From Prevotella sp. (GTDB taxonomy: Bacteria; Bacteroidota; Bacteroidia; Bacteroidales; Bacteroidaceae): 64,000 nt of DNA. The position numbers and the translations under genes were made by a program. The stretch is from assembly GCA_052173735.1 (NCBI GenBank), contig JBQMYA010000001.1, forward strand, positions 28,784-92,783, written 5' to 3'. Below, piece by piece: positions 1 to 64,000 of the stretch (its first letter is position 1; each line of letters begins with the position of its first letter). Under the pieces are notes generated by a model. The model was given only the letters and a program-made list of their open reading frames with translations, was not told where the DNA came from and did no database searches.

Positions 1-605
1 ATTAAAAGCACGAAAGGCTTATCTTTATCACGCTGTTCGAGCCAGTTTAAGCCAAGATCGGTAACGATATTAGTTACATATCCCTTATGTCGAACAGTGT
101 CGTTGTTCATTGTTATGAAGTCGGGATTATAGTAATTGCCTTGTCCAGGGAATATAGTCCAATAGTCAAAGCCCGTTGGAAGGGTCTCAAGATGCCACTT
201 TCCGACGATAGCAGTTTGATAACCAGCCTTCTGAAGCAGCTTAGGAAAGGTTTGTTGAGTGCCATCAAACACGCTCATCTCATTGCTCAAGAAGCCGTTT
301 TTATGACTATGTTTGCCTGTTAACATGCACGCTCTACTTGGACCTGATAGCGAATTAGCCACAAAACTATTGGTGAATTTAACCCCATTGTCGGCAATTC
401 GGTCAAGATTAGGGGTGTTAACATAACGCTTGTCGTAACAACTCATCATTTGAGCAGTGTGATCGTCGGTCATAATCATCACCACATTGTATTTTTGTTG
501 TGGTGCTTTGTCGCCCTTGTTTTGAGCCAATGCCAATGAAGAAGGAACCAAAGCTCCGATCCATGGCGTAAGAAGTGTTGCAATGTGTGTGATTTTTGGT
601 GTCAT
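1..605 (-). CDS. Sulfatase (S1 family, Ser-type), N-terminal part; gene continues past the left edge
   Basis: Absent from the ORF track because it runs off the window. My reverse-strand translation from the ATG at 605-603 gives MTPKITHIATLLTPWIGALVPSSLALAQNKGDKAPQQKYNVVMIMTDDHTAQMMSCYDKRY...ANSLSGPSRACMLTGKHSH. It has a signal peptide, the MTDDH metal-site motif and the S-x-P-x-R (SGPSR) maturation motif. Confidence 0.8.
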   Translation of the reverse strand, partial: MTPKITHIATLLTPWIGALVPSSLALAQNKGDKAPQQKYNVVMIMTDDHTAQMMSCYDKRYVNTPNLDRIADNGVKFTNSFVANSLSGPSRACMLTGKHSHKNGFLSNEMSVFDGTQQTFPKLLQKAGYQTAIVGKWHLETLPTGFDYWTIFPGQGNYYNPDFITMNNDTVRHKGYVTNIVTDLGLNWLEQRDKDKPFVLL

Positions 606-626
606 CAAAATATTTTGTTTAGGTTT

Positions 627-714
627 CAAAAGCACTGTTATTGCATGCTAAAAGCAGTGAGTTTACACTCTAAAAGCATTGAGTTTAGGCATCAAAAGCA
701 GTGTTATTGAAATG
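627..714. repeat. 22-bp tandem unit block A (4 units, 88 bp)
   Basis: caaaagcactgttattgcatgc / taaaagcagtgagtttacactc / taaaagcattgagtttaggcat / caaaagcagtgttattgaaatg, in exact 22-bp register. Starts 22 nt from the sulfatase ATG. Confidence 0.9.
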
Positions 715-1110
715 TGATAGTGGTGCAAATGTAATCATTTGCTTTTAGATATACAAACGAAAGGAACGAAAAAAGAATGCAGGTCATAACCACATTATAA
801 GTGGAAGACTTTTATAATCGTTTATTTCTTGTTATGTTCTATAAATTATTCACAATGAAACGTTAACAATAAAGCATTTCTGCTCTTTATTTCTTTCCCA
901 CTTTCTCTCTATAATTATAAAGACGATATTCACTCTACCTACATCTTTCTTTATGAGTTTTAACAGGACGTTAAAACCCAATTATACTTTTTATAGACAA
1001 GTCTTTCTATCCCACTTCTATATATAATATAAGGTGTTAAACACTTATAGCATTTTTATTCTTTCCCAACCAAATAACCCTTACACAACAGCCATAACTG
1101 CCTCACTATT

Positions 1111-1198
1111 TAAAAGCATTGAGTTTACGCCCTAATAACTATGCTTTTACACCACAAAAGCAATGTAATTAGAAAGCAATAGCAATGCTTTTGCAACA
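1111..1198. repeat. 22-bp tandem unit block B (4 units, 88 bp)
   Basis: taaaagcattgagtttacgccc / taataactatgcttttacacca / caaaagcaatgtaattagaaag / caatagcaatgcttttgcaaca. Confidence 0.9.
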
Positions 1199-1250
1199 AA
1201 AAAAATAAATAAAAAAATGGTTTATATAAACAATGTTTGCAATAAATAAC

Positions 1251-1258
1251 TATCTTTG
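1251..1258 (+). promoter_or_regulatory. Bacteroidetes-type -7 promoter box (TAnnTTTG) for the GH32 gene
   Basis: TATCTTTG ends 36 nt before the ATG at 1295. Confidence 0.5.
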
Positions 1259-1294
1259 TTCATATCAAAGCAATACATTTAAAATAGAATCAAT

Positions 1295-2980
1295 ATGGAT
1301 AACCGACTAAAAACATTAGCACTCTGCATGCTTTCAAGTGCTACTCTTGCTTATGCTCAAACCTTTTTAAGCGACACTCAGGCAATGAAGCGCATTCAAA
1401 CCACCCATAAATATGTTTTACTTCCTGTGGAAGAGAGCGAAAATTTGGCGCATATCCGTATCATTAAGGATAATAATGTGGTGAAAGAATTCAACTGTAA
1501 GCTTGCAGTGAACAAGGTAGACTATTCTGTTCCGCTTGATGTTAGCGAGTTTGGAGGCGATGTTTTGCTCGATATTCAATTCACTGGAGAAAAGAAAAAT
1601 ACTGGTTCTATCCATTATTTCACTTGTTGGAAGGAATTGAAAGAAACCAATTCGTTCGACACTTCCAATCGTGAAAAGTACCGACCACTATACCATCACA
1701 CTCCACCTTATGGTTGGATGAACGACCCTAACGGCATTTTTTATAAAGATGGAGTGTGGCATTTGTACTTTCAATATAATCCATTTGGATCTCAATGGGA
1801 AAATATGAACTGGGGACACAGCACTTCTCGTGACCTAATTCATTGGACTTACGAGGGAGTTCCCATTCAACCCGACGCACTTGGCGTGATTTATAGCGGT
1901 TGTTGCGTTGTAGATAAAGACAATGTAGCTGGCTTTGGCAAGAATGCAGTGATTGCTTTCTACACATCGGCAGGCACTTCGCAAACTCAAAGCATTGCTT
2001 ATAGCCTCGACAACGGCAAAACTTTCACTAAATATGCGGGCAACCCCATTGTAACAAGTAATGTTCCCGACTTTAGAGATCCTAAAGTTTTTTGGAACGA
2101 AGACACCCAATTGTGGAACTTAATTCTTGCTGCTGGACAGCAAATGAGCATCTATTCGTCTAAAAATCTAAAGGATTGGACCTTTGAAAGCCACTTCGGA
2201 GAAGGCTATGGCAATCATGATGGAGTGTGGGAATGCCCCGATCTAATCAAAATGGACAACAAATGGGTGCTTCTTTGTAACATTAACCCTGGCGGACCCT
2301 ATGGAGGTAGCGCAACACAGTATTTTGTTGGGCAGTTTGATGGACACAAATTCACTTGCGAATCGGCACCAACTGTAACCAAATGGCTCGACTATGGCAA
2401 GGATCAATATGCCACTGTCACTTTCAATAACGCCCCTAATGGCAGAATAGTAGCCATTCCTTGGATGAGTAATTGGCAATATGGCAACCATGTTCCAACG
2501 CTTCAGTTTCGCTCTGCCAATGGTCTTCCTCGTGAACTCGGGCTATTTAGCTATCAAGGCGAAAGCTATATCAGTGTGAAACCCTCGCCCGAAGTATTCA
2601 AAGCATTTAGCAATAAAACTTCAGCTAAACTGCAACCCGCCTCTTATGTCGAAGTAACCAACATCAAAGGCAATGCAAGTATCACCTTAAAGAACAACCA
2701 AAACGAAGAGGTTGTGATGGTTTACGATGCCAAGAAGGGCACTTTCAGCATGGATAGGAACCAAAGTGGAGTGTCAGAGTTTAGCTCTGAGTTTAAAGCT
2801 GTTACCACTTCGCCCACCTATGGCGCAATTAGTGGTTTGCAAATCTTTGTAGATAAGAGTAGTGTTGAGGTGTTCGACGTAGACGGAAAGATGGCTATGA
2901 CGAACATAGTGTTCCCTACTTCACCTTATACCGACGTGGTTACAAAGGGCTGTAAGGTTAAAATTCATGCTTTAAAATAA
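1295..2980 (+). CDS. Glycoside hydrolase family 32 (beta-fructofuranosidase / exo-fructanase) with signal peptide and N-terminal extra domain
   Basis: 561-aa ORF with GH32 catalytic motifs WMNDPNG, FRDPKVFW and WECPDL. Signal peptide MDNRLKTLALCMLSSATLAYAQ. About 115 aa precede the catalytic domain, as in Bacteroidales GH32 enzymes. Confidence 0.92.
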   Translation: MDNRLKTLALCMLSSATLAYAQTFLSDTQAMKRIQTTHKYVLLPVEESENLAHIRIIKDNNVVKEFNCKLAVNKVDYSVPLDVSEFGGDVLLDIQFTGEKKNTGSIHYFTCWKELKETNSFDTSNREKYRPLYHHTPPYGWMNDPNGIFYKDGVWHLYFQYNPFGSQWENMNWGHSTSRDLIHWTYEGVPIQPDALGVIYSGCCVVDKDNVAGFGKNAVIAFYTSAGTSQTQSIAYSLDNGKTFTKYAGNPIVTSNVPDFRDPKVFWNEDTQLWNLILAAGQQMSIYSSKNLKDWTFESHFGEGYGNHDGVWECPDLIKMDNKWVLLCNINPGGPYGGSATQYFVGQFDGHKFTCESAPTVTKWLDYGKDQYATVTFNNAPNGRIVAIPWMSNWQYGNHVPTLQFRSANGLPRELGLFSYQGESYISVKPSPEVFKAFSNKTSAKLQPASYVEVTNIKGNASITLKNNQNEEVVMVYDAKKGTFSMDRNQSGVSEFSSEFKAVTTSPTYGAISGLQIFVDKSSVEVFDVDGKMAMTNIVFPTSPYTDVVTKGCKVKIHALK

Positions 2981-3092
2981 TCGTTCTTGCTCTCCAACTC
3001 AATCATTCTGCATGCTTTATGCACTGCTATGGGGTTTGAAGAGCGCAAGAATACGGAAACAAAAGAATTGAATAAACAACACAAATCTAAAT

Positions 3093-3977
3093 ATGAAGAA
3101 TGTAATTGTTGGCTTAGGTGAGGCCCTATGGGATTGCCTTCCTGATGGAAAGAAGCTGGGTGGAGCCCCTGCAAACTTTGCTTATCACACCGGACAGTTT
3201 GGACTTAACACCCTTGCAGTTAGTGCTCTTGGAGAAGATCCCTTAGGAACTGAAACGCTTGAAGAATTGAAAAGCAAGGGAATTAACTATCTTATGCCCC
3301 TTGTAGACTATCCTACTGGCAGCGTACAAGTGGAACTTGACAATGCAGGTGTACCCACATACGATATTAAAGAGGGCGTTGCTTGGGACAATATCCCTTT
3401 TACTCCTGAGCTAGAAGAAGTGGCTAAGCATTGTAGTTGTGTGTGCTTTGGATCGCTTGCTCAACGTAGTAGCGTGAGTAGACAAACCATTCAGAAGTTT
3501 GTTGAAGCCACTCCTGAGTCGTGTTTGAAGATATTTGACATCAATCTACGCCAAAACTTCTACACAAAAGATATTATATGCAATTCTTTAAAGCAAGCTA
3601 ATATCTTAAAAATCAACGACGAAGAGCTGGTAACGATTGGTAGATTGTTTGGCTATCCCGGCTTAGATATGGAGAATAAGTGCTGGTTATTGCTCGGAAA
3701 ATATAACTTAGACATGCTCGTTCTCACATGTGGTGTCAACGGATCTTATGTCTTTGCGCCCAATCTTTTATCGTTTAGAGAGACTCCTAAGGTTGAAGTT
3801 GCCGACACAGTAGGCGCTGGTGACTCGTTTACAGGAACCTTTGCGGCGGCTATTCTCAATGGAATAGCTATTCCAGAGGCGCACCAATTGGCAGTAGAAG
3901 CAAGTGCCTTTGTTTGCACTCAGCATGGAGCTATGCCCCAATTCCCTAAAGATTTGATTGATAAGATTAAGAAGTAA
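3093..3977 (+). CDS. Fructokinase (PfkB/ribokinase family carbohydrate kinase)
   Basis: 294-aa ORF. N-terminal GLGEALWDCLPDGKKLGGAPANFAYH and C-terminal GAGDSFTGTF motifs of PfkB kinases. Lies directly downstream of the GH32 gene. Confidence 0.85.
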   Translation: MKNVIVGLGEALWDCLPDGKKLGGAPANFAYHTGQFGLNTLAVSALGEDPLGTETLEELKSKGINYLMPLVDYPTGSVQVELDNAGVPTYDIKEGVAWDNIPFTPELEEVAKHCSCVCFGSLAQRSSVSRQTIQKFVEATPESCLKIFDINLRQNFYTKDIICNSLKQANILKINDEELVTIGRLFGYPGLDMENKCWLLLGKYNLDMLVLTCGVNGSYVFAPNLLSFRETPKVEVADTVGAGDSFTGTFAAAILNGIAIPEAHQLAVEASAFVCTQHGAMPQFPKDLIDKIKK

Positions 3978-3997
3978 ACAATAATTACAAACAAAAA

Positions 3998-4045
3998 AAA
4001 TCCTCTATTTACACCCTTTGATGTAAGTAGAGGATTTCTTTTATC
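3998..4045 (+). terminator. Rho-independent terminator after the fructokinase gene
   Basis: The 10-bp stem AAATCCTCTA / TAGAGGATTT has a 20-nt loop and a T-rich tail TCTTTTATC. It lies 20 nt after the stop. Confidence 0.6.
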
Positions 4046-4146
4046 TCTTTTAAAACACTATTAACAAGGCTCTTCGTTGTTCTTCACAAACAAGTTACAG
4101 CCGTTGTAGAATGTGGTTTCTTTATCGTTAAAACCCGATAAGAGGC

Positions 4147-5094
4147 TTATTTCTTTTTCTTTGGTTGTGCCTTCACTTCCACTGGTTCTTGTTTTGCACC
4201 GCTATCTTCAATTCTTACCAATTCAACATCAAAGATAAGGGTTGAATAAGGCTTAATTGCAGGAGTTGGAGAGCTTGCTCCATAGGCTAATTCTGCAGGT
4301 ATAAACAATTGCCATTTACTTCCTACTGGCATCATTGTAAGGGCTTCTGTCCAGCCTTTAATTACCTGACTTGCTCCGAATGTGGTTTCTTGTGGATTGC
4401 GTTTGTATGAGTTGTCAAACTCTGTTCCATCGATTGTGCGACCAACATATTTCACAGTTACCATGTCGTTTGCCTTTGGAATAGCACCATTTCCTTCTGT
4501 AATCACTTTATATTGCAAACCACTTGCAGTTGTTTTCACACCTTCTTTGGTTGCATTATCCTTCAACCACTTTTCGTTCTCACTCTTAATTGCAGCCTGT
4601 TTTCTTTCTTCATTAGCCTTATAAAAGTCGCTAAAGTATTTTTCTGCATTGTCGAAAGTGAACAATGTACTATCTTTTAGCACGCCAGCAACAAATCCTT
4701 GATAGAAAGGATCAAGTGAAAGACTATCTGAAGAATCTTTAAATGCATTGCGAGTTGTTGGAAGAACTTGGTTTTGAACTGTGCCAAACACTGCTACTCC
4801 TGCATTATATGCACTAAAAGCTTTATCGCCTTGCTTTAAACGAGCATCTTTAAAACCTTGCACAAAAGCAGCTAAATCGCTTTCGGTTAAGCCATATTGT
4901 CCTTTAAGATACTCCATTAAATGACCTGTTGAGAATAAACCAGAAGCATAACTCAACGAGTCTGCACGAGAAGTTAGGGTTACTACGTTTGCTGTAGCTT
5001 TGTTCTTCTTATTTATTTTGTTTTTGTTTGCTGCACTCATTGTTGTTGCAAAACCAAAAAGAAGCAAGCAAGCTATTAGTATTGTCTTTTTCAT
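4147..5094 (-). CDS. FKBP-type peptidyl-prolyl cis-trans isomerase, secreted (FkpA-like)
   Basis: The ORF track starts at 5151, but the internal Met at 5094 gives a normal signal peptide MKKTILIACLLLFGFATTMSA. C-terminal FKBP domain (GLQYKVITEGNG...VIKGWTEAL...LIFDVELV). Confidence 0.88.
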   Translation of the reverse strand: MKKTILIACLLLFGFATTMSAANKNKINKKNKATANVVTLTSRADSLSYASGLFSTGHLMEYLKGQYGLTESDLAAFVQGFKDARLKQGDKAFSAYNAGVAVFGTVQNQVLPTTRNAFKDSSDSLSLDPFYQGFVAGVLKDSTLFTFDNAEKYFSDFYKANEERKQAAIKSENEKWLKDNATKEGVKTTASGLQYKVITEGNGAIPKANDMVTVKYVGRTIDGTEFDNSYKRNPQETTFGASQVIKGWTEALTMMPVGSKWQLFIPAELAYGASSPTPAIKPYSTLIFDVELVRIEDSGAKQEPVEVKAQPKKKK

Positions 5095-5187
5095 TTGAAT
5101 AAAAAAATTAAATATAAAGAATAAAATTTCGATAAGATTGGTAAACAACAACTTACCTTTTTTATAGGAGTTATTATATTTTAAAAT

Positions 5188-5215
5188 AGGGACAGATGTA
5201 AAAGTATCTGTCCCT
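5188..5215 (-). terminator. Hairpin between two FKBP genes (possible terminator)
   Basis: AGGGACAGAT / ATCTGTCCCT is a 10-bp stem with an 8-nt loop. The minus-strand tail ATTTTAAAAT is only moderately U-rich. Confidence 0.4.
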
Positions 5216-5240
5216 TTTATTCTTTTTATAGAATGATTGA

Positions 5241-6116
5241 TTATTTTCCGTTAACTCCCAACAATTCTATTTTGAAAATAAGTGCAGAGAATGGTTGGAT
5301 AGGACCAGAGTTTTGACCACCATAAGCGAGGTTTTGTGGAATGTAAACTTCCCAAACACTACCTACAGGCATGCGCTTAATAGCTTCTGTCCAACCTTTA
5401 ATTACTTGGTTAAGACGGAACTCTGCAGGTTGTTTTCTTTCGTAACTGCTTTCAAAAACCTTACCATCTATGGTGCGTCCTTCATAGTGAACCTTAACCA
5501 TTGAGGTGTCTGTTGGAAGCTCACCTTTACCTTCTGTAATCACTTTATATTGCAAACCGCTAGGAAGAGTAACAACTCCTGCTTTCTTTTTGTTTAGTGC
5601 AAGGAAAGCTTCACCAGCCTTTTTGTTTGCAGAGAATTGCTTTTCATTGCTTTCACTTTGTATTTTCTTGAACAAACGTTCTGCCACTTTGCCAGCACGT
5701 TGTGCATCCATTAGCTCATTTTTACCTGTTGCTCCGTTAATGAAACCTGCGATGAAGTTTTTCAAAGAGATTGTTTTTGTGCTGTCGCCACTGAACAATT
5801 GGCTGCTAATATCTTTAACATAGCGGCCACCAAGGTTCTGTCCTACTTGTAAACCTGCATAATATGCAGCCTTTTTCTTATCATCTCCAGAGTTAGCACC
5901 ATCGTTTACACCTTTGATGAACTCGTTGATATAAGTGGTATCTACGCCCATTCTTTCAGAAAGAACGTTCTTAAAGTCGCCTGTTTGAGCAACACCCATA
6001 GCATAACTCAATGTGTCTACGTCGGTTTTAAGGTCAGCTTTAGGAGTTGAATTACCACAAGCTGAGAATGCAATCGCTGCAAATACAGCTGCTGCAGCTA
6101 ATGTAATTTTTTTCAT
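5241..6116 (-). CDS. FKBP-type peptidyl-prolyl cis-trans isomerase, lipoprotein
   Basis: 291 aa. Lipoprotein-type signal MKKITLAAAAVFAAIAFSAC. FKBP domain GLQYKVITEGKG...VIKGWTEAIKRMPVGS...LIFKIELL. Confidence 0.9.
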   Translation of the reverse strand: MKKITLAAAAVFAAIAFSACGNSTPKADLKTDVDTLSYAMGVAQTGDFKNVLSERMGVDTTYINEFIKGVNDGANSGDDKKKAAYYAGLQVGQNLGGRYVKDISSQLFSGDSTKTISLKNFIAGFINGATGKNELMDAQRAGKVAERLFKKIQSESNEKQFSANKKAGEAFLALNKKKAGVVTLPSGLQYKVITEGKGELPTDTSMVKVHYEGRTIDGKVFESSYERKQPAEFRLNQVIKGWTEAIKRMPVGSVWEVYIPQNLAYGGQNSGPIQPFSALIFKIELLGVNGK

Positions 6117-6190
6117 TTTGATATAATTGTTTTTTATAGTTTATTGCTTTATTTTCTTTATAAAAATGCTCTTTTATTGCTGTTGGGCGA

Positions 6191-6796
6191 TTATTGAACC
6201 TCAATAAGTTCTACATCGAACACCAAAGCTGCGAATGGAGGGATTGATGCGCCTGCACCTCTCTCGCCATAACCAAGAGTATAAGGAATGAAGAAGCGAT
6301 ATTTAGAACCTTCAGTCATCAATTGTAGTCCTTCAGTCCAACCTGCAATCACTTGATTTAGTGGGAAAGTGGCTGGTTCGCCACGTTGAACTGAGCTGTC
6401 AAACAATGTTCCATCAACAAGCATTCCTTCGTAATGACATTTCACTTTGTCAGTTGCTTTAGGACGTTTGCCATCTCCTTCTTTGATAACAAGATATTGC
6501 AAGCCACTAGGAAGAGTAACAACTCCTTCTTTCTTTGCATTTTCTGCAAGGTATTTCTCGCCTTCTTCTTTAGCTTTCTTACCCATTTCTGCAGCTGCAG
6601 TACGTTGTTTTTCTTCTTGTTTTTGGAAGAATTCTTGAACGATAACTTGTGCTTCAGCCTCGTCTAGTTTAAGTTGTCCACCTGCCACAACATCTTTAAT
6701 TGCTTGTGCAAAATCATCAATACTAAGTTGTTCGGCACCCATTTGAGCCAATTGTCGACCTATTCCAAGGCCTAAAGCATAGCTAAGTTTATCCAT
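6191..6796 (-). CDS. FKBP-type peptidyl-prolyl cis-trans isomerase (FklB-like, no signal peptide)
   Basis: 201 aa. FKBP_N-like helix followed by GLQYLVIKEGDG...VIAGWTEGLQLM...LVFDVELI. Confidence 0.9.
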   Translation of the reverse strand: MDKLSYALGLGIGRQLAQMGAEQLSIDDFAQAIKDVVAGGQLKLDEAEAQVIVQEFFQKQEEKQRTAAAEMGKKAKEEGEKYLAENAKKEGVVTLPSGLQYLVIKEGDGKRPKATDKVKCHYEGMLVDGTLFDSSVQRGEPATFPLNQVIAGWTEGLQLMTEGSKYRFFIPYTLGYGERGAGASIPPFAALVFDVELIEVQ

Positions 6797-6950
6797 AATT
6801 GTTTATAAATCGTATTATATTTATTTGTTTTCTTGTTTCGTTTACTAAGTCTTTGCAAATCAACATCTACAAAGCTGTCTTATCTGTTGTTTGCACTGGC
6901 ACGCAAAAGGTAGTGCATTGAATCTATTCGTTGCACCACATAGTTATATG

Positions 6951-6958
6951 CAAAGTTA
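6951..6958 (-). promoter_or_regulatory. -7 box (TAACTTTG on minus strand) upstream of the FKBP gene at 6796
   Basis: Plus strand reads CAAAGTTA. It lies about 155 nt upstream of the ATG. Confidence 0.35.
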
Positions 6959-7058
6959 ATCTTTTTATTCGTTCCACCATCTATTAATATCACTATTTTT
7001 GTTTTTTTGTGCCTTTACTCTTATTTATTTACAAAAAGGGTGCCATAAAACTACAAAA

Positions 7059-7146
7059 CAAAAGCTATGTTTTTGCATTATAATAACATTGCTTTTGCAT
7101 TCGAAAAGCATTGAGATTGGTTGCTAAAAGCATTGCTTTTATTTGG
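7059..7146. repeat. 22-bp tandem unit block C (4 units, 88 bp)
   Basis: caaaagctatgtttttgcatta / taataacattgcttttgcattc / gaaaagcattgagattggttgc / taaaagcattgcttttatttgg. Confidence 0.9.
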
Positions 7147-7493
7147 GCATGCCTATCTTATTGATTTGCAAGGGTATTCGCCTTCATTTCTCTTTTAAAA
7201 GAGATGGCATGAAAAGAAAGATAAAAAAGATTTTAATTCGATTGAAATAAGAATGCAAAAGAGAGAAACAGGGAGCCGATTGATACCCCTATTTGCATGC
7301 ATCAGCATCGCATCTCCCTCCGTTGTACAAAGAAAATCAACTTCATTGCATGAAAAAACCGTTCTCTATTATATGGAGAAACTAACTCACCTTATAGGAT
7401 ATTCAACCTCCATCGTATGGAGAAAATCGCCCTCTGCCATACGGAGGGGAAGAGAATAAACATCAAAATCTTTCATAATTAGGCAAACATTCC

Positions 7494-7501
7494 TATCTTT
7501 G
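7494..7501 (+). promoter_or_regulatory. -7 box TATCTTTG for the glycosyltransferase gene
   Basis: Ends 26 nt before the ATG at 7528. Confidence 0.5.
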
Positions 7502-7527
7502 CATATAACAATCATACTCAAAGCGAC

Positions 7528-8538
7528 ATGAAAGAAAGCTCACAAATCGACGTTGCCGTATTACTTATCTTCTTTAATCGCCCCGAAAAGTTTAAAGAAG
7601 TGTTTGCTCAAGTGCAGAAAGCCAAACCCTCGAAGCTCTTCCTTTATCAAGACGGAGCACGACATTCGGGTGATATTGAGGGCATAGAAGTATGCAGAAA
7701 CATTGCAAGCGAGATTGATTGGGAGTGCGAAGTACATCAACTTTATCAAGAAAAGAACTATGGTTGCGATCCTTCTGAGTTCATTGCACAGCGTTGGGCG
7801 TTCTCGTTTGTAGACAAATGCATCGTTATAGAAGACGATGATGTGCCCTCATTGGCATTCTTTCATTTTTGTAAAAGCATGCTCGACAAGTATGAAAACG
7901 ACCCTCGAGTGTGGATGATTGCAGGCTTTAATGCCGAAGAAAAGACCGAAGACATAACACAAGACTATTTCTTTACATCCATATTCTCAATATGGGGATG
8001 GGCATCTTGGCGTCGTGTTATTGACCAATGGGACGAACATTACACCTTTTTAAACAACAAAGAAACCCTTTCTTTGCTCACCAATTTAGTGAAAGAGCGC
8101 AATGTTCGCAACGATTTTTTAGCCATGTGCCACCGCCATAAGCAAACAGGTAAGGCGCACTACGAAACTATTTTCTGGGCATCGATGTTGCTCAACAACG
8201 GCTTAGCCATTATGCCTACACTCAACTTAGTGAACAATATAGGTGTAACAAGCAACTCAACGCACTTCACAGGATCAACAAACACGCTGCCAAAGAGCAT
8301 TAGAAAGATGTTCACCATGCAACGATTCGAACCCAAGAGCTTCGACAATCACCCCCAATACATCATAGAACACACGGCATACAAAGACCGCATTTATCGT
8401 ATGAACGCATGGAACAACCCCACAATAAAAGTAAAATATAGCTTAGAAGAATTGTGGTTGAACTTGCAAAGAGGTAATTTTTCGACAATCAAAAATGCTC
8501 TTGGCAAACGAATTAAAAAGTGGTTGAAAATAAATTAG
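7528..8538 (+). CDS. Putative GT-A fold glycosyltransferase (GNT-I / HlpA-like family)
   Basis: 336-aa ORF. N-terminus VAVLLIFFNRPEKFKEVF and acidic EDDDV motif resemble GNT-I-like bacterial glycosyltransferases. Family assignment is from memory only. TATCTTTG box lies 27 nt upstream. Confidence 0.6.
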   Translation: MKESSQIDVAVLLIFFNRPEKFKEVFAQVQKAKPSKLFLYQDGARHSGDIEGIEVCRNIASEIDWECEVHQLYQEKNYGCDPSEFIAQRWAFSFVDKCIVIEDDDVPSLAFFHFCKSMLDKYENDPRVWMIAGFNAEEKTEDITQDYFFTSIFSIWGWASWRRVIDQWDEHYTFLNNKETLSLLTNLVKERNVRNDFLAMCHRHKQTGKAHYETIFWASMLLNNGLAIMPTLNLVNNIGVTSNSTHFTGSTNTLPKSIRKMFTMQRFEPKSFDNHPQYIIEHTAYKDRIYRMNAWNNPTIKVKYSLEELWLNLQRGNFSTIKNALGKRIKKWLKIN

Positions 8539-8852
8539 AGCATCTTTACCTTTTCAATATCGTCTTTTAGGACTATAATACGAAATCTTTTCATTTTAAA
8601 TGAGCGTTCTTTTAGAGTTCAACCTCATACAAATCCATCTAAAAGAATCGGTATTTCATTTTCTTTTTCCATAAAAATTAGGTCTAGAAGGGCATCATTT
8701 TATACCACATTAAAATAAGAATACAGATATAAGAGTATGCGCTTTGCCATGGAAAAACAGGAAGATAGAAACAAGAGGACATTGAGAATTGGTTGAAAAT
8801 TGTTTACAGCCAAAGGATGAAAGCGACAAGTTCCAAACTGAAAAATGCCGCT

Positions 8853-8896
8853 TTCGGTGTTTAACATGATATGTTAAATGCCTTCAGAACACCGAA
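8853..8896. other. Nested dyad symmetry in a gene-free region
   Basis: Outer arms TTCGGTGTT (8853-8861) and AACACCGAA (8888-8896). Inner palindrome TTAACAT-gat-ATGTTAA (8861-8877). Confidence 0.35.
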
Positions 8897-9680
8897 TCTA
8901 AGATTTCATCTCTTGCGAGTTATCCTACAAATAAGCCTCTTTGTTTTGCAACATTGATAGCCATTGCTTTTCAATTCGATGTCGTCGATATCTCGATTTA
9001 TTAAGACTTGCAGGATTGATTACCTGCTTTTTTGTTTTTCTAATAAACTGTTTACAACAGTCTTGCTTTCGTTTTGCAACTCAAGCAATTTTCTTTTTCA
9101 ATTCTGTTCTGTGGATTTCGATTGATGATTGTATAGCTTTCACAACCTAAAACCAGCAAAAACAGCTTGTTACGAGCCTTTAACAATCTTTCTTCCTAAT
9201 ATTCTTTTTTCATTAAACTCAAAGCTTTTGCCATCTTCTCAAATGTCTTTTTGAAATAAGAGTCTGTGTGTTTCATGATAATTGTTACTTATTTTTTATT
9301 GACTTTTTATGTCCTTTTGGTTCCACTTTTTACAAAAATAGGAATAATAAATATATAAAGCAATTTTTATTTACATTATTTTATACTTTACATATTATTT
9401 AAATTATTAGCATCTATTTTCACTATTTAAAGACATTCTACTAACACATTAGGTATAATGAGGCTATAAGTATAATATATATAGATAAATCAAGCATATC
9501 AAGAAGATTTTTTTCGCCTAAAAAGAAGATATTATCAATTACCAAAATAGTAATAAAAGGACAAAATATAAACATATATTAACATTATCCCTTTAACAAT
9601 TCAGTCTTTAAACCACCACAATCATACTTTATTTTTAGATATTATCACACTTTTTATTTCGTCATTCATACTCTTTAAGT

Positions 9681-9688
9681 TACCTTTG
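9681..9688 (+). promoter_or_regulatory. -7 box TACCTTTG for the YidE/YbjL-type transporter gene
   Basis: Ends 25 nt before the ATG at 9714. Confidence 0.5.
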
Positions 9689-9713
9689 CACAGAATCATA
9701 CATAACAAATAGA

Positions 9714-11375
9714 ATGGAATGGCTTAACGGTTTATTCACCATACACTCTGCACTTCAAACAATAGTTGTACTCTCTTTAATATGTTGCGTGGGTATAATA
9801 CTTGGCAGAATACGCATAAAAGGCATATCATTAGGCGTTGCCTTTGTGTTTTTTATGGGTATTATTGCAGGGAACTTTCATCTATCTATCAACCAAGAAA
9901 TGCTCAATTATGCCGAAACTTTTGGCTTAGTGTTATTCGTTTACACCCTTGGTTTATATGTTGGTCCTAACTTTTTAGGTTCATTACGACACGAAGGGGT
10001 GTCACTTAACCTGTGGAGTTTAGCCATAATCATTGCAGGTACGGCACTAACTGTAATTCTTTGGGAGCTAACAGGCATACACATCGGAACCATGACGGGT
10101 ATTCTTAGCGGTGCAGTAACCAACACTCCAGCCTTAGGAGCAGCTCAACAAGCTCTCGAACACTTAGGGGTTCCAAGTAAAAGTATGGCTCTTAGTTGTG
10201 CTGTAACCTATCCCTTTGGTGTTATTGGTGTCATCTTTGGACTCATTCTCCTTCGTAAATGGTTCGTAAAACCTCATCATCTCAAAAGTCATTCGCATGC
10301 AGATGAAGACCATACTTACATTGCTCAGTTCGAAGTAACAAACGAACAGATACACAAAAAGAAGCTTATTGCAATTGGACAGATGACCCCTCATAAGTTT
10401 ATTGTATCGAGAATATGGCGCGAAGGACAACCTATTGTGCCTCGTTCGCATATTGAATTGCAGCTAGGCGACAATGTTTTGGTAGCAACAACTGACAAAG
10501 ACGTTGATATTTTAACTGCTCTTTTCGGCAAAAAGATCAATACCGACTGGAATAAAGAGAAGATAGATTGGGATCATATCGATACAAAACTAGAGTCAAA
10601 GGTGGTTGTTCTCACCCGAGGAGCATTGAATGGAAAGAAGTTAGGCAGTCTTCATTTGCGCAATATATACGATGTTAACGTCAGTAGAGTGATACGTGGA
10701 GACATCAAACTACTTGCAACTCCAAACCTAAGACTACAATATGGCGACCGACTTACTATCGTTGGAGAACACGAAGCACTTAATCGTGTAGAGCGATTTG
10801 TGGGTAATGCAGTAAAAACTCTTAACGAACCGAACCTCGGTGCCATATTCCTTGGAATCATATTAGGACTCGCTTTGGGAACTATTCCTATCTACTTACC
10901 TGGTATGAGTGCCCCTGTTCGACTTGGAATAGCAGGCGGTCCAATCGTAATGGGTATCATCATGGGAGCCCTTTGCCCTCGTCTTCACATCATTTCTTAC
11001 ACCACTCGAAGTGCATCTCTAATGCTTCGACAAATGGGTTTATCACTATATCTGGCTTGTTTGGGCTTAGATGCAGGCGGAGAATTCCTCAATACAGTGA
11101 TGAGACCTGAGGGATTGCTTTGGCTTTTGCTTGGAGCTGTATTAACAATGGTACCGATATTAATTATAGGGGCAATTGCTTTAAAACTCAAGAAGTTCGA
11201 CTTTGGTTCGGTATGCGGTATCACTTGCGGTGCAATGGCTAACCCAATGGCTCTAACTTACGCCACCGACACCATCGAAGGCGACACGCCTGCCGTGAGT
11301 TATGCCACTGTTTATCCCCTAGGAATGTTCATTCGAGTAATCATTGCGCAAATTCTTGTAATGTTTTTAGCATAG
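9714..11375 (+). CDS. YidE/YbjL-family (aspartate:alanine exchanger, AAE) transporter with two central RCK_C/TrkA-C domains
   Basis: 553 aa. Hydrophobic N- and C-terminal halves flank a soluble duplicated region (…VSRIWREGQPIVPRSHIELQLGDNVLV… / …VSRVIRGDIKLLATPNLRLQYGDRLTIVG…), the typical architecture of this family. Confidence 0.85.
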   Translation: MEWLNGLFTIHSALQTIVVLSLICCVGIILGRIRIKGISLGVAFVFFMGIIAGNFHLSINQEMLNYAETFGLVLFVYTLGLYVGPNFLGSLRHEGVSLNLWSLAIIIAGTALTVILWELTGIHIGTMTGILSGAVTNTPALGAAQQALEHLGVPSKSMALSCAVTYPFGVIGVIFGLILLRKWFVKPHHLKSHSHADEDHTYIAQFEVTNEQIHKKKLIAIGQMTPHKFIVSRIWREGQPIVPRSHIELQLGDNVLVATTDKDVDILTALFGKKINTDWNKEKIDWDHIDTKLESKVVVLTRGALNGKKLGSLHLRNIYDVNVSRVIRGDIKLLATPNLRLQYGDRLTIVGEHEALNRVERFVGNAVKTLNEPNLGAIFLGIILGLALGTIPIYLPGMSAPVRLGIAGGPIVMGIIMGALCPRLHIISYTTRSASLMLRQMGLSLYLACLGLDAGGEFLNTVMRPEGLLWLLLGAVLTMVPILIIGAIALKLKKFDFGSVCGITCGAMANPMALTYATDTIEGDTPAVSYATVYPLGMFIRVIIAQILVMFLA

Positions 11376-11450
11376 AATTAGGTAGAAAAAGAAAAGGGTT
11401 TATCACAATAAAAATGATACTTATACCTCTTTATCAACATAAAAAAGTAT

Positions 11451-11458
11451 TACCTTTG
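11451..11458 (+). promoter_or_regulatory. -7 box TACCTTTG for the MBOAT operon
   Basis: Lies about 82 nt upstream of the ATG at 11541. Confidence 0.45.
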
Positions 11459-11540
11459 TAACGTTTTTGTTATAAAAGACCGCTTTTCAATCTTTTAAAG
11501 CAACAAGATAACATTTTTTACGCATTCATTATCTATATTA

Positions 11541-12950
11541 ATGGTATTTAATTCTTTCTCCTTTTGGCTAATATTTCCACTGATATTTGGTTTCTATTGG
11601 CTCATTCCTTCTAAGCAAAAAGAACTTAAAAAATGGTTTCTTATTATTGTAAGTTACTTACTTTACATGAATTGGAAACCTGCTTTTGCGCTCGCTTTAA
11701 TGTTCGTTACAGGCGTAACCTACTACGGTTCGCATCTCATTAGTAGTGCAAACGAACAGAAAAAGAACAAACAGATTTGCATTCTTACGGTTCTTTTAGG
11801 TGTCTCTTTACTTGTTATCTTTAAGTATTATAACTTCATTAACGATAACATCAACATCCTTTTAAATCTACTTCACATACAAGTTGAACTACCAGGACTT
11901 AACTATGCCATTCCAGTAGGAATATCTTTCTTCACCTTTCAGGCTATAAGTTATTTCCTAGATGTGTACTTTAAAAAGATAGAAGCAGAGCAATCGTTGA
12001 GCGACTACATTCTATTTGTTTCGTTTTTTCCACAAGTTTCATCAGGACCTATTAGTAAAGCATCAGAGCTTTTGCCACAGATTAAGAACCCAAAGCCTTT
12101 CAATGAGATTCAAGCAACAGATGGTTTGCGTTATCTTTTGTGGGGAATGTTCATGAAAGTAGCCGTTGCCGACCGATTAGGAATATATGTAGACACCGTT
12201 TATAGCAATTATCTTAACTATTCAGGATTTACCACTTCTCTCTCAATTATTTTCTATTCGTTTCAGATTTATGCCGACTTTGCAGGTTATTCGCTCATGG
12301 CTTTAGGTATAGCAAAGCTGCTTGGATACGACATTATCAATAACTTTCAACAGCCATATTTTGCCTTTAGCATTACAAACTTTTGGAGAAGATGGCACAT
12401 TTCCCTATCAAGATGGTTGAAAGACTATATCTATATTCCCTTAGGAGGTAGCAGATGCTCTTCTAAAAGAAACTATTTCAATATCTTTATCACTTTCCTT
12501 GTGAGTGGAATATGGCACGGAGCAAGTTGGAATTTCATTCTTTGGGGAGTCTTACATGGCATCTTTCAAATCGTAGAAAAAGCTCTTCATTTACAAAAAG
12601 ACCCCCCAAAAGGCTTCACTATAAAAGCTGTTCGAGTGCTCATAACATTCTTCTTAGCCACATTTGCATGGATATTCTTTAGAATGCCCACTCTAAACGA
12701 TGCGATAGGCATTATCGTTCACTCTGTAAAAGATTTTACTTCGTTTAGTATAATGACCGAGCAACGAACCTCAATTATGCTCACTTTGCCTATACTTATT
12801 GCGCACGACATCTATTTAGAGTATCTCTCTGGCAAGCAATATTGGTGGAACAACGCCATCACCCGTTGGATGTTATATGTCACTTTATTTGTTATTATCC
12901 TTATTGCAGGGGTATTAGATAGTGGACAATTTATTTATGTAAGTTTCTAA
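11541..12950 (+). CDS. MBOAT-family membrane-bound O-acyltransferase (AlgI/DltB-like)
   Basis: 469 aa, polytopic. Conserved FWRRWHISLSRWLKDYIYIPLGG and GIWHGASWNF motifs, including the MBOAT catalytic His. Confidence 0.9.
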   Translation: MVFNSFSFWLIFPLIFGFYWLIPSKQKELKKWFLIIVSYLLYMNWKPAFALALMFVTGVTYYGSHLISSANEQKKNKQICILTVLLGVSLLVIFKYYNFINDNINILLNLLHIQVELPGLNYAIPVGISFFTFQAISYFLDVYFKKIEAEQSLSDYILFVSFFPQVSSGPISKASELLPQIKNPKPFNEIQATDGLRYLLWGMFMKVAVADRLGIYVDTVYSNYLNYSGFTTSLSIIFYSFQIYADFAGYSLMALGIAKLLGYDIINNFQQPYFAFSITNFWRRWHISLSRWLKDYIYIPLGGSRCSSKRNYFNIFITFLVSGIWHGASWNFILWGVLHGIFQIVEKALHLQKDPPKGFTIKAVRVLITFFLATFAWIFFRMPTLNDAIGIIVHSVKDFTSFSIMTEQRTSIMLTLPILIAHDIYLEYLSGKQYWWNNAITRWMLYVTLFVIILIAGVLDSGQFIYVSF

Positions 12951-12953
12951 AGC

Positions 12954-13859
12954 ATGAAAAGATTCATTATAAAAATCGTTGTTTTCTTCCTCATAATTGC
13001 AATTATAGACCAAATTGGTGGAAGATTTCTAAAATATATTGATAGTCATTCACAATATGGAGATGCCTTTACACGAGAATATATCACGTCTCGTTGTACC
13101 GAAGATGTGATTATCATGGGTTCATCAAGAGGCAATCACCACTACGACCCACAAATTATTAACGATTCATTAAACCTTAGTTGTTACAATTGTGCATACG
13201 ATGCATTGGGCATTCTCAACATGTATGGCAGATATTTACTGATGATTCGCACCCATACTCCAAAGATTTTAATATATGATATCTTTGCTCCTAATGAGAT
13301 TTATGGAGACAAAAAAGATCATCTTAAGTTCCTTGATGGAATGAAACAATATGCCAATACCCCCCAAGTGATGGGTATTTTTGACGATATTGCACCCATG
13401 GAACATTATAAATTACAATCTCGTTTATATCAATATAACACGAAACTGTTTTATATGCTTAGCGAAATAATCGGAAAGTGGACTCCTGCTCAACTTGGAT
13501 ATATACCTCTTGATGGAACAATGGAGCACCAACCCAAGCCATATTCTGCAGAATACACCAATCAAGAACCCGATAGTGTGAAGTTGAAATATATGAGAAA
13601 GCTGATTCACGCTGCGCAAACAAAAGGAACAAAGGTTATTCTTTGCATTTCACCTCGATATGGAGCAAGTCCTAATGGCGACCTCGATCCTATTATAGAA
13701 TTGGCAAAAGAGGAGCAAGTTCCATTGCTGAACCACTACACCGACAAACGTTTTACAACGAAAAAAGAATACTTTAAAGATTCATTTCACCTTAACCACA
13801 CTGGTGCAACAGCCTATACAAAGATGATTGTGGGTGAAATAAAACAGCTGTTAAAGTGA
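12954..13859 (+). CDS. Putative O-acylation accessory protein (DltD/AlgX-like SGNH-type fold), membrane-anchored
   Basis: 301 aa. Starts 3 nt after the MBOAT stop. N-terminal anchor, then IIMGSSRG block and C-terminal FKDSFHLNHTGA block reminiscent of DltD/SGNH partners of MBOAT enzymes. Confidence 0.55.
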   Translation: MKRFIIKIVVFFLIIAIIDQIGGRFLKYIDSHSQYGDAFTREYITSRCTEDVIIMGSSRGNHHYDPQIINDSLNLSCYNCAYDALGILNMYGRYLLMIRTHTPKILIYDIFAPNEIYGDKKDHLKFLDGMKQYANTPQVMGIFDDIAPMEHYKLQSRLYQYNTKLFYMLSEIIGKWTPAQLGYIPLDGTMEHQPKPYSAEYTNQEPDSVKLKYMRKLIHAAQTKGTKVILCISPRYGASPNGDLDPIIELAKEEQVPLLNHYTDKRFTTKKEYFKDSFHLNHTGATAYTKMIVGEIKQLLK

Positions 13860-13889
13860 TTTAATTATATTTTTACCATACAAAAGAAA

Positions 13890-13930
13890 AGAGAGGGACA
13901 ATACTTAATGGTTTTGTTCCTCTCTTTTTT
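13890..13930 (+). terminator. Rho-independent terminator after the MBOAT operon
   Basis: AGAGAGGGACAA / TTGTTCCTCTCT (one G-U pair) followed by TTTTTTG. It lies 30 nt after the stop at 13859. Confidence 0.6.
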
Positions 13931-14177
13931 GCATTGCCTTTCTTCCTTATTGTTAAGCAGTCATTCACCTTTAGTCTTCCATTTCAGCCCACCAATCATT
14001 AAAATCACTTTCTTTTCGCTTATCACTCCAACTCTTTTTCATTGCCTTCCACGCATCACTTCACCTTCAATTTGTCCTCCATTCTTCGCATTTTACCCTC
14101 CAATTTCGGTCAGCTACATTAGCTATTGAAAACCGCCCACAAGTCCTTTATAATTAAGGGGTGTAGACATTGGCGTA

Positions 14178-14287
14178 CAAAAGGAATGGAAATGCGGTGA
14201 AAAAGCAGTGAGATTGCAGACCAATTGCAATGAGTTTGCACGCTAAAAGCATTGAGTTTACACACTAAAAGCAATGGAATTAGAAAC
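14178..14287. repeat. 22-bp tandem unit block D (5 units, 110 bp)
   Basis: caaaaggaatggaaatgcggtg / aaaaagcagtgagattgcagac / caattgcaatgagtttgcacgc / taaaagcattgagtttacacac / taaaagcaatggaattagaaac. Lies between two convergent genes. Confidence 0.88.
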
Positions 14288-14540
14288 AAGAAGGATTAAG
14301 GGGGATTTTCAAGAGAAGTGAGAAAGCTTTTATTTAGAGATGATGCTTACCAATTCCCCATACACAAAAATGAGCACAAAGGAGTCGTATTGATGGAGAA
14401 TCACTATCCTATTAAGATATTGAAAGAGAGATAATCACCTGCAACAACGGGGCAAGATGATAGAGAAAAACACAAGATGTAGATTTAAAAGAATCTAAAC
14501 TCGCTTCTTAAAAGGTAAGACATTCGCCCCCTTTATACAA

Positions 14541-14568
14541 CAAAAAGAGGGCAAAAACACTGCCCTCT
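14541..14568 (-). terminator. Rho-independent terminator after the P-type ATPase gene
   Basis: Minus strand reads AGAGGGCA gtgtttt TGCCCTCT TTTTG, immediately after the stop at 14573. Confidence 0.6.
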
Positions 14569-14572
14569 TCTC

Positions 14573-16456
14573 TTATTTCTTTTGCCAAATGAGCTTACTT
14601 GCATTCAAAACAGCTAACAAAGTAACGCCCGTATCGGCAAAAACAGCCATCCAAATATTAGCAATTCCAAGTATGCCGAGCAACATCACCACCACTTTAA
14701 TGCCAATAGAAAGATACACATTCTGCCAAACAACACTCTTAATACGTTTCGTTAGCGCAATGGCAGTGGCTAAAAGCATTGGTTTATCGGTTTGAAGAAC
14801 CACATCTGCGGTTTCGATAGCAACGTCGCTACCCATCGCTCCCATAGCAACTCCCACGTCACTAACGGCTAATACGGGTGCATCGTTAATGCCATCGCCC
14901 ACAAAAGCCACAGCACTTGCATCGTTTTTAAGTCGTTCTAAGTGACTAACCTTACCCTCAGGAAGAAGGTTTCCGTGTGCTTCTTCGATGCCAATGCTCT
15001 GTGCAATGTTTTCCACAAGAGCCTCTTTATCGCCCGAAAGCACCACTGTTTTATGCACTCCAACGGCTTTTAACGCCTCAACAAGCTGCGCAGTATCGTC
15101 TTTTAGCTCGTCTTCTAACACGATATGACCCACATATTCGTTGTTATAAGCACACACAACCAGCGTAGAAGCTAAGGAAGTGAGATGCGAGGGTACGGCT
15201 ATTGCGTGCTTTTCAAGTAGCTTTGTGGTTCCAACCAACCATTTTTCACCTGCAATAAGAGCTTCAATTCCATAGCCTGCACGCTCTGTTAAGGTGTCAA
15301 TCTCTACTTTATGATCGCCTATTTCTACCCCTTTCGTCACAGCTTTTGCCAATGGATGGGTGCTATTCTGCTCGATGATAGCCACCGTTTTTAGATGATT
15401 ATGATTGTCGAAGCAACACTCTTTTACTTTAAAAGAGCCTGTTGTGAGCGTTCCTGTCTTATCAAACACCACCGTATCGACCTCTGATAGCACATCAATA
15501 AAATTACTTCCCTTAAACAATATGCCTCGCTTTGCAGCTGAACCAATACCTGCAAAATAGGTTAAAGGTACGCTAATGACCAGTGCGCAAGGGCAAGATA
15601 TTACTAAAAAGATGAGCGCACGATGAAGCCATCTGCTGAATTCGTAGTTGAATTGGGGTGAGATGAGCGAATAAACAAAGGGCAATAACACTGTGAGCAG
15701 AGCCAAAATGAGTACTATTGGGGTGTATTTATTGGCAAAACGACGTATAAACACATCGGTAGGAGCCTTGCGTTCGGCAGCCTCTTCCACCATATTCATA
15801 ATACGAGCAATGGCAGATTGATCGGCTTTTCGGGTGACCTTTACTTGTAACTTGGCGTTGGTGGCAATCGAACCTGCAAACACTTCTTTTCCACTTTGCA
15901 CCAAAACGGGAACCGACTCGCCTGTGATAGCCGCCATGTTCAATGTTGCTTCGTTGGTAATCAAACAACCATCGAGTGCCAATTGCTCGCCTGGGAGCAC
16001 CTCAACAACATCTCCTATCTCTACATTCTCGGGCTTTTCGCTCACCCATTCGTCGTTCTTCAACACCCTCACAGCATGTGTTTGCAATGTAAGCATCGCC
16101 TTAATGTGGTCTCTTGCCTTGTCAACTGCTTTGTCTTGCAATGCTTCTCCAATGCAATAGAGCAGCATCACTGCCACAGCTTCGGGCAATTCGCCAATGG
16201 CAAAGGCTCCTATTGCTGCCACAGACATCAGCACTTGCTCGCCCATCCACTCACGATGATACAACGAATGCAATGCCATATGAATAACATCTTTACCTAC
16301 TGGAATGAAAGCAACAATGTACCAAAGATAACGAACGTATGTGTTAGCAAACCAAGAAACGTGGAATGCGTCAATAATAATGCCTGAAACAAGGAGAATT
16401 GCAGATAAAACGAGTCCTAAAATAGATTGTTCTAACTCTTCATGTGTATGTTCCAT
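14573..16456 (-). CDS. Heavy-metal translocating P1B-type ATPase (Zn/Cd/Co-type), no N-terminal HMA domain
   Basis: DKTGTLT phosphorylation site, SCPCALV (CPC) metal motif, VGDGINDAP hinge. The ORF track start at 16540 overlaps the upstream gene, so I prefer the Met at 16456 (MEHTHEELEQ). Confidence 0.9.
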   Translation of the reverse strand: MEHTHEELEQSILGLVLSAILLVSGIIIDAFHVSWFANTYVRYLWYIVAFIPVGKDVIHMALHSLYHREWMGEQVLMSVAAIGAFAIGELPEAVAVMLLYCIGEALQDKAVDKARDHIKAMLTLQTHAVRVLKNDEWVSEKPENVEIGDVVEVLPGEQLALDGCLITNEATLNMAAITGESVPVLVQSGKEVFAGSIATNAKLQVKVTRKADQSAIARIMNMVEEAAERKAPTDVFIRRFANKYTPIVLILALLTVLLPFVYSLISPQFNYEFSRWLHRALIFLVISCPCALVISVPLTYFAGIGSAAKRGILFKGSNFIDVLSEVDTVVFDKTGTLTTGSFKVKECCFDNHNHLKTVAIIEQNSTHPLAKAVTKGVEIGDHKVEIDTLTERAGYGIEALIAGEKWLVGTTKLLEKHAIAVPSHLTSLASTLVVCAYNNEYVGHIVLEDELKDDTAQLVEALKAVGVHKTVVLSGDKEALVENIAQSIGIEEAHGNLLPEGKVSHLERLKNDASAVAFVGDGINDAPVLAVSDVGVAMGAMGSDVAIETADVVLQTDKPMLLATAIALTKRIKSVVWQNVYLSIGIKVVVMLLGILGIANIWMAVFADTGVTLLAVLNASKLIWQKK

Positions 16457-16490
16457 AACGATAAGTTTTAATAAATTAAAGTGCGTTTTG

Positions 16491-17114
16491 TTATATAAGA
16501 TAGAGTATTGACTCGTTTCCTTGGTTGCAAAGAAGGTCAATAATACTCATATTTTCTAAGAATCCATGTCGCTGTTGATACACTTGATAATAGGGTTTTG
16601 AGGTAAAATCGGGATCAACAAGGGCGTTTTTGGGTCGAATAAGCTCTCTAAAATCGTTTTCATCGCATGGCTCTACAAAGCTTGTTGTGGGCTGAATGTT
16701 GGGCGAAATCTGTAGAAGTTCACACATTTTTGTAGTGATCTCCCAGTTAAAATCAAAGAGAAAACGATACTTTTTCTCGAAAAATGGGCGCAAATCGTCG
16801 GCATAATACTCAAAAAAAGGACTGTCGTTATAAGCCGAAACTAAGGCATTCCAATGCACATGACGCCAGTTTGCATGGTCACTAATGCGCATGTCTTTCA
16901 TAAGTGTTTTGCCATTGCTTTGCGGTTGCACTCCCCTTTCAACAGGAATAGTGAGCGATAAAGGTCCATTGGCAGAGGCAATGACACATCTATTGCGGTA
17001 GGTTTGCTTCACAAAGCTTTCGTGTTGCTCTATAAAACAATTGGAATGGCGCACCAATTTCTGATACCATTGAATCGGACCGAAGTATGTTGACGATAAT
17101 ATTGCTTTGCTCAT
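16491..17114 (-). CDS. WbqC-like family protein
   Basis: 207 aa. N-terminus ILSSTYFGPIQWYQKLVRH...QTYRNRCVIASANGPLSLTIPV matches my recollection of the WbqC family. ATGA start/stop overlap with the upstream gene. Confidence 0.7.
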   Translation of the reverse strand: MSKAILSSTYFGPIQWYQKLVRHSNCFIEQHESFVKQTYRNRCVIASANGPLSLTIPVERGVQPQSNGKTLMKDMRISDHANWRHVHWNALVSAYNDSPFFEYYADDLRPFFEKKYRFLFDFNWEITTKMCELLQISPNIQPTTSFVEPCDENDFRELIRPKNALVDPDFTSKPYYQVYQQRHGFLENMSIIDLLCNQGNESILYLI

Positions 17115-17524
17115 AAGTTAAGAAATAATAGGTGTTTCACCCTTCCCTCAATGTCGTGGCGACAAACAACATGCATTTTTCCATTGCATTTCACCACGAG
17201 ATAGCCGCCATTTACACAACAACTGCATGGACATTGTGGGCGAACTGGCACCACAAAGAGCTGTTTTTCGATGGTAATAGTATCGCCAGGAAGAGCCACT
17301 ATCTGCCCTATATATCTATTTTTGCAGTGCATCAGCACCCTATCTCCACGCTGAATGGGGGCAAGAGGTAGCTTATTCACCATCACAAGCTCGGTATTTT
17401 GAGTGGTTTGAGAACCCTTTTCAACCGAAACAAGGTAGAGGGTGAATGCCCATCTGCGTACAATAAACACCAATAAAAGGGCTATTGCAAAGATAAGAGC
17501 AAATCGAATGCACTTGTTCATCAT
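17111..17524 (-). CDS. Short S26 (signal peptidase I)-like protein, apparently catalytically inactive, Cys-rich
   Basis: 137 aa. TM anchor, GDRVLM and IGQIVALPGDTITI blocks resemble LepB boxes. No SM-PT serine box, and the Lys of the (V)KR box is replaced. Cys cluster PQCPCSCC. Confidence 0.6.
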   Translation of the reverse strand: MMNKCIRFALIFAIALLLVFIVRRWAFTLYLVSVEKGSQTTQNTELVMVNKLPLAPIQRGDRVLMHCKNRYIGQIVALPGDTITIEKQLFVVPVRPQCPCSCCVNGGYLVVKCNGKMHVVCRHDIEGRVKHLLFLNL

Positions 17525-17535
17525 GCGGTTTATGA

Positions 17536-17583
17536 TAAAAAGGCAGTGTAATACCCTTGTAAGAGTATTTCTTTCTGCCTTTT
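17536..17583 (-). terminator. Extended hairpin between lepB and the S26-like gene (partial terminator or processing site)
   Basis: Outer stem AAAGGCAG / CTGCCTTT and inner stem AATACCCTT / AAGAGTATT. The minus-strand tail is TTTTTATC. Confidence 0.4.
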
Positions 17584-17613
17584 GTTCTTTTCTCTTTCTA
17601 TCTTAAAGAGGTG

Positions 17614-19062
17614 TTATTTAATTTTGTCTACCATGTTAAACATACGGCTCCAACGTATTCCTTTGAATCCATTTCTATCGGGATCAGATGAGAACCAAAT
17701 AAATATTGGCTTACCAACAACGTGGTCTTCGGGCACAAAACCCCAGTAACGAGAGTCTGCAGAGTTATGTCTATTGTCACCCATCATCCAATAATAGTCT
17801 AACTTAAAGGTGTATTTATTAGCCAATTTACCATTGATATAAATCTTTCCGTTGGTTACTTTCAAGTCGTTTCCTTCATAAACACGAATCGGACGCTCGT
17901 ATATTGCGATGTTATTGATATTCAATTCAACGCTAGAACCTTTCTTTGGAATCCAAATAGGACCATAGTTGTCTCGTGTCCAGCCTGTAACTGCATTCAA
18001 AGGATAAACATCTCCAGTGATAGTATCAGTGTTTAAGCGGATACTTGCAACCAAATCTTTTTGCGAAGCCAATACCTTTGCGGCCTTATAGGTAAGTGGA
18101 AGATATCCATTTGTGTTGAGAGAGGCAATATCTTCGTTAGAGATTCCGAGTTGAGTGATAAGCTCTTCGGGCAGAGTTTGCTTCAATCGCACATAATAAG
18201 TATATTGAACATTCTCTGGTTCCTTGTTAGCTTTACCATTAATATATACAATTCGGTTCTTAATTTGCAATGTTTGACCAGGCAATCCCACACATCTCTT
18301 AACGTAATTCTCACGTCTATCAGTAGGACGAGCAGTGATATCACCATATTCTGAAGGGTGATTTGCAATGTAATTGCGACCCATTGCATATAGTTCCTTA
18401 AAGAAATTATATTGCTGTTCGGTATTTAATTGGTTGATATCAACAGGGTTTGGAGCTGTTTGATCATAGATTTGCTTACCCAAACTATACACTTGTTGAT
18501 AGTAATCTGCCGCTTGCCAGCGTGAATCATTCATGATTGTGTCGCCCGCAGGAAAGTTAAATACAACGATATCGTTGAGCTTTACGTTTCCAAGACCATC
18601 GACACGACGATAGTCCCAATGTGGAACATCGATGTAACTCTTGCACCCAAACAAAGGAAGGGTGTGCTGAGTGAGTGGCATAGTTAATGGAGTTTGAGGA
18701 ATTCGAGGTCCATAACTCAACTTACTTACAAAGAGATAGTCGCCTGTTAGCAATGACTTTTCGAGCGAAGACGATGGAATGACATAGTTTTGGAAGAAAA
18801 ATTGATTGATGAAATACACCGCAACGAGTGCAAATACCAATGCATCTACCCAGCTCATAACGAACCTTACGGGTGCTTCTGCATCCTTCCACCACTGCCA
18901 ACGAATCTTTTTTGAGATGTAAGCATCATAGATAAAGGGCACAATAATGAGTCCTAACCAACTTTTAACCCAATATAAAAAGGTCAAATAAAGTAGTGTA
19001 ACGACAATAAACTTAGTCCATTGTACCTTCATATTCAATTTTCTATCTTCTCTTCTAATCAT
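17614..19062 (-). CDS. lepB: Signal peptidase I
   Basis: 482 aa. IPSSSLEKSLLTGDYLFVSK (Ser box), YVKRCVGLPGQ (Lys box), GDNRHNSADSRYWGFVP (box E). The start could instead be the Met at 19032. Confidence 0.92.
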   Translation of the reverse strand: MIRREDRKLNMKVQWTKFIVVTLLYLTFLYWVKSWLGLIIVPFIYDAYISKKIRWQWWKDAEAPVRFVMSWVDALVFALVAVYFINQFFFQNYVIPSSSLEKSLLTGDYLFVSKLSYGPRIPQTPLTMPLTQHTLPLFGCKSYIDVPHWDYRRVDGLGNVKLNDIVVFNFPAGDTIMNDSRWQAADYYQQVYSLGKQIYDQTAPNPVDINQLNTEQQYNFFKELYAMGRNYIANHPSEYGDITARPTDRRENYVKRCVGLPGQTLQIKNRIVYINGKANKEPENVQYTYYVRLKQTLPEELITQLGISNEDIASLNTNGYLPLTYKAAKVLASQKDLVASIRLNTDTITGDVYPLNAVTGWTRDNYGPIWIPKKGSSVELNINNIAIYERPIRVYEGNDLKVTNGKIYINGKLANKYTFKLDYYWMMGDNRHNSADSRYWGFVPEDHVVGKPIFIWFSSDPDRNGFKGIRWSRMFNMVDKIK

Positions 19063-19101
19063 AATTTCTCTTTTAATATCTTGTTGAATATGTGTTAATT
19101 T

Positions 19102-19857
19102 CTAAAAATTAAAAAGGTTGTCGATGCCCAATAAGCCCGTATTTTGTTGAGTATATTCGGCAGCAAGCACCGCTCCGAGTGCGAATCCTTTGCGAGAATG
19201 AGCACTGTGAGTGATGGTAATCGAATCTTCTTCGCTATCATAAGCAATGGTGTGTGTACCATTTTCTTCGCCTAAACGAATACTATCGATGGGCAAATCG
19301 CTTGTTGTGAAGGTGCAATCAGGCTCTGTTACACCCTCTTCGGTGATCAACAAGCCCTTTTTCCATTGCTTTTTACGATCTAATTGCTTCACCATTTCGT
19401 TGGCAAGAGTGATGGCTGTGCCCGAAGGAGCATCTTTTTTATGAACGTGATGTGTTTCTTCTATCACGCAATCGTATTGTGGAAAGCCGTTCATTAGTTG
19501 TGCTAAACGTTTGTTAAGGGCTGCAAATATTGCCACACCAACCGAGAAATTAGATGCCCAAAACAAGGTTTTACCTTCGTTTTTGCATAGAGTTGCCAAT
19601 TCATCTCTATGTTCTTCGAACCAACCAGTACTTCCCGACACCACTTTTACATTGTGTTCGAATGCCTTTCTCACATTATTATAGGCTGTAGAGGGCGATG
19701 TAAACTCTATTGCAACATCTGCTTTGGCAAATGCTTCGCTATCAAAATCGTTTTGATTGTCGACATCTATCTTGCAAACTACTTGATGTCCACGTTGCAG
19801 AGCCACATCTTCTATCATGTGTCCCATCTTTCCATACCCAATTAATGCTATGTTCAT
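19102..19857 (-). CDS. dapB: 4-hydroxy-tetrahydrodipicolinate reductase
   Basis: 251 aa. N-terminal Rossmann MNIALIGYGKMG and the E-THH-K-DAPSGTA motif (IEETHHVHKKDAPSGTA). Confidence 0.93.
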   Translation of the reverse strand: MNIALIGYGKMGHMIEDVALQRGHQVVCKIDVDNQNDFDSEAFAKADVAIEFTSPSTAYNNVRKAFEHNVKVVSGSTGWFEEHRDELATLCKNEGKTLFWASNFSVGVAIFAALNKRLAQLMNGFPQYDCVIEETHHVHKKDAPSGTAITLANEMVKQLDRKKQWKKGLLITEEGVTEPDCTFTTSDLPIDSIRLGEENGTHTIAYDSEEDSITITHSAHSRKGFALGAVLAAEYTQQNTGLLGIDNLFNF

Positions 19858-19929
19858 ATTTGTTGATTTCTTTGTTTTTATTTTTCGTTATTATTGCGCT
19901 CTTTTATTAAGATGATTGACAGAGCGTTA

Positions 19930-20017
19930 CAAAAGCATTGTTATTAGATGATAATAACATTGATTTTATACTGCAATCTCAATGCTTTTGCACTGCAATA
20001 TCTATGCTTTTGTTTTT
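19930..20017. repeat. 22-bp tandem unit block E (4 units, 88 bp)
   Basis: caaaagcattgttattagatga / taataacattgattttatactg / caatctcaatgcttttgcactg / caatatctatgcttttgttttt. Confidence 0.9.
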
Positions 20018-20077
20018 GACCTATATTGCTATGGTCTAAACATCTCAACACCATTGTTTTACATGTGTGATGTTATT

Positions 20078-21703
20078 TTAGCGTCCGAGCCATGCTTCAG
20101 GATTCAATTTAGCTGTTTCTCGACGTAGTTGGAACTGCAAAATATTATCTGAACCCACAGCTCCGAGCGTTTGACGAGTAGACACTTTCTGTCCTTTCGA
20201 TACGTTTACTGAACGCAAGTTACAATAAACTGAAATGTAAGCACCATGTCGAACCATCACAACCATTGAGCCACTGAATCCAAACACTGCACTCACTTCA
20301 CCATCATAGATGGCTCTTGCTTGACAACCTGCATTGCCTAAGATGTTTATTCCCTTATTATCTAGGGTTACATTCTTTAGTCCTTCTACATTATATTGAC
20401 CAAAACGACTCACAATTTTGTAGCTACCTGTGATAGGAATAGGTAGTCTTCCCTTGTTAGCTTCAAAGCCTCCGCTCAACATTCTGTCTACACTATTCAT
20501 GCGTTGGGCATCTTCTACGCTCTTTTTTGCATTCGAAATGTCTCGTTGATTGCGCTCTTCTTCTGCCTGAGCTTTACGTTCTGTGGCAACACGAGCAGCC
20601 TCTGCTTCACGTGCAAGTTGCTCTGCTTGCTTGCGTTTTGCCATATCTTCGGCTCTTTCTGCAGCTTTTGCTTCAGCTTTTAAGTGCTCTTCTCGAGCCT
20701 TTGCCTCGGCAATTCGTTTTGCATTCTCACGTGCAACAGCTTCTGCAGCTGCCTTTTTTCGAGCCAATTCTTCAGCCTTTCGCTTTGCTTCGGCAGCCGC
20801 TTCGGCACGTCGTTTGGTCTCTTCTGCAGCACGAGCACGGGCTTTTGCCACTTCTTCTGCAATGAGAGCATCTATCTTTTTATTGAGTTCTACGTCTTTT
20901 TTACGTTGCTCTGCAATGACGCTTTGAATGGTTTTTTGTTGCTGTTGCAATGAGGCTACCACTTTCTTTTGCTCTCCTTGCTGTCCTTCTAACGCCTTTT
21001 TTTCTTGTTTTCCCTTATAAAGTAGGGTATTTTTTTGTCCTTTCACGACATTCAACTGCTGATTTTTCTCGCCAATTTGCTGTTGTTTCAGCTTGATAAT
21101 GTCGCCTTGTGCCTTTTGATAGGCTGCATATTCTTTCACAAAACGCATTCTTCTGTAGAGCTGTGTCAAGCTTTCGGCACTGAAAATAAACATCATATTC
21201 TCTTGAATGTTATGATGTTTGGCAGAATATCGTAGCGATTTGATATACTTTTCTTTATGTTGATTGAGCTGACTCTGTAGGTTTTGGAGCTGAACTGTTA
21301 AGATTCCAATGTTATTATCAATACCATGAATATCTTGTTGTATGCCTTCTATGTTCTTTTGGCGTTCGTCTATCTGTGTATTAAGCACTAAAAGGTCTTG
21401 CAATCTCTTCTTTACATCGGCTTGATTGGCACGTAATGCTTTCTCTTGTTGCCTTATTTTTTGTTGAATTTGATTGCGTTCTGCCTGCAATCCCTTAATG
21501 GCTGGGGTTGAATAGCTAGCTGCATTGCCTTTAGATGTCGTTCTCTTTGCAGCAGAGTGTTTAGGTGTTACAGTACGTTTCTTATTGTTTGTGATCACTT
21601 TTGGGGTGGTTGTATGACGTGAATTGGTTGCTTTTCGACGTGTTTGCGCCGATAAACTCATTGTAAATACAACCAGAAGAAGTGCTAAGAGTTGTTTTTT
21701 CAT
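20078..21703 (-). CDS. EnvC-like coiled-coil protein with degenerate C-terminal M23/LytM domain (putative murein hydrolase activator)
   Basis: 541 aa. Signal peptide, long Q/K/E/A/R coiled coil, C-terminal LytM fold. The zinc-ligand positions read NKGINI and LQFQLR instead of H-x-x-x-D and H-x-H. Confidence 0.8.
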   Translation of the reverse strand: MKKQLLALLLVVFTMSLSAQTRRKATNSRHTTTPKVITNNKKRTVTPKHSAAKRTTSKGNAASYSTPAIKGLQAERNQIQQKIRQQEKALRANQADVKKRLQDLLVLNTQIDERQKNIEGIQQDIHGIDNNIGILTVQLQNLQSQLNQHKEKYIKSLRYSAKHHNIQENMMFIFSAESLTQLYRRMRFVKEYAAYQKAQGDIIKLKQQQIGEKNQQLNVVKGQKNTLLYKGKQEKKALEGQQGEQKKVVASLQQQQKTIQSVIAEQRKKDVELNKKIDALIAEEVAKARARAAEETKRRAEAAAEAKRKAEELARKKAAAEAVARENAKRIAEAKAREEHLKAEAKAAERAEDMAKRKQAEQLAREAEAARVATERKAQAEEERNQRDISNAKKSVEDAQRMNSVDRMLSGGFEANKGRLPIPITGSYKIVSRFGQYNVEGLKNVTLDNKGINILGNAGCQARAIYDGEVSAVFGFSGSMVVMVRHGAYISVYCNLRSVNVSKGQKVSTRQTLGAVGSDNILQFQLRRETAKLNPEAWLGR

Positions 21704-21830
21704 TTTTAATTTATAATGTCTTTACATTATTATATCTAAAGAAGAAGCGTCTAAAAGAGGGCTTTTGCGCTCTATTCGACGTGACTTTGACCTCTTGTTG
21801 CAATGGACTTGCCTTGCAAGTGATGCCGTT

Positions 21831-22808
21831 TTAGAAGCCTGCCGACATGATTTTACCTAACACATCTTGTGCTTCTATCTTTTTATATCTATCTGATAGG
21901 GTTGTTCTTTCTTCCCAATCGCTGTCGGTTTTTACTTCATTCATTGATATTTTGATGGTTGCCTGCTTTTGTTTTTGCATGGCATTGGTGCTTAACTGGA
22001 ATTCTTGTTCAGCTGGAAACGACTTTACTCCCACGCTTTTAAAGTTGTTATATTTCCATGTTAGCAATGATGTTCCGTGGTCGGCACTATTGTATTGCAC
22101 TGCAACATCACTTATTCTGCCATCTGTTTTGTCGGCTTTCCACTCGTATTTGAACTTGTCTTTCGAGAAAGTAATGATGTTTTGAGATGCGTTATCGGTT
22201 GCTAATTTCACGTCATATTTCTTTAAGTCGCTTTCTGTTACATTGTTTTGACCTGGCAAAAGCAATTGGTTCCAGAACAAAGACTGCAGACTATAAAAAT
22301 TCAATCCATTGGTTTTAAGGAAGTCTATCTGTGAGTAATCGCCCTTAATGTATTCTTTATGCAAGCGATCTACAACGAGAACGTATTCGGGCGTGAACTC
22401 TAATCGACCCACTTCGGTACCTAATAGAGGAATAAATAGTTGCAAACGAATAACCTTATTCTTGCGCATTTTGATTGAACCAGGTAGGTTTATAGACTTA
22501 TTTCCTGCGTTTAATGAGAACGACATCGACCCAGTTATATTGTCGTTAAACACCTTTGTGTCGGCAACTTTTTGTATAAAGGCAAGTTTTAGCAATGCTT
22601 CGCTGTTTTCTTTCTTTGCTACTTGAGGTGCTGTTGTGGTGTTGTTCACGGCAACCACCTTGCTATTGTCTTTCACAAGCTGCTTTTTTGCGCCACAAGC
22701 ACTAAGCAACAACACCGCAGAAAGCATCGTAATTGCTTTCAATTGCAGTTGTTTGTATTGTTGATTGTTTATTCCTTTCATACGAATCATCTTCCTTTGT
22801 ATCTTCAC
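21831..22808 (-). CDS. Lipoprotein (DUF4292/LolB-like by neighbourhood and recollection)
   Basis: 325-aa ORF with lipobox LLLSACG. Sits in the dut-TPR-lipoprotein-M23 order that I recall as conserved in Bacteroidales. The exact start is uncertain (several Met codons between 22808 and 22727). Confidence 0.6.
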   Translation of the reverse strand: MKIQRKMIRMKGINNQQYKQLQLKAITMLSAVLLLSACGAKKQLVKDNSKVVAVNNTTTAPQVAKKENSEALLKLAFIQKVADTKVFNDNITGSMSFSLNAGNKSINLPGSIKMRKNKVIRLQLFIPLLGTEVGRLEFTPEYVLVVDRLHKEYIKGDYSQIDFLKTNGLNFYSLQSLFWNQLLLPGQNNVTESDLKKYDVKLATDNASQNIITFSKDKFKYEWKADKTDGRISDVAVQYNSADHGTSLLTWKYNNFKSVGVKSFPAEQEFQLSTNAMQKQKQATIKISMNEVKTDSDWEERTTLSDRYKKIEAQDVLGKIMSAGF

Positions 22809-22876
22809 TTCATTGGTTTTTAAAATTTAATCGCATTTCTTTCATTGGTAATCTCCATGTAAAAATGCCATCAATA

Positions 22877-24652
22877 TTATTCTTTTATATATTGCTTTTG
22901 TTTGATTTTTTGCTTAAGTAGCTTGTTATTGCCATCTTTTGCCAATGCCTTTTCCCAATATTGAAGGGCTTTTTGCACATCATTAGCCATAAAAGAGATG
23001 TCTCCAGCATGCTCTAATACTACCGCACTAATACTCTCTTGTGAGTCGTTTGCTACGGCTTTTTCGATATATTCCAATGCTTCTGGATAGCGTTTCTGCA
23101 TAAATAAGATCCAAGCATAGGTGTCTAAGTAAGTCGAATTCTTTGGTTCTGCCATCACAGTCTTTAGACTCATCGATGCAGCTTTATCCAAATCTTGACC
23201 CTTTTCGCTTAAGAAATAAGCATAATTGTTCAATGTATTGATGTGATTAGGGTTCCATTCAAGACACTTTTCGTATGCTTCGAACGCCTTGTCTCTATTC
23301 TCTTGCTTTTCATAGAGGTCGCCAATGATAGAATAGAAGTCTGCAACTACCTTTGGTTCGCTTTCGTTATTCACTTGTTCTACAGCCTTTAAAAGCGTTT
23401 GAAGTGCCTCTTTCGACTGGTCTTTCTGTATGTATGATAAGCCAAGAAAATAATAAAAAGCTAAGAAACTAGGTGATTTCTCTACCCCTTCTTTTGATAA
23501 TTGTATCACATCATCCCACTTTTGATGCTCCCAAGCATCTTTAATCAGTTCAAAACGCACGTTGTCTCTACCAGGACTAAGCGTTAATATACGAGCTAAA
23601 AGGACATTGATACTGTCTTGAGGCATTCGTTTTACAATCATATAACCTACCTTTAGCTCCATCACTTGAACGTCTTTAGGATTAACGGCTATCATTTTAT
23701 CAAGCAAGTTCAGCATCACTGTGCTGTCTACTTTATTATTTTCGCTTTCAAGAAGAAGGCGTTTAAAGATACTTTCTTTGGTTTGATAAGGCGTGTGAGC
23801 ATTTAAAAGAATGTTATTTTGCACCTCTTGCGCCTTAATAGCATTGTTTGTTGCCACATAATAATCGTAAACCGATTCTAACACACCAGGATCTTGGGGA
23901 TGACTCTTTAACAATTTCGAGAAAATAACAAATGCTTCTTTCTTTCGATCTTTGTTCATCAACCAATTGGCAAGCATCAATTGATTGTCGATATTATGTT
24001 TATTCTCGTCAGCATATTGCTTTAACACGTTATAAGCCTCTTTCTTTTTGCCCTGCATCTCATACACCTGAACCTTTGCAAGCATGTATTCTTCACTCTT
24101 TCCGCTTATATTTTCGAGTTCAGTTAAGATGCGCAACACATCATCATATCGTTCTTTTTGACGATACATATAGAGCAATAGGTTGAGTGTTTGCGTATTA
24201 GCTTTCTCGTTTTTCACCATTTCTTCGTATAAAGGAATGGCTTTATCGAATTTTTGTTGCTTGAGATAGCAATAACCCAACAAGTCTTTATAATCACGAT
24301 TATTAGGATTTAGCTCTGCTGCCTTGGCGCAATCGATGAGTGCAAGACTATCTTTTCCGCTCTCTGCGTTGATTCTTGCACGATAAAAAAGAACGTTTTC
24401 GTTTTTTCTATCCAACTCTATTGCCTTGCTAAGTGCCACAAGTGCCGAGTCGTCTTGTGCTTTAAGATGATATCGAACGGCATCAAGAAAGTAGAAATTA
24501 CTATTCTTTTCGCTTTCTGTCAATAGCGAATTAGGGTCTACAGCCTCACTCTTTAAAGTCTTTTTATCTTGCGCATACGTTTCAATAGCACAAGTTGCTA
24601 AAAGCACTACCAATGCAATAAGAGTTTTTAAGCCAGTGTTTTTCTTTTTCAT
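22877..24652 (-). CDS. Tetratricopeptide (TPR) repeat protein, secreted
   Basis: 591 aa. Signal peptide, then many TPR-like A-x-x-x-Y/F-x-x-A-L/I-x-x-x-P repeats (e.g. AIPLYEEMVKNEKAN, ALQYWEKALAKDGNN). Confidence 0.85.
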   Translation of the reverse strand: MKKKNTGLKTLIALVVLLATCAIETYAQDKKTLKSEAVDPNSLLTESEKNSNFYFLDAVRYHLKAQDDSALVALSKAIELDRKNENVLFYRARINAESGKDSLALIDCAKAAELNPNNRDYKDLLGYCYLKQQKFDKAIPLYEEMVKNEKANTQTLNLLLYMYRQKERYDDVLRILTELENISGKSEEYMLAKVQVYEMQGKKKEAYNVLKQYADENKHNIDNQLMLANWLMNKDRKKEAFVIFSKLLKSHPQDPGVLESVYDYYVATNNAIKAQEVQNNILLNAHTPYQTKESIFKRLLLESENNKVDSTVMLNLLDKMIAVNPKDVQVMELKVGYMIVKRMPQDSINVLLARILTLSPGRDNVRFELIKDAWEHQKWDDVIQLSKEGVEKSPSFLAFYYFLGLSYIQKDQSKEALQTLLKAVEQVNNESEPKVVADFYSIIGDLYEKQENRDKAFEAYEKCLEWNPNHINTLNNYAYFLSEKGQDLDKAASMSLKTVMAEPKNSTYLDTYAWILFMQKRYPEALEYIEKAVANDSQESISAVVLEHAGDISFMANDVQKALQYWEKALAKDGNNKLLKQKIKQKQYIKE

Positions 24653-24723
24653 TTCTCGCTATTTCTTTCGTTTTTAATCGTTCGTTATGTTTAAATACGT
24701 TGTTAGTGATGTTTTCAAAGCAA

Positions 24724-25164
24724 CTATTTCACACCTGTATGTCCATATCCTCCGCAACCACGTTCGGTGCTATCAAGTTCTTCAACCAGCGTAAATTCGG
24801 CAGTGCAGTGTTGTGCAATTACCATTTGAGCAATGCGTTCGCCATCGTTAATCACAAATTCTTCATTCGAAAAGTTCACCAACAGCACCATCAACTCGCC
24901 TCTATAATCGGCATCAATGGTTCCAGGTGTGTTTAAAACAGTTATTCCATGCTTTAAAGCTAAGCCACTTCTTGGGCGCACTTGCGCCTCAACTCCTGCT
25001 GGAAGTGCCATAAATAAGCCCGTAGGAACAAGGGTCCTTTCGAGCGGACGCAACACAATGGGTTCGCTGATGTTGGCTCTTAGGTCCATTCCTGCACTTA
25101 GTTCGGTGGCATATTGTGGAAGAGCATGCTTACTTTTGTTGATGATTTGTATTTCTGTTGCCAT
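24724..25164 (-). CDS. dut: dUTP diphosphatase
   Basis: 146 aa. [28 protein letters not shown] and GERIAQ motifs of trimeric dUTPases. Confidence 0.95.
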
Positions 25165-25572
25165 ATTTCCAGAGTTTATAACCTCTCAAAAAAGGTTGTT
25201 TTTAGTTCGATGTTGACGACGGCTTTTATAAATATAAAAGACCAACAACACGTGTATTAATTGCAAAAATAACGAATATTCTGCAATAAGGAGGTGTGTT
25301 TTGTTATAAAATACTACAAAGAAGTGACAAAAGAAGATAAACAACAAGACTGCCCCAAATGTACAAATTAAAATGTTTTAATACTTATCTTCGGATAAAT
25401 TGTTAACATATCACAAACAGGCAGAGCAAAAAGAGTGTAAATTTTCGATTTTATTCAAGACACGCCCTCTGCCTTTTTATTAAAAAAAAGAGAAACAATA
25501 GAAATGTCTTTTCAGAAAAATTGCAAGGCGATATCGATACAAGAAAAAAGAGAAAAGCGACGAAAAACAATG

Positions 25573-25660
25573 CAAAATGATTGCTTTTTGTGTGCAATAG
25601 CATTGCTTTTACACAACAATACCAATGCTTTCACCTTGCAATAATACTGCTTTTTCTTTT
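25573..25660. repeat. 22-bp tandem unit block F (4 units, 88 bp; a weak fifth unit may lie at 25551-25572)
   Basis: caaaatgattgctttttgtgtg / caatagcattgcttttacacaa / caataccaatgctttcaccttg / caataatactgctttttctttt. Confidence 0.85.
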
Positions 25661-25815
25661 TCAAATACATCCCATCTAAAGGCTTTATTTATCAACAATC
25701 ATGCAGAAATCACCCCAACGTCGCACAATAATCAACGCTTTTATTTTCCCATTCATCGTTCATAACACACTCACCTCTCCACTTTCTGTTCTCTATCATT
25801 CTCATTCTACATGCA

Positions 25816-25867
25816 CAAAAGCAGTGTTTTTACTTTCGTTCTCAGCCCAAACTGCTTTTACCTTCAC
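25816..25867. repeat. Partial or degenerate 22-bp unit pair (block F')
   Basis: One good unit, caaaagcagtgtttttactttc, followed by a weak one containing cccaaactgcttttacc. Lies 156 bp right of block F. Confidence 0.4.
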
Positions 25868-26075
25868 CCTCAATAAGACTATAAGAGGGGCAAAAGAAGT
25901 ACAAAACGATTTAGAATGTAAATTTATATCAACGCTCATAAAAGATAAAAGAAGTTAATAAAACTATTCGTTTATGCCCTCTTCCAATAAAAAGACGATA
26001 TCTCTGCATTACAAGATATTAAACATTGAAGACAAAGGTCTATCGAACTGCAACACGAAGGCAGAGCAAGAGGTA

Positions 26076-26122
26076 TAAAAAGAGGGCGAGAAAAGAATTG
26101 ATAATCTATTCTCTTCTCGTCC
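26076..26122 (-). terminator. Rho-independent terminator after the AraC-family gene
   Basis: Minus strand reads GGACGAGAAGAGAAT agattatca ATTCTTTTCTCGCCC TCTTTTTAT (15-bp stem with 2 mismatches). Confidence 0.5.
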
Positions 26123-26169
26123 TATCGTTATATTTTTCTGTCACAATCGAACAATAAGTAGCTTGCAAA

Positions 26170-27063
26170 CTATTCGTCGCTTTTGCCTTTTCGATACTGA
26201 CTTGGTGTCATTCCAACGTGCTCTTTAAAGAAAGTTCCTAAAAAACTCTGGTTCGGAAAGTTCATTTCTTGGGTTATTTCTTTGATACTTTTGCTCGTAT
26301 TTCGCAACAAAACACGCAACGCAATGGTTACATAATTATCTATCCATTCATTCGGTGTGCGCTTACTTACTTGCTTAACACTTTCTGAAAGATATTTAGC
26401 TGTGATGTCAAGTTTATCTGCATACCAGCTAACTCGACGCTCTCTGCGGAAATGAAGCTCTACAAGTCGAATGAATTTGTTGAATATATCTTCTGCTCTT
26501 GTGTACTTTCTGTTGCCTAAATTCTGTATTCTATAAATGGCATTACTGATGTCATAGATCATAGCAGTGAACAAAGAGCGAACGATATCCTTACGAAAAT
26601 GATGGTCGGTGTTATCGGTTTTATTCTTAATGAAGCTATAATAGCTACTAATGGTATAAACTTCGTTCGATGAAAGATTACAAACAGGATGGGTTCTAGA
26701 GAATAAAAAGAGTGAAGTTAATTCGGTAATGTCTTTCACAATGTCGTTAAAAAACTGATGAGAAAGCATAAATGCCATGCCCATACAATCACGACTGACA
26801 GTGTAATCGCTAATAATTTGCCCTTCACTGATGATGATTAGGTCGTTGGCTTTTACGTCATAGCGAATGGTATCCACTGTATATGAGGCTGAACCACGCA
26901 AACATATTGCCAAGAAAAGACAGCCCATGCGACGTGGTTGATTGCTTTTGGGCATATCGTCGATATGTTCAAGCATCACCATATCACGATCAATATGACT
27001 ACATCTGCCTTTTTCTAGAATGGTATCTACCGTGACGTTATCCAATATTACTTTCGATTTCAT
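26170..27063 (-). CDS. AraC-family transcriptional regulator
   Basis: 297 aa. N-terminal cupin-like sensor region, C-terminal double HTH (…YLSESVKQVSKRTPNEWI… …FPNQSFLGTFFKEHVGMTPSQYRK). Confidence 0.9.
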   Translation of the reverse strand: MKSKVILDNVTVDTILEKGRCSHIDRDMVMLEHIDDMPKSNQPRRMGCLFLAICLRGSASYTVDTIRYDVKANDLIIISEGQIISDYTVSRDCMGMAFMLSHQFFNDIVKDITELTSLFLFSRTHPVCNLSSNEVYTISSYYSFIKNKTDNTDHHFRKDIVRSLFTAMIYDISNAIYRIQNLGNRKYTRAEDIFNKFIRLVELHFRRERRVSWYADKLDITAKYLSESVKQVSKRTPNEWIDNYVTIALRVLLRNTSKSIKEITQEMNFPNQSFLGTFFKEHVGMTPSQYRKGKSDE

Positions 27064-27154
27064 CCTTATTATCTTTATTTCTGATATTTAATGTTGTAAG
27101 TCTTTCTTTATAAAGACTTAGTAGATATACTTCAATAGAAATACCCTTGTTTTA

Positions 27155-27162
27155 CAAATATA
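27155..27162 (-). promoter_or_regulatory. -7 box (TATATTTG on minus strand) for the AraC-family gene
   Basis: Plus strand reads CAAATATA. It lies about 92 nt upstream of the ATG at 27063. Confidence 0.4.
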
Positions 27163-27223
27163 CTAATTTAGCGTTACGAGAACGATATAAATAGCGTTTC
27201 TTTTGTTTGTTTTAACAAATAAA

Positions 27224-28165
27224 CTAATGCGTTCTTGATTGAAAACAGACTTTCGTTTGCGGTTTAACGACAAGTCCTTCGACCTTCGTTATCTGCGATA
27301 TTGCAAATGAACTATCGCCCCAAATCACTACATCTTTATATTGTTTGCGCTCATTATTGATAGAAAGTTGCTCGTCGTAAACCCCTAAACACCTGTAAAA
27401 AACGTTGTTGGCACATATCCATTCGCCCGATTTTGTGTCTCGAAAGGTGATTCTTATAAAGCCATTAAAAGGTTTATCGAACACAAAAAGGGCTATATCT
27501 GACGACTGATATATCTGCCTTGGGATGAGGGTTTTAACCACTTTATAATGGGTTTCGACGTGAGTTGGAGTCCAACTGGGCACCAATAAGCCTGCAGAAG
27601 CAGCCTTGGTAGTCACAACGGGCATGCAATTGAGTTGAAAAGACGTGTCTTCTAAAAGCGAATGAAGATTGTTTCCTTGGCTCATCACCCATTGATCGTC
27701 GTCGTTCCAAAATGCTCCTGTAAACAAACAATACCACTCTTGGTTACTAATAACACGCTTGGTGCGATTCCATTTGTCGGTTATTGCACCATCAACAACA
27801 ATCGTTGGTTGCGAAAGTGCATTGCTTTGAGGCGTACAAACGATGGCTATGGTGTTGTTTCCTGGGTGCAAAAAGTGGGTAATATCGTAGCTTTGCGCTT
27901 TGACACTCAATGATGGCGAGGGGCGAAAAGGCTCTAATACGGCAGTAGAAACGTTGCGTTGATTAACAAAAAGCGTGAATTGTTGCTCGCTAGCAATGGT
28001 TATTTGCGCCTTTAACGACTTGCTTTCGAGGAACAAGTTGCGCACAAACACCACCTCTTCGGCAAAACATTGTCGAAAAGGAGTAATCCAATAAGCTCCT
28101 CCTTCTTGCGCTTTTAAGACGAAAGAATTGAGCAATAAAACGATGATACAAACGAAACCACGCAT
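27224..28165 (-). CDS. Secreted hypothetical protein; beta-sandwich resembling the alpha-L-rhamnosidase N-terminal domain
   Basis: 313 aa. Signal peptide MRGFVCIIVLLLNSFVLKAQ. The pattern YWI…A.ITIAS..QFTLFVNQ…YDITHFLHPGNNTIAI resembles Bac_rhamnosid_N, but no catalytic (alpha/alpha)6 domain follows. Function call is weak. Confidence 0.4.
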   Translation of the reverse strand: MRGFVCIIVLLLNSFVLKAQEGGAYWITPFRQCFAEEVVFVRNLFLESKSLKAQITIASEQQFTLFVNQRNVSTAVLEPFRPSPSLSVKAQSYDITHFLHPGNNTIAIVCTPQSNALSQPTIVVDGAITDKWNRTKRVISNQEWYCLFTGAFWNDDDQWVMSQGNNLHSLLEDTSFQLNCMPVVTTKAASAGLLVPSWTPTHVETHYKVVKTLIPRQIYQSSDIALFVFDKPFNGFIRITFRDTKSGEWICANNVFYRCLGVYDEQLSINNERKQYKDVVIWGDSSFAISQITKVEGLVVKPQTKVCFQSRTH

Positions 28166-28313
28166 CAGTCTACATCTATTTAGATAATTAACTCGTCACT
28201 AACGACTTACGTATGCACACGAGTTCAAGTCTATTTCACTACAAATTGATTGAAAGAAAGGTGTAAGTTGCCCCGTTAAAAGCCCCCTACACCTTTATAA
28301 AAAGAACGTTATT

Positions 28314-30680
28314 TTATAACTTTATGTTTTGATTTCCTGCACCTTTGAAGGTTAATTTATAAACCTTTCCATTGCACTTCACATCTACCTTACCTGCTTT
28401 TAGGCTCTTAACTGCGATGGTTTTCACTGCACCTTGTTGCCAACTGAACGACACTTCGTATCCTCCTCGAGCCTTAATGCCGTTTACTTTACCACTTTTC
28501 CATGGCTCTGGACAAGCTGGAAGTAATTCTATCACACCGTCACCGCTTTGCAATAGCATTTCACAAACGCCTGCGGTGCCACCGAAGTTACCATCAATTT
28601 GGAATGGTGGATGGGCATCAAACAAGTTAGGATAAGTGCCTCCGCCACCCATTCTGTCTGCTCCTTTATAGCCATCTGGCGACACATAGCTCAAAAGTTT
28701 GCGGTAAACGTGATACGCTTGCTTGTTATCTCTTAGGCGAGCCCATAGGTTTATTCTCCAACCTGTACTCCAACCTGTTGTCTTGTCGCCTTTCATTTCG
28801 AGCGTTTTGCGTGCTGCTTGTGCAATAACAGGAGTTTCTTCGGGTGATAAATGGTGCCCTGGATAAAGTCCAACGAGGTGAGTTTGATGACGATGATGAA
28901 TGTCATAGTCGTCCCAATCATAGTACCATTCGTTCAAATCTCCATTCTTTCCAACGGTATAAGGGTGGAAACGCTCCACAGCTTGCAACAAATCGCGTTG
29001 CAAATCTTTATCAACTCCAAGAATTTCAGCAGCCTTTGCAGTGTTATTAAACAGCTCTCTTAATATCGCAAGGTCTGCCGTTCCACCATAACAGGTGGTT
29101 CCATGATAACCATCTGTTGAGGTAACATATTCGTTTTCGGGTGAAGTTGAAGGCGCAGTGATGATTTCTTGAGGATTTTTTGGATTGGGAATAATCCATT
29201 GAAGCATAAACTCTGAAGCCCCTTTCATCAATGGATAAGCCTCATTACGCAAGTAATTCACATCTTGATTGTATAGATAATGTTCCCAAAGTGAGCTCAT
29301 TAGCCATGCACCACCCATGTTCCAGTTTGCCCATTCGGGGCTTTCTCGCTTCTCTCCAACAGGGTTTGACATTGCCCAAATATCCGAATTGTGAGCCGCA
29401 CACCATCCTTTATTGATGCCATAGTAGTTCTTTGCGGTGGCAGAACCAGTGTCGGCAAGTCCTTTTAAGAATGTGTTAAGGGGCTGAAACATCTCTGAAA
29501 GGTTAGCAACTTCAGCGGGCCAATAGTTCTCTTCCAAGTTAATATTAACGGTATAGTTACTTCTCCATGGAGAGAAAAGACGCTGAGTCCATAGTCCTTG
29601 CAGGTTAGCTGGAACGCCTTTTGTGCGTGATGCTGAGATAAGAAGATAACGACCGAATTGGAAGTAGAGTGTTTCTAAATACTTGTTATCTTCTTTTTTG
29701 AGTGTATAGTCTTTCAATTGTTCTTCTGTTGTGCGCACATTGTCGATTGAACTGCCATCGAGTTGCAGAGAAACTCGCTTAAACAAGCGTTGATAGTCGG
29801 CAATGTGACGTGCTTTTATGGCATTGTAAGAACTTGCCAACACACCTTTCAAATCGCTGTTTGCCATCTCTTGATAAGGAGCACCTTGCAAAACGGGGTG
29901 TTTATCATATCCATTGAAACTGGTTTCGTTAACGATGTACACCACTGCTTCGGTGGCTTTGCTGATGGAAAGTGTGCTGTCTGTGGTTTCAACCGTTCCA
30001 CCTTTGTTCACAACATGCAACAAAGTGCAAAAGTGTATGCTGTTTTTTGCCTCGCCATGAGCGTGTCCTGTGAACTTAATGCCATTTTTAACGGCTTGCG
30101 CTTGATGTGGAATGAGGGCTGTAAGTTTGAGTTTACAACTGATTGATTGTGCCTTGCTGGCTGTTAAACGCATGGCAATAACCTTACTTGGGTTCGATAC
30201 AAACACTTCTCTTTGATACTTCACACCACCTTGTTCGTAGCTAATGAGCACGGTAGAGTTATCTAAATTGAGTGAACGTTTATAGTTTTTATATGCTTGT
30301 TGATTGCCATTTTCGAACAAAAGGGTTGCCAATGGTTGGAAATATTGTGAGTTAGAGCCTTGAACTTTTAGCTGTAACGAGTCTGCTAAACGATAGTTTT
30401 CATTGAAAAGTGCTTCTCTTATGGGTTCAATCCACTTGTGAGCGTCGGCATCAACGGTACGATCTACAGGCTTTCCTGTCCACAATGTGATGTCGTTTAG
30501 ATACATTCTGTCTTGTAAAACTCCTCCATAAACCATCGCACCGAGCTTTCCATTACCGATAGGAAAAGCCTCTTCGAAATACGATGCAGGCGTTTTAAAC
30601 CATACTTTTAAGGGGAGTTGCTGTGCCATTAGATGCAAAGCACAAGTCAACAGGGCTAATAATATAAGTTGTCTTTTCAT
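28314..30680 (-). CDS. Glycoside hydrolase family 95 (alpha-L-fucosidase-type)
   Basis: 788 aa. Signal peptide, N-terminal LKVWFKTPASYFEEAFPIGNGKLGAMVYGG. Conserved NINLEENYWPAEVANL and YPNLFDAHPPFQIDGNFG blocks characteristic of GH95. Confidence 0.9.
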   Translation of the reverse strand: MKRQLILLALLTCALHLMAQQLPLKVWFKTPASYFEEAFPIGNGKLGAMVYGGVLQDRMYLNDITLWTGKPVDRTVDADAHKWIEPIREALFNENYRLADSLQLKVQGSNSQYFQPLATLLFENGNQQAYKNYKRSLNLDNSTVLISYEQGGVKYQREVFVSNPSKVIAMRLTASKAQSISCKLKLTALIPHQAQAVKNGIKFTGHAHGEAKNSIHFCTLLHVVNKGGTVETTDSTLSISKATEAVVYIVNETSFNGYDKHPVLQGAPYQEMANSDLKGVLASSYNAIKARHIADYQRLFKRVSLQLDGSSIDNVRTTEEQLKDYTLKKEDNKYLETLYFQFGRYLLISASRTKGVPANLQGLWTQRLFSPWRSNYTVNINLEENYWPAEVANLSEMFQPLNTFLKGLADTGSATAKNYYGINKGWCAAHNSDIWAMSNPVGEKRESPEWANWNMGGAWLMSSLWEHYLYNQDVNYLRNEAYPLMKGASEFMLQWIIPNPKNPQEIITAPSTSPENEYVTSTDGYHGTTCYGGTADLAILRELFNNTAKAAEILGVDKDLQRDLLQAVERFHPYTVGKNGDLNEWYYDWDDYDIHHRHQTHLVGLYPGHHLSPEETPVIAQAARKTLEMKGDKTTGWSTGWRINLWARLRDNKQAYHVYRKLLSYVSPDGYKGADRMGGGGTYPNLFDAHPPFQIDGNFGGTAGVCEMLLQSGDGVIELLPACPEPWKSGKVNGIKARGGYEVSFSWQQGAVKTIAVKSLKAGKVDVKCNGKVYKLTFKGAGNQNIKL

Positions 30681-30801
30681 TGTTTAAGAGATTTATTGTT
30701 ACTAATTGAACTATTGAAGAATTGAGGTAGGTTTCTAAAAGGTTTCTCTTGCTTTCTATCCTCTTTTGTCGTTATCTTATAACGACTTTTTTCTTATCCT
30801 G

Positions 30802-30889
30802 AAAAAGCGATGTTATTGCACTGCAATAGCATTGATATTACCCATCAAAAGCAATGAGATTAGACCGCAAAAGCAATACTTTTAGATTG
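30802..30889. repeat. 22-bp tandem unit block G (4 units, 88 bp; degenerate fifth unit to 30911)
   Basis: aaaaagcgatgttattgcactg / caatagcattgatattacccat / caaaagcaatgagattagaccg / caaaagcaatacttttagattg. Confidence 0.9.
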
Positions 30890-30932
30890 CAATGGCACAA
30901 GTGCCGTTATATAAAAAGGTGTAGAAACAAAT

Positions 30933-30968
30933 ATGCCCTCTCTGTACTTTGAGGGTAAGAGAGGGCAT
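30933..30968 (-). terminator. Hairpin after gyrB (probable terminator)
   Basis: ATGCCCTCTC / GAGAGGGCAT is a 10-bp stem 15 nt after the stop. The minus-strand tail is ATTTGTTTC. Confidence 0.45.
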
Positions 30969-30982
30969 GTTATAACGTGCTT

Positions 30983-33016
<2,034 letters not shown>

Positions 33017-33409
33017 TTAAACGATATAAAATGTGGCTAACTTTTTAGCAAATAAATTACATTTTACAGAGGTTTTTGTTGGTATAATTTTCTAGTCGCA
33101 AGATAATTTCTTCCCTTTTCACAAAAAAGTTTACTTTTTTTTCAGTAGTTTTTATTTTTTGAGTGCTATACTAATATAACTACTATAATAAAATTAACTA
33201 AAAATAAATTAGCGCAAAGCACTTTTTTGAATTTCAAAACAAATGAAAATAGAATTGATATATTGCAATATCATATTGCTTTTTATTGATATTTCATTAC
33301 AAAAGCTGCATTAAAAGCTATAAACAGAAAAATATTTTACTGCCAAACATTAAGCAGTAATGATAGAAGAAGACATTTTTTATTCAATACTAAATATATT
33401 TTAAGTTTA

Positions 33410-33450
33410 AAAGGGACCATGGTGCGTGAGCATAAAGGTCCTTTTTTTTT
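33410..33450 (+). terminator. Orphan plus-strand terminator-like hairpin with a 9-T run
   Basis: AAAGGGACC atggtgcgtgagcataa GGTCCTTTT TTTTT. No annotated plus-strand gene lies upstream. Confidence 0.5.
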
Positions 33451-33520
33451 ATTATTTTTATATCAAAAGATCTTTTAATCGACACTAAATCTAGATATAA
33501 AAATTGCATCAATCTGCTTG

Positions 33521-33528
33521 CAAAGATA
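33521..33528 (-). promoter_or_regulatory. Orphan -7 box (TATCTTTG on minus strand) inside the gyrB-upstream gap
   Basis: Plus strand reads CAAAGATA. No ORF lies downstream. It sits about 70 nt from the hairpin at 33410-33450. Confidence 0.3.
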
Positions 33529-33637
33529 AAAGAATATACCCAAAGAACAAAATAAAAGCTTTATTCCCCGCCTTATTTTAACATAAAAATTCTTTGTTTT
33601 TCAAATACAAAAGATGCTCCAATTGCTTTAAACTTAT

Positions 33638-34312
33638 TTATTTCACCACTTTAAAAAACTGCTTTGCTTGGGCACGAGTTCTAAAATTAAAGTGCCACCA
33701 CTCTGTTCTCAAGGGCTTAAAACCTGCATGTTGCATCACCAAACGCAAGAGTTCACGGTTTCGTTGCGCCTCTTTGGTGATGATTCGCTTTGCCACTAAG
33801 TTATTTTCATTGTCTACATGCGATGCGAGTGACATGTGATCGACCTTCGTTCCCATTGTGATCGTGTCGCCATTGAGCTTACAAATGCTGATATCCACTG
33901 CCAAACCATAGTTGTGAAGCCCTCCTCCATTGGCAGGATTGCTCACATATATGTCTTTAGAAGTGTTCTTAACCTTGTCCCACATCTTTTGTTGTATGCT
34001 CATTGGGCGTGTTGCATCGAAGATAATCAAGCTCAAATCGGGGCGCAACTCTTTCAGCTTTGCCTGCGCCTTTACCAACGCATGGGCTGCAAGAGGGTGA
34101 AGATAAGCCTTTGTAAGGTCGGTATAAAGCACCTCACCAGTGAAGTTATTCGAGCGAGAATACATCAAACTCACTCGAATTGTCTTGTCGAGTGAATGAA
34201 TATCTACCATTCCTTGTTGCTCTATCGAGGTGTTGGTGTCTACCTTCTTTTGCGCATTCGCATTGATAACAACGAGCAATAAGAAGAGGATTGAAGCGAT
34301 TTTATTTTGCAT
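33638..34312 (-). CDS. M15-family D-alanyl-D-alanine dipeptidase-like metallopeptidase (VanX/DdpX-like), secreted
   Basis: 224 aa. Signal peptide, then GLHNYGLAVDISI (H-x-x-G-x-A-x-D) and EWWHFNF motifs typical of VanX/DdpX. Confidence 0.8.
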   Translation of the reverse strand: MQNKIASILFLLLVVINANAQKKVDTNTSIEQQGMVDIHSLDKTIRVSLMYSRSNNFTGEVLYTDLTKAYLHPLAAHALVKAQAKLKELRPDLSLIIFDATRPMSIQQKMWDKVKNTSKDIYVSNPANGGGLHNYGLAVDISICKLNGDTITMGTKVDHMSLASHVDNENNLVAKRIITKEAQRNRELLRLVMQHAGFKPLRTEWWHFNFRTRAQAKQFFKVVK

Positions 34313-34418
34313 AAAGATGTTTTTTATTGATTATTATTCAGAAGTTCAACGAGCAGGGCAACATTCAACGAGCGCAATCCATATTTCTTCGTCTTTTCAA
34401 CTCATTTTCTTCCCCTTT

Positions 34419-34506
34419 CAAAAGCAACGTTATTACACCGCAATAGCAACGCTTTTTCGCCTCAAAATCAATGAGTTTGCAACCTAAAAGCAACATTATT
34501 GTAAGC
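34419..34506. repeat. 22-bp tandem unit block H (4 units, 88 bp)
   Basis: caaaagcaacgttattacaccg / caatagcaacgctttttcgcct / caaaatcaatgagtttgcaacc / taaaagcaacattattgtaagc. Confidence 0.9.
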
Positions 34507-34520
34507 CGTTGAAAATGAGC

Positions 34521-35693
34521 TTATTCCTCAACTGAATTCTTTGTCACTTTCTCAACGATAAGAGCTATCGCTCCATCTCCTGTTACATTGCAGGCTGTTC
34601 CAAAGCTATCCATGGCAATATACAAGGCAATCATCAAGGCTTGAGCCTCACTATCGAAGCCAAGAACGCTGGCAAGAGGGGCTAAAGCTGCCATAATAGA
34701 GCCTCCAGGAACGCCTGGTGAAGCCACCATCATGATGGATAAAAGGAGAATGAAGCCGAAAAAGAGCATAAAGTTGTGTGGCATACCATTCAAAATGCAG
34801 ATAGTGAGGGCGCAAGCGGTTATCTTCATCACCGAACCCGACATGTGAATGGTGGCACAAAGGGGCACAACAAAGCCTGCAATGCCTTTCGACACACCAT
34901 TGTTCATGGTTTGTTGCAAGGTAACAGGTATGCTTGCTGCCGACGAAGAGGTGCCTAATGCGGTGAAATAGGCAGGAAGCATGGTTTTAAGTAGCACAAA
35001 AGGATTTTTCTTTACGATGGTTCCTGCAATGCTAAACTGATATAATAGAATGATGATGTGTAGGGCAAAAATCACAACGATAATCTTTGCAAATACCAAT
35101 ATCATGTGATACACCTCGCCACTATAGGTCATATTCAAGAAAATACCGAAGATGTAGAGTGGCAAAATGGGGATAATTACGTTTCGAATAACGGCATCTA
35201 CCACCTTAGAAAGGTCGCTAAACACGCCATAAAGGTTGTTTAAACGCTGCGAAGTGATACAGAGTCCAGCTATGAACGAGAACACTAAACCGCTCATTAT
35301 ATCGAACAATGCGGGGATATTGATGGTAAAATAAGGTTCAATGGCTGTGGCACTCTTCACCTGTTCAAAGGTTTCTTTGGTGTTGATTAAGCTCGGAAAG
35401 AGCCACGAACCAACGCCATAAGAGAGCAATCCCGACAAAACGGTGTCGCAATAAGCCAACAACACCGTAATTAAAAGCAACTTCTTGGCTCCTTTTCCCA
35501 CATCGGCTATAGCTGGAGTAACGAGTCCTACGATGATTAAAGGTACCATAAAACCGAGGAACTGACTGAAAAGTGCATTGAAAGTGGTGAACACTCGAAC
35601 TGCCTCAAGAGGCAAAACGTTTCCTAAGGCGATGCCTACTATAATCGAAATAATAATGAGTGGCAATAAACCTAACTTCTTTATTTTCATCAT
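34521..35693 (-). CDS. Dicarboxylate/amino acid:cation symporter (DAACS family; SstT-like)
   Basis: 390 aa, polytopic. SSAASIPVT and PGVPGGS re-entrant loop motifs typical of DAACS carriers. Confidence 0.8.
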   Translation of the reverse strand: MMKIKKLGLLPLIIISIIVGIALGNVLPLEAVRVFTTFNALFSQFLGFMVPLIIVGLVTPAIADVGKGAKKLLLITVLLAYCDTVLSGLLSYGVGSWLFPSLINTKETFEQVKSATAIEPYFTINIPALFDIMSGLVFSFIAGLCITSQRLNNLYGVFSDLSKVVDAVIRNVIIPILPLYIFGIFLNMTYSGEVYHMILVFAKIIVVIFALHIIILLYQFSIAGTIVKKNPFVLLKTMLPAYFTALGTSSSAASIPVTLQQTMNNGVSKGIAGFVVPLCATIHMSGSVMKITACALTICILNGMPHNFMLFFGFILLLSIMMVASPGVPGGSIMAALAPLASVLGFDSEAQALMIALYIAMDSFGTACNVTGDGAIALIVEKVTKNSVEE

Positions 35694-35921
35694 ATCACTA
35701 TATTTTTCTTTTTAATTCTTGTCCGCTTTCAATGGTGTGGCTATGCGATGGCAACCAAAGGGGTGGCTCTTTTTAAAAGAATGTCGGTATACTTGTGTGA
35801 CAAGGGCAACACGCTTGCAAGCAAAATAGTGCCTCGTTGCCCTGCGAATGCAATAATATGCGTTGCGAAAAATGAATGCTCTGCGCTATTGTTGCAATGT
35901 TTTTGAGCTGTAATACTATCA

Positions 35922-35972
35922 TAAAAAAAAGAGAAGAAAAGGTGATACGTTGCCTTATCACCTTTCTTCTCT
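35922..35972 (-). terminator. Strong Rho-independent terminator after the flavodiiron gene
   Basis: A 17-bp stem with one bulge (AGAGAAGAAAGGTGATA / TATCACCTTTTCTTCTCT on the minus strand) and an 8-nt loop, followed by TTTTTTTTAT. Confidence 0.75.
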
Positions 35973-35983
35973 ATGCTGTTTGC

Positions 35984-37177
35984 TTAGCCTCTTTGTGCTA
36001 TTAGATATTCTGCCATAGCTCTTCCCAATGCTTTACAACGCTCAGTTGAATCCTCATCTAAAGATTGAAGCATATCTACGGGTTCGCCTACTGGCTCGAA
36101 TTTCAAATGATTTTCGTTCCATTCTGCAATCTTTCCTACTGCCTTAGAAGCCCAACCATGGTTTCCAAACCAGCCAATTGCATGGTTTTTAATGTCTCTA
36201 TTGGCGATTTCGCTGAGCAAAACCTCCATTTCATGATACAAACCAGTGTTGTATGTTGGTGCACCAACAATTAAACCTCTGTATCTGAACACGTCTCTTA
36301 GAATGTAAGAGTGGTGAGTTTTAGACACATTGTATACCTTTATGTTCTTAATTCCAGCTAAAGAAGCGGCTTTTGCAATACATTCTGCCATCGATTCGGT
36401 GTGTCCATACATCGTTCCATAGCATATTACGATGCCTTCTTCAGTGTCATAGCGACTCATTCTGTCGTATTCCTCCATCACTTTCTCTTTATATTGGTGC
36501 CAAACTGGTCCATGTGTGGGGCAAATATAATCTACTTGCTCGTTAACAAACTTCTTTAAGGCGTTTTGAACAGGTATTCCATACTTTCCAACGATGTTAG
36601 AATAGTAGCGAACCATCTCTAACCAGAACTCATCGCAATTGATTTCCTCGTCGATAACACCTCCATTTAAAGCTCCAAAGCAACCAAAGCCGTCGCCAGA
36701 GAACAAGATATTGTCGGTTGTATCGAGTGTCATCATGGTCTCAGGCCAATGCACCATTGGAGTCAAAAAGAACTTTAAGTTGTGCGAACCCAAGTTCAAT
36801 TCATCACCATTCTTCACTTCTAGTTCCTTATCAGATATGCCATAGAAGCCTTTAAGCAACTGGAATGACTTTTTATTACCCACGATTTCAACATTAGGAT
36901 AATACTTTCTCATTAGTCCAAGCGACCCACTATGGTCTGGTTCCATGTGGTTTATAACGATATAGTCAATGGGTCTGTCGCCAATAACGGCACGAATGTT
37001 GTCTAAAAACTGTGGAAAAAATGCTACGTCTACAGTGTCAATCAAACACACTTTCTCGTCTACTATCAAATAAGAGTTATACGATACGCCATCAGGTAGT
37101 GGCCATAAGCCTTCGAAAAGAGCTTTGTTTCTATCGTTAACACCTACATAATAAACGCTATTCTTTATTTCAATCAT
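35984..37177 (-). CDS. fprA: A-type flavodiiron protein (FprA family; metallo-beta-lactamase-like + flavodoxin domains)
   Basis: 397 aa. HMEPDHSG di-iron motif in the N-terminal MBL-like domain, C-terminal flavodoxin-like domain (IVICYGTMYGHTE…APTYN). Strong terminator downstream. Confidence 0.88.
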   Translation of the reverse strand: MIEIKNSVYYVGVNDRNKALFEGLWPLPDGVSYNSYLIVDEKVCLIDTVDVAFFPQFLDNIRAVIGDRPIDYIVINHMEPDHSGSLGLMRKYYPNVEIVGNKKSFQLLKGFYGISDKELEVKNGDELNLGSHNLKFFLTPMVHWPETMMTLDTTDNILFSGDGFGCFGALNGGVIDEEINCDEFWLEMVRYYSNIVGKYGIPVQNALKKFVNEQVDYICPTHGPVWHQYKEKVMEEYDRMSRYDTEEGIVICYGTMYGHTESMAECIAKAASLAGIKNIKVYNVSKTHHSYILRDVFRYRGLIVGAPTYNTGLYHEMEVLLSEIANRDIKNHAIGWFGNHGWASKAVGKIAEWNENHLKFEPVGEPVDMLQSLDEDSTERCKALGRAMAEYLIAQRG

Positions 37178-37182
37178 ATCTA

Positions 37183-38124
37183 TTATTTATTTAAAGTTAG
37201 ATTCATTTGTGCACCAAAGTCCTTTGAAATATAGTTATATATATCCTCACAGCAATTGGCTGAGAATCGAGTTGCATAGCTCATCAACTCGTTCCATTGT
37301 GTTTCTGTTAAGCCATCGCTTATCATTTGGCGGGTAATATTGTTTTTTATGAGTCCAAAAATGAAGCCTGCATTGAAGTTATCGCCTGCTCCTATTGTGC
37401 TAACTGTATTTGTTTGAACTACAGGATATTCTTTTTTGAAGTCATTTTTGCCTCTTAGCACGATGTTTTCGGCACCATTTGTGTAGATAAAGTCTTTGCA
37501 ATAGAATGCTATTTCGGCTTTATATACGGTGTCGGGGTTATCCTTTTTATATACAACTTCAAAGTCTTCACGACTACCTCGAACGATATCTGCATACTCA
37601 AGGTTATCAATTAGATTGGGAGTAATCTTCATTACCTCGTTACGATGCGAGCTTCTGTAATTCACATCGTAATAAATTATCGCCCCATTGTTGCGTGCAT
37701 GCTCTAAAAGAGCAATCACTTGATGATGTATTGTGGGGTTTACGGCATAGAAAGAACCAAATATTACGATGTCATCTGGTGCTATTTCTGGGAAAGAAAA
37801 ATCGAGTTGATCGTGTGGTTGATTCTTATAAAAGATGTATTCTGCATCGTTTTGCTCATCGAGAAAAGCCAATGACACAGACGATTTGCTATCGGGAAAA
37901 CTACTAATATTATTGATGTTTACACCATTATCTTGCAAAAAGTGTTTTATTGTCATCCCTACTCTATCGTTACCTATCTCACTTATGAAGTTACAAGATA
38001 TGCCCGAACGACCTAAAGAGATAAGTGCATTGAACGTAGAACCACCTGGAACCGCCGCAATTGGTTGTTCATTTCTAAATATAATGTCGAGACCCGACTC
38101 GCCAATTCCTATTACTTTACGCAT
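37183..38124 (-). CDS. PfkB-family carbohydrate kinase
   Basis: The ORF track starts at 38169. I prefer the Met at 38124 (MRKVIGIGESGLDIIF), the usual N-terminus for this family. GAGDNFNAG motif. Stop is 5 nt before the fprA start. Confidence 0.82.
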   Translation of the reverse strand: MRKVIGIGESGLDIIFRNEQPIAAVPGGSTFNALISLGRSGISCNFISEIGNDRVGMTIKHFLQDNGVNINNISSFPDSKSSVSLAFLDEQNDAEYIFYKNQPHDQLDFSFPEIAPDDIVIFGSFYAVNPTIHHQVIALLEHARNNGAIIYYDVNYRSSHRNEVMKITPNLIDNLEYADIVRGSREDFEVVYKKDNPDTVYKAEIAFYCKDFIYTNGAENIVLRGKNDFKKEYPVVQTNTVSTIGAGDNFNAGFIFGLIKNNITRQMISDGLTETQWNELMSYATRFSANCCEDIYNYISKDFGAQMNLTLNK

Positions 38125-38279
38125 AAATATCTTCGAAGATGAAATGCAAAGTTCCGAAATTATCGGCACATTACAAAGTAATCGTTATTTATTTTAACGA
38201 AAAAATCTGTTTAATCTATTTCTATTATTTTCTATCCTATATGGTGTTGTGCCACAAGAAACACTTCTTAGTCTTGCTC

Positions 38280-38696
38280 CTACTGCTCTCTTAAAGCCAA
38301 AGCTTTATTCTCTGCAGCCTCCATAATTTCTCTTTCGCCAGGACCTTTGTCGTTTATTCCTATTAAATGGAGCACTCCATGAATAATAACTCGATAGAGT
38401 TCTTCTTCGTAAGTCTTTCCAAATAGCTCTGCATTGGTGCGCACTGTGTCGAGAGAAATCACCAAATCGCCATTCAATTCATCGTCTTCACAATAGTCGA
38501 AAGTGATGATATCGGTATAATAGTCGTGTTGAAGATATTCTCTATTCACCTCTAATATCTTTTCATCATCAACGAACATATAACCAATGTCGCCCACTTT
38601 TTTGCCATAGCTTTGTGCCACTTGTTTAATCCAAGCAGTGGTTTCTCTTTTTTTTATCTTAGGCATTTTCACCTTTTCGCTGTTATATGTTATCAT
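38280..38696 (-). CDS. ybeY: rRNA maturation endoribonuclease YbeY
   Basis: 138 aa. HGVLHLIGINDKG matches the YbeY zinc motif H-G-x-L-H-L-x-G-x-D. Confidence 0.92.
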   Translation of the reverse strand: MITYNSEKVKMPKIKKRETTAWIKQVAQSYGKKVGDIGYMFVDDEKILEVNREYLQHDYYTDIITFDYCEDDELNGDLVISLDTVRTNAELFGKTYEEELYRVIIHGVLHLIGINDKGPGEREIMEAAENKALALREQ

Positions 38697-38747
38697 ATAT
38701 CTTGTTTTTATGCGTTGTAACTATGGGTTGATTTCGTTTGCATTGCA

Positions 38748-39185
38748 TTATATCATCATGTCAGAAACATCTCTACCAAAGTGGATAAGCTCTCGAACAA
38801 TGCTCGAAGAGATGCTTTCGAATTGTGGATCTGAGCATAAAAAGACGGTTTCTATGCCCCCTATTTTTTTGTTTATTTCGGCTTGTTGACGTTCATATTC
38901 AAAGTCTTTAAAGCTTCGAACGCCTTTAATAATAACATTTGCGCCTACTCTTTGTGCTACATCTACGGTTAAATCGCTATACGACACCACCTCTATTTTA
39001 GGCTCATTGGCATAGTGTTTCTCAATACGTTCAACACGTTCTTCAACGCTAAACATACCTTTTTTGTGCTCATTGTGCCCCACTGCAATGACGATAGCAT
39101 CGAAAAGGGGGAGCGCACGTTGCACTATCGAGTCGTGTCCGATGGTGAATGGGTCGAAACTTCCTGTAAAAATAGCTTTTGTCAT
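38748..39185 (-). CDS. coaD: Pantetheine-phosphate adenylyltransferase
   Basis: 145 aa. N-terminal GSFDPFTIGH nucleotidyltransferase motif and ISSSIVRE near the C-terminus. Confidence 0.93.
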   Translation of the reverse strand: MTKAIFTGSFDPFTIGHDSIVQRALPLFDAIVIAVGHNEHKKGMFSVEERVERIEKHYANEPKIEVVSYSDLTVDVAQRVGANVIIKGVRSFKDFEYERQQAEINKKIGGIETVFLCSDPQFESISSSIVRELIHFGRDVSDMMI

Positions 39186-39390
39186 ATTATCTATTCAAAG
39201 ATTTTTCTTTATCTATTTCAAAGCGTCTTTCTATCTTTTCTAAAGTAGAAACAAGTAGATTTAGAACGTTGATGCACTTTATTTATAGCGAACGAGAGAG
39301 AGATGCTGTTGCACACAGAAGGAGATTTAAAGTGAGATAAACCCCTTTTGTCGTTGCAAGCAACGTTATAAGCAGTTCAAAGGGGGCGAA

Positions 39391-40428
39391 TTACTCGTCG
39401 AACAAGCCTGCTTCGCTACCCAAACCGCTAAACATTTTGCGACCAAAGTGCCTGTATGCCAATTCGGTTGCCATACGTCCACGAGGCGTACGTTTGATAA
39501 ATCCCTCCATAATGAGGAAGGGTTCGTACACTTCTTCAACCGTTCCAGAGTCTTCTCCGATAGCTGTTGCAATGGTAGACACGCCCACTGGACCGCCTTT
39601 GAACTTGTCGATGATGGTCAATAATATCTTATTATCGATTTCGTCTAATCCATATTGGTCGATATTCAATGCGCTCAAAGCATATTGAGCAATGTCGATA
39701 TTGATGCGTCCGCTACCCTTCACCTGCGCAAAGTCTCTCACTCTTCGAAGTAAGGCGTTAGCAATACGGGGCGTACCACGTGATCTTCCTGCTATTTCTG
39801 CAGCGGCATCGTCGTCGATAGGCACTCGTATAATCGATGCAGAGCGTTTGATGATGCGTGCAATAGTGTCGTTATCGTAATATTCGAGATGCAGATTTAT
39901 ACCAAAACGAGCACGCAATGGAGCTGTTAATAAACCGCTTCGGGTGGTTGCTCCAACAAGTGTAAAGGGGTTAAGGTCTATCTGAATGCTTCGTGCCGAT
40001 GGACCTTTATCGATCATAATATCTATTCGATAGTCTTCCATTGCAGAGTAGAGATATTCTTCTACCACTGCCGATAGTCGGTGAATTTCGTCGATAAACA
40101 ACACATCATTAGGCTCGAGTGAGGTCAAAATACCTGCCAAATCGCCTGGTTTGTCGAGCACTGGTCCACTGGTTATTTTAAAACCTACACCCAACTCGTT
40201 AGCAATGATGTTGCTAAGGGTGGTTTTTCCAAGTCCGGGAGGGCCGTGAAGAAGAGTGTGATCTAATGGTTCTCCACGATATTTTGCAGCCTCTACGAAT
40301 ATTTGAAGATTGTCTACAACCTTTTGTTGACCACTAAAATCGGCAAATTTCGGTGGTCGTAACGCATTCTCAAAATCCTTTTCTGCTGGTGAATACTTTT
40401 CTTCTCTTATATCAAACTCTTCTGTCAT
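39391..40428 (-). CDS. ruvB: Holliday junction branch migration DNA helicase RuvB
   Basis: Walker [10 protein letters not shown], Walker [10 protein letters not shown], sensor motifs. I take the Met at 40428 ([11 protein letters not shown]…[12 protein letters not shown]) rather than the ORF-track start at 40467. Confidence 0.93.
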
Positions 40429-40432
40429 GCTA

Positions 40433-40440
40433 CAAAGATA
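40433..40440 (-). promoter_or_regulatory. -7 box (TATCTTTG on minus strand) 4 nt upstream of the ruvB ATG
   Basis: Minus strand reads TATCTTTGTAGCATGACAGAAGAG, so the box abuts the start codon. Confidence 0.4.
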
Positions 40441-40564
40441 GTGCAAAATTTTGATTAAGACCACCAAAACAACAAGTTTTTAGCCTTGCCATTGCACCCC
40501 AAGAACTTGCTCAACACCATGCCTTTGGATACCCTTTACACCGCCTTTATGCACATACATCCAA

Positions 40565-40652
40565 CAAGCGCAATGCTTTTACCTGGCAATAGCAATGCTT
40601 TTATCCCTCAATTGCAACGCTTTTGCTCTTCAATATCAATGCTTTTACAAAC
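40565..40652. repeat. 22-bp tandem unit block I (4 units, 88 bp)
   Basis: caagcgcaatgcttttacctgg / caatagcaatgcttttatccct / caattgcaacgcttttgctctt / caatatcaatgcttttacaaac. Confidence 0.9.
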
Positions 40653-40854
40653 GGGTGTTTTAACTATGCCTAAACAAGGGAAATGCAATAGGAAAACGAG
40701 GGCTACATTGAAGGTGAATAAAAGGTGCAAACAAGAAGGATAAAAGAGGGATAAAAGAAAAACGATACACCTCTTTTCGTTGAAAGAAATGCACCGTTAT
40801 ATGTTGTTTAATTGGTTCTGAAATGAACCGAGTTCTATGCAAATGCGGAGTGTT

Positions 40855-43704
40855 TTACTTTTCCCATTGTTTCTTTTCTGGGTCGATTGCCTTCACAACA
40901 ATCTCTCTGTGCTTGGCATTGTCGAACACCTTAGTTGCAACTGCGGCAATGTCTTGAGGGGTTAGCTTATTAAACACTGGCTCAACGGCATTGCTTTCTT
41001 GTGGTGTTAGCTGCTCGTCTGTTTCTGCATATACGTTTAATAAACCTAACCAAAGCGATGGATTAAGAGCCGATTGTGGGTCGCCTTCGCTCTCTTCGTC
41101 TACTGCAAGTGGAACAAGAGCTGCCTTAAACTCGTCTATTGAGAAGCGTTGTTGCTTGATATCGTTAAGAATGCTGTACATTTTTGCTAACACCTTGTCT
41201 ACTTCAGGACGTGAGGTTGAAAGGTGAATGCTGATGTTTTCTGCCGTAGCTGGTTGCGAAGTGTAACTGGTTTTCACACCAACAGTGTAGGTAAGGTGTT
41301 CTTTCTCTCGCAATTCTTCAAAGTAACGGTTTTCTAAAATAGAACGCATCACCTCTAAAGCTGCTTGCTCTTTGTCGGTGAGTTTTACGTTATTGAGATA
41401 AGAAACCTCTATTTCTGCCATGTCACCATCGAGATCTGTAACGAAAGTATGCTTTATTTCTTTTGCATCTGAAGCGAAATCGAGTGACTGAACCTTTGGT
41501 TTTTGAACGCTTGCATCGCCTTTTAACGAGCCAATATATTTCAACACAAGTTCTTTTGCAGTGCTTTCTGGCACGTCGCCCACTAAACAATAAGTGAAGA
41601 GAGCTGCGTTACCGAAGTTTTTATCGAATGTTGCAGGTAACTCGCTCCATTGCATTTGATCGAAGAAAGCTTCGTTTTGCACTGGATTAGCTGCGCTTGG
41701 TGGGAAAAGAAGCATTTGAATTGAATCTTGAATGGCTTCCATTCCTGCTGTACTCTTGTTGTTATAGAGGTACTTACTGCGTTGAACATACTTATCGAAG
41801 ACGCTCTTTGAGAAGTTGTGCTTGGTTAAAATGAGGTGCACATAAGCCAAAAAGTCGCCTAATTGTGTTGCCGATGTGTTGCCACCGATGCCATTCGAAT
41901 AGTCTTCGAGTGCCAAAGAAAGATCGAAGTCTTTGTTTTGTAGCCACGCAGCAAGGTCGTTTCTACTATATTTATACACGCCCGACTGCATCAACAAACC
42001 ACGCATTGCAGTGTAGTTGGCAAAATGTTGTGGAGCAACAACAGAGCGACCTCCTTCTGAAGAGGCTGCAAAGAACACACGTTCCTTTGCTTCTGGAAGA
42101 TACTTATACAACACTCGTGCGCCATTGCTTAGCTTCCATTCTTTTGCATTCAATTCTTTTAGTTGCTTTTCAGACACTATTTTTCCCGAAGTGAGTGGAA
42201 AATCGATGAGTTGAGTGACGTTTTGAGTATCTGAAAAGAGTTCTGCTATTTGTCCGTTGCTTGTCTTCAAAGCCTCGACAAAGTTGTTTTCAGTGAGTGA
42301 AAGTTCATTGGCTTTCTTTGAATAAGTGATAAACGAGAGGTTATCATTATTCAAAAGATGGCGCATCCACGCATTGATATCTTCTACTTCTAACTCTACT
42401 AACGACTCGATATTGCGCTGAATTTGTGCTCTGAAATCAATTATTGGAGTGTTGTATAAAAAGTTTTGCTTAAAGAGATTCATTATATTATCGGGCGTTC
42501 CCAAGCCTTTTGCCTCTAAAACGTCTTTCATTCCCTTATACATTGCCGACTTTTCAGCTTCGAATTCACTCTTTCCAAATCCTTTATCACGCAAAGCTCC
42601 ACGCACATTCATGATCTGTTGCAATGCTTCTTGCGCCTTGTTGTTATAAGGAACTACGTCCCAAGCCACTTGATATTGATTTCTTACCAAAGCAGAAAGA
42701 CTCACTTCTGCTGCGATAAAAGCTTCTTTATCGGCATTTTTAATCATTGCAAAGCGACGAGGAGCAAGCTTATTGAACATCTGTGTGAAGAGAAAGAAGC
42801 GCAAACGGTCTTCTTCTGGCATGTTACCTTTCATCTCTTTGCGTTGGTAAACGCCCAAAGAAGCCTCTTTATTTTCTTTATCTACAAAGCTATAAAATAA
42901 GGGATTACTATTATTCTCGATAGCTCTTGGATCGGTTGATGATGTTGATGCAACCTTAGAAGGAAGTGAACCAAAGATGCGTTTCACTTGTTTTTCGGTT
43001 TCATCTAAATTGACATCACCAATAATAGCTACAAACTGAAGATTGGGACGATACCATTTATCGTAGAACGCACGCAACTCTTTTGCTGTGAAAGCTTTGA
43101 TGCGAGCCTCTGAACCGATTACATTGCGGGTTGCATAGCGTGAATGATTGTAAACAACATTAGCGATGCTATCGGTTAATCGGCGTTGAAGTCCTGCACG
43201 ATGTCGCCATTCTTCTAACACAATACCACGTTCTTTTTCAACGTCTTTAGGCAATATTTTAATGCCATGACACCAGTCTTTAAGCACCAACAGCATCTTT
43301 TCGTTGAGCTTTGCATCGTTGGTGGGAACGTTATGAACGGCATATTTAGTTTCGTCTAAGCCTGTGTAAGCCTCAAAGTCGTGTAGATTGTTTTGACGAA
43401 GAAATGACATCACACCTTCAGAAAAATGATCTGTGGTGTTAAATGCTAAGTGTTCGAGGAAGTGAGCCAATCCTGTTTCGTTGTTTTCTTCGAGCACTGC
43501 GCCCACGTTTTGATAAAGATAATATTGTGCTTCGCCTGGAATACTGCCGTCGTTATATATATAATAGGTTAAACCATTGGGCAACTTGCCTTGTCGAAGG
43601 ACGTTGCTTTGCGCCCAAAGGTATTGAGGCAATAGACTAACAAAAAGCAAAACACCTGCTAAAAGCCAATGGTTTGCCAAATGAAATGTGTGTTGTTTAT
43701 TCAT
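40855..43704 (-). CDS. M16-family (insulinase/pitrilysin-like) zinc peptidase, secreted, double M16 module
   Basis: About 950 aa. HFLEHLAF (H-x-x-E-H) motif and signal-like N-terminus. I prefer the start at 43704 (MNKQHTF…) because the first 12 ORF-track codons overlap a long inverted repeat. Confidence 0.85.
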   Translation of the reverse strand: MNKQHTFHLANHWLLAGVLLFVSLLPQYLWAQSNVLRQGKLPNGLTYYIYNDGSIPGEAQYYLYQNVGAVLEENNETGLAHFLEHLAFNTTDHFSEGVMSFLRQNNLHDFEAYTGLDETKYAVHNVPTNDAKLNEKMLLVLKDWCHGIKILPKDVEKERGIVLEEWRHRAGLQRRLTDSIANVVYNHSRYATRNVIGSEARIKAFTAKELRAFYDKWYRPNLQFVAIIGDVNLDETEKQVKRIFGSLPSKVASTSSTDPRAIENNSNPLFYSFVDKENKEASLGVYQRKEMKGNMPEEDRLRFFLFTQMFNKLAPRRFAMIKNADKEAFIAAEVSLSALVRNQYQVAWDVVPYNNKAQEALQQIMNVRGALRDKGFGKSEFEAEKSAMYKGMKDVLEAKGLGTPDNIMNLFKQNFLYNTPIIDFRAQIQRNIESLVELEVEDINAWMRHLLNNDNLSFITYSKKANELSLTENNFVEALKTSNGQIAELFSDTQNVTQLIDFPLTSGKIVSEKQLKELNAKEWKLSNGARVLYKYLPEAKERVFFAASSEGGRSVVAPQHFANYTAMRGLLMQSGVYKYSRNDLAAWLQNKDFDLSLALEDYSNGIGGNTSATQLGDFLAYVHLILTKHNFSKSVFDKYVQRSKYLYNNKSTAGMEAIQDSIQMLLFPPSAANPVQNEAFFDQMQWSELPATFDKNFGNAALFTYCLVGDVPESTAKELVLKYIGSLKGDASVQKPKVQSLDFASDAKEIKHTFVTDLDGDMAEIEVSYLNNVKLTDKEQAALEVMRSILENRYFEELREKEHLTYTVGVKTSYTSQPATAENISIHLSTSRPEVDKVLAKMYSILNDIKQQRFSIDEFKAALVPLAVDEESEGDPQSALNPSLWLGLLNVYAETDEQLTPQESNAVEPVFNKLTPQDIAAVATKVFDNAKHREIVVKAIDPEKKQWEK

Positions 43705-43730
43705 AAACAAAGGAATATTGAGAAAAAAGA

Positions 43731-43808
43731 AACGAGCCAATTAAAAAGAATAACATTATAATGTTAATACTGTTCGATATAAAAAAGAACGCTTTTAATT
43801 GGCTCGTT
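43731..43808 (-). terminator. Long inverted repeat (16 bp perfect arms) between the thioredoxin-like and M16 genes, with nested palindrome
   Basis: AACGAGCCAATTAAAA (43731-43746) pairs with TTTTAATTGGCTCGTT (43793-43808). The loop holds the 16-bp palindrome TAACATTATAATGTTA (43751-43766). The minus-strand tail is TTTCTTTTTTCTC. Confidence 0.45.
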
Positions 43809-43819
43809 GATCTTAAAAT

Positions 43820-45148
43820 TTATTTTTCGAGTAATTCAAGTGTAGCAAGTTTCTGCTTAATAGCACCTTGAACCATTGCTTGTGGCATTTCCATATTCTC
43901 CATTCTGAGCGACTCTGCGAAGCCTTGGTTATAGTATTCACGAGCCTTGCTATAGTTTTTCAGCGCACGATAAGAATCGCCAATCATCACAATATAGTTC
44001 ACTCTGTCCATCACTGCATCGTCTCCTTGAAGAGCTTTTGTTACCCATTGGATAGCTTGTTGATGGTCTTCGTTTTTCAAACTCTTTGCAGCTGCATTGT
44101 AAAGGTTCTGTGCTGCCTTGCCAAAGTCGGATGGTTGAGCAGAATTTCCCATCTTTTCGAACAACTGTTGCATTGCCTTGATATACCCTTTAACGTCTTT
44201 GTTCTTATAAAGATTATACAAAGCATCGTTATAAAGCTGTGCATGCTCGTAAGAATTAACGCCTGGTTGAGCAATAATGCTATAAGCTTTTGCATAAAGA
44301 TTCTTTACGTTGTTGACATATTCTTTATACTTAATGTTAGCTTCTTTAGCATAGTCTTCTGCAAAAGCATCGTTTGCTTCAACAATATAGAAAGCTGGTG
44401 CCTTGCCAAGAGCTTTGGTCCACTCTTCGATATTGCTGTTAATCATGTTCACAACCCCTAACTTGTGCTCTTTATTATCTTCGCCTTCGAGGGTGAGAAT
44501 GATGCGATAGTCGTTAGCATTAACAAGCTCTTTAGGGTTCTTTGTTGCCACATAGTTGTGGTATATCTTTTGAATTCGAGTCACCCACTTATCTGCTTCG
44601 ATACCATCTTGTGCCTGCAAGAAGCTGGGAGCCTTAAGAAGTAGTTCTTGTTGAACGGCTAAGTCTTCTGGATTAGCTTTGTACTTCTTATATAAGTCGT
44701 CGAAACTTACACTCTCGCCTGCTGCAATTTGAGCCGCATCTAATAGCTCTTGCTTGTTCAAAGCACCTACATTGACCGATAAAGGCTTTCCGTCTGCATC
44801 AATAAATGCCACAGTTGGATAGGCTTCTACCTTATATTGTTTAGCTATTTCTACGTTTTCTGGCTTCTCTGCATCAATCTGTAAGCTGATGAAGTGCTTG
44901 TTGATATAGTTTCCTACCTCTTCTAATGTAAACACATTCTTTGCCATTTGCTTGCAAGGAACACACCAAACAGCATAAAAATCCACGAAAAGAGCCTTGT
45001 TAGTTTTCTTTGCTTCGGCTAAAGCTTCAGCGAAACTACCATTAAAGAACACAATTCCTTTATTGCCCACAGAGGCATTATTATTTGCTGTTTGTGCCTT
45101 TGCCACCAATGAAAGGAGTGCAAATAGCATTAAAAATATCTTCTTCAT
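43820..45148 (-). CDS. Secreted thioredoxin-fold protein (CxxC = WCVPC) with helical/TPR-like C-terminal region
   Basis: 442 aa. Signal peptide MKKIFLMLFALLSLVAKAQ, thioredoxin motif FYAVWCVPCKQM, C-terminal repeats (…DSYRALKNYSKAREYYNQ…). Confidence 0.8.
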   Translation of the reverse strand: MKKIFLMLFALLSLVAKAQTANNNASVGNKGIVFFNGSFAEALAEAKKTNKALFVDFYAVWCVPCKQMAKNVFTLEEVGNYINKHFISLQIDAEKPENVEIAKQYKVEAYPTVAFIDADGKPLSVNVGALNKQELLDAAQIAAGESVSFDDLYKKYKANPEDLAVQQELLLKAPSFLQAQDGIEADKWVTRIQKIYHNYVATKNPKELVNANDYRIILTLEGEDNKEHKLGVVNMINSNIEEWTKALGKAPAFYIVEANDAFAEDYAKEANIKYKEYVNNVKNLYAKAYSIIAQPGVNSYEHAQLYNDALYNLYKNKDVKGYIKAMQQLFEKMGNSAQPSDFGKAAQNLYNAAAKSLKNEDHQQAIQWVTKALQGDDAVMDRVNYIVMIGDSYRALKNYSKAREYYNQGFAESLRMENMEMPQAMVQGAIKQKLATLELLEK

Positions 45149-45216
45149 ATTCGTTCTTTGTGTTATATGATTCGTTTATAAACAGCCTATTCTAGGCTCA
45201 TCTCTTTCTTTTCGGT

Positions 45217-45678
45217 TTATTCTTCATCTTGAACAATGACCTTAAAGATGTTGCTTAGCACGCTAGAATGGTCGTCGTTATAGACTCTTATGCTTATAGT
45301 ATAAGTACCATTCGACAACTTTTCAACAGCATCTTGAAAGACAAGAACAAGTCCACCATCTACTCTTATTCTCTTTTCTTTCACTAATTGCTCGAAAGCA
45401 GTAGCGTCACCACCGTCAGAAGTCTCTACTCCTGCAAACTCATAGTTAAGTGGATTGGTTCCAGCTACACCTTGAATGCGGGTAGATATCCATGGAGTTT
45501 TATTGATAAAACGATCGCTTTCAGTATCAAGATGACGAGCAACAATCATCGAGTCTGGTGTAAATGAAGCACTAGAGGTTCGTAAATAGCCCACTTTTAC
45601 CTTGCTACACGATGTGACGCAGATAGTAAGAATAGCAAAAAGTGCTACTAATGTGATATTTAGAGTTCTTTTTTTCAT
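45217..45678 (-). CDS. Small lipoprotein of unknown function (SusC/D locus accessory)
   Basis: 153 aa. Lipobox-type signal …AILTICVTSC. Lies 3 nt downstream of the preceding lipoprotein gene. Confidence 0.6.
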   Translation of the reverse strand: MKKRTLNITLVALFAILTICVTSCSKVKVGYLRTSSASFTPDSMIVARHLDTESDRFINKTPWISTRIQGVAGTNPLNYEFAGVETSDGGDATAFEQLVKEKRIRVDGGLVLVFQDAVEKLSNGTYTISIRVYNDDHSSVLSNIFKVIVQDEE

Positions 45679-45681
45679 AAA

Positions 45682-46326
45682 TTAAAAGTCTTTTAAACTA
45701 AAGTTATAATCAAGTGAATGTACCACACCTGTAAGCGTTTGGATGTTAGAGGATGCCACATGTGAGGTTTTTGTTGTTGAACTTGAAACAAGATATATTT
45801 GCAATGGTCCTGCATTAGGCACATTGTTATAACTTTCTCTAAATGTATAAATCCATAAAGGGTTGTTTGATGCCATAATAAAGGTTTCGCCTCCTTGTCC
45901 TATTGGATTATTAACATCTGTAGACTTAACTCCTGTTTTGAATTCATCTAACATGATTCTCTTAGGCAGAACACTATTCAGAATGAATGTTTTGCAGTCT
46001 TCTACAGGAATATCTGCCACACTATCTAATCCATTAGCATACAAATAGCGACGTATGCTATGGTTGGTTATGCCAAAGAAAGTGATGTCTTTGCCATAAG
46101 AACTGGTGCCTTGGAATAGTGAAACCAAGTCTGCACGCTTAGCCATAACACGCAATGAATCCCAATTATAAGGATCGGTAGCAAAGTAATCCCACATAGT
46201 TGTTTTGTGATCGCCATTTGCCACACCAGTATCTATTAAGTTATAATCGGTACAACTGGTTGCCATAAAAGTAGAAGCAACAAACGAAAGTGCACCAAAG
46301 AAATATTTTATATTCTTCATTTTCAT
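45682..46326 (-). CDS. Lipoprotein of unknown function (SusC/D locus accessory; weak fasciclin-like resemblance)
   Basis: 214 aa. Signal/lipobox …FMATSC. Lies 20 nt downstream of the SusD-like gene. Any fold assignment is tentative. Confidence 0.55.
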   Translation of the reverse strand: MKMKNIKYFFGALSFVASTFMATSCTDYNLIDTGVANGDHKTTMWDYFATDPYNWDSLRVMAKRADLVSLFQGTSSYGKDITFFGITNHSIRRYLYANGLDSVADIPVEDCKTFILNSVLPKRIMLDEFKTGVKSTDVNNPIGQGGETFIMASNNPLWIYTFRESYNNVPNAGPLQIYLVSSSTTKTSHVASSNIQTLTGVVHSLDYNFSLKDF

Positions 46327-46346
46327 TTCTTTTGAATTCTAATGTA

Positions 46347-47894
46347 TTAGTTGTAAGCTTGCCAATAGGGCTTTTGACGTAGAAGGTTGTTGGTGATATG
46401 TCCATCTCTATCTTGCCAAGCATCTTTAGGAAGTGGCAAGAATAGGGCACCATTCTTTATATCTTGTGGTGTGAGCAACTGGAATTTACCCTGCAACTCT
46501 TCCTTAATATAATTGTTTCGCACAATATCTGCATAGCGAGCATCATTCTCTCCGATAAATTCTTTCACTCTTTCGAGATATATAGCCTTCTTTAATCCCT
46601 CTGTATCGTATGTTGATGGATAGGTTAAAGCCCCTGCTCTTGTACGTATTGTATTCAAGTCTGTGGTTGCATCAGCAATATTTCCGAGCTTATTATTGCA
46701 TTCTGCACGCAACAAAATGATGTCTGCTAAACGCCAATAAACATAGTCTGCATCGATTGTTCTATAGCTTTTACCACTAGGAGAATACTGATCAGGATCC
46801 ATTATCGCCTTTCTGAACTTATACATGACTGCATATTCAATGCCGTTTGTTTCATGACTTTGATCGAACTGATAGAAAAACGCTTGCAAACGTTGGTCGG
46901 TTGCATCAGGAAATAAATTACTTATTGTTTGTTTATATAGACTAAATTGTGTACTTGTGGGCAAATCGGCTAATTGTTGGTCTTCTCTTACAGGCCAACT
47001 CACGTAATTTCGTGCAATTTCGTTAGGTGAAGTTACATCCGAAGAGCGCGTTTTGTCGAAGTAAAGACTAAATATTGCCTCTGGATTCTTTTTGCTAGGA
47101 TCAGATAAATATTCGCATAATTCCTCTGGAGTGCTACACAATTGATAAGTTCCTACTTGGTTATTAATGATAATAGAAGCATAGCTCACAGCATTTTTAT
47201 AATCCTCTTGTGCATTACCTTTAAGCGAATACAACTCTGTTACACTACCTCTCCAAGCATATAAGTGTGCCAATAGCGCAGCAGCAGTACCTTTAGAAGC
47301 AACTTGTCTGTTAGTTATTGTTGCACCATTTATATCCTTTAAGTTCTCATAAGTAGGCAACATATCGTATGCTTTCTTTGCATGTTCAATGGCAGTATTA
47401 AGCACTTCTTCTTGAGAAGATAATGAATAAGCTTTAATCGTACTCGAATTGTCTGTGATAATAGCTTCTCCATAACGTTGAGCAAGTATGAAATAAGCCA
47501 AACCTAAGCCAAATTCAGCTTGTCCTTTATGATAGTTTTCACGCTCAGTTGTTAATCCTTGCGTTCTATAAATATTATCTAATAAAAGATTTGACTCAAA
47601 TATTAAATCGTATAAGCCTTTCCATGAATACTCACTATTCATGATTGTGCGTGGGTTCCATTCACGAATTTGTGTTCCATCTAATAGTGCATCGGCTTTA
47701 ACTCCTGCCGAAGCGAATATTGAATTGGCACCTATTGTTGTATTAATATAAAATAGAATTGACGAAGTTGTGGTATTTAACTCTCGCTCACTTTCAAAAG
47801 AATTAGTGTATGTCAATCCATTTTCTGGTAATATATCTAGATTACACGATGCAAAGGTTAAGCCCAAAGCACCTATAAGCAATAATTTCTTCAT
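46347..47894 (-). CDS. SusD/RagB-family nutrient-binding outer-membrane lipoprotein
   Basis: 515 aa. Lipobox LTFASC. Helical TPR-like core ending with the typical …YWRLADIILLRAEC… and C-terminal …RQKPYWQAYN pattern. Lies immediately after a SusC-like gene. Confidence 0.9.
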   Translation of the reverse strand: MKKLLLIGALGLTFASCNLDILPENGLTYTNSFESERELNTTTSSILFYINTTIGANSIFASAGVKADALLDGTQIREWNPRTIMNSEYSWKGLYDLIFESNLLLDNIYRTQGLTTERENYHKGQAEFGLGLAYFILAQRYGEAIITDNSSTIKAYSLSSQEEVLNTAIEHAKKAYDMLPTYENLKDINGATITNRQVASKGTAAALLAHLYAWRGSVTELYSLKGNAQEDYKNAVSYASIIINNQVGTYQLCSTPEELCEYLSDPSKKNPEAIFSLYFDKTRSSDVTSPNEIARNYVSWPVREDQQLADLPTSTQFSLYKQTISNLFPDATDQRLQAFFYQFDQSHETNGIEYAVMYKFRKAIMDPDQYSPSGKSYRTIDADYVYWRLADIILLRAECNNKLGNIADATTDLNTIRTRAGALTYPSTYDTEGLKKAIYLERVKEFIGENDARYADIVRNNYIKEELQGKFQLLTPQDIKNGALFLPLPKDAWQDRDGHITNNLLRQKPYWQAYN

Positions 47895-47900
47895 ACTTTT

Positions 47901-50900
47901 TTAAAACTTTAGATTAACACCGAATGTGATTTTACGATTCAAAGGATATTGTGTTCCATCATCTTTTCCAGTGTAAGGATTGATAATTTCTGGGTCTAAA
48001 CCAGAGTAATTGGTTAACAAAAAGAGGTTTTCACCACTTAAATAAAGGTTGATATCTTTAATAAAGAATCCTTTAAGCCATTTTTGGGGTAACTGATAAC
48101 CAACTACTAGCTGTTTAAGACGAATAAAACTAATATTCTCTATATTTGAATCTACATTGCCATCGAACTGACCAATATAATCTTTATCAGCATAACGAAG
48201 TGAAGGATACTTAGCATTTGTATTGGTAGGAGTCCAGAAATCACTCTTATTAAAGCCATTCATAATCACTCCGAACTCTTTAGTAAAGGTGTAAGAACCG
48301 CCTTTATACATATTCATTACTTTTCTTCCAAGAGTATAACCAAATAGAATATCAATATTAAAGCCATTCCATTCGAGGTGAGAATTGATTCCTCCATACA
48401 CTGCTGGCAATGTACTTCCTGCATAATAAAGGTCTTTTTCGTCGATAACTCCATCAGAGTTTTGGTCCTTTATTTTTCTTCCTCCTACTCCTAGCGGGTT
48501 ATTTGCCGACTGAAAGTATAGCGGCATCAACTTACCTGTTGAGCTATAATAGGTAGGAACATCTTCTTCTCTTTGCACAATGCCCTCATCTTTATAGGTA
48601 TAAATACCATAAACGGGACGTCCAAGCACCTTATCATTAAGGTCTTCACCGTTATATGTCTTTCTTAACATATTGCGATTGTGACTTAAATTGAATCCAA
48701 CAGACCAATTGATCTTTTTATTACGAATCAAATCTGCTTGCATTTCGAACTCTATTCCTTCATTAGATATTGCTGAAGCGTTATCCCATACACGGTCTGC
48801 TAGAAAGACATTGCCTGGAAGATATGCTTGCATTAATAGCTTACTTGAGTACTTATAATAGTAATCTATTTTGAATTTAAGACGATAATCGAGCAACTGA
48901 AGGTCTAAACCTAAATCATATTGATCGCTTTCTTCCCATGTTAGCTTTTTATTTGCCATTGATTGAGGAATCACTCCCAATGTTCCATCAAACACATTAC
49001 TTTCTTGCATCACACCTAGAGCGATGTATGGTTCTTGGAACTTTTGTCCAGATTTACCCCAAGAGGCACGTAATTTACCAAAGCTTAGCCACCAAAGCTT
49101 TTTAAAATAAGGTTCTTCTGTGAACGCCCAACCTAGTCCAACAGATGGGAAAGTACCCCAACGCACATCTTTTCCAAACACACTTGAGCCGTCTGAACGT
49201 AGTGATAGTTCTGCAAGATATTTCTTTTTATAGTTATAAGCCACACGACCAAGGAAACTTAACATTGCTTGCTCTTCTTTATTTGCTAAGAATGTTTGTG
49301 CTGCTTTACCATCTTTTGTAAGAGTTGGCCATCCTTCTCCAGGATATTTCACTCTATTTGTTGGTCCTCCTTTAGCCGTTCCGCTAAGGTTTTGAAGTAA
49401 ATCATAGTTGTATGTCATACCAGCTAACAACTCTAATTTCTGATCATGAGGCAGATTTAGATTGTATGTAAGAAGATTTTCGGTTTGAGCACCAGTCATT
49501 GCAATATTCGAACCTTGTGCTTCAGACAACAAATCGTATTTTAGATAATTTGGAGTGAAGGTATAAATACGTGTAAAATAATGATCTAACGAGAATGTAG
49601 AAGTAAATTTCAAGCCTCTAAGAATTTGATAATTAAGTCCTAAACTCATTCTCATATTATAGTTAGAGTTGGTTTTATCAATTTCACGCAACTGTTTAAG
49701 AGCTTCTTTTTCTGCAATACTTCCTTTACCTGGAAGTAGAGTTGATGTTCGTTTTGGATCGAAAGTAAGACCTTGAACACGTCCCATATCCGAGCCTGCC
49801 TTTTGAGTTGTGTAGGTTAAGTTAAGTCTTGTAAAGAAGTTTAGCTTTGTAGATAGGTTAAAATCTAAATTTGTTAACAAACTATATCTACGGAAATTAG
49901 AGCTAATCATGATACCTGTTTCGTCATAAACGCCACCATTTACAAGATAACGCACATTTTCTGTGCCACCCGAAAGCTGTATGTCTGCTTTGGTAACACG
50001 TCCAACTCTAAACGCATATTTCCACCAATTGGTTCTATTATTATAAAAGGTATTGAGCGAGTCTTGTGCAATTGAAGGCAAACGTCTATCTCCTTCCACC
50101 ACATTACCATTTCTCCACAAATAGTCATAGGCTCCATCTCCATCAATATCCCAACCATATGAATCTTTATAAGATTTGGGATAAATCAGTTTATCGGTCA
50201 TATAATCATAGTGAGCACCACGCTGTTGCTTTGCCATTAGCAAGGCAATGTCTCTTTCTCCTTTACCTAATATCTGTGTAGGAGTACTTGGTAGCCATGA
50301 AAGCGATTGCGAAACGTTGATATTTACTTCCGACTTGCCTGCCTTACCCTTTTTAGTTGTAACCAAGATAACACCATTTCCTGCTCTCGAACCATACAAA
50401 GAAGCCGAAGCAGCATCTTTCAACACCTGCACACTCTCAATACTTGAGGGGTCTAAGCCCGACAATGGGTTGATACCTCCTGTGTTTTCAGAAGATCCAT
50501 TCGTTACAGGTACACCATCGATAACAAACAATGGACTTCCATCATTAACGCCTTTTTGGTTCAATGAGCTAAAACCACGAATCGTAATCTTTGATCCTCT
50601 ACCACCAGGAGAACCCGAAAGGTTACTAATATCCACACCAGCCATGCGACTTTGAAGAAGATTTTCCATGCTTGCCGATGGTGTTTTTTGAAGGTCTTCA
50701 GCCTTAACCGAAGCTATAGCACCCACCTGTTCACGGGTATTTCGTTTACCATAAGCAATAACCGACACCTCGCCCACCATATAAGCAGATGAAGGCAGGG
50801 TTACTGTTAACGATTTATTAGTATCGTATTTTATAGTTTTTGTTTCATAGCCCACGCTCGAAACAGTTACATCGCCATGCTCTTTGTTTACAAGAAGAGT

Positions 50901-51374
50901 AAAGTTACCATCCATATCGGCACTTGTTCCTACCGAAGTTCCTTTTATTTGAACAGTAGCAAGAGGAATACCACCACCATCTTTATCTTTAACAAAGCCT
51001 TTAAGGGTGTATTTACCTGCTGCATTCTTTTGCATTTTAAACACATTAATAGCTTTTCCTTCTACGCTATAGGTAAAAGATGTGCCCTTTAAAACACTTT
51101 GAACTGCACTCAACTCATCTACATTATCAAATGATATCGTAAGAGTTAACGAGTCGTTCTTCACATCATCGGTATAATTCACCTTGTACTCGCCTTTACT
51201 AGATAAGAAATCTAGAATGTAAGCAACGCTCTTTTCTTTAAACGAAATAGAGAAATTTTTGTTTAATACTTGTGCTCCTGCATTCAAAGGATTAGAAAAG
51301 GATAGGAGAACAGCATTAAATAAAAACAAGAAAAACAGATTTCTTGTTTTGTTTGATGCACTCTTTCTTGTCAT
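47901..51374 (-). CDS. SusC/RagA-family TonB-dependent outer-membrane transporter with N-terminal STN (signal-transducing) extension
   Basis: 1157 aa. After the signal peptide comes an STN-like segment ([30 protein letters not shown]…), then a carboxypeptidase-regulatory-like domain ([21 protein letters not shown]…), the plug (…[33 protein letters not shown]) and a C-terminal beta-barrel ending …FGVNLKF. Confidence 0.9.
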   Translation of the reverse strand: [1157 protein letters not shown]

Positions 51375-51475
51375 TAATGATTATTTTTTTGTTACGAAGT
51401 CTTGGTTTTATCTTATGGTATCACTACTGAAAGAAAAACCCAAAGAATTTCTTTAATATTAAAAATTTTCGCTTG

Positions 51476-51483
51476 CAAAAATA
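51476..51483 (-). promoter_or_regulatory. -7 box (TATTTTTG on minus strand) upstream of the STN-SusC gene
   Basis: Plus strand reads CAAAAATA. It lies about 100 nt upstream of the ATG at 51374. Confidence 0.4.
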
Positions 51484-51637
51484 CGAAAAAACTACAATAT
51501 CATATTATTTTCAATAAGAGATTATTCAAAATAATCGCCTTTTAATGTCTAAATTACACATTATTAATAGTAAAAAAGATAAATTGTTAAATACATCTTT
51601 TTGTCATTTGCAATTTAACAACCTTTTTTATTCTTTT

Positions 51638-51725
51638 CAAAAGTATTGCTTTTACAGCCTAAAAGCATTCCTTTTACACCTCAAAAACTATACTTTTTTA
51701 AGACAAAAGCACTGTTTTTACATAC
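51638..51725. repeat. 22-bp tandem unit block J (4 units, 88 bp)
   Basis: caaaagtattgcttttacagcc / taaaagcattccttttacacct / caaaaactatacttttttaaga / caaaagcactgtttttacatac. Confidence 0.88.
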
Positions 51726-51830
51726 AATAATGTTAACATCTTTATTTCAAGAGCTTTACCACATCCTCTCTCAACACTGTTGTTATGCTTCTTTCTATTG
51801 TGTAGCAAATAAAAAATAATTAACTTTGTA

Positions 51831-51838
51831 GAATGAAA
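51831..51838 (+). promoter_or_regulatory. -7 box TAACTTTG for the DUF2851 gene
   Basis: Ends 13 nt before the ATG at 51852. Confidence 0.45.
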
Positions 51839-51851
51839 CTACGTCTCAACC

Positions 51852-53162
51852 ATGGAACAATTGCTACACTACATTTGGAAACACCAACTATTTTTGCTCT
51901 CGCAACTCGTTACAACGGAGGGCAAAAATATTGAAATTATCGATCAAGGACGCCACAACACCGATGCTGGTCCCGACTTTTTCAATACGAAAATACGAAT
52001 TGATGAAACCGAATGGGTGGGCAATATTGAGATTCATAGTAAGGCTTCAGAATGGTTTTTGCATCATCATGACACCGATGAACGCTACGATAACGTCATT
52101 CTTCATGTCTGTGGCGATATAGATGCCATTGCAACAACGAGCAAAGGACGAGCAGTAGAGCAAACAACACTGCCCATTCCACCTCAAATAGAAACTTGTT
52201 ATCAAGAGCTTATAGAGCCTAAAAACTCACCCGTTCCATGCCATCTGCATGCTGCCAACATGCCTAAAATAAAACAAAGAGCATGGCTTTGCGCATTGCA
52301 AACAGAGCGATTGGAACGCAAAACAAAGGCTATTTTCGAGCGACTCGAAAAGTGTAACAGCTCGTGGGAACAGGTATTCTTTGTAACCCTTGCACGAAAT
52401 TTCGGTTTTGGAATCAACAACAATGCCTTCGAAGAATGGGCTTTCAATGTGCCATTGCACGCAATAGATCACCATCGAGACGACTTGTTGCAAGTAGAAG
52501 CCTTGTTCTTGGGACTTGCGGGTTTGTTAGATAAAAGTCTGATGAATGAAGTTCAGAGCCAAAAGATAGCAAACGACACCTATTTCACAAGGCTCAAGCA
52601 AGAGTATAACTATCTTTCGCACAAGTTTTCTCTGTCTTCTATGAGTGCTTCGCACTGGAAATTCTTGCGCCTTCGACCTCAAAATTTCCCCCACCTGCGC
52701 ATTGCACAGTTGGCAAGTCTATATCATCTGCGTCAAATAGGTTGGCGAGCCATTCTTGAAAGCAAAGACATTGCCTCTATTCAAAAGATGTTTTGCTTTG
52801 AAACAAGCAACTATTGGCAACATCACTACATGTTTGGCATATCCTCGCAAAAGGCATCTAAACAACTTTCAAAAGGCTCAATAAACCTTATTGTTATCAA
52901 CACCATTGTGCCTTTGCTGTTTGCTTATGGCAAATATAGCAAAAAAACAGAGTTGTGCAACGATGCACTAGAGTTGTGGGAACAAATTCAACCTGAACGA
53001 AACCACATCATCACTCATTGGGAAAAGAGTGGTTTTAAGGTCGAATCGGCAGCCGACACGCAAGCTCTTCTTCAGCTTAACAACGAGTATTGTGCAAAGA
53101 AAGACTGTCTGCGATGCCGTTTTGGATTCGACTTTCTACACACTCACATAACAACCGACTAA
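51852..53162 (+). CDS. DUF2851-family protein
   Basis: 436 aa. N-terminus MEQLLHYIWKHQLF and a C-terminal C-x-x-C (CLRCRFG) fit my recollection of DUF2851. TAACTTTG box lies 14 nt upstream. Confidence 0.7.
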   Translation: MEQLLHYIWKHQLFLLSQLVTTEGKNIEIIDQGRHNTDAGPDFFNTKIRIDETEWVGNIEIHSKASEWFLHHHDTDERYDNVILHVCGDIDAIATTSKGRAVEQTTLPIPPQIETCYQELIEPKNSPVPCHLHAANMPKIKQRAWLCALQTERLERKTKAIFERLEKCNSSWEQVFFVTLARNFGFGINNNAFEEWAFNVPLHAIDHHRDDLLQVEALFLGLAGLLDKSLMNEVQSQKIANDTYFTRLKQEYNYLSHKFSLSSMSASHWKFLRLRPQNFPHLRIAQLASLYHLRQIGWRAILESKDIASIQKMFCFETSNYWQHHYMFGISSQKASKQLSKGSINLIVINTIVPLLFAYGKYSKKTELCNDALELWEQIQPERNHIITHWEKSGFKVESAADTQALLQLNNEYCAKKDCLRCRFGFDFLHTHITTD

Positions 53163-53191
53163 CACTTAAAATATAAATAAATTTATTGATT

Positions 53192-53602
53192 ATGGAATAC
53201 GTATTTACAATGAAAATGAGTGTTCGTGATTACGAATGCGACTTACAAGGAATTGTGAACAATGCAAACTATCTTAACTACATTGCACATACACGACACG
53301 AATTTTTAAAACATGCAGGTGCAAACTTTACAGAGCTTCATAACAACGGAATAGATGCAGTTGTAGCGCGCATGAATCTACAATTTAAAACACCATTGCG
53401 TAGCGACGACACCTTTGAGTCGTGCCTCAACCTCACAAAAGAGGGTATTCGATACACTTTTCATCAAGACATCTACAACGCAACCACACGCCAATTATGC
53501 TTTAGAGCCAGTGTTGATGTTGCCTGCATCATTAACAACCGTCTTGGAAGAAGCGAAGAGCTAGACGCTATTCTTGAGCCTTTCTTGCTCAAAAAGCCAT
53601 AA
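53192..53602 (+). CDS. Acyl-CoA thioesterase, hotdog fold (YbgC/4HBT-like)
   Basis: The ORF-track start at 53186 is TTG. An ATG two codons later gives MEYVFTMKMSVRDYECDLQGIVNNANYLNY, the typical 4HBT N-terminus with catalytic Asp. Confidence 0.82.
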   Translation: MEYVFTMKMSVRDYECDLQGIVNNANYLNYIAHTRHEFLKHAGANFTELHNNGIDAVVARMNLQFKTPLRSDDTFESCLNLTKEGIRYTFHQDIYNATTRQLCFRASVDVACIINNRLGRSEELDAILEPFLLKKP

Positions 53603-53633
53603 AATCGTTCAGAAAACACCACCAACGCTTTAT

Positions 53634-54770
53634 ATGAAAGCTACACCACAAGAAATGATCAATGCCATTGCTGTAAGTAAAATGGGCTTTTACAAACTAG
53701 CAGAAATGCTCGAATTACAGCAAAAACTTGGCTCAGCAACTGCCATCATAGAACATCGAAACAATATAAAAGATGTGCTCCCCAATGCCTCAAACAAGCT
53801 CATTGAAATGCTAAAAAATGCCAATCGTTTCTTGATTCAAGCCGAACAAGAATTTTCTTGGGCGCAAAACAATGGTGTAGAGGTGCTTTGCTGGAACGAC
53901 GAACGATATCCACAACGATTAAAAGAATGTGCAGATGCACCATTAACCCTTTTCTATAAGGGTTCGGCAAATCTCAATAAGCAACGAATTATATCGATTG
54001 TAGGAACAAGAAAATGCACGCACTATGGGCAAGACCTTATAAAACATCTAATAACCAACTTGCAAAGGCTCTGCCCCGACGTGCTCATTGTGAGCGGTTT
54101 AGCTTATGGTGTAGACATCAATGCACATCGTTCAGCACTCGAAAACAACTTCGAAACTGTTGGAGTGTTGGCTCATGGACTCGATTATCTATACCCTCAT
54201 GCCCATAAAGAAACCTCCATGCAAATGATTTTGCATGGAGGTTTGCTCACAGAGTATTGCACTAACACGAAAGCCGACAAGATGAATTTTGTGAGAAGAA
54301 ATCGAATTGTGGCTGGTATGTGCGATGCTTGTATCTTAGTAGAGAGCGCATTGAAGGGCGGAGGCTTGATAACTGCGGGTATTGCGAAAGACTATTCGAG
54401 AGAGGTTTTTGCCTTTCCTGGGGCAGTAGGTGCCCCTTATAGTGAAGGTTGCAACGCTCTTATTGCTCAAAACGGAGCTGCACTCATCACTTCGGCAAAC
54501 GACTTACTCGAAAACATGAATTGGGATAACATTGCATTACTCAACAAAGCAAAAGAAAAAGGTATTGAACGAGAGCTGTTTCCCACACTCAATACCGACG
54601 AACAAAAGGTGGTTGAGATTCTAAAAAAACACAACAACCTACAAATAAATATGCTCCTTGCACAAACAGACCTATCCATTGGTAAACTATCGGCAGTGCT
54701 CTTCGAACTAGAAATAAAAGGTATTGTAAGGGCAATGGCTGGCGGAAGCTATCATTTATTGATTTTATAG
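53634..54770 (+). CDS. dprA: DNA-processing protein DprA (Smf)
   Basis: The Rossmann-like core IVGTRKCTHYGQ…SGLAYGVDINAHR…GGGLITA is DprA-typical. The start moved from 53574 to the Met at 53634 to remove the overlap with the thioesterase gene. Confidence 0.88.
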   Translation: MKATPQEMINAIAVSKMGFYKLAEMLELQQKLGSATAIIEHRNNIKDVLPNASNKLIEMLKNANRFLIQAEQEFSWAQNNGVEVLCWNDERYPQRLKECADAPLTLFYKGSANLNKQRIISIVGTRKCTHYGQDLIKHLITNLQRLCPDVLIVSGLAYGVDINAHRSALENNFETVGVLAHGLDYLYPHAHKETSMQMILHGGLLTEYCTNTKADKMNFVRRNRIVAGMCDACILVESALKGGGLITAGIAKDYSREVFAFPGAVGAPYSEGCNALIAQNGAALITSANDLLENMNWDNIALLNKAKEKGIERELFPTLNTDEQKVVEILKKHNNLQINMLLAQTDLSIGKLSAVLFELEIKGIVRAMAGGSYHLLIL

Positions 54771-54854
54771 ACATCTAAAAGAAACAGCATAAAAGGATAA
54801 CCCATCAGATATCAACCAAAAGGGCGATGGCTCTTACACTGGAATAAATAAACA

Positions 54855-55856
54855 ATGAAGATAAGAAATATAGACCTTGGCGAGAAACCTTTGTTACTTG
54901 CGCCAATGGAAGACGTAACAGATATAGGCTTTCGAATGCTTTGTAAGCGTTTCGGAGCAGCGATGGTATATACCGAATTCGTTAGTGCCGAAGCATTAGT
55001 ACGTAACATTAAATCAACCATAAACAAACTTTCTATTGCAGATAGCGAACGACCTGTGGGTATTCAGATATACGGTCGAGATGTAGAATCGATGGTAGAG
55101 GCGGCTAAAATCGTTGAACAAGTATCGCCAGATGTTATCGATTTAAACTTTGGTTGCCCTGTTAAGAAGGTGGCAAGTAAAGGTGCTGGATCGGGAATGT
55201 TGCGCAATATCCCCCTTATGTTAGACATTACGAGGGAGGTTGTTAAAGCAGTTAAAACGCCTGTAACGGTAAAAACACGCCTAGGTTGGGACAGCGAGAA
55301 CTTGGTTATCACAACTCTTGCCGAACAATTGCAAGACTGTGGTATCGAAGCCTTAACCATTCATGGTCGTACAAGGGTGCAAATGTACACGGGAAATGCC
55401 GACTGGTCGCTTATAAAAGAGGTGAAAGACAATCCCAGAATTCATATCCCTATCATCGGAAATGGCGACATCACCACTGCCGAAGAGGCGAAAATGGCTT
55501 TCGAACAATATGGCGTTGACGCTGTAATGGTGGGTAGAGCAACCTTTGGACGCCCATGGGTGTTTAAGGAAATGAATGAGTTAATTCAGGGAATTGACGG
55601 CTCTGGAACGGCTCTTACTATCGACGACAAAATCGATATCTTAAAAGAACAACTCGAAATAAATGTCGAAAAGATCGACGAATATCGTGGAATACTTCAC
55701 ACTCGACGTCATCTTGCATCAAGTCCGATATTCAAAGGCATTCCAGACTTTAAGCAAACCCGCATTGCTATGCTAAGAGCTAACACTGTAAACGAGCTTA
55801 ACTCGATATTGGAAGACTGCCGAGTACGCCTAAAGAGCATCGAATCAGCTGAATAA
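54855..55856 (+). CDS. dusB: tRNA dihydrouridine synthase
   Basis: 333 aa. LAPMEDVTD, LNFGCP, KTRLGW and HGRTR motifs of the Dus family. Confidence 0.92.
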   Translation: MKIRNIDLGEKPLLLAPMEDVTDIGFRMLCKRFGAAMVYTEFVSAEALVRNIKSTINKLSIADSERPVGIQIYGRDVESMVEAAKIVEQVSPDVIDLNFGCPVKKVASKGAGSGMLRNIPLMLDITREVVKAVKTPVTVKTRLGWDSENLVITTLAEQLQDCGIEALTIHGRTRVQMYTGNADWSLIKEVKDNPRIHIPIIGNGDITTAEEAKMAFEQYGVDAVMVGRATFGRPWVFKEMNELIQGIDGSGTALTIDDKIDILKEQLEINVEKIDEYRGILHTRRHLASSPIFKGIPDFKQTRIAMLRANTVNELNSILEDCRVRLKSIESAE

Positions 55857-55950
55857 ACCAAACCCTTTTGCAGGGCTATCTGGGCATAGGACGAATGAAA
55901 AATAAATTGTAAAGGTTCGATAAAAAGCACGTTTTCTGCATTATTTTTAT

Positions 55951-55958
55951 TACCTTTG
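55951..55958 (+). promoter_or_regulatory. -7 box TACCTTTG for the DEAD-box helicase gene
   Basis: Lies about 150 nt upstream of the start at 56111, which implies a long leader. Confidence 0.5.
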
Positions 55959-55966
55959 CACCCGAT

Positions 55967-56018
55967 AAAGGCTTCAACCCACTCGTTGCAAGTGAGCAGA
56001 GATGGCGTTGAAGCCTTT
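55967..56018 (+). promoter_or_regulatory. 12-bp perfect stem hairpin plus T-rich tail in the helicase 5' leader (possible attenuator or thermosensor)
   Basis: AAAGGCTTCAAC (55967-55978) pairs with GTTGAAGCCTTT (56007-56018) and is followed by GTTTTAAT. A second hairpin, GAGCAT…ATGCTC, lies at 56035-56090. Confidence 0.4.
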
Positions 56019-56110
56019 GTTTTAATAGAAAGTTGAGCATATATGGTGTCATTATTGTGACGGGGACACACAAGATGCTCAAATAATTTTAATCATAAAA
56101 AAAAGAAAAT

Positions 56111-58036
56111 TTGAAGACATTTGAAATGTTAGGCATTAGCGAAGAGATTCGCCAAGCCATTGAAGAATTAGGTTTTGAGCATCCAACACCTGTACAAGAA
56201 GAAGTTATTCCATATTTATTAGGAGAAGGAAACGATGTTATTGCACTTGCACAAACAGGAACTGGCAAAACAGCAGCATACGGTTTACCACTCATTCAAA
56301 AAGTTAATCCACAACAAAAGCACACTCAAGCACTCATATTATCACCTACTCGTGAGCTATGTTTGCAGATTTCTGACAGCTTAAGCGACTTTTCTAAATA
56401 TATCAAAGGCTTAACTGTTGTGCCTGTTTATGGTGGAACATCTATTGAAACACAAATTAAAGCACTTAAAAAAGGTACTCAAATAATTGTAGCAACACCA
56501 GGACGACTCATCGATTTGATTCATCGTGGGGTGGCAAAGCTCGAAAATGTAACCAATGTTGTGCTAGATGAAGCCGATGAAATGTTGAACATGGGTTTCT
56601 CTGAAAGCATTAACGAAATTTTAGAGTGTGTTCCTAAAGATAGAAACACATTGCTTTTCTCGGCTACAATGAGTAAAGAAATAGAGCGCATTGCACGCAA
56701 TTATCTCACCAACCACAAGGAAATAGTTGTAGGAAGCCGCAACGAAGGAGCCGAAAGCGTTAATCATATCTACTATATGGTGAACGCAAAGGACAAATAT
56801 CTTGCCCTAAAACGCATCGTAGACTATTATCCAAGCATCTTTGCAATTATCTTCTGTCGCACAAAACGTGAAACTCAAGAGATTGCCGACAAGCTTATTC
56901 ACGATGGATACAATGCAGAAGCACTGCACGGAGACCTCTCTCAACAACAAAGAGACCTCACTATGCAGAAATTTAGAAAGCACACAACTCAGTTTCTCGT
57001 TGCAACCGACGTGGCAGCACGTGGCTTAGACGTTGATGATCTTACCCATGTTATTAACTTTGGATTGCCCGATGACATCGAAAGTTATACTCACCGAAGT
57101 GGAAGAACAGGTAGAGCAGGTAAGAAAGGTACATCTATTTCGATTATACACACCCGTGAACGCAGTAAGATGCACGCCATTGAAAAGGTGATTAGCAAGG
57201 CTTTCGTTGAAGCAGACATCCCCGATGCAAAGGCAATATGCAGTAAACAGCTTTACAAGGTGATGGACCAAATATTGAAAACAGACGTGAACGAGGAAGA
57301 AATCGCACCTTTCTTGTCGGAAATCAATCGTCACTTTGAATACGTAGACAAAGAAGATATCATCAAAAAGATTGTTAGTATGGAGTTCGGTAAATTCCTT
57401 GAATACTATGCTAACGCCCCTGTTATTGAGAAACCAAGTAGAGGAAGAGGCGAAGACCGAGGCTCGAAAGGTAGCAGAAGAGATGGTAATGGACAACGAA
57501 GAAGTGGCGAACGCCGTGCACCTCATGCGGTAGAGTCGGGCTTTAAGCGTCTTTTTATCAACTTAGGAAAGACCGATGGCTTCTATCCTGGCGAGATAAT
57601 GCAATTCATTAACAAAAATGTTAAGGGCAGACAACAAGTTGGTCACATCGATCTTCTCGACAAAATATCTTACATTGAGGTTCCCGAGAGAGACGCAAAC
57701 AAGGTGATGAAGGCTCTAAGCGGAAGCATTTACAAGAACAGAGAGGTTCGTTGTAACGATGCAGAAGAAGGTTCTAACGGCAGAAAAGGACGCTCAACTG
57801 GTGGCAGAAACGCAGGTGGCGACTCGGATAACAGATACGAAAAACGCTCAAGACAACGCAATTCGAATGGCGAAAAGCGTCAAAGCGGAAGAAACTCTAA
57901 AGGTTATAACACTGAAAGAGGCGAGGAATTGGGCGACTGGCGTCAGTTCTTTAACGATAAGAAGGTGAACTTAAGAGGTGAAGAACCAGACTTTAGCGAG
58001 GATGGTTGGGCACGTCGTAAACCTAAAAAGAAATAA
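56111..58036 (+). CDS. DEAD-box ATP-dependent RNA helicase (DeaD/CsdA-like) with DbpA RNA-binding domain and R/G/S-rich tail
   Basis: 641 aa. Q-motif FEHPTPVQ, AQTGTGKT, DEAD (VLDEADEM), SAT, HRSGRTGRAG. The ORF opens with TTG at 56111 (MKTFEMLGISEE). An alternative ATG lies at 56126. Confidence 0.92.
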   Translation: MKTFEMLGISEEIRQAIEELGFEHPTPVQEEVIPYLLGEGNDVIALAQTGTGKTAAYGLPLIQKVNPQQKHTQALILSPTRELCLQISDSLSDFSKYIKGLTVVPVYGGTSIETQIKALKKGTQIIVATPGRLIDLIHRGVAKLENVTNVVLDEADEMLNMGFSESINEILECVPKDRNTLLFSATMSKEIERIARNYLTNHKEIVVGSRNEGAESVNHIYYMVNAKDKYLALKRIVDYYPSIFAIIFCRTKRETQEIADKLIHDGYNAEALHGDLSQQQRDLTMQKFRKHTTQFLVATDVAARGLDVDDLTHVINFGLPDDIESYTHRSGRTGRAGKKGTSISIIHTRERSKMHAIEKVISKAFVEADIPDAKAICSKQLYKVMDQILKTDVNEEEIAPFLSEINRHFEYVDKEDIIKKIVSMEFGKFLEYYANAPVIEKPSRGRGEDRGSKGSRRDGNGQRRSGERRAPHAVESGFKRLFINLGKTDGFYPGEIMQFINKNVKGRQQVGHIDLLDKISYIEVPERDANKVMKALSGSIYKNREVRCNDAEEGSNGRKGRSTGGRNAGGDSDNRYEKRSRQRNSNGEKRQSGRNSKGYNTERGEELGDWRQFFNDKKVNLRGEEPDFSEDGWARRKPKKK

Positions 58037-58061
58037 TATTATCCTTAACAACAATCCTGTT

Positions 58062-58098
58062 AGGCATTTAAATCCCCCGTGGTTTAAATGCCTTTTTT
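58062..58098 (+). terminator. Rho-independent terminator after the DEAD-box helicase gene
   Basis: AGGCATTTAAA tcccccgtggt TTTAAATGCCT followed by TTTTTT. It lies 25 nt after the stop at 58036. Confidence 0.7.
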
Positions 58099-58450
58099 AT
58101 AGCTTTTCTGCTTCTAAACAAGTCTGTTTTAATGGAACAAAACTTTTCTCAAAACATAATAGGACACCTAAACAAGCCCTTCAGCACCCAAAAGTCAAGA
58201 AAATAAAATCTAGATGAAAATCAATAACGATTAAAAATTATTGTTTAGTTTTGTAGAAAACATTCATTAATCAATAACAAGATCCAAAAGAAATGACGGA
58301 GAATAGAGTGCATTTTTTATACTCTATTCCTCTACATCTTCACCTTATAATGATTAAATCATGAAAGATAAGAATAAGATTATTCAGCACTTTGCTACAA
58401 TTATTATATTTTTTGAATGATATGTGCAAGAATCTTTAATCTTAAAAAGT

Positions 58451-58458
58451 TAATTTTG
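58451..58458 (+). promoter_or_regulatory. -7 box TAATTTTG for the second SusC/SusD locus
   Basis: Lies about 72 nt upstream of the ATG at 58531. Confidence 0.45.
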
Positions 58459-58530
58459 CAAATAAAGAATAGAATTAGCTTTATATAAAACCCAAACAAT
58501 CAGACAATATTAAAATCACACCAGAACATC

Positions 58531-61500
58531 ATGAAGACGAAATTATTTTTAATTCTGACACTTTTAGGATGGCTTTCGGTTGCTACTGCAATGGCACAAG
58601 AACTGATCGTGAAAGGACTTGTTACTGATAATGCCCACGAACCACTTGTTGGCATTATTGTAAAAAGCAAGATTCAATCGGTGATAACCAATGCTAATGG
58701 TCGCTTTGAACTAAAGGCAAACGAGAACGACGTCCTAACTTTCTCGGGTATTGGATATGTTACAGCAACTCGAAAGGTGAACTCTACCAATGAGATGACT
58801 GTGGTATTAGCTGAGAAAAACGAAAACATCGACGAGGTAATCGTGGTAGGAACAGCGATGAAACGTAGCGATCTTACGGGTTCATTGTCTACAGTAAACT
58901 CTCAAACACTTAATCAAAAGCCTGCAACTTCTATCAATGAAGCCCTACAAGGACGTGTTGCAGGTGTATTTATCACACCAGGTCAAAGCCCATCTGATGG
59001 TGCTGGAATCAAAATTCGTGGTACTAACACCATTAACTCAGGCAGTAATCCTATCTATGTAGTTGATGGTATGGTGATGAACGATGCCTTTAACTTCTTT
59101 AACTCTATCAATCCGAACGATGTTGAGGAGATTCAAGTGCTTAAAGACGCATCTGCGACTGCCCTATATGGCTCTCGTGGAGCTAATGGTGTAGTGGTTA
59201 TCACAACTAAAAAGGCAAAACAAGGTAAAGGACAAATATCTTATGATGGTTGGATTGGCGTGACTACAATGGGTCATCGCCCTGCCACAATGAACACACA
59301 ACAGCTCTACGACTTACGTCTTGAGGCGTTTGCGAACGGCTATATGTATAACAATCCAACAGCAGACCGCCAATCTTATATAGACAATGTATTGCTAAAG
59401 AACAACATGGCATTTGCAGAAGAAGAGCTTGCAGGCTATAATGCAGGTAAAACTTATAACTGGCTCGATCGTGTTTCGCAAACAGGTACCAAGCAAAACC
59501 ATACTCTTAGCTTCTCTAAAGCTACCGAAGGAACCAACCTTTATGTTAGCTTAAACACTACCAACACAAAGGGTGTCATTCTTAATACACACCAAAAAAG
59601 CTACACAGGTCGTGTGAACGCCGATGCAAACATCAATCAATGGGTCAAGATTGGCACTAATACTTCTTTCACATACACTGAAGATAACGTTCCTTCTAAC
59701 AACGTATTCAATAAATCTTTATGGGCAAATCCTATGATTGATTATGCTCCTTACGAGGCAGATGCAACTCGTCACTTAAAGGATTACAGAACACTTTATT
59801 GGAGAGCACATACTGAACAGAACAATAATGACTTCAATCCGTTCAACTCTTTGGAGATTTCTCAAGACAGACAACGCAACTATTTGACTTCAGTTAACTA
59901 CATCAACATCAATCCTTTCAAGGGTTTAAACATACGTTCAACCTTCTCTTTGAACCACACTACACAGGCTTGGTTTGAATATATACCAACAGGTATTCAA
60001 GAAACTGAACGTAACAACAACGGAGATGCATTTGCTAAGCACGAGCGTTGGAGCACCACAACATGGCAATGGGACAACTCCTTGAGCTATGTTACAATGT
60101 GGGACAAACACCGCCTCAACGCTATTTTGGGCACAAGTACAAGTAGAACGATTAACAACTATACCCTTGCAGGTGGCAGTAGATTTGCAAGTAACGACCT
60201 AACTTATCACAAGTTGAGTGGAGCAGCTAACTTAGAGAAGCGTTTAATTGATTCGGATTTCGCTAATAGTAGTCTAGTATCATTCATATCTCGTGTGAAC
60301 TACGACTACGACAACCGCTACTTTGCTACCTTTACTGCACGCTATGATGGTTCATCTAAATTCGGCAAGGGGCACAAATGGGGCTTAATGCCTTCGTTCT
60401 CTCTTGCTTGGAACATGGCAGGAGAGCAGTTTATGCAACCTTATAGCTCTTGGCTTAACAAGTTAAAGATACGTGCTGGATATGGTGTCACAGGTAATCA
60501 AGATATTGAAAACTATGCCTATCTAACACTTTATTACCCTCAAATATCTAATGGAGTGGCTTCTTATCGCACAAGTGGTCGTAGAGGAACACCTGGAATA
60601 ACATGGGAAAAGCAACGACAAACCAACTTTGGACTTGATATTGCAATGTGGAACAACCGCCTTAGCATGAGCATTGATGCCTTCTTCATAACCAACGACG
60701 ATCTTTTAATGAATCACTCTCTTAACAGAACATCTGGTTATACCAACACTTGGGAGAACATCGGTACCATGACTAACCGTGGATTGGAATTCACTGTGAA
60801 TGCAACTCCTATCCAAACTAAAGACTGGCAATGGAATGTTGGTGCGAACTTATCACTCGACCGCAATAAGATTACCCGTCTATATGGTGGTGTTAAGGAG
60901 ATATTGAACGACACTTATCGAGAAGGAAACATCTTCTTAAACAAACCTTTACACACTATTTATACTTATCGCACAGGCGGAATTGCTAACGAAAGCAACC
61001 GCTCTAACTGGGAAGGCGTGAACTATAACGGCAAAACGGTGGCTCTTGGCGACCTATTCCCTGCCGATATTAAGGACGATAAGGTGATTGATCAAAAGGA
61101 TAGAGAGATTGTTGGAACTACAACTCCTAAGTTCTATGGCGGATTCTCTACAGATATTACTTGGAAAGGCTTAACCCTTAACACAGTATTCAACTATTCT
61201 GTTGGAGCAAAAAGAATTAGCTCTTACTACGAAAGCCTCATCAACAGTACTGGTGTAAGCAGTGCTTCAACTGATTTACTCGATCGTTGGACACCTCAAA
61301 ATACAGGTGCTAAATTCCCAAGAGTAATAGATAATGTTACATTATTCAATAGAGTTTCACCCTCTGACCTTGATTTCTCTATCCAAAATGCATCATATCT
61401 AAGACTCTCTACTCTATCATTGAGTTACCAAGTGCCAAGAAGTATCCTCTCATCTATAAAGGTCAACTCATTGAAAGTGTACTTCACAGCATCTAATCTC

Positions 61501-61599
61501 TTCTGCATCACTCCTTATAAAGGCTTTGATCCAGAATTAGGAGATAGCAAATATCCTCCTACAAAGATGTTTGTTTTTGGTCTTAACTTTAGTCTTTAA
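58531..61599 (+). CDS. SusC/RagA-family TonB-dependent outer-membrane transporter (no STN extension)
   Basis: 1022 aa. Signal peptide, carboxypeptidase-regulatory-like start (IVKGLVTDNAHEPLVGIIV), plug (VEEIQVLKDASATALYGSRGANGVVVITTKKA), barrel ending …VFGLNFSL. Confidence 0.92.
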   Translation: MKTKLFLILTLLGWLSVATAMAQELIVKGLVTDNAHEPLVGIIVKSKIQSVITNANGRFELKANENDVLTFSGIGYVTATRKVNSTNEMTVVLAEKNENIDEVIVVGTAMKRSDLTGSLSTVNSQTLNQKPATSINEALQGRVAGVFITPGQSPSDGAGIKIRGTNTINSGSNPIYVVDGMVMNDAFNFFNSINPNDVEEIQVLKDASATALYGSRGANGVVVITTKKAKQGKGQISYDGWIGVTTMGHRPATMNTQQLYDLRLEAFANGYMYNNPTADRQSYIDNVLLKNNMAFAEEELAGYNAGKTYNWLDRVSQTGTKQNHTLSFSKATEGTNLYVSLNTTNTKGVILNTHQKSYTGRVNADANINQWVKIGTNTSFTYTEDNVPSNNVFNKSLWANPMIDYAPYEADATRHLKDYRTLYWRAHTEQNNNDFNPFNSLEISQDRQRNYLTSVNYININPFKGLNIRSTFSLNHTTQAWFEYIPTGIQETERNNNGDAFAKHERWSTTTWQWDNSLSYVTMWDKHRLNAILGTSTSRTINNYTLAGGSRFASNDLTYHKLSGAANLEKRLIDSDFANSSLVSFISRVNYDYDNRYFATFTARYDGSSKFGKGHKWGLMPSFSLAWNMAGEQFMQPYSSWLNKLKIRAGYGVTGNQDIENYAYLTLYYPQISNGVASYRTSGRRGTPGITWEKQRQTNFGLDIAMWNNRLSMSIDAFFITNDDLLMNHSLNRTSGYTNTWENIGTMTNRGLEFTVNATPIQTKDWQWNVGANLSLDRNKITRLYGGVKEILNDTYREGNIFLNKPLHTIYTYRTGGIANESNRSNWEGVNYNGKTVALGDLFPADIKDDKVIDQKDREIVGTTTPKFYGGFSTDITWKGLTLNTVFNYSVGAKRISSYYESLINSTGVSSASTDLLDRWTPQNTGAKFPRVIDNVTLFNRVSPSDLDFSIQNASYLRLSTLSLSYQVPRSILSSIKVNSLKVYFTASNLFCITPYKGFDPELGDSKYPPTKMFVFGLNFSL

Positions 61600-61623
61600 C
61601 CTCATTTTGAATCAATTAGAGTC

Positions 61624-63216
61624 ATGAAAATTAGTATAAAACACATTATAGTGCCGCTATTTACAGGTTGTATCACTCTTTGTACATCTTGTTCAGATTT
61701 TCTTACAGAAGAAAGTTCTACGGCTTTATCTGAAAAAAAGATTTATTCTAATCTCCAATATGCAGAACTTAACCTTGAAAGTATCTACACTCAATGGCGC
61801 AACAACTGCTTTAAAGACGAGCATGTGTGGATGTTCCTCATTGCAACCGACGAGATACAGAGCGGTGCTTATCAAGCTTTAAAGTCGGGAGCACAACGTG
61901 CTGCGATGGAAACTTTCGACGCAAACCTTAACAGTCAGCACGAAAGAATCACCAATGAGTGGAACAATCGCTGGCCATGCGTTACTTCTGCGGCTAAAAT
62001 TATTCACGCATTGAATAACAATGGCTTACAAACAAACAAAGAACAAGCAAAGATTTATGGCGAAGCTTCATTCTTACGTGGTTGTGTAGACTATCAGTTA
62101 GCAATGTATTGGGGACGTATTCCAACCATAGACATGGGCAAAACAGAGGAATTAGGCTATGGACGTCAGTCGCTTAAAGACACGTGGCAGTTTATAATTA
62201 ACGACTTCCAAGAAGCTGCAAAGTATTGTTCTGAAACCCAAAAGCCTGGTCGTGCCACTCGATGGGCAGCCCTTACCATGCTTGGGAAGGCACTTATGTC
62301 GGCTCCAGAAAAAACAGGTTTGCGTGATTTTGCAAAGGCTCAAGAGTGCTTTGATGAAATTATTAAATCGGGAAAGTTCAGACTTAACGAAGACTTTGCA
62401 GACCTTTGGGATTACAATAAGCAAAATACACCAGAGTCGATCTTTGAGTTTCAATTCAAAAATACATATCCCGACAACAATCAAATACAGTTCCAAATAG
62501 GCAGTCGCGCTGCACAAAGCAAGTTTACAGATGCTTGTTACTTTGCAGGATACGACCATGCTGTACCCACTAAATATGCTTCTTCAACCAAAGCAGATGG
62601 CGGTGTGTGGGAAGATGGCGACCTTAGAATGAGCGAAAGCATACGAACCGATTTCACTTGGTTCAATGGTGAGACCCCAACTCTTCAAGGATTGGAATGG
62701 GAAGGACTTGGAAACGATTACGACGAGCTACTTCCGCACATTAAAAAGTATGAAGACTTCCGCACAGATAACCACTCTGGACTTGGTATTAACAACATGT
62801 GGCACTCTGGAAAGAATATTCCTTGGTTGCGTTATGCAGACGTATTACTTCTCAATGCTGAATGTTTAAACGAGCTTGGTCGCACAACCGAAGCCATTAA
62901 CCTCATCAATTCAACCATCAGAACACGTGCTTGGGGTGGTTCTTTGCCTGCTGATAAGCAATGGACAGCAATGAGTAAGGAAGAATTCCGTACACAAATA
63001 ATGGACGAACGCATGCGTGAACTCTTCGGAGAGCAATGGCGACGTATTGATTTAGTGCGCACAGGAAACTTCGAAAAGCTTGTAAAACTACGCAACGAGT
63101 GGTCGAAGCGTTTTGCAACCATACATTCTTATAACACCCTTCTCCCTATTCCTCTCACCGAATTACAACAAAATCCGGACATGAAAGAGACCGATCAAAA
63201 CGAAGGATACAAATAA
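61624..63216 (+). CDS. SusD/RagB-family nutrient-binding outer-membrane lipoprotein
   Basis: 530 aa. Lipobox ITLCTSC and the LRYADVLLLNAECLNELG block. Starts 24 nt after the SusC-like gene. Confidence 0.9.
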   Translation: MKISIKHIIVPLFTGCITLCTSCSDFLTEESSTALSEKKIYSNLQYAELNLESIYTQWRNNCFKDEHVWMFLIATDEIQSGAYQALKSGAQRAAMETFDANLNSQHERITNEWNNRWPCVTSAAKIIHALNNNGLQTNKEQAKIYGEASFLRGCVDYQLAMYWGRIPTIDMGKTEELGYGRQSLKDTWQFIINDFQEAAKYCSETQKPGRATRWAALTMLGKALMSAPEKTGLRDFAKAQECFDEIIKSGKFRLNEDFADLWDYNKQNTPESIFEFQFKNTYPDNNQIQFQIGSRAAQSKFTDACYFAGYDHAVPTKYASSTKADGGVWEDGDLRMSESIRTDFTWFNGETPTLQGLEWEGLGNDYDELLPHIKKYEDFRTDNHSGLGINNMWHSGKNIPWLRYADVLLLNAECLNELGRTTEAINLINSTIRTRAWGGSLPADKQWTAMSKEEFRTQIMDERMRELFGEQWRRIDLVRTGNFEKLVKLRNEWSKRFATIHSYNTLLPIPLTELQQNPDMKETDQNEGYK

Positions 63217-63233
63217 CTTAAAAGCTATAAAAT

Positions 63234-64000
63234 ATGAACTACCGATTACCAATTATGCTTTTAGTTGCAACTCTCTCTTCTACAGAGCTAAAAGCAGCAG
63301 ACAAAGTAGAGAAACCAACCTTCTCTAAGGTTACAATCCCTACCACTTCAAATATGTTTCAGGGCAATCATGCCTTCGCAGATATGAACGCTGACGGTAA
63401 AATGGACTTGCTTGTTAAAGGCAGAAACCTTGATAAGGACTGGAATCCAGAAGCTTTTGCCTTAATAAATACTGGTCAGGCACTCGCTACTAAAATCTCT
63501 TTCAACATCGTAAAGGGATGGCATAAAGTTGTAACTCCTATCGACTACAACAACGATGGCTACCCCGATATGTTGCTCTCTGCATCTTATGGCGCAGAAC
63601 TTTATCGCAACGACATGGGCAAAAAGATGGTGAAAGTAAGTAATTTCAATATCGAAGACCTTGAATTAGATAACGACGACAACAAAGAAATACGCTACAC
63701 TGGCTTGGTTTCTGTTGCAGATTTCAACTCAGATGGCTGGCAAGATATTATTACTTTCGATAAATCTGGCAACCCTGTCCTCTACATTAACAATCAAGGA
63801 ACGGGGGTTTTCACAAAGAAAAACAATTCTGGTTTAGCAGCACAACGCAACGGAACACTTGCAGCTGCCGACTTTAACAACGATGGTTACATCGACTTAG
63901 CGGTGAGCGGATGGAGCGATTCGGCAGGAGGAACTTATCTATCTGTTTATAAAAACAATGGAGATGGAACCTTTACCGACATTAAAGCCGACACAAGTGT
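63234..64000 (+). CDS. FG-GAP/VCBS repeat protein (CRTAC1/ASPIC-UnbV-like), N-terminal part; continues past the right edge
   Basis: Absent from the ORF track because it is open at the window end. My translation from the ATG at 63234: MNYRLPIMLLVATLSSTELKAADK… with repeated D-x-N-x-D-G motifs (ADMNADGKMDLL, IDYNNDGYPDML, ADFNSDGWQDII, ADFNNDGYIDLA). Confidence 0.8.
   Translation, partial: MNYRLPIMLLVATLSSTELKAADKVEKPTFSKVTIPTTSNMFQGNHAFADMNADGKMDLLVKGRNLDKDWNPEAFALINTGQALATKISFNIVKGWHKVVTPIDYNNDGYPDMLLSASYGAELYRNDMGKKMVKVSNFNIEDLELDNDDNKEIRYTGLVSVADFNSDGWQDIITFDKSGNPVLYINNQGTGVFTKKNNSGLAAQRNGTLAAADFNNDGYIDLAVSGWSDSAGGTYLSVYKNNGDGTFTDIKADTS

Follow-up and report, generated by a model that had tools for sequence, protein, structure and literature searches.

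Why should the gaps between functionally unrelated genes of a Prevotella chromosome carry, about once every 6 kb, a block of abutting 22-bp units, and why nearly always four of them? The question was raised by a preliminary description of the window, the 64-kb stretch of Prevotella sp. DNA analysed here as a whole, which listed ten such blocks. Re-reading gave identical coordinates: 41 units in exact 22-bp register, with nine blocks of four units and one of five (Table 1). The explanation that best fits our tests, at a probability of roughly 0.4, is that each block is a selected double-stranded DNA element presenting four phased dyad sites to a dimeric, co-evolving architectural protein.

Table 1. 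Tandem-unit blocks of the window, their gene context and their counterparts in related contigs (window positions; L093 is the syntenic lineage described in the text)
Feature	Positions	Units	Unit detail	Context	Counterparts
A	627-714	4 x 22 bp	perfect left half AAAAGCA in all four units	22 bp from start codon (605) of minus-strand sulfatase-like gene; TAnnTTTG box at 733 upstream of block	
B	1111-1198	4	perfect halves alternate left, right, left, right	block end 53 bp upstream of -7 box (1251) of GH32 gene (start 1295)	
C	7059-7146	4		divergent gap between FKBP gene (start 6796, minus) and gene starting at 7528	orthologue with conserved flanks in metagenome locus L171
D	14178-14287	5		between 3' ends of convergent genes (13859, 14573); gap has neither promoter box nor convincing ORF	kept as five units in L093
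E	19930-20017	4		73 bp upstream of dapB (start 19857, minus); downstream of M23 peptidase gene	near-identical in six same-species contigs; conserved in L093
F	25573-25660	4		1-kb gap upstream of dUTPase gene	conserved in L093, there with internal 1-bp indel
Solo unit	25816-25837	1	CAAAAGCAGTGTTTTTACTTTC; matrix score 22.6; degenerate remnant on to 25867		kept in L093
G	30802-30889	4		between gyrB terminator hairpin and GH95 gene	conserved in L093, where GH95 gene is missing and junction lies ~90 bp from block
H	34419-34506	4		14 bp past stop of upstream symporter gene; 107 bp before M15 peptidase start	orthologue in L106
I	40565-40652	4	three with perfect right half	98 bp upstream of ruvB (start 40467, minus)	
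J	51638-51725	4		divergent gap between SusC-like gene (start 51374, minus) and DUF2851 gene (start 51852); upstream of both flanking -7 boxes (51483 and 51821)	

The unit itself is well defined. A count matrix of the 41 units bears out the consensus proposed earlier and gives YAAWAGCANTGMKTTTRCANNN, with 18 bits in total; A2 and A3 never vary, and conservation reaches 90% or more at A5, C7, T10, G11, T15 and T16. In seven of the ten blocks, Tandem Repeats Finder independently called a period of 22. The partial copy reported at 25816 proved to be one good unit running into a degenerate remnant, and the first units of blocks A, E, G and H do share GTTATT, as had been noted. That the family is more frequent than chance and not coding was confirmed with a shuffled control: the frame AANNNCANTGNNNTT occurs 28 times in the window against 3.4 +/- 1.9 times in dinucleotide shuffles (0 of 100 shuffles reached 28), and 26 of these matches fall in blocks or the solo unit, with only 2 in coding sequence. 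The claims on placement also stood. All copies lie between genes, and exactly ten gaps in the window exceed 300 bp, seven of which hold a block; two further blocks occupy gaps of 208 and 220 bp. Across the contigs compared, 2 of 95 blocks overlap a called ORF. The blocks were rightly described as spacer-less and not CRISPR, since the units abut and successive dyads are separated by five semi-conserved bases rather than by unique spacers of similar length.

Each unit consists of a 17-bp dyad site, Y-AAWNNCA-N-TGNNWTT-R, and a 5-bp spacer with a weaker CA-N-TG dyad. The sites stand 22 bp apart, a CANTG core recurs every 11 bp along the block, and T-tracts and A-tracts alternate as the joins. The dyad that had been proposed holds for the frame, in which the conserved positions are symmetric, but not for individual units, which are poor palindromes: a single perfect AAAAGCA half is present in 30 of the 41, and two are present in just one. 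Within units, the quality of the two half-sites is anti-correlated (r = -0.62). Spacer polarity is balanced (CA 66, TG 67). The suggestion that the 88-bp block is the copied entity found little backing. Units of different blocks are slightly more alike at variable positions when they share a unit index (identity 0.485 vs 0.450 for other indices, P = 0.0055), a weak signal, and the blocks have neither common flanks nor a fixed unit order, the order differing from one block to the next.

Comparison with related contigs indicates what has been retained. In L093, a syntenic lineage 11% diverged from the window, the four blocks common to both have all stayed in position, as has the solo unit, with no gain or loss seen. 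The eight frame positions are 94.9% identical between the two (129/136), compared with 80.7% for intergenic flanks (P = 5e-6) and 82.7% for third codon positions; variable dyad positions reach 77.8% and spacers 62.4%. In degree of conservation the frame positions equal first codon positions. Orthologous block pairs always have the same length, within 0-3 bp, and some units have apparently been replaced or shifted between the two lineages. When the flank pairs of 95 blocks were compared with all loci examined, no empty site was found for window-type blocks, for which orthologous pairs are few. The symmetric frame positions are under purifying selection, and their conservation, together with the absence of gain or loss, points to a current function rather than decay.

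The architecture extends well beyond the window. Related uncultured Prevotellaceae carry the same 4 x 22-bp arrangement with another dyad core. Arrays of period 21-23 occur at 8.1 per 100 kb in Prevotellaceae-labelled loci vs 2.9 in Bacteroides/Phocaeicola-labelled loci, and period 22 is the commonest among the tandem repeats of these genomes (64 of 253 arrays), a dominance that fits a two-helical-turn constraint. Among 117 chains in metagenome contigs, 62 have four units, 15 have three, and only 8 exceed four (six with five units, two with six); four-unit arrays were also read directly in L009, L011, L015, L016, L030, L035, L036, L041, L048, L051, L067, L075 and L092. Four is the preferred unit number across unrelated unit sequences and species. 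The core itself changes symmetrically, from GCA-N-TGC in the window to GCT-N-AGC in L007, L009 and L094, and since this change reaches the base pairs beside the centre, a hairpin loop could not constrain them. In L035 and L051 the dyads lack A/T tracts, and L011 holds several unrelated 22-bp array families within one genome. A sister dialect, AAAACGCAcTGCaTTTAGCACC, sits inside a dispersed element of ~700 bp with a conserved leader and tail and 1-6 units, which contigs L189 and L198 each carry more than once. Of six matches in viral contigs, one (L219) is a window-type block; the other five are perfect tandem repeats of AT-rich contigs with no relation to the family, which is therefore not phage-borne. 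These conclusions do not draw on a generic AA-N11-TT chain search across species, which gave false matches in AT-rich DNA and misses elsewhere. An architecture with lineage-specific cores across the family went unmentioned in the preliminary description.

Could the blocks act directly on their neighbours? The Bacteroidetes promoter consists of a -7 TAnnTTTG with a -33 TTTG 19-21 bp upstream, and a promoter-proximal enhancer, either an UP-like element or an array of activator sites for the downstream gene, might be imagined given that six window blocks end 70-130 bp from a start codon, that blocks B, C, F and J have TAnnTTTG boxes downstream, and that the units contain TTTG like the -33 element. 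The gap of 19-21 bp, however, is impossible with the unit spacing as read from the sequence, and only one TAnnTTTG box lies inside any block (51645), the other promoter boxes lying outside. By gene calls that are crude, 72 classified blocks comprise 12 in divergent, 18 in convergent and 42 in tandem gaps, where gap length alone predicts ~19, 17 and 37, and distances from block to start codon in the larger set, which depend on the same calls, are broad (median 239 bp); promoter-containing gaps thus show no excess. Block D stands between two 3' ends, and block A, being downstream of the box at 733 and near the start at 605, is probably in the 5' leader of the sulfatase-like gene. The blocks are not tied to promoters, since gaps between convergent genes and a probable 5' leader hold them too, and an enhancer is highly improbable; the promoter or UP-element reading was rejected on the gap-class counts and box positions. 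A transcribed RNA element (a leader, 3' stabiliser or small RNA) folding through AAAAGCA/UGCUUUU halves, put forward in the preliminary description beside a REP/BIME-like one, seems to us only slightly less improbable. Some blocks do form long hairpins (z down to -4.5 vs dinucleotide shuffles), block A is a probable leader element, four blocks lie between co-oriented genes in gaps without a TAnnTTTG box, and BrickBuilt regions are transcribed in P. gingivalis (PMC4596501). Pairing nevertheless appears to be disfavoured: dyad positions are paired in 70.4% of cells vs 73.7% in shuffles (499 of 500 shuffles at least as high), the covariation score lies under the shuffle mean, and unit positions 4/14 and 6/12 are complementary below chance (P = 0.006 and 0.012). 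Adjacent units pair at chance levels, and drawing four units at random gives combinations that fold no worse than the real blocks (-22.4 vs -21.7 kcal/mol). Blocks in tandem gaps run with the genes in 14 cases, against them in 14 and ambiguously in 14, which leaves no orientation bias with respect to transcription, and the 18 blocks between convergent genes also speak against this reading. Hairpin models within a unit, between adjacent units and across the whole block were rejected or unsupported by the pairing and folding tests. The Rfam search called for earlier, run at gathering scores, returned no match in the window and only a tRNA in seven related loci (141 kb).

The main rival to our preferred explanation is a fixed or domesticated selfish repeat. 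The blocks would then be immobile descendants of a REP/BIME- or MITE-like family related to BrickBuilt, spread in the past by a transposase recognising dyad units and with little or incidental function since. Their high copy number, strictly extragenic position and lineage-specific sequence are those of REPs and MITEs, their distribution proportional to gap length is expected for neutral insertion, and their spacers evolve faster than the flanks, with units seemingly replaced or shifted; the units of BrickBuilt in P. gingivalis are likewise spacer-less, intergenic dyads (PMC4596501), and the layout of the AAAACGCAcTGCaTTTAGCACC element makes a mobile origin plausible. Such a history is possible but doubtful. 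All-vs-all comparison of the 200-bp flanks of the ten blocks yielded only two 13-nt chance matches, with no TIR, common leader or common tail, and none of the ten junction pairs carries a 2-10-bp direct repeat that could be a target-site duplication. There is no transposase domain among the ~43 window genes, no RAYT in the window, and no GTAG or CGTC tag (PMC3733652) in the 41 aligned units or their consensus. Without common flanks, target-site duplications or a window transposase, window-type blocks are not mobile here. Stem complementarity is not kept, the unit number is fixed at four rather than variable, and the block-specific unit order means that the blocks are not copies of one master; the stability at 11% divergence and a frame conserved like first codon positions also count against little or incidental function. 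A reading on DNA shape, with no dedicated specific protein, is unlikely. Here phased A/T tracts every 11 bp and flexible CA/TG steps half a turn away would yield ~88 bp of anisotropically bendable or writhed DNA that could place plectoneme tips or wrap gyrase, HU or another general factor; such roles have been suggested for BIME-2 and the A-tract clusters of E. coli. The dialects have in common A4 and T4 tracts 11 bp apart, separated by cores that are GC-richer or contain CA/TG, the blocks are neutral to strand and gene context, and they are spaced more evenly along the window than if placed at random among the gaps (CV 0.32, P = 0.005 in a post hoc test). Three wedge models put most blocks at the 60th-99th percentile of predicted 88-bp bend, a modest signal that we treat as weak; predicted static curvature is unremarkable overall, and block C is predicted to be straight. 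The L009 dialect, moreover, has CT/AG in place of CA/TG with the dyad kept, which fits base readout better than mechanics, the dyads of L035 and L051 do without A/T tracts, and shape leaves G6/C7 and the one-perfect-half rule unexplained. The frame could still derive in part from DNA mechanics rather than base readout.

We therefore favour an array of protein sites, because of the observed strand neutrality, the selection on the frame, the symmetric core changes and the four-unit length across unrelated units. Four helically phased dyad sites, candidates for protein binding, had been one of two readings offered in the preliminary description, and it is the one that best fits the tests. A block would be a vertically inherited, selectively maintained double-stranded element with four 17-bp dyad sites at 22-bp intervals, all on one side of the helix. 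A dimeric, sequence-specific protein may bind these cooperatively as four adjacent dimers, resulting in a single nucleoprotein complex of ~88 bp. Since intergenic gaps of every kind contain blocks, at about one per 6 kb, the role of the protein would be architectural (nucleoid, topology or boundary-like) and not gene-specific; its specificity could drift between lineages with the sites following, giving rise to the dialects. The analysis establishes the anatomy, the selection on the frame, the strand neutrality, the absence of a hairpin constraint, the four-unit rule and the dialects; protein binding, dimeric state and architectural role are what we infer. Some observations sit less comfortably with this reading. 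A simple symmetric dimer gives no reason to expect the strong anti-correlation of half-sites, and an asymmetric unit placed in either orientation could be its source instead; the several array families of L011 would require several proteins or a sequence-independent constraint. A wider and more tentative possibility is that Prevotellaceae chromosomes carry an architectural code not recognised before: hundreds of selected 88-bp platforms, about one per operon-sized interval, might each be bound by four dimers of an abundant protein co-evolving with its sites, with genome-wide dialects comparable to DUS dialects. Such platforms might organise topology or insulate transcription units, and the BrickBuilt-type MITEs of Bacteroidales might be mobile carriers of the same binding modules.

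Prevotella and Segatella are dominant bacteria of the gut, rumen and mouth. To our knowledge, their chromosome biology is almost unexplored, and we know of no annotation pipeline that reports this element, which would make up ~1-1.5% of the genome if extrapolation holds, is present in the majority of large gaps between genes and, at its key positions, matches first codon positions in conservation. If the blocks are protein platforms, they point to an abundant DNA-binding factor and provide a natural system for studying co-evolution between a protein and hundreds of its sites; if they are domesticated MITE cores, they tie BrickBuilt-type elements to an origin common to the family. In practice the blocks are lineage-specific markers that are likely to break short-read assemblies, and the engineering of promoters or intergenic insertions in Prevotella needs to account for them.

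The block family appears to be undescribed. The preliminary description recognised no named element, and Rfam and a full-text search of the literature agree, the latter returning as related descriptions only BrickBuilt and PINSR. These published relatives, BrickBuilt (PMC4596501) and possibly PINSR (PMC4755523), are absent from the preliminary description. PINSR, described in 2016, is an intergenic, non-coding repeat of the genus Prevotella with ~180 copies, a 188-bp consensus and no TIRs, confined to one clade, and about three quarters of its sites are conserved between strains (PMC4755523). It is a possible relative of the blocks, compared here by description because its sequence was published as a figure. 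BrickBuilt, both MITE and minisatellite and found only in P. gingivalis and P. gulae (Klein et al. 2015, PMC4596501), is also a Bacteroidales repeat of head-to-tail, spacer-less dyad units, of 23 nt instead of 22, and is strictly intergenic, with tens of dispersed copies and no Rfam match; its units were published as a logo, so the likeness rests on description. The AAAACGCAcTGCaTTTAGCACC dialect of metagenome contigs even has its layout of leader, variable array and tail. BrickBuilt differs from the window blocks in its leader and tail of up to ~300 bp, its IS5-like TIRs and some target duplications, none of which the blocks have, and in its 1 to 22.8 units, which vary between strains where the blocks are fixed at four. 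The blocks are also ~10 times denser, and their architecture spans many Prevotellaceae species.

The REP and BIME elements of Enterobacteria and Pseudomonas offer a second comparison. REPs are true stem-loops of 20-40 nt that carry a GTAG or CGTC tag and are associated with RAYT transposases (PMC3733652). The blocks resemble them as short, species-specific dyad units in both orientations at positions conserved between strains, and are similarly high-copy and extragenic (ten in 64 kb, all intergenic), REPs and BIMEs occurring in hundreds of copies, often clustered. They differ in lacking the tag, in the disfavoured stem complementarity, and in units that abut at exactly 22 bp in fours. As targets of gyrase and IHF, BIME-2 and BIME-1 are sites for architectural proteins. 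A comparable geometry is found in iteron and operator arrays: some plasmid origins have four contiguous 22-bp iterons, and centromere repeats of 4 x 20 bp are known. Iterons are direct repeats beside a rep or par gene, with one locus per replicon, whereas the blocks are chromosomal, recur about every 6 kb, are dyad-symmetric and are unlinked to any particular gene. Both share a period of about two turns and some four copies, with the sequence varying while period and number are kept, and the blocks, with helically phased tandem sites in a small fixed number (four at 22 bp, and 21-23 bp across species), are arranged as would be expected if a protein bound them cooperatively along one helical face.

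The preliminary description had placed ten blocks of head-to-tail 22-bp units in the window (see table), and its coordinates, its unit counts (four in nine blocks and five in the other, giving 41 units without gaps) and its consensus are all recovered, the last from a count matrix of the units. This matrix carries 18 bits in total; A2 and A3 are invariant, and A5, C7, T10, G11, T15 and T16 are at least 90% conserved. Seven blocks are called by Tandem Repeats Finder, with period 22. Of the 28 instances of the bare frame AANNNCANTGNNNTT in the window (3.4 expected from dinucleotide shuffles), 26 fall within blocks or the solo unit. Each unit is a 17-bp dyad, Y-AAWAGCA-N-TGCTWTT-R, plus 5 bp. In a larger data set this spacer is itself a weak CA-N-TG dyad (CA at its 5' end 66 times, TG at its 3' end 67), so that an idealised array can be written (CANTG-CTTTTG-CANTG-CAAAAG)n, in which CANTG cores follow one another at 11-bp intervals and T-tracts and A-tracts alternate as joints. 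Exactly one perfect AAAAGCA half is present in 30 of the 41 units, and two in only one unit. Mismatch counts of the half-sites within a unit are anti-correlated (r = -0.62, P < 2e-4, 41 units), complementarity at the symmetric variable positions 4/14 and 6/12 is rarer than chance, and by pair counting 70.4% of dyad cells are paired versus 73.7% in shuffles, with 499 of 500 shuffles at or above the observed value. The side of the perfect half, left or right, varies along a block without fixed order. The proposal that the 88-bp block is the copied entity draws no more than a faint signal: units of the same index exceed units of other indices in likeness only slightly (0.485 vs 0.450, P = 0.0055).

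Coordinates of blocks, arrays and neighbouring features, with the unit dialects of related loci
Feature	Sequence	Position	Unit or context
Block A	window	627-714	four units
Block B	window	1111-1198	four units
Block C	window	7059-7146	four units
Block D	window	14178-14287	five units
Block E	window	19930-20017	four units; upstream of dapB
Block F	window	25573-25660	four units
Block G	window	30802-30889	four units
Block H	window	34419-34506	four units
Block I	window	40565-40652	four units
Block J	window	51638-51725	four units
Solo unit	window	25816	
Segment between blocks A and B	window	715-1110	AT-rich, no long ORF; minus-strand TAnnTTTG box at 733
Block-free gap	window	8539-9713	1175 bp
Block-free gap	window	32957-33637	681 bp
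Block-free gap	window	58037-58530	494 bp
Unrelated 22-bp-period repeat	window	39188-39245	2.6 copies of TATCTATTTCAAAGAGTCTTCTC; 205-bp gap upstream of cytidylyltransferase-like gene
GH95 gene	window	28314-30680	
GH95 absence	window	28449-30713	
GH95 absence	L093	1408-1411	
Four-unit array	L009	9626-9713	upstream of dapB
Four-unit array	L094	about 3541-3628	upstream of dapB
AACTCAN run	L094	3870-4030	directly upstream of dapB start codon
AACTCAN run	L009	9950-10000	directly upstream of dapB start codon
Minisatellites	L011	5515-5665, 5724-5901	
Minisatellites	L012	19-143, 7473-7635	
Window-type four-unit block	L219	5921-6008	
AAAACGCAcTGCaTTTAGCACC element	L196	~540-1240	
AAAACGCAcTGCaTTTAGCACC element, other loci	L099, L105, L122, L134, L159, L160, L168, L176, L189, L192, L195, L198, L201, L211		
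Unit dialect	L016		AAAGGCCACCTTTTGCACGCTA
Unit dialect	L041		AAAGGCAGCCTTTTACACGG
Unit dialect	L030, L067		AAACGGnCCGTTTCGCA
Unit dialect	L015, Xylanibacter rarus		AAAAGATGACCTTTTACAAGCT
Unit dialect	L035, Prevotella illustrans		ATTACC-N6-GGTAAT
Unit dialect	L051		TCTGCCA-N6-TGGCAGA
Unit array	L036, Segatella copri		4 x 23 bp

Block E, ahead of dapB, is nearly unchanged in six contigs of the same species, and a syntenic sister lineage (L093), 89% identical to the window over 19 kb, retains blocks D, E, F and G and the solo unit, all in place. Identity between the two is 0.949 at the eight frame positions (AA, CA, TG, TT), 0.778 at variable dyad positions, 0.624 in spacers and 0.807 in intergenic flanks, with 0.958, 0.976 and 0.827 at codon positions 1, 2 and 3; frame and flanks differ at P = 5e-6. 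The frame is thus under purifying selection of about the strength acting on first codon positions. The spacers (unit positions 18-22 of blocks D, E, F and G), at 62%, lie below both flanks (81%) and third codon positions (83%), and one unit of block D is apparently displaced by one slot. Since the spacers diverge faster than the flanks and a unit seems to have shifted, unit-level turnover or conversion within otherwise stable blocks is suggested. A GH95 glycoside hydrolase gene is missing from the sister lineage, where only its last ~135 bp are left, and the junction lies ~90 bp from block G.

Among the matches listed, proteins identical to the window DapB come only from metagenome contigs, the next nearest are 73-70% identical, and named Prevotella/Segatella proteins stand at ~66%, which makes the source an uncultured member of the Prevotellaceae. 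Three loci with DapB 70-73% identical (L009, L094 and L007) also show the window architecture ahead of dapB, its core symmetrically altered to AAAAGCT-W-AGCTTTT; in L007 it takes the form of a longer degenerate run of ~eight unit lengths. When 80 dapB loci of GTDB species representatives and related contigs were surveyed for tandem repeats, period 22 was by far the commonest (64 of 253 arrays), with 21 arrays of period 21 and 5 of period 44. Periods 7 and 14 were next most common (32 and 18 arrays), and heptad AACTCAN runs adjoin dapB in relatives. Arrays of period 21-23 reach 8.1 per 100 kb in Prevotellaceae-labelled loci, 38 of 55 of which have at least one; the density is 2.9 per 100 kb in Bacteroides/Phocaeicola-labelled loci, where copy number never exceeds three. 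Many of these arrays, read in register, again consist of four units, with lineage-dependent dyads; four-unit arrays occur in the cultured species Segatella copri, Xylanibacter rarus and Prevotella illustrans. L016, L011 and L067 show the core in either orientation inside a symmetric A-tract/T-tract frame, in line with the single perfect half that most window units have. A scan of metagenome contigs for three CA-N-TG frames in a row gave at least 120 loci; matrix chains among the matches listed hold four units in 62 cases, three in 15, five in 6 and six in 2, and the scanned contigs contain the further dialects AAATTCAnTGAATTT, AAASTCAnTGASTTT and AAAACGCAnTGCGTTT. Several unrelated 22-bp array families coexist in a single genome (L011). 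L011 and L012 bear high-identity minisatellites unrelated to the window unit, one with 6.9 copies of a 22-bp unit, TTTCAGTAGTTAAAGAAGTTTC, the other with ~4 copies of a 44-bp unit containing CCCTCCCTCGGGAGGG; those of L011 lie upstream of a DUF2851 gene, the gene preceded by block J in the window. A window-type block was also met on L219, a contig listed as viral (IMG/VR UViG 7000000525_000093, 17 kb, GC 0.34), and the other five viral-contig matches are unrelated perfect repeats.

The window genes are ordinary chromosomal ones (gyrB, ruvB, dapB, dut, signal peptidases, FKBP isomerases, glycoside hydrolases, SusC/D pairs), with no transposase or integrase among them. Every copy is intergenic and, as had been claimed, blocks occupy seven of the ten window gaps that exceed 300 bp; nothing in the three block-free gaps reaches an Rfam gathering score. 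Block midpoints (window 627-51725) are more evenly spread than midpoints placed at random in gaps of 150 bp or more (CV 0.32, P = 0.005, post hoc test), with intervals of 5.9, 7.1, 5.7, 5.6, 5.2, 3.6, 6.1 and 11.1 kb, and 2-7 kb on other contigs. In most window gaps a Bacteroidetes -7 box (TAnnTTTG) is present away from the blocks. Block A is placed between such a box and a start codon and is therefore probably in a 5' leader; it shares a divergent gap with block B, 396 bp away. Blocks B, C, F and J precede promoter boxes by 67-400 bp, blocks E, G, H and I occupy gaps between co-oriented genes without a TAnnTTTG box, and block D is flanked by two 3' ends. Among 95 blocks classified with rough ORF calls, two overlap an ORF, and the remainder are assigned to tandem (42), convergent (18) and divergent (12) gaps, close to the shares of available gap length (51%, 23% and 26%). 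Polarity in tandem gaps is that of the gene in 14 cases, opposed in 14 and ambiguous in 14. Because gap classes track available length and polarity is balanced, the blocks are specific neither to promoters nor to transcripts; that they serve as promoter enhancers strikes us as hardly credible.

The element is one of double-stranded DNA, built on a dyad frame and neutral as to strand; species whose unit sequences are unrelated still share the length of four two-turn units, and lineage differences in the core are symmetric changes. Our leading reading, with a probability of roughly 0.4, is that the sites of a block are set in phase to bind a dimeric, sequence-specific protein. Four dimers would occupy one helix face per block, and the binding specificity of the putative protein would drift from lineage to lineage. 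Its role would be architectural rather than that of a regulon, given that blocks come roughly once every 6 kb whatever the gene context.

A fixed or domesticated REP/MITE-like repeat is a possible, if doubtful, identity for the blocks. The AAAACGCAcTGCaTTTAGCACC dialect sits in a dispersed ~700-bp element in which a conserved leader (~380 bp) and tail (~200 bp) accompany 1-6 units; copies are 75-95% identical, and contigs L189 and L198 have more than one. This layout of leader, array and tail is that of BrickBuilt, the MITE/minisatellite of P. gingivalis, and the metagenome contigs thus offer a candidate BrickBuilt-like MITE, in which the unit type can travel. AACTCAN runs adjoin this element too (alignment consensus columns 1-110). 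The ten window blocks, however, have no common flanks, target duplications or TIRs, length is identical in every orthologous block pair, and they do not themselves look like a MITE.

Folding of the AAAAGCA/TGCTTTT halves in single strands or RNA, raised in the preliminary description, fares worse. Some blocks do fold with z-scores down to -4.5 versus dinucleotide shuffles, but random four-unit draws from the unit pool fold equally well (-22.4 vs -21.7 kcal/mol for real blocks), neither the within-unit nor the adjacent-unit pairing scheme tested shows covariation, and Rfam gives no match in the window or in seven related loci; an RNA element is very improbable. An element defined by shape only is unlikely as well: most blocks fall at the 60th-99th percentile of predicted bend under three wedge models, yet the support from curvature is weak because block C is predicted to be straight. 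The candidate readings are not fully exclusive, and most of the data would agree with an element of mobile origin that the host later put to use.

We found no description of four-unit 22-bp Prevotellaceae blocks in the openly accessible full-text literature searched, and the chance that the blocks mark a chromosomal protein-DNA system so far overlooked is substantial. Among described elements, those nearest to them are BrickBuilt, REP/BIME, iteron-type arrays and possibly the Prevotella intergenic repeat PINSR. Since defining features of REP and of MITE/BrickBuilt were sought and found to be lacking, we file the blocks under neither, and rate them as belonging with clustered intergenic palindromic-unit repeats. 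They are likest to iteron/operator arrays in geometry and to BIMEs in genomic distribution.
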